Below are positions 1 to 64,000 of a stretch of 64,000 nucleotides of DNA, piece after piece (position 1 is the stretch's first letter; each line of letters opens with the position of its first letter). A program made the position numbers and the translations under genes. Where the stretch lies: contig OZ024743.1 of NCBI GenBank assembly GCA_964016885.1, positions 169,384,001 to 169,448,000 of the forward strand, written 5' to 3'. The notes beneath the pieces were generated by a model that worked only from the letters and a program-made list of their open reading frames with translations, had not been told where the DNA came from and did no database searches. This DNA comes from Eledone cirrhosa (lineage: Eukaryota).

Positions 1-149
1 CATTAATTTATAGCCATTAAGCTAGAAAACAAAGAATTTTGTGTGGAATTAGGTAAAATGCCGTCATATTAATAGATAAACTTAAGAAAATTAATAAAGA
101 ATGGACAAAACAACGAACAGAAATATATATATAGTATATATGATACATA

Positions 150-875
150 TATAACGGCGGCGAAGATTCGAAACCGAATGTGAGCTTTCCCGCCTCTGGG
201 ACAAGCCGTGGTAACTTGTTTTCGCTCAAGAGACTAACACCTTGGGAGAGGCTAAACACAGGTCAGAGGTGTTTACGCCTGACAGAAAATAGGTCAGATG
301 TTATATCCATCTTTCTGACTTGTTTACGCTTGGCAAACTAATCCCTTGGGGACTAACCAAAGTTCAGAGGATATATCTATCCTTCTAACTTCAACTCTTA
401 TAAATACAGGGGTTGTTTACGCCTCGACAGAAAAGAAGTTATATACAGACAAGACAAGTCGCATTTACAAGCTCTCGTCACGAAAAACCAGTCTGCCACT
501 TATTCTCACCTTCCTGGCTGATCGCTGACTCCTGCAATTCAAATAATTAAATATACTGATACGCACACACGCATTCATAGTGAGTTCAGGCACCATTTCT
601 GTTTACACATATTGTACCTTTCTGATACAGTACAAATTATATTATAATCGTATTCTGTGATACTTGAATTTACGTGGCTCGAAGAGCCACCAAATTATTG
701 TATGAATATTTTGTGTTATTGATTTTATCATTCAATATTCAAATTGAATATTGTTATAATAAAATAAACTTTGTAACAACACAAACCTGGTATTTTTCTT
801 TACATCGAAACCACCATACCAACAGTTACATCCATCCATCCACTTATCGTTACAACCACACATAATATTCCGTTA
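150..875 (-). mobile_element. 3' non-coding region of a Penelope-like family (inverted homologue of 52625-53360)
   Basis: Reverse-complement match to the region downstream of the GIY-YIG ORF at 51150-52020, e.g. ATAACGGCGGCGAAGATTCGAAACCGAAT (151) vs ATTCGGTTTCGAATCTTCGCCGCCGTTAT (53332). Confidence 0.65.
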
Positions 876-880
876 CCCAT

Positions 881-1125
881 ACTAGAAAAAGAGCCCATCG
901 TTGAAGGGCACACCTTTTGCTAGTGTAAATAAAGAGCCCCTCTCTTCTCAGCCTGACCGTCTTTAAATAGCTCAGAACTCTGCTATTTTAGGGGAGAGAA
1001 AGATTTAAACTGTATGTTGACATGCCTCAAGAGCTAAATAACCAATGTATCAAATTTGAACAAAATTGGATAGAAACTGTGTAAAAGTATCGCCTGCATG
1101 CATACAGATAGACATTTTCGTTTGT
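881..1125 (-). mobile_element. Short non-autonomous Helitron-like element
   Basis: On the - strand it starts TATATACAAACGAAAATGTCTATCTG, like the Helitron 5' end at 54677. It ends in a GCCC..GGGC hairpin followed by CTAG (882-885). Confidence 0.55.
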
Positions 1126-1286
1126 ATATATATATATATATATAATTAAAAGTTTAACAAGGTTCAATGAATTCATCAATGAATAAAGTTTCACAATAGA
1201 TTAGAAGCACTCTAGAGTGAGGTTTTCTGGAGTTATTAATATTACTTCAAAATATTAATAAATATAGACATTCATGTGATCAAATA

Positions 1287-1352
1287 TATTTTATTATACA
1301 TATTTCAGAGATACTAAGCTATTTCAACAGTACGTCCTCATCAGATAAACTA
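1287..1352 (-). ncRNA. Minimal type I hammerhead ribozyme
   Basis: UAGUUUAU-CUGAUGA-[stem II]-GAAA-UAUGUA-UA-AUAAAAUA; stem I pairs with one mismatch. Confidence 0.7.
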
Positions 1353-1459
1353 AGCTGATGCCTGACATACCTTGACTATGTTGATGGTTATAATTTAGTC
1401 ATGGCAGTCATGACTAAATTATAACTATCAACATAGTCAAGGTATGTCAAGCATCAACT

Positions 1460-1525
1460 TATTTTATCTGATGAGGACGTACTGTTTAAATAGCTCAGTA
1501 TCTCTGAAATATGTATAACATATAT
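1460..1525 (+). ncRNA. Hammerhead ribozyme, inverted copy (stem I 3' strand damaged)
   Basis: TATTTTAT-CTGATGA-GGACGTACTG..CAGTATCTCT-GAAA-TATGTA-TA. Confidence 0.55.
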
Positions 1526-1563
1526 TTGATCACATGAATGTCTATATTTATTAATATTTGAAG

Positions 1564-1597
<34 letters not shown>

Positions 1598-1720
1598 AAA
1601 GTTATATTTAAATTGTTGTGTTACAACTAGTAAATATTTATAACTGATATAAAAGCACTCGACAAATATTTGGAGTATATTTACAATATTAAATAAATGG
1701 AAACTATATTTATAAAACCA

Positions 1721-1795
1721 TATTTATTTCATTATATATATTTCAGGGATAACATATTAACAATATGCTATGCCTTCCTCAGACAAAATACAATA
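1721..1795 (-). ncRNA. Minimal type I hammerhead ribozyme
   Basis: CUGAGGA; stem II AGG-C-AUAGCAUAUU/AAUAUGUUAU-C-CCU; GAAA-UAUAUA-UA; stem I UAUUGUAUUUUGU/AUGAAAUAAAUA. Confidence 0.85.
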
Positions 1796-3127
1796 TAAAC
1801 AGTTTTATAGATAAATAGATTCGACATACCGTAACAACATCTACTTGGGAAGGTTGATTTGGTTGTGACAAAATTGTACACAGAGAGAAAGAAAGAGAGA
1901 GAGAGAAAGAGAGAAAAAGATAGAAAAAAGGAAAGAAAGACAGAAAACGAAGAAAAAGAAAAAGAAGAAATGCATGGAACAAAATAGAGAGATGGAAAGA
2001 TAGATAAAGAGAAGAAACTTCATGTAAAGAAACAGAGAGAGATATATATATATATAGAGAGAGAGAGGAAATAGAGATAGATACATATATAAAAACTGTT
2101 GAATAACGTATCAATGATACATTTATTTATTTATCTATTTATTTAGCTCTAGTATTAATGTAAGGGAGATATATGGAGGGAAAACCAGCTGTTATATAGG
2201 GAGAGAAAAAATATAGAGAGAGAAAAAAAGAGAGAGAGAAAATTCAAAAACATCCAGACACAGGCGAGGCGTACAAACCTCTGTTTTAATGTAGAGGTAC
2301 TAGTATTTACAAAACCAGCCTCTGCATTGCAAATATCAGTATTCCTGAATGAGATATGTATCCACAATGTGTGAAAATTAATGATCTTATGTTTAGTTTT
2401 TTAAAAAATTCATATGTTTATGTGATAATTACAAACATCTATGTGAATGTACATGATCAATTCTGCAAACCCTAAGTTCACGGAAAGTATTCTCAATGCG
2501 GTATAAAAATTTAAGTATACATATATGTGTATATAGAGTCAAAATTACTATTTCCGTCTCTACTCTACAAGATTATCTATCAAGCAAAGATAGAGCAGAT
2601 TTTCAACATACTAATAAAAATAAAAATATATCGGAAACAAAACTAAACTAAAAATAACAATAATAATAATAAGTAATAATAAAATAGAAAACTAAGAAAT
2701 ATTACGAAAGAATATTACATATTAAAAATATTACATATTAAAAATTTACATATTAAAAATATTAAAAAATAAAAAATTAGGAAATACTACAGTAATAAAA
2801 ATAAAATAAACCACAAAGATCAACCCTTCAAAATTAATTGACAATATATTGCCAAGTTCATTATAAACATCAGAGTCGAAAAACAGATAAAGCCAAAAAA
2901 TTATCTATCAAATCGCAGCCCAATTTGGTCTACATGTGTTCTTATATTTAATATAGAAGTTTATCTAGTGTAACGTTTATTCGAAATATTTGGAGCATCA
3001 ACTTTTAGGATAGCTTAATTTTCCATGAAGAATGTTTAAATAAATAAAATAAAAATAAAAAGAGTAAAAAGAGAATCAAAGATTTATCGGCTAGTTTCCC
3101 ATATAATTATAAATCAAACTAAATATA

Positions 3128-4437
3128 CTACATTTTAAATTTAAATTTATACTTAAACGTTGAGTTTAATCTATGTTTGCAACAACTGAATAAATTTGTC
3201 CGTAGATTAAGGGAATTTTTAGATTTTAGTATAAAGAATATCTCCTCTGCGCAGAGGTCACATGTCTCAGAGGATGAATTAAAAGGAATCCCTCTTGAGA
3301 CTATATTCCAAGCCGTCGAATATCTAACGTTATCTAGCTTAAGTTGCCATAGTACGCCTGATAGTGCCGTTGAAGATTTTTTACTTGGATCTGTGAAAGA
3401 ATTCTTGTGGTTATTATAGCGAAGTTTAAATTCCGTCGATGTGGAACCGACGTAGTTAAAAGAATTAGAGTCAGTATTAACATTACAATTGTATACTATA
3501 TTTTTAACTAAGCAGTTGTTATTTAACGGACATTTAGATCTATCTCTACAGTTACATTTGTTAACTTGTATATTATTTATGCTGTTATCACTAGGTTTTA
3601 AGTTCCTATTATTTATTCTATTGATATTTTGTGCTAAATTTTTGGTGGATGAGTAGGTTAATTTAATTGTATGTCTATTGAAAATTGAGTGATATCTATG
3701 TGTTCTAGGGAAGCGATTATCAAGAGCTTTAAAAAATAGTTTAGCGATGTGGGTTTTAATGTTTAGTGAGAAAGGGGGGGGGGGGCAAACCAAATTATGT
3801 TCCTAGTTCTATTTCTTTTTTGGCCTTTGGAATTATTGTAATGCTTTCTATTATAGTTGTTAAGGATGTTGCCGTAATTAAAAAAGTTGTTACTTTGTTT
3901 AGTTTGTCTATCATTATCTATGTACACAATCTTATCAGCATATCCTGCTCTAGCTAATGCTTCATTGTAGTATTGGGCTTTTTCGTCGAAAATCTTTCTA
4001 TTCGACGAGATCCTAGAGATACGTTTTTGGACAGAGTTTACTATAGTGTTTTTGACAGATCTGGGGTGGTTAGAGTTAAAGTTTACATAGTTTAAGTTTT
4101 CATTCAACTTGGGAAAAGGATAGTGAAGACATGTGTTGAGATTTAATGTTATATCTAGGAAATTGACTATTCTATGGTTGTTTTCAATTTCTATTTTAAG
4201 ATTAAAGTAATTAAAAAATTGTGTAATTTGTTTACATTTTCTATTTAGTTCAGAGTTATTATTATCAATAAGTAAAAGCATGTCGTCTCTATATAAACCT
4301 CCGGTAGTACCGGGTATTTTCCTATGTAGCGAATTGATTAAAAATAAACCCACAAGGTCAGTTACCTGGGCTGAGTCGGATGATCCCATAGTAATGTCAA
4401 AATTGCTATCTCTATCTGCTCTGGTCCATAGTTGGTC
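3128..4437 (-). pseudogene. Penelope-like RT (C-terminal half) and GIY-YIG endonuclease, frameshifted at a G-run near 3775-3785
   Basis: MGSSDSAQVTDLVGL, GLYRDD, VNFLDITLNL, YVNFNSNHP; CNCR..CPL..CL, IVY..YVGST..FKLRYNNH. Confidence 0.9.
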
Positions 4438-4591
4438 CGTTTTCTGTCTTTCTTTCCTTTTTTCTATCTTTTTCTCTCTTTCTCTCTCTCTCTTTCTTTC
4501 TCTCTGTGTACAATTTTGTCACAACCAAATCAATCTTCCCAAGTAGATGTTGTTACGGTATGTCGAATCTATTCATCTATAAAACTGTTTA

Positions 4592-4666
4592 TATTGTATT
4601 TTGTCTGAGGAAGGCATAGCATATTGTTAATATGTTATCCCTGAAATATATATAATGAAATAAATA
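4592..4666 (+). ncRNA. Hammerhead ribozyme in the inverted pseudo-LTR
   Basis: Reverse complement of 1721-1795; CTGAGGA at 4605, GAAA at 4643. Confidence 0.85.
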
Positions 4667-4699
4667 TGGTTTTATAAATATAGTTTCCATTTATTTAAT

Positions 4700-4703
<4 letters not shown>

Positions 4704-4794
<91 letters not shown>
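4704..4794. repeat. (TA)n microsatellite
   Basis: About 90 bp of pure TA. Other TA tracts lie at 1125-1143, 1566-1595 and 62029-62082. Confidence 0.98.
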
Positions 4795-4796
<2 letters not shown>

Positions 4797-5343
4797 TCAC
4801 GTGATGCGCATGAAAGACGACAGCTGTATAAAAAAGAGCAGGGCGATCAAAATAGACGGTAGCCACGGAGTAGGCAGACCCAGAAAAACCTGGGACGACT
4901 TGATAAATTCCGACCTCACACACTTACACCTCTCCAAGACAATGTCACTGGACCGAGATCTTTGGCGCTATACAGTAATACAGAAGACCCGCCTTGCCTA
5001 CGTGCAAAGCGAAACCTACAGTCAGTAGGCACCTCTTACCAAAATACACCCCACCCCTTCGATGTAAAGTTATGTTGGTACCACAACATCCAGTCCTAAA
5101 TAAATGAGGTCGTGTAGGTGTCACGACAAAAAAACACACAGTCCACACTGTAATGTGGCGTGTAGGTAACACGGTAAAAACTTCCCAGTCCACATTGTAA
5201 ACGTGGTTGGTGTTAGGAAGGGCATCCAGCCGTAGAAAACCCGCCAGACAGTCCTATACGAGCAAGACAACCAATCTTGCCTCAAGTGGGAAAATTCCCA
5301 TGCTAGCGTGGAAGATCTACGTTAAAGGATGATGATGATGATG
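4795..5343 (+). mobile_element. RTE-clade LINE 3' fragment
   Basis: GHVMRM..GRPRKTWDD C-terminus, 3' UTR and (GAT)n tail. Confidence 0.85.
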
Positions 5344-6269
5344 TGTGTGTGTGTGTGTGTGTGTGTGTATGAATCTGTGTGTGTATGTATGCATGAATCT
5401 GTGTGTATGTGTACAACAGCTTATTAGATGAAGTGGATGATAATTGTTACAATTATTATAGAGGTTGTCAGGTCCTCAACAAGACTAAAAACTACTCTCT
5501 ATCCTACAGCGTCTCTGTTCTATTGTCATCCATTTTACAACCATTTTACTCTAAAGAAGTTGCCTTACCCTGACATACCTGAAAGAGTCCTCTCTACTTT
5601 ATGTGTCTCCATTTTTTCAAGACAAAATTTCCCAAGAGTGAAGTTTGAAGGGGAGTGGTGGCCAAGAAATGATATGAAGAGAGACTATAAATATGAGTTT
5701 AAATGGAAAAACAGTGATAGAATAACATGGTAGAGGGGAATAGATATAGCTACATGTTGGTTGTAGGTAAGAAGAAGGTTGAACAATAGGGGTTGTGTCA
5801 TGGTAGTAGGGAGATGGTGCAGGATAGCAAGCAAGAAGTAGTGGATGTTGATGCTGAATTATACAACTAATCAAGAGTATCATACATACACTCAAACATA
5901 TTCACTTGCAAACACATTCACATGGTCTCACAGTCACACATTCACATACTGTCTCAGCCTTTTACTGTTCAAGTTTCTATAACAGTGGAGCTTTTGTGTT
6001 TTCATGATGAAGAAATCTGCCAAAATGATAGTGTTTTAGTTGTGTAGAAACAATTAGGCTTGTTTTATAGAACTGTAACTCTTGAAATGCTTGTAGAGAT
6101 AAGGGGGAGTTCTTAAAATAAGAATATAAATTACACCCCCACATGCATAAACACACACACATACACATTTACACACACTCACACCAGCACACTCAATCCC
6201 ACACACATACATACATATTCAAACATGCATAGGGCTAAAAAAAAGCCCTCTGAAATGCAATGAACAAAC

Positions 6270-9200
6270 GATAAAGTAAGTGTGAATTGTTTGTAGTCAC
6301 TTTCTACTCTCACCTTACTGACACCACCTCTGTACATGGCTTGTAGTTTCTTCCTCAGTTTCATCCACGCTCTGGCTTTCTCTCACATTTACTTTGCACA
6401 TCCAACAAAGCATGGTTACTTCATTTCTCTTTAGCCTATGCATGTCTTCTGCAGTCACAGCCCACGTTTCACTACCATGCAGCATCACACTTCATATGCA
6501 GGCATCATACAGTCATCCTTTTGTACTTAGGGAGAAGCCTTTTGTTGTCAACAACGGGAGTAGTTCTCTAAACGTTTTCCCTCCGATCCTTCTTCTAGCT
6601 ATTATGTTCTCAGAACACCTTCCTCTGCTGCTAATTAGGTCACCCACCTAGATAGCAGAAGCCATCGACCACTAATATGGGTTCTTCATGCTTTCACCGC
6701 CTCTACCCAGGATAGTACAGACTATTTGGCTAGCAAAGAGAGAGGTTGGTGGGGGAACGTGAGAAGATAATGAAAGAAAGAAAAGAAGAGGAAGCAAAAG
6801 ATTGAAAAATATTAGTTAATATGGAGGGAAAAAGAAAAAAGAAAATTAATTAATTAAAATTAATTTAATTTATGATTACAATGATAAATTGGTGATATCA
6901 TTACAGTAATGTTGAAGGATTGAGAATGAGGTGTTGGAAAAAAAATGAAATACCAGACACATTGCTTTGCAAAGTTTTTATTGCAGTAGTCATGTGATTG
7001 GAAAAAGGTTTACATCACTGGAGCTCTTCTCGTTGATTACCACTGTGCATCAATATATAAAGTCCTCCCTTCCTGGTAGTCTACCTGATATCCCAGTACA
7101 TCTCTTGTGTATCCATCATTTATATTGTATAAAGTTTATGCCTACTTTTTCTACATATTAAGCAGAAAAACTTCCCTGAAGGAATCAGGGTGTTATGTTC
7201 TTTCCTATTTACTGGCATTTTAGTTTTGGCTAAGTTTGCTCTCAGCCTTTTTGATTCCAAATTCTGTTTCCATAGTCAAAGGTCTTTTATGAATTCAGGT
7301 CATCTGCATAAAGAAGTTCCCATGGATAGCCAGTTTTAAACTCCTCTGTTATGGTTTGGAAAACTATGATGAACTGCCATGATCTAAGAACTAACCCCTG
7401 ATGAACTCCTACCTGTAACTTGAATTCCTCACTAAAGTCACTTTCTACTCTCACTTTACTGACAGCTCCTCTGTACATGGCTTGCAGTGCTCTCACAAGC
7501 CATTCTTCTACACCTAATTTTCTTAAAAACCACCAAATAAAAGATCACAATACTCTGTTAAAGGTCTTTTCTAGATCAAAAGCTAAATATAGTGGCTTAT
7601 TCTTGGCTAGGAACTTCTTTTATAGTTGTCTCACTAAGAAAGTATTTGTAGTACTTTTCCCATGAGTCTCATCTAATTTGATTATAATTCTTTCCATCAC
7701 TTCATGACTTGGTCCATTAGTTTTATTCCTCTGTAGTTGCTCCTTTCTAGAACATCACCTTTACCTTTGTAGCAATTTAAGATTGTACCGCTGCACCAGT
7801 CTTTGAGTGTGACTCAGTCCTGTGTTACCTCACTGGCTATGTGGGTTACTATTTCTATTCCTACTTCTAATGATGTTAGCATCTCAGCAACTATCTCTAA
7901 CAATCCTGCAGCTTTCCCATTCTTCATCTCCTTGATTACATCTTTGACCCTATAACTGTCAATTTCAATAGCTGGTCTCTGTTGCATAAGTTGGAGAGGG
8001 ATCTCTCCTCCTCCCATTCATTCTTTACATTCATCAGCCTCTCATAATAAGATTTCCAGGCTTCTTTTGTTTTTAGCCTCAGTGGTGCTATGAGCACCAG
8101 TGACATTTATAATACACTTTTCTCCAACAACATCCTAACTCACACTGACACTGCCTTGCAATGCGGAACACTTCACAACTCTGATTCTCACATTGCAAGA
8201 CATTGGCAAAAGTGTTTTTACATCCTCTCTCCAAGCTGTGTATATCTTCCATCTAGCTTCTCTCTTAGCTACCTAGTACTGGTCTCTGCTACCCCCATTT
8301 TTCCAATCTTTCCATACCTGTCTCTTTAATGGCTCTATTCACTGTGCTGTTCCACCACCAGGTCCCCCTCTGTATGTCTGTTGCTTTGCTCCAGCCACAA
8401 GTCTTATTAGTGGTTCACCAAAGGTTGTCATGCAAGAATTTCCAACTGACCTCTATATCATATATATTTAACTTGTCTGCTCTCTCATTAATTGCATCCT
8501 GTAGAGTCTTTTGAAAACTATATTTAACAGAAAAGTCCTTTAGCTTCCAAACACTCGGTCTCCATATATTCCTTCATATCTTGTTCTGCCTTGTGCTTAT
8601 TCTGATGTCACTAATAACTAACTTGTGTTGGGCAGCACATTCTTCCCTGAAGAAGGCCTTAGTATTTATCTATCTTGTTGTAAGAAATCGATTTGGCTTG
8701 TATGTTGCCTGATTGATATGAAATCAGGTGGTTGGCTGGTATCCATAAATTTGTGTTGCAAACAGTTCATTCATTTGCATCAGAGAATTCCAGGAGCCTC
8801 ACACCTCATTTCTTGAGCTATGATCATAGCCACCGTGAACTCCACTGAATTCATCCTGGTACTGTCCAACATGTCTGTTGAAGTTGCCAGCCAAGATGAT
8901 GAGGTCAGTAACTAAAGTTGTCTGTAAAGGTTCCTCATAGAACCGGTCCTTTAGTTATTTACTCAGTCATGTCTGTGGTGCATAGTTAGATGTAATTGTC
9001 ACTATTCTATTTCTTACAGCTATTCTTAGCTTGATAATCCTGTCACTCTAACTAGCCCTATCACCTTATCTAACAACTTCTCATCATCATTTCCTATCCA
9101 GAAAAGTTTATATCTATGCTGTTTGCCTGAGAGTAGTTACATTGAAGCACCGCTCCATTTCACCTCCTGTACTCAGCATATATCCACTTCTCTCTTTAAC

Positions 9201-9560
9201 AGCTCCACAATTTCACTTGATTTTCCTTTCAGGGTGCCAACACTGAGAGTGGCAGTCCTGAGATGTGTAACTTGACAGTGATTAGTTCCTTGATTAGCAG
9301 TTCTTTGTACTTGGAAGGGTAAAAGGCTGTGGGTGTACAATTGCTTGATGATGGTTGAGGGGTTCTCACACATGGCTATTTTAGTCAACCCACTACCATG
9401 CACTGCACTAACATAACTAGTGTTAGCCTTGTATACGTAATTACTGTAAATCTTACGTGTTGTGATTTCCATAATTTTAGTAGGGTTTTTCTGGCAGGAT
9501 GCCCTTCCTATCACCAACCACTTTAGAGTATGAACTGGGTGCATTATTCATGTCACCAGC
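6270..9560 (-). mobile_element. Degenerate RTE-clade LINE (APE and RT)
   Basis: TLSVGTLKGKSSEIVELL (APE start), MKNGKAAG, VGVHQG, ELLYADDL; many stops. Confidence 0.85.
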
Positions 9561-9911
9561 ACTAGAGAGGTTGTCTTACTGGACTCAAGACTCCTCTCCA
9601 CCCTATATTAGTTTTATTTGGAGTGCCAACTCTCCTAAAAAATTTGCCTTTATTTTGGATTATGGAGTCCTAGTCTGTCTTGGCCAGTTTTCAATTAGAG
9701 CCACTGTTCTAGACGAGCTGCCATCATTACAACTTCAGGGTCCACGTCTGCCCCGGGAAGTAATTTATAATTGGAATTTCTCCTATCCTAATCTGCTTTC
9801 TCAATGACTTACAAAGCTCAATATCAGCTCCATGTGCTTGTTTAATGGATTGTAACCTCATGTTACTGTTGGTTCATCAGCTTGAGCACTCAATGCATAT
9901 ATATATATATA

Positions 9912-12460
9912 TCATCATCATCACTGTTTTACGTCCATTCTTCCACGCCAGCATGGGTTAGACGGGTTGTCCTGTTGTGAGCAATACCAGGTCAGGTGAC
10001 CACGTCTTACTCATATAGAACTGATTTTGGCTTGATTTCTGCAGTTGGATGCCCTTCCTAACGCCAACCTCATTTACAGTGAGTACTGGGTGCTTTTTAC
10101 CGTGGCACCTACATGACCACTTTACAGTGTGGACTGGGTGCTTTTTTGTTGTGACACCTACATGACCACTTTACAGTGGGAGGGAGTTGGGGACATACTG
10201 TCTATATGCTTCAGCTTCGGCTTGTACCTGTGGGAAGTTGGGTCTTCTGTATTACTGCTTAATGCCAGAGGTCTCGGTCCTGAGTCATCACCTTTCAGAG
10301 GTGCAATTGGGCAAGATCAGCTTTTATCACCAGTCTTTTATCACAGGTCTTCTTGGGTCTCCCCACTCCAAGGCTTCCATTGACTTTAGTGCTCTGCACC
10401 TTTTTATGCAACTGTCATCCTTCATATGCAACACATGTCCATACCAACATAACTCCCTCTCCTGCACACAGCATTTGATTCCTCTTATGCTTAGTCTCTC
10501 TCTCAATTTATTTATGCTTTGCCATTCACGTATTACACATCCATCAGTACATGCAAGTTTCATTTCTTTCCAATCTATGCAAGTCTTCTGCAGACAGCGC
10601 CCAGGTCTCACTACCATGCAACATTGTTATTCATATGAATGCATCATACAGTCTGCCTTTCATTTTGAGGGAAAAGCCTTTTGCAGCTAGCAGTGGTAGT
10701 AGCTCCCTGAACTTCTTCCATCCCGTTCTTACCCTGGTTACTGTACTTTCAGAACACCCACCTCCGCTGCTAATTCGGTCACCTAGGTAGCTGTCTACTG
10801 TTTCTACCAAGCCCTCCTAGAATTTGATAGTGCTTGTTTCCTGTGGTCATTTGCTGCTTACTTTCCCGGTGCAACTGCTACGTGTAAAGCCTACATTCTT
10901 AGTTAAACTTCCTGAAATCCGACTACATCTTTTGTGTACCCATAGTATGCATTTGGGGCAGAGGATGGAATTTCTACCTACACTTTTCCTACATACTGAG
11001 CTAGGCTATTTCCCTGGGGGAATCTGGGATTTATTTTCTCTTCTACTTACGAGGACCTTAGTCTTTGTCAAGTTGACTTTGAGACCCCTTCTTTCTAGGT
11101 TCTGCTTCCATGTTTGGAATATCTTCTCTTGTTCTGCCATAGATTCAGCTATAAGGGTTCGATCATCTGCATACAGAAGTTCTTAAACTCGTCTGCCAAC
11201 CTTAAACTCTTCTATTATAGCCTGTAGGGCAATAATAAACAAGAGAGGGCTAAGGATGGATCCCTATTGGACACCTACCTACATGCTAAATTCTTCACTA
11301 TAGTCATTAATTCTAAACTTGCCAACTGTTACAAGCCACTCATATATTCCTATTTTTCTAAGAGCACACCAGATAATGGAATGGGGGACTCTGTCACAGG
11401 CCTTCTCCAGGTCAACAAAAGCTAAGTAGAGGTTTACTTCTCCTGAAGTTGCCTCACAAGGAAGAGAGCATCCATGGTACTTTTATCTGGCACAAATCGA
11501 AACTGCATTGCATCTAGTTTAACTTAGTTCCTAATCAGCTGTGCGATGGCTCTTTTGGTGACTTTCATGACCTGGTCAACCAGCTTAATACCTTTATAGT
11601 TTTCTCTGTCTAGAGTATCTCCTTTGCCCTTGTAGGAACTGATAATGATTCTGCTACACCAATCATTGGGTATGACACTATTTTGTATTACATGGTTTAC
11701 AATATGGGTGGCCATGGTATGACCCACCATCCCAGATGCTTTCAGTATCTTGGCAGCTATCCCCAAAGGTTTAGCTGTTTTACATTTGTTCATATCTTTG
11801 ATTGCCTTATGTACTATACTACTGCTAACCTGCACAGCCGATCCCCCCATTGGGTCAACTTGGGGCAAACTATCTTCATTTAGTAGTCTTTCATGGTGAG
11901 ACTTCCATGCTACCTTCTTTTCAGCATAAATGAGGATGAGTACTCTGTTACTGTCACAGACACACTTCTCCACAATGACATCACAATTTTCCCCGACACA
12001 TTGCCTCGCCTTTCATCCCCTCACCTTGCAGAACATGCTTAAATATTTCATTTTCTAATTCCCTTCTTGCAAAGTACACTTTTTGCCTAGCTTCTCTCCT
12101 ACTCTCCTGGTAGTGTTCTCTACTTCTCCCATCCTGCCATTACTTCCATGCCTGTATTTTTACCTTAATTGTCCCTCCCACCCTAATGTTCCACCACCAA
12201 GTCACTCCCCTTCTCCCTAGAGATCCGATCCAACCACGGATTTTTTTGTCACATTTAGTAGGTTATTTTTCAGAAATTCTCACTGCTCCACTACATTGTT
12301 TGTCTCTATCTGTTCTTCTTTATTGTCAAAAGCATCAAGCAACATATCTCTAAATTTGTTACTGGATGTGGGGTCCTTCCGCATCTACATTCTTGTCCTT
12401 TGGGTTGTTGTCTGTCATCAAGTTCATCAAGCCCTAACTATTAGGTTATGTTGGGAGTGG
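9912..12460 (-). mobile_element. Degenerate RTE-clade LINE (RT and 3' end)
   Basis: YKGKGD..NYKGIKL, YADD near 11165, WYGHVLHM; (GAT)n tail at 9912 matching the tail at 5297-5343. Confidence 0.85.
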
Positions 12461-12509
12461 CTCCCAGCACTTTATATTCACTTATGCACCCCAATCTGGT
12501 CTGCTGCAC

Positions 12510-13040
12510 GTACTAAAAGACAGGTTCTATGGGTCCATAGCACATACTACTTCTCAAATAAGCAACGGTGACATTATAATCATTGTAGGCAACTTTAATG
12601 GGCATGTCAGGCAACACTGTGATGGCTTCAATGGGATCCACGAGGATTATGGGTTTGGTGCTAGAAATGAGGAAGGTTTCAGGCTCATGGAATTCTGTGA
12701 TTTATCTATGATCTATCTATCTGAAACACAAACTTCAAAAACAAGACAATCACTTCATCACCTTAGATCTGGGAAGCATATCAGCTAGATAGATTTTATC
12801 CTTACCAGAAGACAAAACAGTGACAGTTGTAAATGTAAAGTCCCTTCCTGGCGAAGAATGCACCACCCAACATAATCTAATAGTTAGCAACCTTATAGTC
12901 AGGGCTAGATGAACTCGACAACAGAGAATAACTTGAAAAAGAAGAATGTGGAAGTTGAAGCACCTGCTTTTGACAGTAAGGAAGAGCAAATAGAAACATA
13001 CAATGTAGAAAGGCAGTGGGAATTCCTGAAAGATAACCTA
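12510..13040 (+). mobile_element. RTE APE-domain fragment, inverted relative to its neighbour
   Basis: IIIVGNFNGHV, GYGFGARNEEG, QLDRFY/QHNLIV-like APE motifs. Confidence 0.7.
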
Positions 13041-13717
13041 TGTAAAAAACAAGACACCATTGATCATATAATTTCAATGTGAAGTCCTATAGCTCCAACT
13101 GAGTTCCTAAGCAGGCACGACAGAGCTGCACAATACATAAATTGGATAATGTGCAAGCATTTTGACCTACCCCATCAAAAGAATTGGTGGAAGCATCAAC
13201 CACCTCCCATACTTGAAAAAGATCACATCTCAATCTTGTGGAACTTTAGCATCCAAACAGACTGAAAAATAGATGCAAATAGACCTGACGTAATGCTGAA
13301 GGACTTTAAAAAGAGGGTATGCCTGCCGATTGACATGACTGTCCCTATAGACAAGAATGTATTTATAAAAACATTTGAAAAGTTGATAAGGATCCGGAAA
13401 TAGAAATTAGAAAAATGTGGAAGTTGAGAACTAAAACAATACCATTGATTGTAGGCGCTCTAGGAATGATACCTAAAGGGTCTGATGATAATTTATCCCA
13501 AATCCCAGGAAACATGCGTATAGAAGATAGTACGAATGGGAACTGCCCATATACTAAGGAAGATTCTGTCAATATAAGTACACCACAAGTCTAAACACCT
13601 AAAGATGCATATGTGTGTATGTGTTTTTCTTGAACATGGCAGACCTTATTGTATCTTGAAGTCACTGCTTGCGATTTGGTGATAACTCGTATGAACATAA
13701 AGCTAGATAAATGAAAA
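13040..13717 (+). mobile_element. R4/Dong-type LINE family B, 3' fragment
   Basis: Homologous to 33120-33825 (RHD, NRPD restriction-like endonuclease); followed by degenerate (AAT)n. Confidence 0.85.
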
Positions 13718-13743
13718 AATAATAGTAACAATAACAATAATAA

Positions 13744-15114
13744 TAGGCCTATAACATGTCCGTCCGTAATGTGGAAACTGTTAACAGGCATTGTGTCTGA
13801 GGAAATCGAACATCACCTCCACATAAACAACTTGTTACCGGACGAACAGAAAGGATGCCGAAAGAAGTCCCGTGGTACAAAAGACCAGTTACTTATTGAT
13901 AAGATGGTAATGAGGAATTGCAAGAGGAGGCACACTGGTCTTGTCATGGGATGGATAGATTACAAAAAGTCATTCGACATGGTACCTCATTCTTGGATAA
14001 CCAAGAGATCATAAGCCTAGAGATCTTCAAGGTGGCAGATAACATCAGATAGTTGCTGAGCAAAAGTATGAAGTCCTGCGAAACAGAGTTAACATCAGAT
14101 GAAGAATCCTTGGGAGGCATGAAGATCAAGAGAGGTATCTTCCAGGGAGATAGTTTGTCCCCTCTGCTGTTTGTCCTTGCCCTGATACCCCTGTCCATTA
14201 TATTGCAAAAAGTGAGAGCAGGATACAAGTTGGGAAGAGGAGAGCTTACCATCAACCACCTCCTTTTCATGGACGATCTTTGGTAAGAGTGAGAAGGAGT
14301 TGGATGTACTTGTTGACACTGTCCGTATTTTCAGCAATGATATATGTATGCAATTTGGTGTTAAGTGTGGAGTCCTTGTGATGAGGAGGGGTAAATTGAG
14401 CAGAAACAACGGAATCCAGGTAACAACAGGTGAGATGATAAAGGAAATTGACACTGAAGAGGGATACAAATATTTAGGTGTTTTGGAGGCAGATGAGACT
14501 GTGGCACACATTGTATTCGAGTGTAAACACCTAGCCCAGACTCACTATAAAGGCTGGAGACATGATGTGATAGGCAGGGTGATCCACTGGCATCTATGCA
14601 AAGTAAACAATTTACCACATTCTGAGGAGTGGTATGTGCATAAGCCAGAGTCGGTGATAGAAAACGATCACGTGAAGGTGCTATGGGATTTTAGGATACA
14701 GACGGACAAGAAATTAGAACAGAATAGGCTTGACCTGGTGGTTTTGGACAAGGAAAAAAGATCGTGCCTGATTGTAGATGTAGCCTGCCCATTTGACACG
14801 AGAGTGCAAGAAAAGAAGAGAGAGAAAATTAACCGACACCAGGATTTAAAGTGGGAGTTAAAAAGGATTTCGAACTGCCATGAAATCAAGGTCGTCCCGA
14901 TTGTCATAGGTGCACTAGATACTATCTCAAAGAGTTTCCAAGGATGGTTAAAGAAGATTAGTCCAGCCCCGCTTTTTTTGGAACACTTAAAAAGGCATGC
15001 TTGCTGGGAACTGCAAGAACCATCTGATACGTCCTGAATGTCTGAGGCTGCAGGTAGCGGATTGATATTCATTTCAACAAACTTTCCAGTTAAATAAAAT
15101 CAATGACAAAGAAC
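13744..15114 (+). mobile_element. R4/Dong-type LINE family A, 5'-truncated with internal deletion
   Basis: GIFQGDSLSP, LFMDD, RHD, REL domain. Homologous to 30640-32670 with about 650 bp missing near 14492; followed by (AAT)n. Confidence 0.9.
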
Positions 15115-15126
15115 AATAATAATAAT

Positions 15127-15662
15127 GCTTTCTTTATTAACCACAAGGGTTTACACAAAGTAAGATATTAAGGGCAATACAGGACGGAAAAAATGGGCAT
15201 TTCTGTGTGTAAAAAAAAACAAAAGCAGAGGATGTAACAAAAAGAAACAATGAACAATTCCCCATAAGGGGGAGACTTCCAAGAGACATTCGTAGAGAAA
15301 GCCCATTAAAAAAGCCACAGTGACCCTGACCACCAGGGCAAGAACCCTCTCCCAATTTTCCACCTTCAATTTACAAGCACATACTCAGAGTAGGCCCAAT
15401 CACTCGGGCCATACTTGCTTCTCTCACCCATCTTTCAACAAAATGCTGGGAAGAGAGCACTTCCCTCTCTACCCTGATTTTCCTTTTCAAATGAAATTTG
15501 AAAAAGTTAATCAGGGCATCACCGAAGAGGTAAGTGCTCGTCTTTAGCCCTTTCAAACGCGTACACCATACTATCTCTTTCGCCATGGCCACCAGACAGA
15601 TATAAACTGCCTGCCCTTCCCGGCTAAAGGAAGAGGGCTAGGCAATCCTGACGATAGACTCA
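15127..15662 (-). mobile_element. Tx1/L1-clade LINE, short 3' fragment (T1)
   Basis: ORF2 C-terminus (FFKFHLKRKIRVER) and CCCTTGTGGTTAATAAAGAAAGC tail into (ATT)n. Confidence 0.85.
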
Positions 15663-15881
15663 ACTTTCTTTATTAACCACAAGTGTTGACACAAAGTATA
15701 ACATTAAGGACAACACAGGACAATACAAATGGGCATTTTTGCATGTAAATAACAAAAACAGAGTGTGACAAAAAGAAACAAGGAAAAATTCCCAATAGGG
15801 GGGAGACTTCGAGGGTTGCTCGTGGAGAACACCCACGATTACCCTGACTGCTAGGACAAATGCCCTCTTCCAGTTTTCCTG

Positions 15882-18800
15882 TTACAATGGCACACGCTCA
15901 GGGTAGAGCCATTCACACAGGCCATTCTTGCCTCTCACCCACCTTTCAACAAACTGGCTGGAAAGCAGCACTTCCCTCTCCACCCTGATTCTCCTCTTCA
16001 GGTGAAACCTGAAAAAGTTAATGAGGGCGTCACCGAAGAGGAAAGTACCCATCTTCAACCCTTTCAGACGTGTCCACCATACAATCTCTTTTACCATGGC
16101 TACCAGGCAGATAAAATGTGCCTGCCCTTCTCGACTAAAGGAAGGTGGCGGAGCAATCCTCACGATAGATTCAGCTGATAGCCAGATCCGTTCTACACGT
16201 GACAGCAGGTGTTCAGCATAAACGCACAAGTCAGCAATGCTCGGACACTGGACGAGTGCGTGCAGGACGGTTTCATTGCCCTGCATGCATCTCGGACAGG
16301 TCCGGCTGACGGTACTTCCATGCATGTAGAGTGTATCCCGAACTGGCAAAGCTCCTCGGTAGAGCGGCAAGGTGGAGTTTTCAGCGGTTGTATTGCTCGA
16401 CTGGTCGAGGGCTGTAAGCGCCTGAAGACATTCCAGTCTCCAAGCGCTTCCGCTCGGTCTTCGCTTGACCCAGGACTGCACTCCGCCAAGGCGACAAGCT
16501 GGGGAAAGACGCGTCTAGCAAACGCCGACCACACCTGATCACCATCGAGGAAGAGGTGGAGATGTCGTAGCCTGAGCGCATGTCTGTGCATCATCAACCG
16601 CGGCATGCCCAGCCCTCCGCTTAGCGGATGCTGACAGCAGATGGACTGCCTGACCATCAGAACACGTCCCTTCCACAAAAAGCGAAAGAGCAAACGCTCC
16701 AGTGCAGTTAGGCGAGGCTTAGGACAAGACACGATGGTCAGGCGGTAGTAGATGACGGATGCGATGTACGCATTCACCACCTCTGCTTGACCTTTCAGGG
16801 ATAGCTTCCTTTTGGCCCATTTCTGGGTGAGAGAAACCACCTTGCACGTGACCTCCTCCCAGTTTTTGTCCGTCTGGAAGTCCGGACCGAACCAGAGCCC
16901 GAGCAATTTAACCGGTCCGTCCGTCCAGCGCCCGACGACACTGTTGGACGGAATGGACCTGCCTCTCCAGGTGCCGAGTTGCAGGCCCACTGATTTTTCC
17001 TGGTTGATCATTGCTCCTGTCACTACCTCGTTTTCTCTTAGTGTGGTGCCGAACGCCTTGATGTATTTGGCGTTCGACACCACTACGGTGATGTCGTCTG
17101 CATAAGCTGAAACTGTTCTTCCGCATGCTAGTTCACGCGGGATCCCCCTCAACGTCTCCAGTTTGTGCAGTAATGGCTCGAGAATCAATACGTACAACAA
17201 GGACGAGAGAGGAGATCCTTGGCAGATCGAGCGCATAATGTTGAACGGTTCCAAAAGGTGACCGTTCACTCTCACCACAGAGCAGATGTCGCTGTGCATG
17301 GCAGCAATCCACCCTCTGAGGACAGACGCAATGCCAGCTGTTCTTAGGACTGCTGCCAGCTAACGATGGTCGACCCTATCGAAAGCTTTTGACTGATCTA
17401 AATTGATCAAAGACCTACCCGTGCCAAGTTCCCTAGATACCCTCTCAACGATGTATCGCATGAGGTGGGGGTTGTCCTGGATGGATCTGTCTGGAATGAG
17501 GCATGTTTGCGCCTCTCCCACCAGACCACCAACGACAAGCGCCAACCTCTTTGCTAGCATCTTAGCCAAAATCTTGAGGTCTGTGTTTAGCAGAGTTAAC
17601 GGCCTGAAATTTTCTATGTTATCCCCCTTGTTCGGATCCTTTCTCAGCAGCGCCACTGCTCAACGGCTCACAGAGCTGGGAATTCTCCCGTTCTGCTGCC
17701 AGTCGCAGTAGACGTCTGCCAAGAGGTCTTCGAACAAGTCTGGGATATGTATGTAAATTTCGTAGGGCAGACCATCCAAACCAAGCGATTTAGCCATTGT
17801 GCAGATAGTCATTGCTTCCCGTACTTCAGCAGCTGTTATCGGCCTTTCGCAACACTCCGCCTTGGCCGAGAGACGCGGCAGTCCGTCGAGTTAGGCACTG
17901 AAGTTCATTCTGCGATGCGGCCTGCCATTGTCCCCGAACAGCTGAGTAAAGTGCTGCTAAAAAGCCGCACGCATCTGCCCGTGATCGGGTATCATGCGCT
18001 TGTCGTGGTTCACCAAAGACCGGATCGTCGCTTTGTTGCCACGACGAGCCTCCGCCACCCAGGCCCATTGAACGGCTTTCGTCCTCTCGTCCTTTCGTCC
18101 TCTGCAGCCTTCGTGTTTAGCGTTGAAAAATTGGTTGAGAGCCAATTTCGCCGCAAGAACATCGGTCGCGATGCCTTTACTAAGCGCCTCGTCTAATTTG
18201 CTAACTAGATTTCTTTCTGCTGAATTTTTCTGTTACTAGCGCTTTACTAAACCTAATGGACTCTATTCTAATCGCTCTTTTCAGGGCAAACCACCACTTG
18301 TTTTTCAGGGCAAACCACCACTTGTTGTTCGCTAATTCTGTCTCTGTAAGCTTTGCGCGCAGTTTACGACGCGTTTAGTTTCCAGTAGCCCGGTCCCTGT
18401 CTATGAAGCCCATTTAAGTCAACCACACAGATTGCGAATTTGTGGTCCGTGTAGCTGACTAATCTAGATATGATCTGCATGACCCGATGCGGTTTGTCCA
18501 AGTCCACATTGGCACATTCGGGAAATCCAATCGGTACCTGACCGACAGTTGAAAACGCCTGAGCAGGTTTGCGAGGCTTTTACACCCTCCTCCCCTATCC
18601 GCTAATCCCACACAATCCCAGCGTGCATCTAAGATCCTGTTCCAGTAGCCCACAAACACTAAAGAGCGGGACGTTCCAAGAAAGGTCTCCAGACGCTGGA
18701 AGATTTCAGGCTGTCCTGCTCCTGTTGGGGCATAGACGGCCACTAGCCTGAAAGCTTGTCCTTCTCCGCTGGTCAAGTCCAGTACCACCAACTTACCCTC

Positions 18801-19044
18801 TGGATCCAAGAGATTCAGACTTCTCCGGAACAACACGGCCACACCCACCCCGATCCGGGACGGCTTGGAAATACACCTCGTAGCCACCGAAAATGGGTGT
18901 GAATGCCTGTGCTTCGGAGATTCTGGTCTCGCTTATAGCCACCACATCTACGTTTAGCGACCTGAGATCGTTCAGCAGGTGGCCCTGCTTCCAAATCGAA
19001 CCCAGGTCACGTGCATTTATGCTACCTATTCTGAGAGAAGCCAT
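15882..19044 (-). pseudogene. Tx1 ORF2: APE endonuclease, RT and CCHC domain (disrupted)
   Basis: IGSINAR, ISETR, SYLD, NFRPLTLLN, DQSKAFDRV, QGSPLS, AYADD, CPRC..H..C. Confidence 0.9.
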
Positions 19045-19094
19045 GTTGGCTAGGATAGGAGGAAAATAAGTGAGAGGGGAGAAGTACAAAAATT

Positions 19095-20885
19095 ACCTGT
19101 GGCTTTTTTTTAGGAAGGGGGTGGGTGATCCATCCCTCCAACCAATGTGGGTTTCTCCACGAGAATATCCGTGAATATTCTTTTGGTGATGTTCCCTCGG
19201 TAATCTCCAATTGATGTGGGCAACATTATTTTTAATGTTATGTAATTTTGGGTGTGATTTTTATTATTTTTATGTGTGTGGGGGTTGAAATGTTGGTGGT
19301 CTGTACGTAGTTTGTTTATGTGATGTTGGTGTGGTATTGAATGTAATTTAAAAGCTTTGTGTTGTCAGTGTCTATGGCTGTGTATTGTGTCTGCTGTTGG
19401 GGTGTTGGTGCTTTCTTTGCTGTGGTGTTGTTGGAGGTCACGATGGAGTAGATGCTATGGGTGGCGGTGGTGGTGGTGGTGGTGGTAATGTTGTAGGTGG
19501 TTGTGGGTGTATGGCTGTTGATGGTGGTGGAGGAGGTGGGGTAGTTTTCATTTTCTTTTTTTAGGGTTCTTTCTTCCTCTTTTGGGGTGGGTGGTGGGGT
19601 GGGGGAGTTTTTCCTTTTTTTATTGAAATAATATTCCATTCTTCGGCCTCATCGCACTCCTTGTCCGGTTTAGCTATATCAGGAAGGGGTATGCTTTCCA
19701 TTGGTTCTGTGGGTAGTGGAAGAGATGGTGATTTTGTTGTTGGGGATGGGGATTTCTCTTCTGCCACTGTGGTCTTTGTTTGTTTGTCGGCTCCAGTTGC
19801 GGGGCACGGTGTGGGGAGAAGGGGTGGGTGCGTGCCTGTTTTGGTGAGTTTGGGGCAGAATGTCTTAAGGTGCGTCTTGTCACCGCATCCATGACACTTT
19901 GGGCGCCTACCTTCGACAGTCACGAGTAGATGGCTGCCATCACCCAGGTCTATTACATCGGGGATGGCTTCAATCCTCTCATGGTTTGCTTGGATGATTA
20001 GCTCCATCCCCGACCCTGTCCAATTTTCCTGTCTTATTCGCAACTATACTCAAGTATAGTTGTTGAATCCTCAACGTCAGAGAGGACGGCCGCCGTCTAC
20101 CACGCCATCTCCACTGAGGGCGGAACCTGGGCCACTCGAACCCTCACGACTCTCTGGCCGCAGTATGTAGGCATTATTATGATTTTGTCACTGCGGTGTG
20201 GCGCAATGGAATGTGCTCTTGCTTCTTCTGGCGTAGCGAAGAGCACATCCACAGTGCCATACCTCGATCCCCGGGCTATATATGTTTTCTGTGTCCAGAC
20301 GGCACCCATAGCTCTTTGGACCTGTGACTCCGTTGCCCGTTCGACTCGCCGCGATTTTGATCCGATTGTGCAATAACTGACCGAACGCAAAAGCTTGTTT
20401 CTTATTATCTCAGCTGGGCGGGTGAGACTTACCCTGTGTCCGGTCTTTTTAACCAAGACCTTTGCTTGTTTTATTTCTTTATTGGTCGCTTTAGCGAAAG
20501 ATGTGTTTGTTTTGATTTGTATTGACTCATCGCTAGTTTTGTCTTTGTTGCCGTCGCTGGTATTTTTTTGTTTTTTTTCCTCTGTGTTGTTGCTGTTATA
20601 GTTGTTGCCCCTTGGGTTCTTTATGGCTGTAGCTGTTATTATTGTTGTTATTGGGCTGGTGGTGGTGTTTGGTTTTTCTAGAGTAGAGTAGTTTTCGTTG
20701 TAATTTCCAATACTGCTGTTACTGTTCCAGTGGCTGCTGCTGCTGTTGTAACACCACTGTCACTGTCGCTACTGCTGCTGTTTCTCTTGTTTTTTACTTT
20801 GCCTTGTGATTAGATGGAATCGGCTGTTCCACCCTCCGAATAACCCGCTGTTCCTCCCTGTGGACAATTTTTTTTGACCGCCATG
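19095..20885 (-). pseudogene. Tx1 ORF1 (RRM-like plus CCHC knuckle), disrupted
   Basis: RGSRYGTVDVLF; CHGCGDKTHLKTFC = CX2CX4HX4C; P/T-rich linkers. Confidence 0.8.
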
Positions 20886-21090
20886 TTTTGTTATTTTAAA
20901 ACAAAATTTGGGGGGTATGATTGTAAATAAATACAGATTTAGCCCTCAAGGGCGCGAGATACGGTTTAAAAACCACCTACTTTGAAAGAGGGGTTCTTTA
21001 ACTACACACCGATGAAAAAAATAGTATATAGAACGTTGGATAACTCATAAAAATTCAACTAACTTACTCCGAGGTAGTTACCACCGTCTC

Positions 21091-21114
21091 ATAATAATAA
21101 GGGCAACAACAACA

Positions 21115-21171
<57 letters not shown>
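21091..21171 (+). repeat. (AAT)n microsatellite (one of about 15 junction tracts)
   Basis: Further tracts at about 13718, 15115, 25671, 27865, 28086, 32676, 33827, 42587, 42697, 45181, 45389, 45625, 45687 and 50056; all read AAT on +. Confidence 0.95.
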
Positions 21172-21172
<1 letters not shown>

Positions 21173-24100
21173 TTTTCTTTATTAACCACAAGGGTTTACA
21201 TAAAGTAGACATTAAGGACAGTACAGGACGGTACAAATGGGCATTTCTGCGTGTCAAAAAAACAGAGGATGTAATAAAATAACAAAGAAAAATTCCCCAA
21301 TGGGGGGAGACTTCCGAGGGACATTTGTGGAGAAAGCCCATTAAAAGACCACAGTGACCCTGACCACCAGGGCAAGTACCCTCTCCAAGTTTTCCACCTT
21401 TAATTTACAGACACATACTTGCTTCTCTCACCCATCTTTCAACAAAATGCTGGGAAGAGAGCACTTCCCTCTCTACCCTGATTTTCCTTTTCAAATGAAA
21501 TTTGAAAAAGTTAATCAGGGCATCACCGAAGAGGTAAGTGCTCGTCTTTAGCCCTTTCAAACGCGTACACCATACTATCTCTTTCGCCATGGCCACCAGA
21601 CAGATATAAACTGCCTGCCCTTCCCGGCTAAAGGAAGAGGGCGGGGCAATCCTCACGATGGACTCAGCTGATAGCTGGATCCGTCCTACACGTGACAGCA
21701 GGTGTTCGACATAAACCCACAAGTCAGCAATGCTCGGACACTGGACGAGTGCGTGCAGGACGGTTTCGTCGCCCTGTGCGCATCTCGGACATGCCCGGCT
21801 TACGGCACCTCCATGACTGTAGAGTTTATCCCGAACTGGCAAAGCTCCCCGGTAGCACTGCCAGGCCAGGGATTTCTGGAAGTTGTCCATAGGCCCCGTC
21901 CCGAAAGTCCTTCCGAAGAGATTGGCTAGTTGATTTTCGTCGACGCCTAGAGTTTCTCCAAGTACGTCGTCGCTCTTCCCCTCCACTAATCCTCTATAGA
22001 ACGCCAAGGTGGAGTTTCCACCGATCACATTGCCCGATTGGTCGAGGGCTGTGAGCGCCTGAAGACATTCCAGTTTCCAAGCGTTCCCTCTCGGTCTTCG
22101 CTTGACCCAGGACTGCAGCTCCGTCAAGGAGACGAGCTGGGGAAAGACGTGTCTAGCAAACGGCGATCACACCTGATCACCGTCGAGGAAGAGGTGGAGA
22201 TGTCGTAGCCTGAGCGCGTGTCTGCGCATCATCAGCCACGGCATGCCCAGCCCTCCACGTAGCGGATGTTGACAGCAGATGGACCGCCTGACCATCGGAG
22301 CGCGTCCCTTCCACAAAAAGCGAAAGAGCAAACGCTCCAGTGCAGTCAGGCGGGGCTTAGGACAAGGTACGACGGTCAGGCGGTAGTAGATGACGGACGC
22401 GATGTACGCGTTAGCCACCTCCGCTCGACATTTCAGGGATAGCTTCCTCCCCGCCCATTTCTGGGTGAGAGAAGCCACCCTGCTCGTCACCTCGTCCCAG
22501 TTTTTGTACGTCTGGAGGTCTGGACCGAACCAGACTCCTAGCAATTTAACCGGTCCGTCCGTCCAGCGCCCGACGACCCTGTTGGAAGGCATGGACCTGC
22601 CTCTCCAGGTGCCGAGCTGCAGGCACACTGACTTTTTCTGGTTGATCATTGCTCCTGTCACCGCTTCGTATTCTCTTAGTGTAGTGCCGATCGCCTCGAT
22701 TTGTTTGGCGTTCGACACCACAACGGTGACATCGTCCGCATATGCTGACACGGATCTTCCGCATCCTAGTTCGCGCGGGACCCCCCTCAACGTCTCCAGT
22801 TTGTGCAGTAATGGCTCGAGAGTCAATACGTTCAATAGGGACGAGAGGGGACATCCTTGGCGGACCGAGCGCATGATGTTGAACGGTTCCGAAAGGTGAC
22901 CGTTCACTCTCACTACAGAGCAGATGTCGCTGTGCATGTCAGCGATCCAGCCTCTGAAGACGGGCCCAAAGCCAGCCGCCCTCAGGACTGCCGCTAGGTA
23001 ACGATGGTCGACCCTATCGAAGGCTTTCGACTAATCTAAATTGATCAAAGACCTACCCGTGCCTGGTTCCCTAGCTACCCTCTCTACGATGTATCGCATG
23101 AGGTGGAGGTGGTCGTGGATGGATCTGTCGGGAATGGCGCATGTCTGAGCCTCTCCCACCCGACCACCAGCGACAAGCGCCAAACTCTTTGCTAGCACCT
23201 TAGCCAAAATCTTGAAATCTGTGTTTAGCAGAGTTATGAGCCTAAAATTATCTATGTTATCCCCCTTGTTCGGATCCTTTCTCAGCAGCGCCACCGCTCC
23301 TCGGCTCACAGAGCTGGGAATTCTCCCGTTCTGTTGCCAGTTGCTAATTCTCCCTCTGCTCTATTTTTCTCTATTACTAAAGCCTTACTAAACCTAATGG
23401 ACTCTATTCTAATTGCTCTTTTCAGAGCAAACCACCACTTGTTGTTGACGATGGCCTCCGTCAACGCCCGCATAACTAGTTCGCTAATCCGGTCTCTGTA
23501 GGCCTTGCGCGCTGGTAAGGACGCGTTTAGCATCCAGTAGCCGGGTCCTCGTCTATGAAGCCTATCTAAGTCAAGCACACAGATCACGAATTTGTGGTCC
23601 GTATAGCTGACTATCTTGAATTGTGGACAGCCTATGCTAGACCTATCTATTTCCCTACAAAATACTCTATCTAGATATGATCTGGATGCCCCTATGCGAT
23701 TTGTCCAAGTCCACATTGGTACATTCGGTAGATCCAATCGGTACCTGCCAGACAGTTCAAAACGCCTGAGCAGGTTGGTGAGACTCTTGCACCCTCCTTC
23801 CCTATCCACTAATTCCACACAATCCCAGCGTGCATCTAAGATCCCGTTCCAGTCGCCCACTAACACTAAAGAGCGGGACGTTCCAAGAAAGGTCTCTAGA
23901 CGCCGGAAGAAATCAGGCCGCCCTGCTCCTGTCGGAGCATAGACGGCCACTAACCTGAAACTTTCCCGTCTCCGCTGGTCACGTCCAGCACCACCAACTT
24001 ACCTTCTGGGTCCAGGAAGATGGCCCGTATGGCAAGATCCAAACCTCTCCGAAAAAGCACAGCAACTCCACCCCCCGATCCCGGACGGCTGGGAGATGGC

Positions 24101-25670
24101 CGGGGAGTGGAAAATCCTCCACAGGTGTTAGTTTTGGTTGTGGCGTGGTGGATGGTGTAGGCGCTGGTGCTAGTTCTGAAGCGTTGGGTGGTGGTGGTGT
24201 TGGTTTTGCTGGTGGTGGTGGTGTTGGTTTTGCTACTGTTGCTGGGGTTGTTGCTGTTATAGTTGCTTCTGTTGTTGCCGCTACAGTTGTTGCTGCCATC
24301 TCTGCTACTGGTGGTGTTGATGGTTGTGTCACTGGGGTGGGTAGGAGAGGTGACCTCAACCTTTTAGCCTGAAGCCAGAAAGCCCTTAGGTGGGTTCCTT
24401 CACCACAAACGACACACCTAGGCCTTCTGCCCTCGACAATTACGGTGAGGTGGCTGCCGTCAGTGAGGTCTATTACCTCTGGGATCTCCTCAATGCTTTT
24501 TTGGTCCACTTGGATCAGGAGCTCCCTCCCAGATCCGGACCAGTTCTCCTGCTTTTCTTTTGCTATTGCTATTATCTTTGTGTTGGATTCGATGCCGGCG
24601 AGGACGGCTGCTATTAGCCAGGGAATTTCGATGGCCGGTGGAACGTGGGTCACCCTGATCTTTACGCATCGCTGACCACAATAGCTTGGGACGAGTGTGA
24701 AGTCGTCACTTCTTAATGGGGCCATGGAGTGTTCTCTAGCCTCCTCTGGTGTTTCAAAGAACACGTCCACGGTTCCATACTTCTGCCCACGTCTGATGTG
24801 GGTTTTTCTTGCCCATATATGTCCCAAAGCTTTTTGGATTTGGGACTCGGATGCCCGTTCCACTCGGCGCGATTTTACATTTATTGTTCGATACGACACG
24901 GTGCATAGGCGCCGATGCTCCATTTTATTAGGTGGGGGGTGAGGCTGACCCTGTACCCATCTTTCTTTACCATTTGTTTGGCATTTTCTAAATCCTCCTG
25001 AGTTACCGTAAATGCTTCGAACTGTTTTGCTACTCTGTCAAAACTCAGGGTGGTTTTTTTAATGTCATTGTCGTTGTTGTTGCTATCGTTATTTTTGTTA
25101 TTATTAATTTTAGTTTCAGTTGTGGTGGTGGTGACGTCAGTGAAAGTCGGTTTGGGAGAGTCCATTTTGGTTGAAAATATTTCGACACCACGAGTTAATT
25201 TATTTTTTCCTTTTGTTTCTGTTGTCGCCGTGGGGGGGGGGGGGGGTCGCGGTGGTGATGGTGGTGGTGGCGGCTTTAACACCTGCAGTCATTGGTAATG
25301 GCGGGAAATGAATGTCTGCCTGAGACAAATTTAAAATATTGCTAGTGCTTAAATTGTTTGTGTTGGAAGACGTATAATCATTTACAATGGTGGTGTCGGT
25401 GTGAGGTGTTAATTTGTGAGAAAGGCTTTCAGCTGCTTGGTGCAGTGGTGAATTAGCCATTTTCTTTTCAAAGAAATTTTTTGATAATCATAAAAGTTTA
25501 AATTTTGGGCACAAGGCCCCAATCTTTTTGGGTGTCCTTTTCGGAAAACAATGTATGTGCGCTTATATATAATTAACAATAAAAATTTTCCATAAATGGC
25601 AATTTTTAACAAACGGAAATAACAAACCTTTGCGGAGCTCACGATGATACGATTTACTACGTAGGTCGCC
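21172..25670 (-). mobile_element. Tx1/L1-clade LINE with both ends and internal deletions (T3)
   Basis: ORF1 from 25460; deletion near 24098 joins ORF1 to the APE domain; second deletion near 23340; AYADD; (AAT)n on both sides. Confidence 0.9.
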
Positions 25671-25703
<33 letters not shown>

Positions 25704-25705
<2 letters not shown>

Positions 25706-25891
25706 TTGTTTCTACTTTAGGCACAAGGGTAGCAATTACCCAGCCCATTACTGGTACTTTATTTTATCGACCCCGTAAGGATGAAAGGCAAAGTCAACCT
25801 CGGCGGGATTTGAACTCAGATCGTAAAGGGACGTAACTATGCTGGAAAGCATGGCGTCCGACCCTCTGCCTATACTGCCAATCCACCGCCC
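25704..25891 (-). mobile_element. tRNA-derived SINE
   Basis: A-box-like TGGCAGTATAGG, B-box GAGTTCAAATCC, core GCCTTTCATCCTTACGGGGTCGATAAA (resembles the Meta domain), tail into (ATT)n. Confidence 0.85.
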
Positions 25892-25896
25892 TTGTG

Positions 25897-25996
25897 CAAA
25901 TCACCGCTTGTTGTTCAAATCACCGCTTGTTGTTCAAATCACCGCTTGTTGTTCAAATCACCGCTTGTTGTTCAATCCACCGCTTGTTGTTCAAAT
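25897..25996 (+). repeat. 19-bp minisatellite CAAATCACCGCTTGTTGTT x5
   Basis: Direct tandem units without spacers. Confidence 0.95.
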
Positions 25997-27864
25997 TTAA
26001 TGCTGTGTAGTGTCTATCGTTTTGGTTGTTTTGTTTTGTTTGCGCTTGTTGTGGGTTTGTTTCTGTTTCGCATTTTGGTGACTTTTGTGGTGTAGGTGGT
26101 GGTGGTGTTGGGGTTAATGATGGTGATGGTGTTGGTGTTTGGGGTGATGGGGTTGGTGATGCTGGTGTGGATGGTGGCATATCTGTCCTAACTTTTTTGT
26201 TAATTTATTTGTTTCCCTCTGTATTATGTTTTTGGAGGGGGAAGGAAGAGAATTTTTTTTTTTTTTTTCCTGATACCGTTTCCCACTCATCGTCGTCACA
26301 ATCTGTCTCCAGTTGTGATAGGCCGGGGAGTGGAAAATCCTCCACAGGCGTTAGTTTTGGTTGTGGCGTGGTGGATGGTGTAGGCGCTGGTGCTAGTTCT
26401 GAAGCGTTGGGTGGTGGTGGTGTTGGTTTTGCTACTGTTGCTGGGGTTGTTGCTGTTATAGTTGCTTCTGTTGTTGCTGCTACAGTTGTTGCTGCCATCT
26501 CTGCTACTGGTGGTGTTGATGGTTGAGTCACTGGGGTGGGTAGGAGAGGTGGCCTCAACCTTTTAGCCTGAGGCCAGAAAGCCCTTAGGTGGGTTCCTTC
26601 ACCACAAACGACACACCTAGGCCTTCTGCCCTCGACAATTACGGTGAGGTGGCTGCCGTCAGTGAGGTCTATTACCTCTGGGATCTCCTCAATGCTTTTT
26701 TGGTCCACTTGGATCAGGAGCTCCCTCCCAGATCCGGACCAGTTCTCCTGCTTTTCTTTTGCTATTGCTATTATCTTTGTGTTGGATTCGATGCCGGCGA
26801 GGACGGCTGCTATTAGCCAGGGAATTTCGATGGCCGGTGGAACGTGGGTCACCCTGATCTTTACGCATCGCTGACCACAATAGCTTGGGACGAGTGTGAA
26901 GTCGTCACTTCTTAATGGGGCCATGGAGTGTTCTCTAGCCTCCTCTGGTGTTTCAAAGAACACGTCCACGGTTCCATACTTCTGCCCACGTCTGATGTGG
27001 GTTTTTCTTGCCCATATATGTCCCAAAGCTTTTTGGATTTGGGACTCGGATGCCCGTTCCACTCGGCGCGATTTTACATTTATTGTTCGATACGACACGG
27101 TGCATAGGCGCCGATGCTCCATTTTATTAGGTGGGGGGTGAGGCTGACCCTGTACTCATCTTTCTTTACCATTTGTTTGGAATTTTCTAAATCCTCCTGA
27201 GTTACCGTAAATGCTTCGAACTGTTTTGCTACTCTGTCAAAACTCAGGGTGGTTTTTTTAATGTCATCGTCGTTGTTGTTGCTATCGTTATTTTTGTTAT
27301 TATTAATTTTAGTTTCAGTTGTGGTGGTGGTGACGTCAGTGAAAGTCGGTTTGGGAGAGTCCATTTTGGTTGAAAATATTTCGACACCACGAGTTAATTT
27401 ATTTTTTCCTTTTGTTTCTGTTGTCGCCGTGGGGGGGGGGTCGCGGTAGTGATGGTGGTGGTGGCGGCTTTAACACCTGCAGTCATTGGTAATGGCGGGA
27501 AATGAATGTCTGCCTGAGACAAATTTAAAATATTGCTAGTGCTTAAATTGTTTGTGTTGGAAGACGTATAATCATTTACAATGGTGGTGTCGGTGTGAGG
27601 TGTTAATTTGTGAGAAAGGCTTTCAGCTGCTTGGTGCAGTGGTGAATTAGCCATTTTTTTTTCAAAGAAATTTTTTGATAATCATAAAAGTTTAAATTTT
27701 GGGCACAAGGCCCCAATCTTTTTGGGTGTCCTTTTCGGAAAACAATGTATGTGCGCTTATATATAATTAACAATAAAAATTTTCCATAAATGGCAATTTT
27801 TAACAAACGGAAATAACAAACCTTTGCGGAGCTCACGATGATACGATTTACTACGTAGGTCGCC
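25997..27864 (-). mobile_element. Tx1 5' UTR and ORF1, tandem duplicate of T3 (T4)
   Basis: 26322-28082 is near-identical to 24100-25890 (offset about 2194); no ORF2. Confidence 0.9.
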
Positions 27865-27897
<33 letters not shown>

Positions 27898-27899
<2 letters not shown>

Positions 27900-28083
27900 T
27901 TGTTTCTACTTTAGGCACAAGGGTAGCAATTACCCAGCCCATTACTGGTACTTTATTTTATCGACCCCGTAAGGATGAAAGGCAAAGTCAACCTCGGCGG
28001 GTTTGAACACAGATCGTAAAGGGAGTAACTATGCTGCAAAGCATGGCGTCCGACCCTCTGCCGATACTGCCAATCCACCGCCT

Positions 28084-28085
<2 letters not shown>
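27898..28085 (-). mobile_element. tRNA-derived SINE (duplicate of 25704-25891)
   Basis: Near-identical sequence; (AAT)n on both sides. Confidence 0.85.
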
Positions 28086-28141
<56 letters not shown>

Positions 28142-28143
<2 letters not shown>

Positions 28144-28990
28144 GAAGAAGACGCACGAGGTGGCGGAGGTCATGAAATCGCTCCCGTGAGTTTTGAATTT
28201 TTAACATATTTAAATCATTTGTGAAGTAAAAACTCTTAGTACAAATGCTACGTAAAGCACCCGGCTTGAGCCCCAAAAAATTCGGACCCAAAATATATTG
28301 CTATAAGGCTCAAATATTCAAATATTCAACTTTGTATTGTACACTGTATATCCAAAAAAGAAAATGGCTATAAATGGAAGAAGAAGCCGCCCCCCCCTCC
28401 TCTCCTCTGTCTACACTATATAGAACAGCCAAACTCACCAACACCAGAAACTAGATACACTATATAGAACAGCCAAACTCACCAACACCAGAAACTAGAT
28501 ACACCACCCACCTCATCACCTGTGTACACTAAACACAACAGCCAGATAACGGCAATTTCACCACCACCGCTCACTACTGCCATCATTACCACCACTATCC
28601 CATCACCGCCGCCACCACTCTTCACTGCTTCACTGACCACCACTGCTTCGGTATCGACATCACCACCACCACTGTCTCAGTATCGCTACCGCCGCCAGTC
28701 CTCCACTTCTCCCAGCTGGCTGCTGCCACCACATTATAGAATTCCTACTACTAAAAAAGAGGAAGGCATCAAAATATATAGATAGACTCAAAAGAAAAAA
28801 GAAAAAACAAACAACAAAACCAAAGCAGCACAGCAACAACAGCAAAAAACGAGAAAAACAAACAGAGAAAAACAAAAACAAAAAACGTAAAGAAAATAAG
28901 AATGAAGAGAGAAGCAGGCGGACGGACAGAGAAGAGGGGGGAAAAACTAAAACTAAAAAAAACAAAAACTAAGTCAGACATTCGAACACT
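28142..28990 (+). mobile_element. Probable Tx1-like 5' UTR and ORF1 N-terminus on + strand (T5)
   Basis: AAAAGAAAATGGCTA start context as in T3; GGCTCAAATATT as in the T7 5' UTR; P/T- then K/N-rich coding; 44-bp tandem duplication at 28412-28499. Confidence 0.45.
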
Positions 28991-28999
28991 ACATTACAA

Positions 29000-31900
29000 T
29001 GAAACTTATGCTTATTCATTTTTGGGGCCCTTTCTGCCTGTGTGTTTGTTTGTTTATGTGTGTTCGTATACAGCGTGGTGATAATGCCACACAAGGGCCA
29101 AGTGGAACGGCGAATCCACAGATGGCTATGTAACCATACATTCGCCAATCCTCGATAAGAGTGTTTAAATATCGAACATAAACAGTTCGAATAACGGTGA
29201 AATGGAGACTAGAACGTCATGTGACAGACTCTCACCCAACAGGTGCCCCCTGGCTCAGCAGCAGGAACCTGACTGTCAACCAAATACTGCTGATGTTGGA
29301 GGAAGAAGAAGAAGGAAAGGGGCCAGAACCAACTGGACGAAAGAATTGAATAGAACTGTTATGCAATGTTACCTGAAAAGTAACCCCAAGGAGAGGGGCT
29401 ACAGGAGACGGATGCATAACATCTGGAACGAGATTGGTCTATTTAAATTAGATGAACAAAAATTGGTCGTGCAGGCTCGGATAATAAGAACTAATGGGTG
29501 GATAAGCGAGCTGGAACTGGAGGAACTGAGCAGAGAGAATGGCTTGGAGATGGCGGGTGTAGTATGCCAGACAAGCGAGCCAGTGGGAAATGAAGGTGAA
29601 GAGGTCCTGAGAACGGAGGAACCACCCGAAGCAGACAATGATCTGAATACTGAGATAAATAATACCTGGAACAGAGATACGGCCACTGAGGAGATGAATG
29701 CTGACGGGCTAGGACAAGATTCGGTTGACATCCTAAATTTAGTGGTAGATGAATTGAACAATGATAGTGGGAGACCTATGAACCTAAGATTTGTAGACAG
29801 GAAAAAGTTAAAAGAAACAACAGCTAAGGTAAACAAAGTCATCCCATACCTTGAGGCGAGGAGCCTTCACCAGTGCAACAATATCCTCAAAGCAACAGCA
29901 AATACGGTGAGGAAACTACTTGGTATAAAAGCGAGAGGAAACAACAGACAAGAAAGAGCAGAGCCGTGGTGGAAGAAGCGACTGAGTGGGCAAATCGGGG
30001 AAATGAGAAATGACATAGGAAAGCTTGAGTCACTACTGAATGGGACACTAAAAAACATAGGCACTAAAAATAGACTGGAAATAAAGTACAAAACTAAGAG
30101 GAAAAAGCTAAATATTATCATAGAGGAACTGAAGCAACGCATTGTAGCAAAGAGTGCAAAAATCAGGCGATACGAGAACAGAGTCAGTCAGTATAAACAG
30201 AACCGCATGTTCGACAACAACCAGAATGCTGTTTGGACAGCTTGAGGGGAAAGAAAGAGGCAACGACTTGATCCCTGGGGCGGAGCAAACTAAAACATTC
30301 TGGAGAGGAATATGGGAGCAGAATGTTAGACATAATGTCCAGGCAGGGTGGATTGAGACAGTTCAGAAGGAGATCAGTGAACAGGCACACCAACAAACTG
30401 ATTTGAGTATCACAGTTGAAACTCTTAAGGGGCAGGCCAAAAAACTAACCAACTGGAAATCACCAGGCCCAGATGGTGTGCAGGGGTATTGGATTAAAAA
30501 TTTAACATCCCTCCACCCGAAGCTGACGGCCATGTTCAATGACTGCTTGGTGTCGGGTGAGGTGCCAGAGTGGTTGACAAAAGGTACCACAGTTCTGATA
30601 ATGAAAGACCGAATCAAGGGTAATGATGTTACCAACTATAGACCTATCACATGTCTGTCCGTAATGTGGAAACTGTTGACGAGCATTGTGTCTGAGGAAA
30701 TCTACCATCACCTCCACACAAACAACTTGTTACCGGACGAACAGAAAGGATGCTGAAAGAAGTCACGTGGTACAAAGGACCAGTTACTTATTGATAAGAT
30801 GGTAATGGGGAATTGCAGGAGGAGACACACTGATCTTGCCATGGGATGGATAGACTACAGAAAGGCATTTGACATGGTGCCTCATTCTTGGATCACCAAA
30901 AGCCTGGAGATCTTCAGGGTGGCAGATAACATCAGACAGTTGCTGGGCAGGAGTATGGGGTCCTGAGAGACAGAGTTGATATCAACTGGAGTATCCTTGG
31001 GAAGCGTGAAGATCAAGAGAGGTATATTCCAGGGAGATAGCCTGTCCCCTCTGTTGTTTGTCCTTGTCCTGATGCCCTTGACCATTATGCTGCGAAAAGT
31101 GAGAGCAGGATACAAGTTGGGAAAGGGAGAGCTTACCATCAATCACCTCCTCTTCATGGACGATCTTAAGCTCTTCGGGAAAAGTGAGAAGGAGTTGGAT
31201 GTGCTTGTTGACACTGTCCGTATTTTCAGCAGTGATATATGTATGCAGTTTGGTATTAGTAAATGTGGAGTCATTGTGATGAGGAGGGGTAGGTTGAGCA
31301 GAAGTAACGGGATCCAGATACCAACAGGTGAGATGATAAAGGAAATTGACTCTGAGGAAGGATACAAGTATTTGGGCGTTCTGGAGGCTGATGGCATAAA
31401 GAACAAAAAAATGAAGGAAGTGTTAAGAACTGAATACATTCGGAGAGTAAGGAGCGTATTGAAGTCACATCTGAACAGCAGAAATGCCATAAGCGCAGTA
31501 AATTCCCGAGCTGTGTCTATTATTAGGTACAGTGCGGGAATTCTGAGATGGAATGTTGCTGAACAAAAAGAAATGGATAGGAAGACTACGAAGCTATTGA
31601 CTATCTGCAACATGTTCCACAAGAGGAGTGATGTCGATAGACTCTACCTAAGGAGATCTGAGGGTGGAAGAGGTCTTATCAGCATAGAGGACTGTGTTCA
31701 GATGGAGAAAAACAACCTATACAAATACGTGACCTATAGTAAGGAGCCAATGCTCAGAACTGTACTGAAGGAGGGGACAGTAGGCCAGGGGATGTCCAAG
31801 GAGGAAATAACATCAAGGAGGAAGAGCAGCCTTAAGGGAAAATCCCTTCATAGTACCTTCTTTGAGAAAACTGAATTTAGAGATCCACAGACATGGAACT

Positions 31901-32675
31901 GGTTGAGAAGAGGAGACCTCAAAAAGGCTACAGAAGGAATGCTAATGGCTGCGCAGGAGCAGGCCCTCAAAACGAAGTGGTTGAAGCACCATATCTACAA
32001 GGAGGAGGCTAGCCCACTATGCAGGATCTGTGGAGAGAGAGAGGAGACTGTGGCTCACATTGTGTCCGAGTGTAAACACCTAGCCCAGACCCACTATAAG
32101 GGCTGGAGACACGATGTGATGGGCAGGGTGATCCACTGGCACCTGTGCAAAGTAAACAATTTACCACATTCTGAGAAATGGTATGAGCATAGGCCAGAGG
32201 CGGTGATGGAGAACAATCAGGTGAAGGTGCTGTGGGATTTTAGGATACAGACGGACAAAAAACTGGAACACAATAGACCTGACCTGGTGGTTGTGGACAA
32301 AGAAAAAAGATCGTGCCTGATTGTGGATGTGGCCTGCCCGTTCGACACGAGAGTGCAAGAGAAGGAGAGGGAGAAAATTAACCGATACCAGGACCTAAAG
32401 TGGGAGGTGAAAAGGATTTGGAACTGCCATGAAGTCAAAGTGATCCCGATTGTCATAGGCGCACTGGGGACTATCTCCAAAAGTTTCCAGGGATGGTTAA
32501 AGAAAATCGGCCCCTTCACGCTTTTTGGAACGCTTCAAAAGGCATGCTTGCTTGGAACAGCAAGAACCCTCCGATACGTCCTGAATATCTGAGGCTGCAG
32601 GTAGTGGCTTGATATTCAATCCAACGGACTTTCCAGTTAACCAACATCAATGACTGAGATTCAAGGAATAACAAA
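29000..32675 (+). mobile_element. R4/Dong-type LINE family A, apparently full length
   Basis: Single long ORF, short 3' UTR, ends in (AAT)n; 5' boundary uncertain. Confidence 0.9.
29202..32592 (+). pseudogene. RT plus CCHC plus restriction-like endonuclease ORF (one frameshift, two stops)
   Basis: WTKELN..CY..GYRRRM, WKSPGPDG, NYRPITCL, GIFQGDSLSP, LFMDD, CRIC..H..C, RHD, NRPDLVV..DVACP. Frameshift near 30225; TGA at 30754 and 30964. Confidence 0.92.
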
Positions 32676-32696
32676 AATAATAATAATAATAATAAT

Positions 32697-33825
32697 TGGA
32701 TTATCTACATATCTAAGGGAATCACATGATTGGATGATCAAACTCGTTTTGAAACACGAAAGCATCAAAAGATCATATTCCATTACAAAAGATGCACAAA
32801 GATACAGTAATGGACTACAAATTTCAGAAGTCCCATTTACTGCTGAAATGGAAAACACAGAAAAAGCAAAGCAGGTAAAAGTAACTGCAAAGAAAGAACT
32901 GCTACAGAAACTGGCTAAGAAATGGCAAGAAAAGCCTCTGTATGGAAAATACCCAGAGCGAGCTAACAATCCTGATGTTGACAAAACTCATCAGTGGTTG
33001 GCATCCTCTGGACTGAAATCGGAGACTGAAGGACTGATTATATCCGCACAAGATCAGTGTCTGCCAACAAAAAATTACCAAGCCAACATAATAAAAAATG
33101 GGTGCAGCCCATTATGCCGTGTATGCAAAAAACAACCAGAGACCATTGACCATATAATTTCAATGTGCAGTCCTATAGCACCAACCGAATACCTAAACAG
33201 GCATGACAGAGCTGCACAATACATACATTGGATAATGTGTAAGCATTTTGACCTGCCCCATCAAAAGAATTGGTGGGAGCATCAACCACCTCCCATACTT
33301 GAAAAATATCACATCTCAATCTTGTTGAACTTTAGCATCCAAACAGACCGAAAAATAGATGCAAACAGACCTGATATAATATTGAAGGACTTTCAAAAGA
33401 GGGTATGCCTGCTAATTGATATGTCTGTTCCAATAGACAAGAACGTATCTATAAAAACATTTGAAAAATTGAGCAAGTATAAGGACCTGGAGATAGAAAT
33501 TGGAAAAATGTGGAAATTGAGAACTAAAACAATACCAGTGGTTGTAGGCGCTCTGGGAATGATACCTAAGGGGTCTAATGATTACTTATCGCAAATCCCA
33601 GGAAACCCGCGTATAGGAGAAATACAAAAGATAATACTAATGGGAACTGCCCATATACTAAGGAGGATTCTGTCAATATAAGTACATCACAAGTCTAAAC
33701 ACTAAAGATGCATGTGTGAATATGTATGTTCTTTCTTGAACATAGCGGACCTTGTTGTCTCTTGAGGTCACTGGTTGTGACTTAGTGATAACTCGTATGA
33801 ACATAAAGCAAGATAAATGCAACTG

Positions 33826-33826
<1 letters not shown>
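32697..33826 (+). mobile_element. R4/Dong-type LINE family B, 5'-truncated
   Basis: Open frame to 33681: AQDQCL, CRVC..H..C, RHD, NRPDIIL; (AAT)n on both sides. Confidence 0.9.
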
Positions 33827-33853
<27 letters not shown>

Positions 33854-33857
<4 letters not shown>

Positions 33858-36800
33858 TCTTTATTGGCCACAAGGGCTGACATCAAGAAAAACATTATAG
33901 ACGGCACAGGACGGTACAGAATGTTACGATGTGGGTTTTGTGCGTGTAAATGTGTTTATTATTTATATAAGAAAAGAAAAAAAGACATAGAAACATATAT
34001 ATATATAAACAATAAAAATGAAAATTGAAACAATAAAAAATTCAGCAATAGGGGGTAACCCTTCGAGGGTTACTCGTGGCGAAAACCACACAAAAGACCA
34101 CGGCCACCCTGACCACCAGGGCAAGTGCCCTCTCTCAATTTTTCCATCTCTCAAACTACAGACGTATATTCAGAGCGGTCCCGTTCACTCGGACCATTCT
34201 CGCTACATTCATCCACCTTTCAACAAACTTGCTAGAAGGTAGCACTTGCCTCTCCACCCTGATTTTCCTCTTCAAGTGAAACTTGAAAAAGTTAATTAGG
34301 GATTCGCCGAAGAGGAAAGTGTCTGTCTTTAACCCTTTCAACCTTGTCCACCACACAATCTCTTTAGCCATGGCCACCAGGTAGATGAAAACCGCTTGCC
34401 CTTCCTCCTCGAGGGAAGACGGCGAGACCATCTGCACAATAGAATCAGTCGATAACCGGATCAGTCCTACACGCGACAGCAACTGTTCGACATAGATCCA
34501 CAAGTCAGCAATGCTCGGGCACTGAACGAGTGCGTGCACGACGGTTTCGTCGCTCTGCGCGCATCTTGGACAGGCTCGGCTGACGGCACTTCCGTGTCTG
34601 TAGAGCTTATCTCGAACCGGCAGCGATCCCCGGTAGCACTGCCAGGCCAGGGATTTTTGGAAGTTATCCATAGGCCTGGGCTGAAAGTTCTCCTGAAGAG
34701 AGCAAACAGCTGATCGTCTTCGACGCCCAGGATATCTCCGAGAACGTCGTCGCACTTCCCCTCCACTAGTTCTCTATAGAATGCCGAGGTAGATGTTCCA
34801 CCGATACTGGTGCCCAGCTGGCAGAGGGCAGTGAGCGCCTGGAGACATTCCAGTTTCCAAGCGCTATCCCTCGGTCTTTTTATGACCCAGAACTGCAGCT
34901 CCATCAAGGAGACGAGCTGTGGGAAAACGTGCCTGGCGAAAGGTGACCACATCTGTTCACCGTCAAGGAAGTACCAGTGATGTCGCAACCTCAGCGCATG
35001 TTTGCGCATCATCAGCCATGGCATGCCCAATCCTCCACGCAACGGGTGTTGACAGCAGATCGATCGTCTGACCATGAGAGCGTGTCCCTTCCACAAAAAT
35101 CGGAAGAGGAGGCGCTCCATTTTGGTGAGAGTTGGGCTGGGGCAAGGGACGACGGTGAGGCGGTAGCAGATGACGGATGCGATGTACGCATTCGCCACCT
35201 CCGCCCGGCCTTTCAGGGACAGCTTCCTCTCGACCCATTTCTGGGTGAGGGAGGCCACCTTGCTCGTCACCTCGTTCCAGTTTTTCTCCATCTGGAGGTC
35301 CGGTCCGAACCAGACCCCGAGCAATTTAACCGGTCCGTCCGCCCAACGCCCCATGACGCTATCGGACGGCATGGACTTTCCTCCCCAGGTGCCGAGCTGC
35401 AAGCCCACCGACTTTTTCTGGTTTATCTTTGCTCCTGTCCCCGCTTCGTATTACTTGTGGGCGGTGCCGAGCATCTGGACGTGTCTGGTGCTCGACACCA
35501 CCACGGTGACCTCGTCGGCATAAGCCGACTCGTATTTCCATCATCCTAGTTCGCGTGGGATGACCCTCATCGCCCCCAGTTTGTGAAGTAACGGCTCGAG
35601 AGCCAATACGTACAAAAGGGACGAGAGGGGACAACCCTGGCGGACCGAGCGCATGATGCTGAACGACTGCGACACGTGACCGTTCACCCTCACAACTGAG
35701 GAGATGTCGCTGTGCATTGCAGCGATCCAACCCCTGAAAACAGGCCCGAAATCGGCTGCCTCGAGGACCGCCGCCAGGTACCGATAGTCGACCCTATCGA
35801 ATGCTTAGGATTGATCTAAGTTTATCAGGGCCCCACCCGTGCCAGGTTCCTTAACCACCCTCTCTATGATGTGGAGGTTGTAGTGTATGGATCTGTCCGG
35901 AATGGTCAAAATCTTGAACCCTGCGTTTAGCAGGGTTATGGGCCTGAAATTATCGATAACCTCCCTTTTGTTCGGGTCTTTTCTCAGCAGCGCCACCGCT
36001 CCCCGGCTCACAAAACTGGGAATGCTCCCGTTTTGCTGACAGTTGCAGTAGACGTCTGCCAAGAGGTCACCGAACAAGTCTTGCATAAATGCATAAAGCT
36101 CGTAGAGAAGACCATCCAAACCTGGCGATTTACGCCTCGTGCAGTTAGCCATCGCTTCCCGTATTTCACCGGCTGTTATTGGCTTTTCGCAACACTGTGC
36201 TGCGGTCGTCGAGAGCCGAGGTAGTCCGTCGAGGTATGCACTGAAGTCCATGCCCCGATCCGGGCCGCCGCTGCTCCCGAACAGTTCAGCAAAGTGCTGC
36301 TTCACACATTTGTTCGGGTTAGAGCAACACGCAGCCGTTTTGGTCAGACAAAGACCGAATTGTGGTTTGTTGCCACGTAGCGGCTCTGCCACCCGGGCCC
36401 ATTGGACGGCTTTTGTCCCCTCGTGTTTCAGAGCACGCGCTCTAGCTCTGACAACGCAGCCTTCGTGTTTTGCGTTGAAGAATTGGTCGAGTGCCAATCT
36501 CGCCTTAAGCAAGTCGGTTGCGATGCCCGTCCTAAACGCCTCTTCTAGCTTTCTGACTAGCTCTCCCTCTACTCTATTTTCCTCTATCACTAGTCCTTTG
36601 CTAAACCTAATCGACTCTATTTTAATTGCCCTTTTCAGGGCGAACCACCACCTGTTGTTGACGACCGCTCCCGTCAACGCCCGCTTAACTAATACGCTAA
36701 TCCGGTCTCTGTAGGCTTTGCGCGTTCAGCTTCCAGTAACCGGGCCCTTGTCTATGAAGTCTGTCTATATCGATATCACAGATCACAAATTTGTGGTCTG

Positions 36801-37740
36801 TGTAGTCGACTATTTTAAATTGTGGACAACTTATACTAGCCTTATCTAGTTCTCTGCAGAATACCCTATCAAGATCGATCTGGATGGCCCGATGCGGTTT
36901 GTCTATGTCCACATTGGCACATTCGGGTGATCCAGTCGATACCTGTCAGACAGTTCAAAACGTCTGAGCAGGTTGGTTAAGCTCTTACACCCTCCTCCCC
37001 TATCCACTAGCCCCACACAATCCCAGCGTGCATCCAAGATACCGTTCCAGTCGCCCACTAACACTAAAGAGCGGGACGTTCCAAGAAAGGTCTCTAGACG
37101 TCCGAAGAAATCTGGCCGTCCTGCCCCTGTTGGGGCGTAGACGGCTACTAGCCTGAAAGCATTGCTTTCGCTGCCGGTCACGTCCAGCACCACTGACCTA
37201 CCTTCTGGTTCCAGGAAGATGGCCCGTATGGCGAGATCCAAGCCTCTCCGAAAAAGGACGGCAACCCCTCCCCCGATCCTGGACGGCTGGGAGATGCGTA
37301 TACATCGTAGCCGCCGAAGATCGGTGCGAAGGCTTGTGCTTCGGAGATTCTGGTCTCGCTGACGGCCACCACATCTATGTTTAGTAACCTGAGGTCGTTG
37401 AGCAGGTGACCCTGCTTCCAAGATGACCCCAGGCAACGTGCATTTATACTGCCTATTCTGAGTACGGCCATGCTGGGTGAGAAACGGGGCAAGTGAGAAA
37501 GGGTCGCTTACCTTGACCGTGTGGTGAAGGGACAGTAGACCGTCCCTTTGGCTGGTCATGGGTGTTTCCAAGAGGATGTCAGTGTATATCCTCTTGGTAA
37601 CCGACTCTGTGAAGTCTCCAACTACGTTGGGGAATTTTTGTTTTAAAGATTTGTACTGTTATATTGAGATTTCAATGATGCTTATGTTTGTCGGGAAAGG
37701 TGTTGGTGTTGGTGGGGTGTAGTAGTTTTTTCTGTGATGT
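33854..37740 (-). mobile_element. Tx1/L1-clade LINE truncated in ORF1 (T6)
   Basis: ORF1 stop at 37508-37510; ORF2 37471-34156 (MAVLRIGSINAR, GDWN, YTDH, AYADE); tail into (ATT)n. Confidence 0.9.
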
Positions 37741-37744
37741 TAAT

Positions 37745-40700
37745 GGTTTCTTTATTGGCCACAAGGGCTAACACGAATAAAAACATTATAGACGGCACAG
37801 AACAGTACAGGACGATACAAAGTGGGTTTTGGTCGTGTAAACAGGTTATAACAAAATTGGGTTAGAAATCCAAAAGTTGAAACAACAAAAATTCCCCCAA
37901 AAGGGAGAAACTTCCGAGGGTCACTCGTGGCAAAAACCACACAAAAAGGCCACGGCCACCCTGACCACCAGGGCAAGCGCCCTCTCTCAGTTTTCCCACT
38001 CGTCAGTCTACAGGTACATACTCAGAGCGGTCCCATTCACTCGGACCAGACTCGCTACATTCACCCACCTTTCAACAAACTTACTAGAAGACAGCACTTG
38101 ACTCTCCACCCTGATTTTCCTCTTCAAGTGAAACTTGAAAAAGTTAATCTGGGATTGGCCGAAGAGGAAAGTGTCCGTCTTCAACCCTTTCAACCTTGTC
38201 CACCACACAATCTCTTTCGCCATGGCTACCAGGCAGATGAAAACTGCCTGCCCTTTCTCCCCTTTAAAGGAGGATGTCGGGGCTATCTGCACAATGGAAT
38301 CAGTCGATAACCGGATCCGTCGTACATGCGACAGCAACTGTTCGACATATCCCCACCAAGTCAGCAATCCTCAGGCACTGAACGAGTGCGTGCAGGACGG
38401 TTTCGTCACCCTGCGCTCATCTCGGACAGGCTCAGCTGACAGCACCTCCGTGCGTGTAGAGTTTATCTCGAACCGGCAACGCTTCCCGGTAGCACTGCCA
38501 AGACAGGGATTTCTGGAAGTTGTCCATAGACCCTGGTCTGAAAGCTCTCTTGAAGAGAGCGAACAGCTGATCGTCTTCGACGCCCAGAGTCTCCCCGAGA
38601 GCGTCGTCGCTCTTTCCCTCCACTAGCCCTCTATAGAACGCCGAGGTAAATGTTCCACCGATACTAATGCCCAGCTGGTAGAGGGCAATGAGCGCTTGGA
38701 GACAATCCAGCTTCCAAGCGCTATCCCTCGGTCTTTTCCTGATCCAGGAGTGCAGCTCCGTGAAGGAGACAAGCTGGGGAAAAACACGTCTGGCAAAAGG
38801 CAACCACACCAGTTCACCGTTAAGGAAGCACCAGAGATGTCGCAGCCTCAGCGCATGTTTGCGCATCATCAGCCACGGTATGCCTAGTCCTTCACGCAAC
38901 GGGTGTTCACAGCAAATGGATCGTCTGACCATGGGAGAACGTCCCTTCCACAAAAAGCGGAAGAGTAGGCGCTCCATTTTGATCAGAGTTGGGCGGAGAC
39001 AAGTTACGACGGTCAGGCGGTAGCAGATGACGGACGCTATGTACGAATTCGCCACCTCCGCCCGCCAATTCAGAGACAGCCTCCTCTCGGCCCATTTCTG
39101 GGTGGTGAGAGAGGCCACCCTGCTCGTCGCCTCGCTCCTGTTTTTGTCCATCTGGAGGTCCGGAGCGAACCAGACCCTGAGCAATTTAACCTGTACTTCC
39201 GTCCAGTGCCCCGCGACGCAGCCGGATGGCATGGACTTTCCTCTCCAGGTGCCGAGTTGCAAGCCCACCGACTTTTCCTGGTTTATATTTGCTACTGTCA
39301 CCGCTTCGTATTCCTTGAGAGCGGTGCCGAGTATCTGGACGTGTTTGGTGCTCGACACCACCACGGTGACGTCGTCGGAATAAGCTGACACGGATCTCCC
39401 GCATCCCAATTCGCGTGGGACACCCCTCATCATCTCTAATTTGTGCAGTAACGGCTCTATGGCCAGTACGTACAAAGGGGACAAGAGGGGGCAACCCTGG
39501 CGGACCGAGTGCATGATGCTGAAAGGCTGCGACAGGTGACCATTCACCCTCACAATCGAGCAGATGTCGCTGTGCATCGCAGTGATCCAGCCCCTGAAAA
39601 CGGGCCTAAAGCCGGCCGCCTCGGGGGCCGCAGCCAGGTACCGATGGTCGACACTATCAAATGCTTTAGATTGATCAAAGTTGATCAAGGCCCCACCCGT
39701 GCCAGGTTCCTTAACCACCCTCTGTATGATGTATCGCATGAGATGAAGGTTGTCGTGGATGGATCTGTTCAGAATGGCGCACGTCTGCGCCTTTCCTGCC
39801 AGATCACCGACGACGATCGCCAATCTCTTTGCTAAGACCTTGGCCAAAATCTTAAACTCTGCGTTTAGCAGAGTTATGGGCCTGAAGTTGTCTATAACGT
39901 CCCCCTTATTCGGGCCTTTTTCTCAGCAGCGCCACCGCTCCCCGGCTCACAAAACTGGGAATGCTCCCGTTCTGCTGCCAATTGCAGTAGACACCTGCTA
40001 AGAGGTCACCGAAGAAGTCTGGCATATACGCATACAGCTCGTAGGGCAGACCATCCAAACCTGGCGATTTACCCCTCGTGCAGTTAGACATCGCTTCCCG
40101 TATTTCACCTGCTGTTACCGGCTTTTCGCAGCACTGCGCTGCGGTCGTCGAGAGCGGCGGTAGTCCGCGGCAGTATGCACTGAAATCCATACTCCGATCC
40201 GGCCCAACGCCGCTCTCGAACAATTGAGCAAAGTGCTGTTGGAAAGCGGCACACATCTGCTCGTGTTCGAGCAACATGCGCCCGTTTTGATCAGGCAAAG
40301 ACAGAATTGTGGACTTGTTGCCACGTCGCGCCTCCACCACCCAAGCCCATTGACGGCTTTCGTCCCCTCGTGTCTTAGAGTACGCGCTCTAGCTCTGACA
40401 ACGCAGCCTTCATGCTTTGCGTTGAAGAATTGGTCTAGTGCCAATCTCGCCGCAAGCACGTCGGTTGCGGTGCCTGTCCTGAACGCATCTTCTAGCTTTC
40501 TAACTAACTCTCTGTCGCTGTATATCCTCTTGGTAACCGACCCTCTGAAATCTCCAACTGCGTTGGGGTATTTTTCTTTTTATATTTGTAATGTTCTATT
40601 TTTATTTCATTGATGTTTAGGTTTGTCGGGAGAGTTCTTGGTGTTGGTGGGGTTGAGTAGTTTTTTTCTCTGATGTCTGTGTACTGCTTTATATGTTGTA

Positions 40701-42586
40701 AGAGTTCTTTATTTTCCATGTTTATGGCTTTTGTGGGGAGGGGTGATTTTGTTGTTGTTTTCTTGTTGTTGCTGTTGGGTGTGTGTGTTTTGTTGCGTTT
40801 GCGATATTGGTGTTTTTGGTGATGCTGGTGGTGGTGTGGTTGTTGTTGGTGGTGATGCTTGTGGTGGTGATGGTAATGGTGGTGGTGTTGCTGCAAGTCT
40901 CCTTGCAGCCTTTACCCCTCTTTGTCTGCCTTCACTTTTGGAGGGTGAAGCTAAGGGGTTTTTCCTTTTTTGTTTTTTGTGGCAGACCGTTTGCTACTTC
41001 CCTCCCACCTCATACACCATGTCAGATTCCGTGGTGTCTGGGAGGGGTATGGGCTCCACTGCTGTTGGTGGTGGTAGTGGGGCCCGCTCCGGCGATTTTA
41101 CCGCCGGTGTAGCTATTGCGACTGTTTGTGTTGCCGCCACTGCTGCCGCTGCTTTAGTTGTCCGTGGCCATGGTATGGGTGCCACGGACGTTGCCCTCCT
41201 ACTCACCATGGAATGGTCTTCTGCCTCTGTTGCTGGACTGCTCTTGGTAGCAGCGTATCAGGCGTCGGAAGGTGGGGGGCTCTCTTCTTGGCTGTCTTCT
41301 GCTGGAAGAAGGCCCTGAAGAGATAGCACTTTGGGCGCCTTCCTTCCACGCTTCTAGGGAGTTCGAGCCCTTCTTCGAGGTCTATGATGTCTGGGATGGC
41401 CTTGATGCACTCCTGGTCAGTCTGTATTAGCATTCGCATGCCTATTCCTGACCAGTTCTCTCTTCCCCTTCTCTGTATTTGCAGTATGGTGGTCTTCTCC
41501 TCGATTCCAGCCAGTACAGACGTGGCCAGCCAAGGTATTGGCACATCGGGCGGGACCTGGGTCACTTTGACCCTCACAATTTTCTGCCCGCAATAGGAGG
41601 CCACCAAGACTATCTCCTCACTCTTTAGGGTTTCCAAAGAGTGAGATTTCGCCTCTTGGGGGGTGGCGAAATGTACGTCTACTGTGGCGTCCTTGTTGCC
41701 TCGGGTGATGTGGGTTTTGCGCGCCCAGACGCACCCCAAGGCCTTTTGGATTTGAGCCTCCGTGGCTCTCTCGACCCGATGTGACATTTTGCTTACGGTG
41801 CGGTAAGTACCCGTGCGCAGCTACTGATTTTTTGAAGAAATCGGGTGGAGGTTTCAGGGAAACTATTGTTTCTCGACACCATGGCTCTTACGACTGCCAT
41901 CTCCTCCTCCGTGACTAGCACTGTCTGTATATTTCGGGCCACACCTGCGAAAGAAGTGATCCCTTTTTCAGCGGCAGCATTATTGCTGCCGCTACTGCTG
42001 CTACTGGTCTTGTTGGTGCTGTTGCTGTTGCTACTGCTACAAACGGTGTTGTTGTTGTTGTTGCTGTTATCACTGTTGTAGTTGGTTGTGTTTTTGGTGC
42101 CACCGTTGTAGTTGTTTTCGGTGCAATTTGTATTGTTGCTGTTGGTGTTGTTGTTTATTTTCTTGTTAGTGGTGTTAATATCGTTGTTGCATTTTTTGTC
42201 ATTTTTTTCTGTTGTCTGTATTTTGGTTGACGCTGTTATTGTAGTTGGTGTGCTAATTTTTTTCAAAATTAGTGTTCTCAGAGTTGTCTTTGTTCACGTT
42301 GTTTGTGGTGGTATTTGTTGTATGAATTTTACTAATCCTCCTCTGAACTTTTACGCCATTGTCACACGACAGCAGACATATTGCTTGGGGGCATGGCTCA
42401 AAAGTAAAATGTGCAAATATTGTTCAAATATTTGAGCCAAAAGGCCCAAATATTATACTTTCCCCTTCACAGGGCAAAGTCCAAGGGTTTATATCCCTTA
42501 CACAACAAGAAAAATTAACAACAAATAATTTTAACAGGCAAATAAAGCGACTTACTGGGAGCAAGCAAAATACGTCCGATTAGACC
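37745..42586 (-). mobile_element. Tx1/L1-clade LINE with both ends; APE domain deleted (T7)
   Basis: ORF1 ATG about 42359; junction near 40510 skips to ORF2; RT ORF 38432-39847 (AYSDD). Confidence 0.9.
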
Positions 42587-42595
42587 AATAATAAT

Positions 42596-42690
42596 AATTG
42601 TTTCTACTTTTGGCACAAGGCCAGCAATTACCAGTGTATTACTGGTACTTTATTTTATCGACCCCATAAGGATGAAAGGCAAAGTTAACC
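42596..42690 (-). mobile_element. 5'-truncated SINE with target-site duplication
   Basis: TAGACCAATAATAATAAT at 42581 and 42691. Confidence 0.85.
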
Positions 42691-42720
42691 TAGACCAATA
42701 ATAATAATAATAATAATAAT

Positions 42721-45180
42721 GCTTTCTTTATTAACCACAAGGGTTGACACAAAGTAAAACATTAAGGACAGTACAGGACAATACAGGACGGTACAAATGG
42801 GCATTTCTGCGTGTAAAAAAAACAAAAAAACAGAGGATGTAAAAAAAAAGTAAACAATGACAAATTCCCCAATAGGGGGAGGGGGGAGAAACTTCCGAGG
42901 GTCGCTTGTGGAGAAAGCCCACATAAAAAGCCATGGTTATCCTGACCACTAGGAGAAGTGCTCTCTTCCAGTTTTCCTCCCACTGGCACACGCTCATGGT
43001 AGGTCCATTCACACAGGCCATTGTTGCCTCTCTCATCCACTTTTCAACAAACTGGCTGGAAAGCAGCACTTCCCTCTCCAACCTGATTTTCCTTTTCAGG
43101 TGAAACCTGAAAAAGTTAGTGAGGGCGTCACCGAAGAGGAAAGTACCCGTCTTCAACCCTTTCAGACGTGTCCACCATACGATCTCTTTTACCATGGCCA
43201 CCAAGCAGATAAAAACTGCCTGCCCTTCCCGGCTAAAGGAAGGCGGCGCCGCAATTCTCACGATGGACTCAGCTGATAGCCGGATCAGTTCTACACAGGA
43301 CACCAGGTATTCGACATAAACCCAGAAGTCATCAATGCTCGGACACTGGACGAGTGCGTGCAGGACGGTTTCATTGCCCTGCATGCATCTCGGACAGGCC
43401 CGGCTGACGGCACTTCAATGCCTGTAGAGTTTATCCCAAACTGGCAAGGCTCCTCGGTAGCATTGCCAGACCAGGTATTTCTTGAAGCCCCGGCCCGAAA
43501 GTTCTGCCGAAGAGATTGGCTAGTTGGTTTTCGTCGGCGCCCAAGACGTCATCTCTCTTTCCCTCCACTAACCCTATATAGAACGCCAAGGTGGAGTTTC
43601 CACCGATCGTATTGCCCGACTGGTCGAGGGTTATAAACGCCTGAAGACATTCCAGTCTCCAAGCGCTGCTCTCGGTCCTTCTCTGGATTGACCCAGGACT
43701 GCAGCTCCGTCAAGGAGACGAGCTGGGGAAACACGCGTCTAGCAATGGGCGACCACACCTGATCACCGTTGAGGAAGAGATGGAGATGCCGTAGCCTGAG
43801 CGCATGTCTGCGCATCATCAGCCACGGCATGTTTTGCGTTCGACACCACTACTGTGACGTCGTATGAATATGCTCACGCGGTTTTTCCGCATCCCATTTC
43901 GAGCGGGACCCCATCAACGTCTCAAGCTTGTGCAGTAATGGCTCGAGGGCCAATACGTACAATAGGGACGAAAGAGGACATCCTTGGCGGACCAAGCGCA
44001 CAATGTTGAACGGTTCCTAAAGGTGGCCGTTCACTCTCACCACAGAGCAGATGTTGCTGTGCATGGCAGCGATCCAGCCTCTAAAGACAGGCCCAAAGCC
44101 AGCCGCCCTCAGGACTGCCGCCAGATAACGATGGTCAACCCTATCGAAAGCTTTCGGCTGATCTAAATTGCTCAAGGCCCCACCCGTGCCAGGTTCCCTA
44201 GCTACCCTCCCCACGATGTCTCCCATGAGGTGGAGGTTATCTGTCTGGAATGATGCATATCTGCGCCTCTCCCACCAGACCATGGACGACAATCGCCAAC
44301 CTCTTTGCTAGCACTCTTTGCTAGCACTCTGTGTTTAGCAGAGTTATGGGCCTGAAATTATTTATGTTATCCCCCTTGTTCGGATCATTTCTTAGCAACG
44401 CCACTGCTCGACGGCTCACAGAGCTGGAAGTTCTCCTGTTCTGCTGCCAGTTGCAGTAGACGTCCGCCAAGAGGTCTCCGAACAAGTCTGGCATATGTAC
44501 GTAAATTTCGTAGGGTAGACCATCCAAACCAGGCGATTTACCCATTGTGCAGCCAGTCATTGCCTCCCGTACTTCAGCAGCTGTTATCGGCTTTTCGCAA
44601 CACTCCGCCTTAGTGGCCGAGAGCCGCGGCAATCCGTCGAGGTAGGCACTAAAGTCCTGCCCTCGAACTGCTGAGCAAAGTGTCGCTGAAAAGCCGCACA
44701 TATCTAGTAGCATGCGCCCGTTGTGGTCCACCAAAGACCTGATCTTGGCTTTGTTGCCACGACGCGTCTCCGCTACCCGGGCCCATTGAACGGCTTGTCT
44801 GAGAGCACGCACCCTAGCTCTGACAACGCAGCATACGTGCTTTGCGTTGACAAATTCGTCGATAGACAATTTCGGCGCAAGCATGTCGATCGCGATGTCT
44901 TTTCTAAGCGCCTCGTCTAATTTGCTAACTAGTTATCCCTCTGCTCTATTTTTCTTTATTACTAACGCCTTAATAAACCTACTGGAGTCTATTCTAATCG
45001 CTCTTTTCAGGGCAAACCACCATTTGTTGTTGACGATGGCCCCCGTCAACGCTCGCTTAACTATCCGGGACGATTGGAGATGTGTAGTCGTCGAAAATGA
45101 GTGCGAATGTCCGTGCCTCCGAGATTCTGGTCTCGCTGATGGCCACCACATCTGTGTTTAGCAACCTGAAATCGTTGAGC
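42721..45180 (-). mobile_element. Tx1/L1-clade LINE ORF2 remnant with several deletions (T8)
   Basis: KSPGLDG, NFRPITLLN, KAFDRV, CCHC; (AAT)n on both sides. Confidence 0.88.
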
Positions 45181-45194
45181 ATAATAATAATAAT

Positions 45195-45686
45195 AATTGT
45201 TTCTACTTTTGGCACAAGGCCAGCAATTACTCAGTGCATTACTGGTACTTTATTTTATCGACCCGACCCCGTAAGGATGAAAGGTAAAGTTAACCTCGAC
45301 GGGATTTGGACTCAGAATGGCAAGGACCGTAACTCTATGCTGCAGAGCATGGTATCCGACCCTCTACCGATACTGCCAATCCACCGCCATAATAAATAAT
45401 AATAATAATAATAATAATATTAATAATAATAATAATTATAATGATAATTGTTTCTACTTTTGGCACAAGGCCAGCAAATTACCCAGTGCATTACTGGTAC
45501 TTTATTTTATCGACCCCGTATGGATGAAAGGCAAATTTAACCTCGGCGGGATTTGAAATCAGAATGGCAAGGGTCGTAACTCTATGCGTGAAAACATGGT
45601 GTCCGACCTTCTACCGATACTGTCAATAATAATAATTGTTTCTACTTTAGGCGCAATGCCAGCAATTATCCCAGTGTATTCCTGGT
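45195..45686 (-). mobile_element. Three tandem SINE copies (45195-45388, 45446-45625, 45634-45686) separated by (AAT)n
   Basis: Same head, core and tail as 25704-25891. Confidence 0.85.
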
Positions 45687-45704
45687 AATATTAATAACAA
45701 CAAT

Positions 45705-48700
45705 GATTTCTTTAATGGCCAAAAGGAGAAAAACATACAGACGGCACAGAACGATACAAAGTGGGGTTTGGCCGTGTAAAAAGGTTACATCAAGATAGAA
45801 ATGTGTAAAAACAAATTTAAAAATTCAAACAACAAAAATTCCCCCAAAAGGGGAAGCCTCCGGGGGGTCACTCGTGGCGAAAACCACACAAAAGACCACG
45901 GCCACTCCTCAGTCTACAAGCGCATACTCAGAACGGGCCACTCACTCGAACCAGATTCGCCACTTTCACCCACCGTTCAACAAACTTACTCGAAGATAGC
46001 ACTTGCTTCTCCATCCTGATTTTCCTCAAGTGAAATTAGAAATAGTTAATCAGGGGTTCGCCGAAAGGGAAAGTCTCCGTCTTCAACACTTTCAATCTTG
46101 TCCACCACACAATCTCTTTCGCCATGGCCACCAGGCAGATGAAAACTGCCTTCCCTTCCTTCTTTTTAAAGGAGGATAGCGGAGCCATCTGCACAATGGA
46201 CTCAGTCGATAACCAGATCATTCCTACACGCGACAGCAACTGTTAGACATAGCCCCACAAGTCAGCAATTCTCGGGTACTGAACGAGTGCGTGCAAGATG
46301 GTTTCATCGCCCTCCGGGCATGTCGGACAGGCTCGGCTGACAGCACCTCCGTGCCTGTAGAGCTTATGCCGAACCGGCAATGCTCCCCGGTAGCACTGCC
46401 AGGCCATAGTGGAAGTTGTCCATACGCCCCGGGCTGAAAGTTCTCTTGAAGAGAGCGAAGAGCTGATCGTCTTCGACGCCCAGGGTCTCCCCGAGAACGT
46501 CGTTGCTCTACCCTTCCACTAGCCCTCTAGAAAACGCCGAGGTGGATGTTCCACCGATATCAGTGCCCAGCTGGTAGAGGGCGGTGAGCGCTTGGAAACA
46601 TTCCAGCTTCTAAGCGCTATATCTCGGTCTTTTCCTGATCCAGGACTGCAGCTCTGGAGAACGTCCCTTCCACAAAAGAACGGAAGAGAAGGTGCCCCAT
46701 TATGGTCAGCAGATGACGGATGCGATGTACGCATTCGCCATCTCCGCCCGACATTTTAGAGACAGCTTCCTCTCTGCCCATTTCTGGGTGAGAGAGACCA
46801 CCCTGCTCGTCACCTCGCTCCAGTTTTTTCCATCTGGAGGTCCGGACCGAACCAGACCCCGAGCAATTTAACCGGTCCTTCCGTCCATCTCCCCACTACG
46901 CTGTCGGACGGCATGAACTTGTCTCTTCAGGTGCCGAGTTGCAAGCCTACCGACTTTTCTTGGTTTATCTTTGCTCCTGTCACAGCTTCGTATTCCTTGA
47001 GAGCGGTGCCAAGCATCTGGACGTGTTTGGTGTTCGACACCACCACGGTGACGAGATTGGCGTACGCCGACACGGACCTCTTGCATCCCAGTTAGCGTGG
47101 GACACCCCTCATCTCTCCAAATTGTGCAGTAACGGCTCGAGGGCCAGTACGCACAAGAGGGACGAGAGGGGATAACCCTGGCGACAGAGCGCATGATGCT
47201 GAATGGCTGCAACAGGTGACCATTCACCCTCACAATCAAGCAGATGTCGCTGTGCATCGAGCGTTCCAGCCCCTAAAAACGGGCCCGAAGCCAGCCGCCT
47301 CGAGGAACTGTGGTCGACCCTATCAAATGCTTTAGATTGATCCAAGTTGATCAGGGCCCCACCCGTGCCAGGTTCCTTAACCACCCTCTCTACGATGTAT
47401 CGCATGAGATGGAGGTTGTCGTGGATGGATCTGTCTGGAGTGGCGCATGGCTGCACCTCTCCCACCAGTTCACCAATCTCGTTGCTAACACCTTGGCCAA
47501 AATCTTGAAATCTGCGTTTAACAGAGTTATGGGTATGAAGTTGTCTATAACGTCCCTCTGGTTCGGATCTTTTCTCAACAGCGCCACCGCTCCCGGCTTA
47601 CAAAACTGGGAATGCTCCAGTTCTGCTGCCAGTTGCAGTAGACCTATGCCAAGAGGTCTGGCATGTACGCATAAAACTTTCGTCCCTTCGTGTCTTAGAG
47701 CACGTGCTCTAGATCTGACAACGCAGACTTCATGCTTTGCGTTGAAGAATTGGTCGAGTGCCAGTCTCGCCGCTAGCACGTCGGTTGCGATGGCTGACCT
47801 AAACGCCTCTTCTAACTTTCTAACTAGCTCTCCCTCTACTCTATTTTCCTCTATCGCTACTCTTTTGCTAAACCTTATCGATTCCACTCTAATTGCCCTT
47901 TTCAGGTTAAACCACCACCTGTTGTTGACGATCGCACCCGTCAACGCACGCTTAACTAATTTGCTTATCCCAGTCTCTGTAAGTTTTGCGCGACGGGAAA
48001 GACGCCTATGAAGTCTAGGTCGACTTCACAGATCACAAATTTGTGGTCCGTGTAGTCGACTACCTTAAAATGTGGACAGCCTACACTAGCCTTATCTGTT
48101 TCCCTACAGAATACCCTACCTAGATACGATCTGGATAACCCGATGCGGTTTGCCGATGTCCACATTGGCACATTCGGATAATCCAGTCGATACCTGTCAA
48201 ACAATTCAAAACGTTTGAGCAGGTTGGTGAGGTTTTTACATCCTCCTCCCCTATTTACTAGCCCCACATAATCCCAGCGTTCATCTAAGATACCGTTCTT
48301 TAGTGTTAAAGAGCGTGACGTTCCCAGAAAGGTCTCTAGACGTCTGAAGAAATCTGGCCGTCCTGCCCCTGCTGGGGCGTAGACGGCTACTAGCCTGAAA
48401 GCATTGCCTCGTTGCCGGTCACTTCCAGCACCACCGACTTACCTTCTGGATCCAGGAAGATGGTCCATATCGCAAGATTTAAGCCTCTCCTAAAAAGCAC
48501 AGCAACTCCGACCCGTCCCCCCACCCCGCTCTCGGACGGCTGGGAGATGCGTATACATCGTAGCCGTCGAACATCGGTGCGAAGTCTCGTGCTTCGGAAA
48601 TTTTGATTTCGCTGATGGCCACCACATCTATGTTTAGTAACCTGAGAACGTTAAGCAGATGACCCTGCTTCCAAGATGACTTCAGGCAACGTACATTTAT

Positions 48701-48850
48701 ACTGCCTATTCGAAGTAAGGCCATGTTGGGTGAGGAATGGGGTAAGTGAGAAAGGATCACCTACCTTGATCGTCCCTTTAGCTACTCATGGGTGTCTCCA
48801 AGATAATGTACGTGTATATTCTCATGGTAACCGACCCTCTGAAGTCTCCT
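45705..48850 (-). mobile_element. Older Tx1/L1-clade LINE truncated in ORF1 (T9)
   Basis: MALLRIGSINVR at 48724, YTDH, DQSKAFDRV; many indels. Confidence 0.88.
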
Positions 48851-49464
48851 CTTGAAATATCAAGTGAAATTGAGGAATTAAAACTTCATATTGTTAATGA
48901 AATAATTACTAACAAACTACGGTGAAGAGTCTGTAACTCCCCCTCCTTCCCTTTCTTTCATTACTTAATTTCTTTTTTCTTTTTCTTTTCCTTTTTCTTT
49001 TTCGTTTCCTTATTGCCATTTATAGTGTACATATAAATTTTGTTTTTAAGAAGCCCATGGCTGTGGGTTGCAAGAAGGCATCATTTTATTTTGGATGATA
49101 ATCTCGAAGGAGTTGTGGTGTTGGGTAAATGCTGTCTAGTTTGTTGGAATGGGCGATTTTCTCCAATCATTGTACATAGTGTTGTTTTGCCTGAAACTCC
49201 TATACTTTCCCACTAACCACCATCACCACTATATATAATTAAGATACCTAATCAATTAGCCTAACGAGTTATTTTGAACCATTTATGTGTCTCCACTCCT
49301 TAATTGCTTCCTGGAGTTTAGGTTTCAATAAACAGTGTAATGTGTATCTTTTTCCCAATGAAATAACAGCTACAAGTAACTAAATAGTTCATCAATAGAA
49401 AAATAGTATCAATATCACTGACTACTGAAATATAAATCTCTCTCTGTTTTTCAGATATGTCCTT

Positions 49465-49473
49465 GTGTGTATG

Positions 49474-49508
<35 letters not shown>

Positions 49509-49517
49509 ATGTTTATT

Positions 49518-49588
<71 letters not shown>
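49465..49588. repeat. Compound (TA)n/(TG)n microsatellite
   Basis: Direct reading. Confidence 0.95.
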
Positions 49589-49589
<1 letters not shown>

Positions 49590-49688
49590 CTTATTTTGGG
49601 GTCTCAATATAGTAAACTTGGAATTTATTTATGATAAAAACTGTATAAACATGATATTATTTGCAGTAACAATAACAATATTAAAAAT

Positions 49689-49773
49689 AATTGTTTCTAC
49701 TTTTGGCACAAGACCAGCAATTACCAATACATTACTGGTACTTTATTTTATCGACCCCGTAAGGATGAAAGGC
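49689..49773 (-). mobile_element. 5'-truncated SINE
   Basis: Tail and core match the other copies. Confidence 0.8.
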
Positions 49774-50055
49774 GTCCGGCCGCTTCTTCTTCGCACCGGT
49801 CACCGTCGAGACCTCAGGCGTACTTGGATCCTGTACTGCCGAGCTCCTCCACAAGATCGGAGCACGTCAGCTGAATGTCTGAGAAGGGAGCCCCGCGAGG
49901 TCGGGTGGCTGTTGCAGCGGGTGTCACTAGCCATCGTCCGCGGGGCACAGCACTTCTGCCCTCTTTCTCTAGGCCCAAAGCCCAATCACCATTCCCTTCA
50001 CCCTTCCCCTCTCTTCTGCGACATCAGAGCTCTTGCCATCCCCTTCCCTTCCCGT
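49774..50055 (+). mobile_element. CRE-like LINE 3' end
   Basis: FAPVTVETSGVLG..ELLHKIG..REPREVGWLLQRVSLAIVRG resembles the CRE-clade C-terminus (FxPxAxETxG..QRxSxAxxRGN); followed by (TAA)n. Confidence 0.7.
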
Positions 50056-50165
50056 TAATAATAATAATGACGACTATGATGACGGCAATAATAACAAAGG
50101 TGAAACAAAAAGAAAAGAAGAATATGGAAATATAGAGAAAAAAGGGAGAAAGAAAGAAGAAAAAG

Positions 50166-50404
50166 AACGGGAAGGGAAGGGATGGCAAGAGCTCTGGTGT
50201 CGTAGAAGAGGGAGGGGTGAAGGGGAAGGTGATTGGGCTTTGGGCCTAGGGCAAGAGGGCAGATGTGCTGTGTCTCGCGGACGATGGCTAGTGACACCCG
50301 CTGCAACAGCCACCCGACCTCGCGGGGCTCCCTTTTCAGACGTGCCGCCGACGTGCTCCGATCTTGTGGAGGAGCTCGGCAGTACAGGATTCAAGTAGGC
50401 CTGA
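50166..50404 (-). mobile_element. CRE-like LINE 3' end, inverted second copy
   Basis: Diverged reverse complement of 49814-50056. Confidence 0.7.
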
Positions 50405-50725
50405 AATGCGTGAAATTAGTTTTTGGACACTATTGACAATAGTACTTTTTACATTTCTAGGATGGTTAGAATGGAAGCTTACATAGTTTTGGTTTTCATT
50501 AATCTTATGGAAAGGGTAATATAGACCTGAGCTAAGGTTTAAAGTGACATCTAAGAAGTTAACAGTTTTATTATTATTCTCCATTTCTAATTTAAGGTTG
50601 TAATTATTGAAAAATTCTATGATACTTTTCTTTTTCCTATTAAGTTCGCTATTGCTATGGTTGTCGACTATAAGTAACATATTGTCGCGATATAAACCTC
50701 CGGCCATCTCTAGCATTTTTCTATG
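50405..50725 (-). pseudogene. Penelope-like RT fragment
   Basis: GGLYRDNMLL, VNFLDVTLNL, YVSFHSNHP; homologous to 3763-4389. Confidence 0.85.
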
Positions 50726-50756
50726 TACTACATCTGTATATATATAACATTAAGTA

Positions 50757-51145
50757 TGTGTGTGAGTATGTGTGTGTGTCTGCGTGCCTGTGTATTACCT
50801 ATAGGGGCCTACATCTTACGACCGTTTTTCATGAAACTTTACAGGCTCATAGATTAGTCATCGGGGAGTGTTTTCTATATATCAGCGTATCGTTATTTTA
50901 TTCCGGGGTCATTCTCCAGATAAAAATCGATAAGGGGCCACCTTTTTTTAGGTATTGAAAAATAAGATTTTTGGCTCTAGCTCCCACATTTTACCACCGA
51001 TTTTGTTCAAAGTTTAAAGCAAAATATAATTTATCATTGCACATCCTGTAATGGCTTTATATTTTGCATCTGTTGTTCAGGGACGGCGTGGCAGCCGCTT
51101 AAATATTCAAAAATACCACTTTTAGACTCAAATATCCACTTTTTG
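50757..51145 (+). mobile_element. Possible non-autonomous Helitron/DINE-like fragment
   Basis: GT-rich start, then CCGTTTTTCATGAAACTTT and CCGATTTTGTTCAAAGTTT, similar to motifs at 54753 and the reverse complement of 1050-1070. Confidence 0.35.
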
Positions 51146-51149
51146 GCTC

Positions 51150-53360
51150 TATGTAGAGCTGGCTACATGAATAAAATTAAATACTTAGATAACAATAACA
51201 TTCAAAATCATCCTAAAATTTACTATAATAATAATAATAATAATAATAACAATTTAACATAAATAGTAAATCAAACAAAAGAACTAGAAATATTATTTGG
51301 TACTCTCCCCCATTCTCATTAGGAGTTAAACACATGTAGCAAACATATTTTTCAAAGCATTAGATAAATGTTTCCCTAAATCCCATTGATATCATTCTAT
51401 TTTTAACAAACATACTATAAAACTATCTTACTCTACTACTATGAACATAGCACAAAATATTAATAGAATTAATAATAGAAACTTAAATTTAAACCCAAAC
51501 TAAATAAACCAAAATAACAATATTAATATTACTAATAACAGTATTAATACTAATAATAATCGTACCGTTCCTATTGACAACAACTCTGGAAAATGTAACT
51601 GTAGAAACGAATTAAATTGCCCTTTACAGAATAATTGTCTAGATAAAAACTTAGTATATAAATGCATAGTAAAAACTAGAGATAAAATATATAACTATAT
51701 AGAAGCCACTTCTACAAAATTTAAGGAATGCTGGAATAATCACACACATACATTTAATAGATCAGACAAAACCTTTTCAACATCACTTTCACATCTAATT
51801 TGGTAATTAAAAGATAATAATATTGACTATTCAATCTCTTGGGGAACGATTTCGAAAGCGCCCGCATACCGAAATATGGCTGTCTCAAGAATTTGTCATT
51901 TGTGTATTGAGGAAATGTTTCATTTACTTACCAGCCAAAACTCTATTAACAAAAAGAAAGAATTATTCAGTTCTTGCAGACATCGCCAAACCAAAACATT
52001 CAGAAGTATCTATAATCTATTGAAAGTATTATCTATACCTCACTTGTTTACACTTAATATGTCTTCACTATGTTTTGTTGATGTTTTGTGGTGATTATTA
52101 GATGATGTTTTTCTTTTTAAGTGATATTTTTCAAATTATACTCTTTTTAAATTGTTTTTGAATAATATTTTGAAATTTAATCTTTCTTGTGATAGTTTTA
52201 ATCATGTTTCTGAATATACTTTGGATGTCTCTAATATTTCTTCCTAATTGACTATATAGACATTATCATTTGCATAGATGTAGATAATGCTATCTAAATA
52301 CATATATAAAATAATTTTTATCTTTGAAAATATGTAATATAGGATACCTTATAATTATATATAAAATAATATATAAACAATTTTCTACATATATTTTGCA
52401 TATATCTTAATTGAATATTCTTTTAAAATAAATTCTAGTATAAACGACAAATGTAACCTAATTATTTTAACTAAGAAATATTGGAGTTATCTTTTCCTTT
52501 ATAGTGTAACACACTTAAATATTTCTTCTAAGTAACAACTAAACGTTACATAAATATTGAATTTTCTGTATAATTTCGTTAACTTACTAAACTTTGTAAA
52601 TGTATTCCTATCTTGATTGAACTATAGAATGTGTAACGAATATTCCAGTTGTAACGGATAAGTGAATAGATGGAATTGTTGGTATGATGGTTTCAATGCA
52701 AAGGATAATACCAGGATTGTGTTATAATTTTTATTTTATTATAACAATATTCAAGTTGAACATTGAATGATAAAATCTTTAACATGAAATATTCGTACAA
52801 TGAGTTGGTGGCTCTACGAGCCACGTAAATGCAAGTATCACAGAATACGATTATAATATAATTAGTATTGTATCTGAAAGATACAATGTGAACTTACTAT
52901 GTGTGCGTGTGTGCGTATTAGTATACTTTCTTGTCTTAGCAGTAGTAGGATTCAATCAGCCAGGCGGGAATGGCGTGTGAGAAATTAGTTAGCAGACTGG
53001 TTTTTTTGTGACGAGAGCGTGTAAATGCGACCTGTTTTGTCTGTAGTCTCACTTTTTCTGCCGGGCGTAAACAACCCTTGTATTTATAAGGGTTGAAGTT
53101 AGAAGGATAGATATATCATCTGACCTTTGGTTAGCATCTCCCAATGGGTTGGTCTGCCGGGCGTAAACAACCCTTGTATTTATAACGGTTGAATTTAGAA
53201 GGATTGATATATCTGACCTCTTTTCTGCCAGGCGTAAACAACATCTGACCTGTGTTTAGCATCTCCCAATGGGTTGGTCTGCCAGGCGTAAACAACTAAC
53301 CACGGCTTGTCCCAAAGGCGGGAAAGCTCAGATTCGGTTTCGAATCTTCGCCGCCGTTAT
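51150..53360 (+). mobile_element. Degenerate Penelope-like element (GIY-YIG and long 3' region)
   Basis: RAGYMNKIKY, RNIIWYSPPFSL, KCNCRNELNCPLQNNCL; same ORF family as 3128-4437. Confidence 0.85.
53058..53296 (+). repeat. Complex tandem repeat with CTGCCRGGCGTAAACAAC core x4
   Basis: Cores near 53058, 53155, 53226 and 53279; mirrored at 270-430. Confidence 0.8.
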
Positions 53361-54177
53361 AAATGTACAAAATAATCTTCTCTAATAAAAATAGAACTAC
53401 TTCCTTTTTCTTAACTATATATTGAAATTGTAAACACGAAATTCTTCGAAACATACATAAAAATATTTAAATTATCTATCTAAGGAAAAAAACATATATA
53501 CTCACCAAAATTATTTATATAAATATTTATATAAATAACCTGTTGTAATATAATAAAGTAAAATATACTTACAACCTTAATTCTTCATAAAATATACTTA
53601 TAAATATCTATATAAGATTATAACTCATGATTTGAATAGATCCAATAATTAGTAGTATCTCTCAATTTTCAAAATTGGTATTCCACCACTTCAACACATT
53701 TATAATTCTCATATTATTTTATAGATACTACCAAAATATATAATTATATAATTAAATAAATAATTATAATTATATCACTCTCTTTACACCATCACTGATT
53801 TGATCCATACAATTATATTTTAATAATAATAGTGTATTTCTAAATATAATATACTTTATTCTTATACTCATTCCTTAAATTTTCTTACACCCTAATATTA
53901 ATATAACCTCTCTCTCTTCCCTTAAAAATAATAAAAATAAAAATGATTTTAATAAATATTTAAATTTACCTAGCGTCTAAATATAACGATCTTTTTCAAC
54001 TGTACGTTTAGCCTCATTAACATATTTCATCCTAAGATTTGAAATTTCTTTCACTATCCAAAATGAACTTAAAACGATAAGTTCTTGTTTTTTTTTTTGT
54101 TTTTTTGTTTTGGGGGTACCCTTTAAATATCTCCTTATAATATATAACCAGCAATTTCTCTGTCTGTCCGACAGTGG

Positions 54178-54412
54178 AAACACGTGCGCGCGTGCGAATG
54201 TTTTTTGCGCACGCGTAGAGAGAGAGTGAGAGTGAAAGAAAGAGACAGACTACGAGAGGGGGATAGCGGGAGGGAGAGGGGGAGAGAGAGAGTGAATAGA
54301 CGCTAAAACACGTGCGCGCGTGCGAATGTTTTTTGCGCACGCGTAGAGAGAGAGTGAGAGTGAAAGAAAGAGACAGACTACAAGAGGGGGATAGCGGGAG
54401 GGAGAGAGGGGG
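54178..54412 (+). repeat. About 128-bp tandem duplication
   Basis: AAACACGTGCGCGCGTGCGAATG.. occurs twice. Confidence 0.9.
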
Positions 54413-54429
54413 AATTGAGGAGTGCTACA

Positions 54430-54625
54430 GAAACATATATACATTTCTGTGTGTGTGTAATATATATATATATACACACAGAGAAATATATATATATACA
54501 CACAGAAATATATATACATTTCTGTGTGTGTAATATATATATACACACAGAAATATATATACATTTCTGTGTGTGTAATATATATATATATACACACAGA
54601 AATATATATACATTTCTGTGTGTGT
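54430..54625. repeat. Palindromic minisatellite CACACAGAAAT-ATATATAC-ATTTCTGTGTG
   Basis: About 4 self-complementary units. Confidence 0.85.
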
Positions 54626-54676
54626 ACTATATATATATACTAGCAGAAAACCACCCGGTGGGTGGTTTTCTGCTAG

Positions 54677-57600
54677 TCTATATATATAAAACTGAGAATG
54701 TCTGTCTGTGTGTGTCTGTGAGTTCGAATCCCTAAAACTCGAGAACCACCAAACCGACTGTTTTCAAACTTTTCACATGTAGAACTTATGTTTCAGGGAG
54801 TGTCCTGCGCAAAAAGAATTTTAAATTTTCAATGCCCTAAGGGCTGCATTAGGCGATTTAGCGATCTCGCTCTATAATTCTTAGTCTTTCTCTTTTTAGA
54901 TAGATACATACATATAACGTCGCGCCCTTATAATATCTGTCTGTATGTCTGGCTGTCTGCATTACGTCACTTCCTACAATTCGCTCTCCGTCCAGAACGC
55001 GCCCTTATAATATCTCTGCCACCCCTGCTGAAGGGCAAATCTACCACTCATTTAACAGACATTTGGTAAGCGCACAGAGTTTCTCTCTCCAGTTTTCACC
55101 TGATGCACGTAGGCGCTAATGCCTACGCTTTTTTACAGTGCTGCTCACAATCGTATCAGTGATCTTTACTTCTTTTTTGGCCTCGGTTGTCGCAATGTTA
55201 AGCTTACTGTCATCCCATGTTTTCAAACTTTACACATGTAATACTTATGTTTCAGGGAGTGTTCTGAGCAATAAAAATTTCAAATTTTCAATGCCCTAGG
55301 GGCTGCAATAGGCGATTTAGCGATCTCCGTCTATAATTCTTAGTCTTTCTCTTTTTAGATAGATACATACATATAACGTCGCGCCCTTATAATATCTGTC
55401 TGTATGTCTGGCATTACGTCACTTCCTACAATTCGCTCTGCGTCCAGAACGCGCCCTTATAATATATGTCTGTATGTCTGGCTGTCTGATGCCTCAGGTT
55501 ATTCTGCCACCCTTGAATTTTCACAGTGTTGCAATTTTATGCGAATTACTTAAGAAATAAAGTATTGTATATTTTTTGGGTGTGTTCTGCTTCACGGGCT
55601 GCAGAGAACGAAGAACAGCGCATTAGACGTCCGGCAACGGATGCTGCGAGCACTACTGCTGCTCGAGTTTCCAAGACGGCGCAAGACCGCGATAACCGTC
55701 TAGATAGTAATGTCCAACGAAGAGCCCTTCGGCAAGGTGTTTCAAAACCGTGCAACTCACAATGGGCCTTCAAAGCTTTCAAGTACAGCCCCAACTTTCA
55801 TTACAGCAGCCACCCAAACATGACACTTGGAAGTATGTAAAAAACGTGCTCATTTTGCAATGCCAAAAAGGTCTCGGGGGAACTACCTGGTATGTGCTGC
55901 TCAAACGGGAAGGTGAAATTGCACCCACTGGAGGACTCACCACAGCCGCTGAAGATCCTCCTTTCAGGCTCAATTGCCGATTCAAAGCACTTTCTCAATA
56001 ATATCCGGAAGTACAATTGCGCCTTCCAGATGACATCTTTCGGGGAAAATGTTGTCAGAGAGGGTGGATTTATGCCAACATTTAAAGTGCAAGGGCAGGT
56101 ATATCATAGAATCGGACCGCTCCAACCTACTGCCAACGAAGATCCCCAGTTCCTCCAAATTTACTTCGTCAGGAATGTCAACGAACAGGCTCCCATGCGG
56201 AACTCCATTTCACCTGGCACCAAACTTCACATTATCAGAAGCCTACAAGACATTTTGCACACATACAACAGCTATGTCATCAGCTTCAAGTACGCATTGG
56301 AAGCAACTCCTGCATCAAATTTCAATGTCGTAATTGATGCCTTGAAAAGACCTTCTGGCGAACATTCGGGCCGCTACAATTTACCTGCGTGGTTGTCAGC
56401 ATAACCCTCGAGACATTGTTCTGCGGCGACGAGACAACATCCTCCAACGTATAAGTGAAACGCACAGGTCTTATGACGCTCTTCAATATCCACTGCTGTT
56501 TGTGAAAGGAGAGGACGGCTACCGATTTGGTATTCCTCAGGATAATCCCGAACATCCTGGGCGTTCAACCAATAAAACAGTTTCATGCATGAGTTTCTAC
56601 TCTTACCGCTGCATGTTACGCCGCAACTCATTCAACCACTCGCACCAATCAAGAGAGCTCTTTCAGCAATTCGCCGTCGACATGTGTGCGAAAATGCAAT
56701 CGGAAAGGTTGTGCTTCATCCGGTCACACCAGAGGCAATTGCGGTCTGAGAGCTACATCCACCTCCGAGATGCCCTCACCAATGATACAGCGCCAGCCAG
56801 CGTAGGAAAACTCTGCATCTTTCCATCAACTTTCACCGGAAGTCCGCGCTACATGCACGAGAGGACACAAGATGCCATGACTTACGTTCGACATTACGGC
56901 AGGCCCGACCTGTTCGTCACTTTCACTCGAAATCCTAAGTGGAAGGAGATTGCTGCAGAACTGTTCCAAGGGCAACAGGCCAAAGACAGGCATAACCTCC
57001 TGGCCAGAGTCTTTCGGCTGAAGCTTATCAAGCTAATGGAACTCATCAAGGGAGGACAAGTCTTTGGACCAGTTATATGAGACATGTACACCGTCGAGTG
57101 GCAGAAGAGGGGCCTACCGCATGCCCATATCCTCATCTGGCTGTCCACAAGAATATCTCCAAACGACACTGACAAGGTCATCTCCGCTGAGCTTCCCGAT
57201 CCCTCTGTGCGGACAAAGACCTCTACGAAATAGTGAAGGCAAATATGGTCCATGGTCCATGTGGGCGTGGTTTCAATTTCAGCTCATCTTGCCTGAACAA
57301 CAATGTCTGCAGAAAAAGGTTTCCCCGAAAGTTCCTTAAAGAAACCCAGACTGGCGTGGACGGATACCCATTGTACAGACGACGGCAACCCAGAGACGGT
57401 GGTTTCACAGCGACAGTTGAACAGCACGAGGTCAACAACCGATAGATAGTGCCCTACTGCCCACTTCTTTCGAAGACCTTCGGTGCCCACATCAACGTGG
57501 AATTCTGTAGCTCCGTCAAGTCCATCAAGTACATCTGCAACTACGTGAATAAGGGTTCAGATGCTGCTATGTTTGGTCTACAGCAGGACAACAGCCGTGA

Positions 57601-60600
57601 TGAGGTCTCGCAATACCAAGTTGGCCGTTACACGAGGCTTTCTGGCGGATTTTTGGCTTCCCATTACACCAAAGGCACCCTGCAATTGAACAGCTCGCGG
57701 TTCACCTTCAGAATGGTCAAAGGTTCTAGTTTACCAACGCTCATGCTGCCCAAATGGTGGAGGACCCACGAGAAACAACCCTCACTGGATTTTTGAAACT
57801 GTGTCGGACCGAGTCTTTTGCACATACTCTGCTTTACCCCCAGGTGCCGTCCTACTACACATGGAATAAGCAACAATGGGTGCGCAGAAAGGCAGGTCAA
57901 CCTGTTGAAGGACATCCCGGCATAAAGTTTGACAGCTGTCTTGGGAGGGTTTACACTGTGCACCCGAACATGCACGAGTGCTTCTACTTTCGCCTTTTGC
58001 TGCATGAGGTAAGAGGACCACAATCTTTTCACGACCTCCGAACTTGTGATGGCTGCGTGTGCAGCACTTACAGGGAAGCTTGCTTCAAGAGTGGCCTGCT
58101 GGAAGACGGTGCGCAGTGGGAAGCGACTTTGTTCGAAGCCGTTGCATCTCAATCGCCTATGCGTTTACGAGCTCTATTTGCAGTAATGCTGCAAACTGCG
58201 AACTAAGCAATCCTATGTCTTTGTGGCTGCAGTTCAATGAAGACTTATCCGAGGACTACAAACGCCGGGCGCAACTGCAATACCCTCAAATGGAACGAAC
58301 CAGCGATGACGTCTTCAATTGTGCTTTGATTCACATTGAGGACAGAGTTGCATCACTCGGTGGAAATTATTTGCCGTCATATGGTCTGCCCCAAGCACTC
58401 CGTACCTGGTCAAACGTACTTGCTACAGCTCTTCTTCGGGATACATCTTACGACGTCGATGACCTTGCCAAGTGCGTCCGTGAAACTGAACCAAAACTTC
58501 TTCCAGATCAACGTCGTGTTTACACAATTGTTGCTGACCATGTGCGCCAAAGAAAAGGAGGTATGTTCTTTCTGGATGCTCCTGGCGGGCCGGGCAAAAC
58601 ATTTTTAACAAGGCTTCTTCTTGCAAAAGTCAGGATGCACAATGACATTGCGGTTGCTGTGGCCTCTTCGGGGATTGCTGCAACTTTGCTGCCCAATGGC
58701 AGGACTGCACACTCCACTTTTAAATTGCCCCCAGGTCCTGAAAAGGTGTAAACTCATTGTCTGGGATGAGTGCACCATGGCGCACAAAGGAGCTCTTGAC
58801 GCATTGAACACAACCCTCCAGGATATCAGAGGCCGCCAGGATCCGATGGGAGGTGTTGCGCTTCTGCTTTCGGGCGACTTCATGCAGACCCTTCCTGTAA
58901 TTCCCAAAGGTACACGAGCTGACGAGGTCCAAGCATGTCTGAAGTCATCTCCCCTATGGCGCCATGTGAGTAAACTGACTCTTACAACCAACATGAGGGC
59001 TTAATTGCACGGTGACCAAACGTCCGCTGACTTTGCACGGACATTCTGAAGCTTGGTGACGGCAAGATGCCTCTTGACGCTGAAGGCGAACTGGAAGTGT
59101 GGCCATTTGCGACTTCTGTTAATTCTGTGGCAGAGCTCAAAGACAAAGTGTTTCCGGATTTTCAACACCATTTCCAGGACCACACATGGTTGTGCGAAAG
59201 AGTAGTGTTTGCTCCCAAAAACGCCAGTTAACAATTTCAACGACCTGCTACTGGATTCCCTTCCTGGTGCTCTTCGCAACTACAAGTCTGTTGACACGAT
59301 GTCCGATCCAAATGAAGTGGTGAACTTTCCACCAGAATTCCTAAACTCCTTACAGCCGCCGAGACTACCGCCCCACATACTATGCCTTAAAGTAGGGACT
59401 CCTGTTATGTTGCTGCGGAATTTGGAGCCACCGAGGCTGTGCAACGGAACACGTCTGGCTGTAAAGAAAATGACGGACCATGTTATCGAGGCAACAATCC
59501 TCTCTGGGTGCGAAAAATGCGACGATGTCTTCATTCCGAGAATTCCTCTTACTCCGTCGGGAGCCAAAATTCCGTTTACCTTCAGAAGACTGCAATTCCC
59601 GCTTCGGGTCAGTTTTGCCATGTCCATTAACAAGTCCCAGGGTCAAACTCTTTCTGTGGCCAGACTTCTACTGGAGGAGCCCTGTTTCTCCCACGGACAA
59701 TTGTACGTTCGGTGCACTAGAGTTGGCAGCAGGGAGAGGCTTTTTGCATTTGCACGACGAGGGAAAACAAGGAACATTGTTTACAACGAGGTGTTATAAA
59801 TGCAACAGCGACAAGGTAGGTTCATTATTGCCCTTTCTTAAACCAATCTGGTCGCAATTCGTACGGGCTACTAACTGAAATATGTTTTTTCTACGGTTTA
59901 AGGTGAACCCTTTAGCTAAGAACCTTCCCCCTTGACAATTGGTGCGGCAATGTAAGGTCGTTAAATGCATCGTTGTTCGTTGGGTGCTCTTGAGTTGGCA
60001 GCTTGGAGAGTCTTCTTGCATTTGCAAAAGAACGAGGGAGGTTCGTTATCAACATTTCTTTAGGCAATCTGGTTGCCATTCATACGGCCTATTACCTGAA
60101 ATACATTTTTCCTCAGAATCAGGTGACTACCTTCAGAGATGGACCTTCCGCTTCGCACTCGGCGCGTCAATGTATGGCTGTCTGTTAAACGGACCGCGAA
60201 CGCATTCTGATTCATTCTAAAGGCTACCAGTGGAAGCAACCATAACACCCTCCTTCAAATGTTAGAGAACGAACGCTCACATGGCCCTTTTTAGAGCCAC
60301 AACTTGAAATTGTTGATGGTTATTCCTCCTGGGGTGTCAGTGAACTGCTAACACGGCCCTTTAAAAGGGTCCTTGAAATAGTTGATGGCGACCCTTTCGT
60401 TTACGGCTGCCAGTGAACGCGCACACACCTCGGGGCCCATTTTATTGCACCATTCCTCTTTAAATTTGTTAAATTATACCCACAGTTTGGTAAACGTTTG
60501 TCCAGTTGCGTTTACTTACTAAAGTGCGGTGGACTCCTTCGAGAAGGCTCCACATGCTGTCCGATTGAACTCATGCCTTGCTCAAGCAAGCATTGCAGAC

Positions 60601-60985
60601 TTCCCTCTGACATAAGTGGTGACATCTGTCCTGCTGACTCATGCAACTTTATTAAAGTACAAAAGCACCAAGCTGATTTTCTCCACGTGGAAGGAGAAGC
60701 ATACCTAATACTAATTGCATCAGATTATTCGGTTTATTTTCTTTACATATTGTCCAGGCATGCAGTTGTCCCAAGATTAGGTATGTTGGCGACCCGCGTT
60801 ATGTTTCAGGGAGTGTTATGCACATAAAAAAAATCAACTTTTTGATCCCCTAAGGCCCGCATGGAGGCGTTACGTCAGATCGATTTCCTTGGAATTGTAT
60901 CTATGTATTAGTCAGTCTCTTCTTTATATCGTGAAGAAAGAAAATCCATTTTTTTAGCTTATTAGGGCTTTTTTTAGGCGTTACG
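54677..60985 (+). mobile_element. Autonomous-type Helitron (decayed); 3' boundary uncertain
   Basis: 5' TCTATATATATAAAA, internal direct repeat of about 250 bp (54759/55218) and Rep-helicase coding region. Confidence 0.85.
55590..59799 (+). pseudogene. Helitron Rep (HUH) / Pif1-like helicase, multiple frameshifts and stops
   Basis: CCSNGKV, QGQVYHRIG, PDLFVTFT, VEWQKRGLPHAHIL, KYICNYVNKG, DAPGGPGKT, IVWDE, GDFMQTLPV, SINKSQGQTL, FSHGQLYV. Confidence 0.93.
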
Positions 60986-60986
60986 T

Positions 60987-61445
60987 CTAGCCGATTTTCC
61001 CGAAAGATTTTTTAATGTACTTTCTAAAGTCAGTGCTATATTTTTCCTCTATTTCTTGGTAGAATTGTTGTTGTAAGTGTCCCATTACAGAGTTCGCGTA
61101 AACAGGAGCAAACTTCGTTCCCATCGCTGTGCCTCTAATTTGGATGTAATTCTTTCCATTGAAGAAGAAAGTGTTGTTTTCCAGAATAAGTTTGACTGCG
61201 TCTAATATAAATGACGCTGTGAATCTGGTGGGAATCACTTCTCTATGTTTTTCCACCCAGTATTTAACCACCTTTATTCCTAAATCATGTGTAATGTTGG
61301 TGTAAAAGCTTACCACATCAAAATTAAGTAGAAGTGAATTCGTTTCCGTGGTTTTGGGAAGATGGGACAGGAAGTTGATATCATCCCGGATGAAACTGGG
61401 TATGTGAATACATAGTGGTTTCAAAATAATGTCAACAAAAAGAGA
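60987..61445 (-). pseudogene. Penelope-like RT fragment of a different lineage
   Basis: SFIRDDINFL, FDVVSFYTNI, LILENNTFFF, QIRGTAMGTKFAPVYAN. Confidence 0.85.
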
Positions 61446-62025
61446 AAAATCAAAGAAAAGAATGTTATTGATAAAATCCAACCCAAGCTAAATGAACAAT
61501 AATAATGGGGTATTACTCCTACTATGACTATGACACGACCATGTCGACTACTATCACTAACAACAACAACAATAATAATAATAAAATTGATGTTGATGGT
61601 GATGATTACTAGAAAATGCTATTTTCATCATTTTTAAAAATAGCAAAACAATTGATGCTTTGGATATGGTCAAATAGTAGTCGTTAGACATGCTCAACCA
61701 ACCGTGACGCCTAAACCAATCAGCTTTAGTAATCCAGTGAAACTATACACCGATTAGTCGAAATACAGTTTGCAGAAAGTAGCATTCTGTAGCCACTTTT
61801 CACTGTATATAAGGCACAAAATTATCCATTTCATTACAGTTGAAAATTGCAAACTTGACTGTCACCACAGAATATGAACCTGAAGATTGTGAAAGCATGA
61901 AAGTACTTGTTCAATTAACACTTAACATTTAATATTCTACCATACTATTTCATTCTAATACCATTATAAATTTTAAAGTATTGTAAATAAAACGAGTAAA
62001 TCAGACAAAGCTGGAATTCCTTTTA

Positions 62026-62082
<57 letters not shown>

Positions 62083-62085
<3 letters not shown>

Positions 62086-63130
62086 GTAGGAGGTGAGTTT
62101 TATTGTAGCACAATAAAGCAATGCAAATATCGGATAAGTAGCACTCCACAGTTTATAGGGCTGGAGTAGAAATAATATAAGATCAAAAGATGGTTAAAAG
62201 AGTTCCATGTATTTTATTATGCGCATTTCAAAAACAAATATCATCATGGGATGATATTTGCGTTCTCATCAGATAAAATAGGGAGACATGATATGAAGCT
62301 TAAAAAACACTTGCGAGCAGTGAAGGGTTAAATCAACATATGAAAAATAAAGTAAGATGGATATATGAGGTTGGGGGAAAAAAGGAGGGGTTAGGAAAAG
62401 GTAAGGAAAAGGAAAGGAAAAGGAAGAAAGAAAATAAAGGATGACGGGGGAGGAGTATAAGAAGGAAGGATGAGAGAGGAGGAGAAATGGGTGATAGAGA
62501 GAGAGAAATAGTCTTTAAAACTGAGAAAACACTGTCTCACAGAGAGAAATTAAAAAAACCGTTGAAAGATAATAGATAATTTTAAAAGATTTTGAAATTA
62601 AAAGTTAATGAGGTTTATGGATGGTGATGTTTATGATTGAAGAAAAAGGATTAAGAATAGTATTTATTTAACGTTTATATATGTGCGAAAAAAGAATTTA
62701 TTAATATGTATTATTCAAATTAAAATATTAAGGATATAATGTGAATGAAGGAGAGATTAAATGAATTATGAACTTAGAGGAATTAGATAGGGTTTAAGTT
62801 TGTTTTATGTATTGTAATATGTTAAAGTAAATAATAGATTTAATACGAGCACGGAAGGAAAGAAGAAAGGAGAAAATTTAAGGAAGAAAAAAATATATAT
62901 AACGTCAAAAAATATATATGTTTACAAAATTTACTAATGGTAATATTGGTATATATTAAAAAAATATAGTTTGTATGGCCAAGAATATAAGGAAAAGGGA
63001 AAATGCTATAGTGAGTAATAATATGAATTAAGAAGTAATTGAGAAGTAAAAGTTACAGATTAGAAATTAAAAAAGAAAAAAGGAAGAAAGGAAAAAAGGA
63101 TAAAAGAGAAGAAAGAGTGAGCTAGACGTT
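62083..63130 (-). mobile_element. Probable Penelope-like 3' non-coding region
   Basis: Hammerhead plus tail hairpin ending at (TA)n, same layout as 1596-1950. Confidence 0.55.
62210..62280 (-). ncRNA. Minimal type I hammerhead ribozyme
   Basis: UAUUUUAU-CUGAUGA-GAAC-GCAAAUAUCAUC(CCAU)GAUGAUAUUUGU-UUUU-GAAA-UGCGCA-UA-AUAAAAUA; perfect stem I and palindromic stem III. Confidence 0.9.
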
Positions 63131-63175
63131 GGCCGGAGACCGTTGAATTCATACCAGCGTTAATTTTATATAGTG

Positions 63176-63204
63176 CTAGACCACCCGTGACCCGTTGGGT
63201 CACG
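63176..63204 (-). mobile_element. Helitron-type 3' terminus
   Basis: CGTGACCC-AAC-GGGTCACG hairpin, 6 nt, then CTAG. Confidence 0.55.
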
Positions 63205-64000
63205 TTCACTTAATATTCACTTCATATACACTTCATATTCACTTAAAAATAATTTTTAAATAATTGAAATATACACAGACATGTATATAATGTAAAATGA
63301 AACTGGAAGACCCATATATATACGTATATATATATAAATGTGCATGTGTATATGCATATATATATATATATATATGTATGTGTGGGTGTGTATATAAATA
63401 TCTGGCAGTCTGTGATCTATATACACTGGTCATAGACACACACACACACTCACATATATATATACAACACCATCAGCTCTCTCAACACCATCAGCTCTCT
63501 CTCTCTCTCTCTCTCTCTTCCATTCTCCCTCTGTTTATGAAGGTACCCGGAAAAAACTACATCTTGGGAACCCGTGCTTCGATTTACACGAAAGTTGTTT
63601 TATTCCATTTGTATTTCCATTTCAGGGTCAACTTCCTTTCAAAGTATTTTCTCATTATGCGCCCTTTTGGCTGTATTACATTACAGACAAGCAAGCAAGG
63701 AAACAATCATATATATATATGGAATGGTGTGTTGGCTCTACGGAAATGTATATATATATTGGTAAACTGAATAGAAAATGCTGACAAATTGTTCACAGTT
63801 GAAAAATAGTTTAATTAGGAATAAAAGAGTATTAGTAATTGTATTGGTTAGTATTCAGTTGTGGTTTTAAGTTTTTACCGTTTGCGCATTTCTAATGCTT
63901 TTCAAAAATAATTTTGAGATAGAGCGTCCGTGTTGTTAGCTCTGATCTGATTAGTTTTGGGAATTCTACCTGTTTTTATGTTTTAAAAGTGGCTCCAACG

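Follow-up and report, generated by a model that had tools for sequence, protein, structure and literature searches.

We have shown here that a SINE and the Tx1-like LINEs among which it lies end alike in a 64,000-nt stretch of Eledone cirrhosa DNA (the window): in both tails a stem-CUUGU-stem element, AA, AGAAA and an (ATT)n repeat follow one another in the same register. Since this tail pattern and the ATT repeat are common to both, and the differences fall mostly in the predicted stem, the SINE likely borrows the Tx1 copying enzyme by tail mimicry. We consider it somewhat probable that Tx1 elements of the window lineage mobilise the SINE through recognition of the hairpin, inserting it into ATT microsatellites. 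An earlier note on this DNA had proposed mobilisation by Tx1 through stringent tail recognition. Mobilisation by Tx1 is the best explanation available within the window for the end-anchored motif, the stem covariation, the repeat strand, an 18-nt target site duplication (TSD) and the misfit of Dong/R4-like and RTE-like ends, but the stringency of the recognition is something we infer. The shared 3' sequence expected of a stringent SINE/LINE pair is present, though short and partial (13-17 of 25 positions).

The SINE tails in the window (at 25704, 27898, 42596, 45195, 45446, 45634 and 49689) all lie on the minus strand. They represent six independent copies, because those at 25704 and 27898 sit in a single 1.8-kb, 97.5%-identical duplication (24098-25893 and 26321-28085). 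The copy at 45195-45388 is full length, about 190 nt, and consists of a tRNA-like head with a B-box-like motif, a UCON3-type body, a 25-nt hairpin tail and (ATT)n. It belongs to a chain of three copies spanning 45195-45684, in which a near full-length copy (45446-45621) is joined through ATT runs to its neighbors on either side, and a short, 5'-truncated copy with an ATTGC variant of the loop (45634-45684) lies within the tail of the Tx1-like element with its 3' end at 45705. The full-length copy at 27898-28083, duplicated at 25704-25891, has a broken-stem variant (TACC/GCCT). Of the two remaining copies, both 5'-truncated, one (42596-42690) is placed in the (ATT)n spacer separating two Tx1-like copies and the other (49689-49773) lies outside the array and has an AT-rich, degenerate tail. 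Assignment to the SINEs follows from the length of about 190 nt, the seven copies, the clear 5' truncation of three of them and the TSD at copy 42596. The last 85 nt of the copies are 87-98% alike, the short copy left out.

The seven Tx1-like 3' ends (15127, 15663, 21172, 33854, 37745, 42721 and 45705) are likewise all on the minus strand and fall into two subfamilies. Subfamily a includes the element whose tail the earlier note had aligned with the SINE (37745-42586; 5' end, ORF1, an ORF2 with an internal deletion, tail stem AGCC[CTTGT]GGCC), a 5'-truncated copy lying tail-to-tail with a Dong/R4-like end over (AAT)9 (33854-37744), and a decayed, a-like copy with a degenerate tail and an approximate 5' boundary (45705-48850). 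Subfamily b comprises a 5'-truncated copy (42721-45180; tail stem AACC[CTTGT]GGTT), an element with a 5' end, a zinc-knuckle-type ORF1 and an internally deleted EN-RT-zf-RVT ORF2 (21172-25670), and two more copies with ends at 15663 and 15127 (15127-21089). A further Tx1-like 5' end is found at 28143 in the opposite orientation. Pfam identifies RVT_1, zf-RVT and Exo_endo_phos in ORF2, the last below cut-off in the window fragments. An APE endonuclease, a reverse transcriptase and a C-terminal zinc motif, with L1-clade proteins as the closest matches, place the elements in the L1/Tx1 group. In protein comparisons a relative, P0002, served as proxy for the window ORF2. Its best PDB match is human L1 ORF2p at 248 bits (R2 at most 104), and named fish Tx1-type proteins score higher, at 360 and 309 bits; the proteins that outscore human L1 include one bearing the name TX1 149 kDa and a zebrafish one described as pol-like. 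A quick tree, which took in 55 of 124 rows and was built without an L1 reference, groups the window copies in a clade of their own with support 99. A search for related loci with P0002 found none.

The terminal motif of the SINE (45198-45222, minus strand) reads stem TGGC, loop CTTGT, stem GCCA, AA, AGT, AGAAA. The earlier alignment of 21 of 26 columns is reproduced by a by-eye recount against the LINE copy at 37742, but it needs two gaps, includes three ATT-repeat bases and uses the best of seven LINE tails. When the final 25 nt ahead of the repeat are compared without gaps, SINE 45195 agrees with the seven LINE tails at 14, 13, 14, 15, 17, 14 and 14 positions, so that the typical end-anchored match is 14 of 25 and the homology is confined to about 25 nt. 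The mean of 14.4 compares with 9.5 ± 1.8 in dinucleotide shuffles allowing shifts of ± 3 (147 of 20000 as high, p = 0.007), and letter shuffles give 6.2 ± 1.9 against 14.3 of 23 observed (0 of 20000). Unanchored local alignment of the SINE 45195 tail reaches significance against only one of the seven LINE tails (p = 0.012), and for the commoner tail most such alignments fall short of it. Identity between SINE and LINE is concentrated in particular columns: 0.90 in the loop, 0.86 in the closing pair, 0.93 in AA and 0.97 in AGAAA, as against 0.21 in the outer stem and a background level of 0.29 beyond about -19 upstream. The pattern CTTGTG-N8-AGAA, picked post hoc with the data already seen, occurs 12 times in the window, exclusively at six of the seven SINE ends and six of the seven LINE ends (0.18 expected by chance). 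When positions are scored with a matrix made from the seven LINE tails, the six SINE tails tested rank 8, 11, 11, 11, 39 and 56 among 127,954. A TAATG at -37 in both SINE and LINE was rejected as homology because the longer SINE subfamily, seen in loose ends of the aligned records, carries other sequence at that place.

The predicted tail hairpin combines stem covariation with weak folding energies. In a set of 13 tails, 11 of them distinct, pairing holds in 79.5% of cells, and three of the four stem pairs show two-sided change. The covariation score of 0.514, drawn from three lineages (the SINE, Tx1 a and Tx1 b) and for a structure derived from these very sequences, compares with 0.237 ± 0.061 in shuffles (0 of 500) and at most 0.227 in slid controls; two of the five shuffle measures were not exceeded (236/500 and 389/500). 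RNAalifold, unprompted, predicts the 3-bp hairpin. Folding energies are not unusual for the SINE tails (z = -0.62, -1.74 and -0.27) or for subfamily a (0.69 and -0.13), subfamily b alone standing out (-2.90 and -2.33), and two of three SINE folds have a minimum-energy form other than the hairpin. Two stem pairs are broken in SINE copy 27898/25704 and two loop bases are changed in copy 45634. At the outermost pair a variant (42611) accounts for 21-40% of the depth in each of the four runs, and none of the rows listed shows a change in its partner. A longer lower stem predicted to be common to SINE and LINE did not exceed chance expectation (p 0.11-0.31 in the cases with five pairs) and was discarded.

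The ATT repeat at their ends is the other feature that the two elements share. All seven SINE copies are on the Tx1 strand, as the earlier note stated, but this orientation is not independent of target, because the window holds 21 plus-strand (AAT)3+ runs and one (ATT)3+ run. The earlier note's statement that the SINE tails lie at AAT-type sequence applies to most copies, which end in (ATT)n, but not to copy 49689, which ends in a degenerate AT-rich stretch; among the LINEs, the ATT repeat has been lost at ends 15663 and 37745. The 18-nt TSD around SINE copy 42596 (42581-42708, minus strand; repeats at 42691-42708 and 42581-42598) has the sequence (ATT)4-GGTCTA, and is thus made up of (ATT)4 plus six flanking bases. 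At most copy junctions (ATT)n forms the joint, and in one window targeting is not separable from self-made tails.

These features would fit the following scheme. Transcription of the SINE by Pol III would start at the tRNA-like head, and ORF2p would bind the CUUGU loop and the A-rich bases downstream in the RNA's 3' end. The Tx1 enzyme would nick ATT microsatellites, and reverse transcription would be primed by (AUU)n annealing to the nicked (AAT)n strand. A sister family absent from the window may be the active partner. The SINE tail itself may have been acquired through an old template switch to the 3' end of a Tx1, with the stem diverging afterwards. In the stringent L2 LINEs experiment has shown the loop to be essential and the stem swappable (PMC4176376), and in the maize L1/SINE system the stem is variable and the loop and 3' flank are conserved (PMC3472496).

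An unlikely alternative is that a LINE clade outside the window (e.g. CR1, L2 or Hero) with an ATT tail mobilises the SINE, the likeness to Tx1 being convergence or shared borrowing and the co-location reflecting SINE abundance and shared microsatellites. The brevity of the homology (56-68% identity) leaves room for this, as does relative abundance. A 441-nt stretch is matched by 12,135-162,373 records in all four runs, with depth mainly on the SINE. The SINE far outnumbers the window Tx1 tail in three contig sets; in run X1, from another organism, the latter is almost absent (depth 6 at 80% likeness, against 97,508 for the SINE tail; X1 and X2 have small word shares of 0.11 and 0.07). In Octopus vulgaris, beside 13 L1-Tx1 families that are active, there are also active families of RTE, CR1, Hero and R2 (PMC13282606 Table 1), and RTE and CR1 tails occur on UCON3-type SINEs elsewhere (PMC7245038). 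L1-Tx1 consensus families number 80 in the O. vulgaris library. What such a clade would have to reproduce is the loop, AA and AGAAA in exact end register together with two-sided stem changes, and the RTE-like and Dong/R4-like ends of the window do not fit, in a comparison that covers the window LINEs. A rather improbable reading keeps Tx1 as the agent and has it act by relaxed (AUU)n recognition and target annealing, the hairpin being a relic of the tail's origin. It would accommodate the SINE copies with a broken stem or altered loop, though these may be post-insertion mutants, and the finding that Tx1 tails are no better conserved than other 3' UTR blocks (76% between subfamilies a and b, against 51-80% in the remaining aligned 3' region); crocodilian SINEU is also thought to use Tx1 without a shared tail (PMC4494074). 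A relic, however, is not expected to hold its loop yet alter its stem two-sidedly.

Two further LINE families in the window (29169-33853, plus strand; more fragments at 13039-15126), which from their protein motifs we take to be Dong/R4-like, raise the question of whether the tail likeness is chance and elements with the same microsatellite target mobilise the SINE. A search for named relatives of their protein found none. TAA repeats are the Dong target (PMC3812793), the cluster includes both families, and the p value of the Tx1 match in dinucleotide shuffles is only 0.007. Their ends are nevertheless (AAT)n, the repeat strand opposite to the (ATT)n of the SINE, and their tails are unlike the SINE tail (8-13 of 25 on the sense strand, lowest p 0.037 in 16 tests; two nominal p < 0.05 in 32 tests over both strands). 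Mobilisation by Dong/R4-like elements is already disfavoured, and in combination with chance likeness we regard it as very improbable. The RTE-like ends bear (GAT)n and show no match by eye. Among the window LINEs, neither Dong/R4-like nor RTE-like tails match that of the SINE.

Mobilisation by Tx1 through the hairpin, as proposed here, has parallels in known systems. Maize/sorghum ZmSINE2 and ZmSINE3 with LINE1-1_ZM, and Chlamydomonas SINEX-3_CR with L1-1_CR, are tRNA-type SINEs whose 3' ends are, as here, common with an L1-clade LINE, and the monocot pair has, as is predicted here, a hairpin with a compensated variable stem and a conserved loop and 3' flank; these plant and alga pairs share about 50-80 nt and have poly(A) or T ends, whereas ours is a candidate animal, Tx1-like pair with about 25 nt, a CUUGU loop, an (ATT)n end and a putative microsatellite target (PMC3472496, PMC3747384). 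Mobilisation of crocodilian SINEU by Tx1-Mar was similarly inferred from target preference and orientation, but SINEU has snRNA heads, poly(A) tails and a Mariner target, and no LINE has the SINEU-1 3' end, whereas here the tail is shared (Kojima 2015, PMC4494074). The Tx1-type Kibi (TC) and Koshi (TTC), and Dong (TAA), also form head-to-tail arrays within a simple repeat; their published lists lack (ATT)n as a Tx1-type target and give no SINE partner (PMC3812793, PMC4494074). Reading the stem generally and the loop specifically, as predicted here, has been shown by assay for ZfL2-1/ZfL2-2 and UnaL2 of the L2 clade (Hayashi 2014, PMC4176376). The SINE/LINE principle is itself known; our searches turned up no SINE in an animal whose tail derives from Tx1. 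Ohshima's survey records L1-clade tails in only three SINEs among 58 pairs, none of them animal, and proposes that mammalian L1 has lost a stringent recognition present in its ancestors (PMC3472496, PMC3747384). We tentatively suggest, at somewhat less than even confidence, that among animal SINEs this is the first whose tail derives from Tx1, and that a Tx1 lineage targeting ATT microsatellites drives one of the dominant octopod SINE superfamilies by reading a minimal CUUGU hairpin. If so, one of L1's animal relatives has kept stringent RNA recognition, defined in about 25 nt, and a few mutants would put the Ohshima model to a direct test. The driving force behind a highly abundant group of SINEs would be identified as well, and sites of ATT microsatellite and LINE array growth in octopod genomes could be predicted; the O. 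vulgaris assembly is 11.6% SINEs, with recent insertions mostly unclassified (PMC13282606).

The class of the SINE differs from that first proposed. Its body is unlike both bivalve MetaSINE families compared, with no likeness by eye to BivaMeta-SINE1 or BivaMD-SINE1 in the available supplement of PMC4824008, and the label 'Meta-like' finds no support. By eye it instead resembles the UCON3 domain, matched directly after the head in the Fig. S2 alignment of PMC7245038. In the part of that study available (Kojima 2020), UCON3-domain SINEs also have a body of about 50 nt straight after the head and tails exchangeable within the group, but they are listed from chordates, nematodes, cnidarians and xenacoelomorphs, their tails are RTE, CR1 or of unknown type, and neither a mollusc host nor a Tx1 tail appears among them. 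A tRNA origin of the head is suggested by a B-box-like motif, its sole basis, present in two of three copies tested; A-box patterns were seen in none of the three, ARAGORN returned no tRNA gene and Rfam no tRNA match. The full copy is free of T4 runs. Octopod-type tail or body patterns were absent from viral contigs and from genome contigs. A 25-nt UCON3-body pattern retrieved 120 metagenome loci with different heads and tails, in which the tail motif matched once in 256,738 bases.

A hairpin resembling the SINE tail, GGGC[CTTGT]GCCC, also lies in a Tx1-like 5' UTR (25496-25520, minus strand), with a duplicate near 27710. It was initially taken for a decayed SINE tail (25516), and a comparable stretch occupies the corresponding place in the 5' UTR of another copy.

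Anchored on the terminal repeat, the tails of the SINE and of the Tx1-like LINE share one gap-free layout: a stem, CTTGT, a stem, AA, three bases, AGAAA, two bases and (ATT)n. The 21 of 26 matching columns reported in the earlier note are correct as written, but they depend on two gaps, on counting bases of the repeat and on choosing the best LINE copy. SINE copy 45195 (copies are named by tail position) is identical to the seven LINE tails at 13-17 of 25 positions. The mean of 14.4 compares with 9.5 in dinucleotide shuffles, of which 147 of 20,000 were as high; under letter shuffles the count was 0 of 20,000. Unanchored local alignment gave p < 0.05 for this copy with one of the seven LINE tails and for copy 27898 with six of the seven. 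A BLAST-like alignment would mostly miss the match, which may be why such pairs evade standard screens. Judged from the sequences, the differences between SINE and LINE tails are patterned, not even: identity is 0.90 in the loop, 0.86 in the closing pair, 0.93 in AA and 0.97 in AGAAA, as against 0.21 in the outer stem, 0.0 in the three bases before AGAAA and 0.29 upstream.

Stem and loop form a predicted hairpin. Pairing around the loop is GGC/GCC in the SINE, GCC/GGC in LINE subfamily a and ACC/GGT in subfamily b, and RNAalifold predicts a 3-bp stem. Across the 11 tails that are distinct, the bases pair in 79.5% of cells, with two-sided change in three of four pairs. Stem covariation is 0.514, compared with 0.237 in shuffles (0 of 500 reach it) and at most 0.227 in slid controls, values that come from three lineages only, with the structure derived from those same sequences and two of five shuffle measures unremarkable. 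CCTTGTG occurs at 20 sites in the window. The two pairs that follow it close in 8 of 10 tails and at a 5' UTR site together with the duplicate of that site, and at none of the remaining 8. The SINE and subfamily a have unexceptional folding z-scores, and the minimum is another structure in two of three SINE folds. The stem is broken in one SINE variant and the loop altered in another; a variant of the outermost pair makes up 21-40% of depth in all four sequence runs compared, without a partner change among the rows listed.

Both 5' UTR sites (25496-25520 and the duplicate at 27690-27714, minus strand, in the Tx1-like element) read GGGC[CTTGT]GCCC plus an A-run. Over 35 nt this stretch agrees with the SINE tail at 80%, more closely than does the LINE's own 3' tail, and a similar one lies at ~42430-42450, the corresponding place of another Tx1-like copy. 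It may serve as an additional binding site, or the SINE tail may instead derive from it.

The seven LINE 3' ends form a minus-strand, head-to-tail array from 15.1 to 48.9 kb and fall into two subfamilies; over the last 120 nt, b copies are 82-96% identical to each other and a copies 77-84%, against 64-76% across the two subfamilies. ORF2 contains EN, RT and zf-RVT. Its full-length relative P0002 (42% identical), used here as a proxy, scores 360 bits with a zebrafish pol-like protein, 309 with a protein named TX1 149 kDa and 248 with human L1 ORF2p; its R2 scores do not exceed 104. In ORF1 a zinc-knuckle-like motif is seen by eye; Pfam gave nothing above cut-off. In a quick tree built on 55 of the 124 rows and lacking an L1 reference, the window copies form their own clade. 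The copies are Tx1-like and likely belong to Tx1 proper. Behind (AAT)19, a plus-strand segment at 28143-28980 looks like a Tx1-like 5' UTR and Thr-rich ORF1 start in reversed orientation. It may be an opposite-orientation Tx1-like 5' end, either inverted or departing from the orientation rule, and as such would count against the Tx1 pairing; or it may belong to a Dong/R4-like 5' region.

All seven SINE copies lie on the Tx1 strand (7/7 minus), as first noted, but two of them, 25704 and 27898, represent a single insertion copied within a 97.5% duplication. The shared strand follows from the target, because repeat runs in the window are nearly all AAT on the plus strand (21 AAT, 1 ATT). Strand still discriminates: two plus-strand families, which we take to be Dong/R4-like from protein motifs, use the same repeats from the other strand and end in (AAT)n, meeting Tx1 tail-to-tail at 33827-33853 and 15115-15126. 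Two LINE clades thus share (AAT)n on opposite strands, and between 15115 and 48850 at least seven head-to-tail Tx1-like copies interleave with both families, one microsatellite type lying at the joints. At 42596 the SINE is flanked by an exact 18-nt duplication consisting of (ATT)4 and six bases from the 5' end of the next element; other copies have ATT runs on both sides, where no TSD can be delimited. The target lists in the accessible parts of PMC3812793 and PMC4494074 give no Tx1-type element that targets ATT.

The SINE is ~190 nt at full length. Neither ARAGORN nor Rfam found a tRNA; two of three copies tested have a B-box-like motif, and the full copy has no internal T4 run. By eye, the body agrees with the UCON3 domain alignment (Fig. 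S2 of PMC7245038). The Meta-like label is not supported, because by eye the body fits that domain and not the bivalve MetaSINEs in the supplement of PMC4824008. The same body occurs in at least 120 metagenome loci, where it carries different heads (several kinds, by eye resembling tRNA and 5S) and a variety of tails, as expected of a tail-swapping module; a scan estimates ~11,000 matching stretches. Against 42560-43000, the four runs gave 91,005, 12,135, 122,372 and 162,373 records at 80% likeness, with depth, which is no copy number, mostly on the SINE. Loose ends of the runs include a longer SINE subfamily with added sequence between its body and this same tail. At 42755-42829, part of the Tx1 3' UTR, depth is ~20-50 times that of the very tail (runs X3 and X2); some other highly repeated element, conceivably a further SINE, may share this part. 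Elements similar to the window SINE have probably been published as octopus SINEs.

On balance we lean towards a Tx1 of this lineage mobilising the SINE via the predicted hairpin tail, every step beyond the sequence being one we infer. A Pol III transcript would end in hairpin-AGAAA-(AUU)n and be bound by the ORF2p; the Tx1 endonuclease would nick an ATT microsatellite, the repeat would anneal there and prime reverse transcription, and a second nick ~18 nt off would yield the TSD. The homology is short considering the youth of the SINE, which counts against this pairing, as do the folding scores and the hairpin variants given above, the 76% likeness of a and b tails, within the 51-80% spread of other blocks, and the depth in run X1 (SINE tail 97,508, Tx1 tail 6; the ratio is several hundred in X3 and X2 and about four in X6). 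Mobilisation by another LINE unseen in the window, such as a CR1, L2 or Hero, is unlikely; the rival tails compared were those of the window's Dong/R4-like and RTE-like elements. That Tx1 acts with relaxed recognition seems rather improbable beside the patterned tail identity. Chance likeness, or mobilisation by Dong, is very improbable: Dong/R4-like tails match the SINE tail at 7-13 of 25 positions on either strand. The two RTE-like ends bear (GAT)n.

Tail sharing is the standard rule for SINE/LINE pairs, and the results suggest an animal case with a Tx1-type tail; full-text searches, in a collection short of most subscription papers and Repbase Reports, yielded no such animal SINE, so that earlier annotation is possible. 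As far as the accessible text goes, Ohshima's 58-pair table has three L1-clade SINEs (maize/sorghum, Chlamydomonas) and zero Tx1 (PMC3747384, PMC3472496), and "Tx1" is absent from the main text of two SINE-LINE surveys (PMC5786205, PMC11481361). SINEU differs in that its Tx1-Mar partner was assigned by target, the tail not being shared (available part of PMC4494074).

The window is an animal repeat cluster. Its Tx1-like, Dong/R4-like, RTE-like, Penelope-like and Helitron roster agrees with the O. vulgaris repeat orders in the accessible part of PMC13282606. Helitron fragments (55841-59799; one has an Octopus bimaculoides protein as top match, 75%, runner-up 63-65%) and a Penelope-like RT fragment (60987-61487) accompany the RTE-like ends at 4792-5345 and 9930-12012 and two long inverted-repeat elements (49814-50404; 1294-1518). 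The roster and the Helitron match together make an octopod host likely. The 1.8-kb duplication (24098-25893 / 26321-28085, 97.5% identity), containing a Tx1 5' end and the SINE, is either a tandem duplication or a retained haplotype. Immediately upstream of the duplicated SINE copy, at 25892-25996, a 19-nt unit including the first SINE-head bases is repeated 5.5 times.
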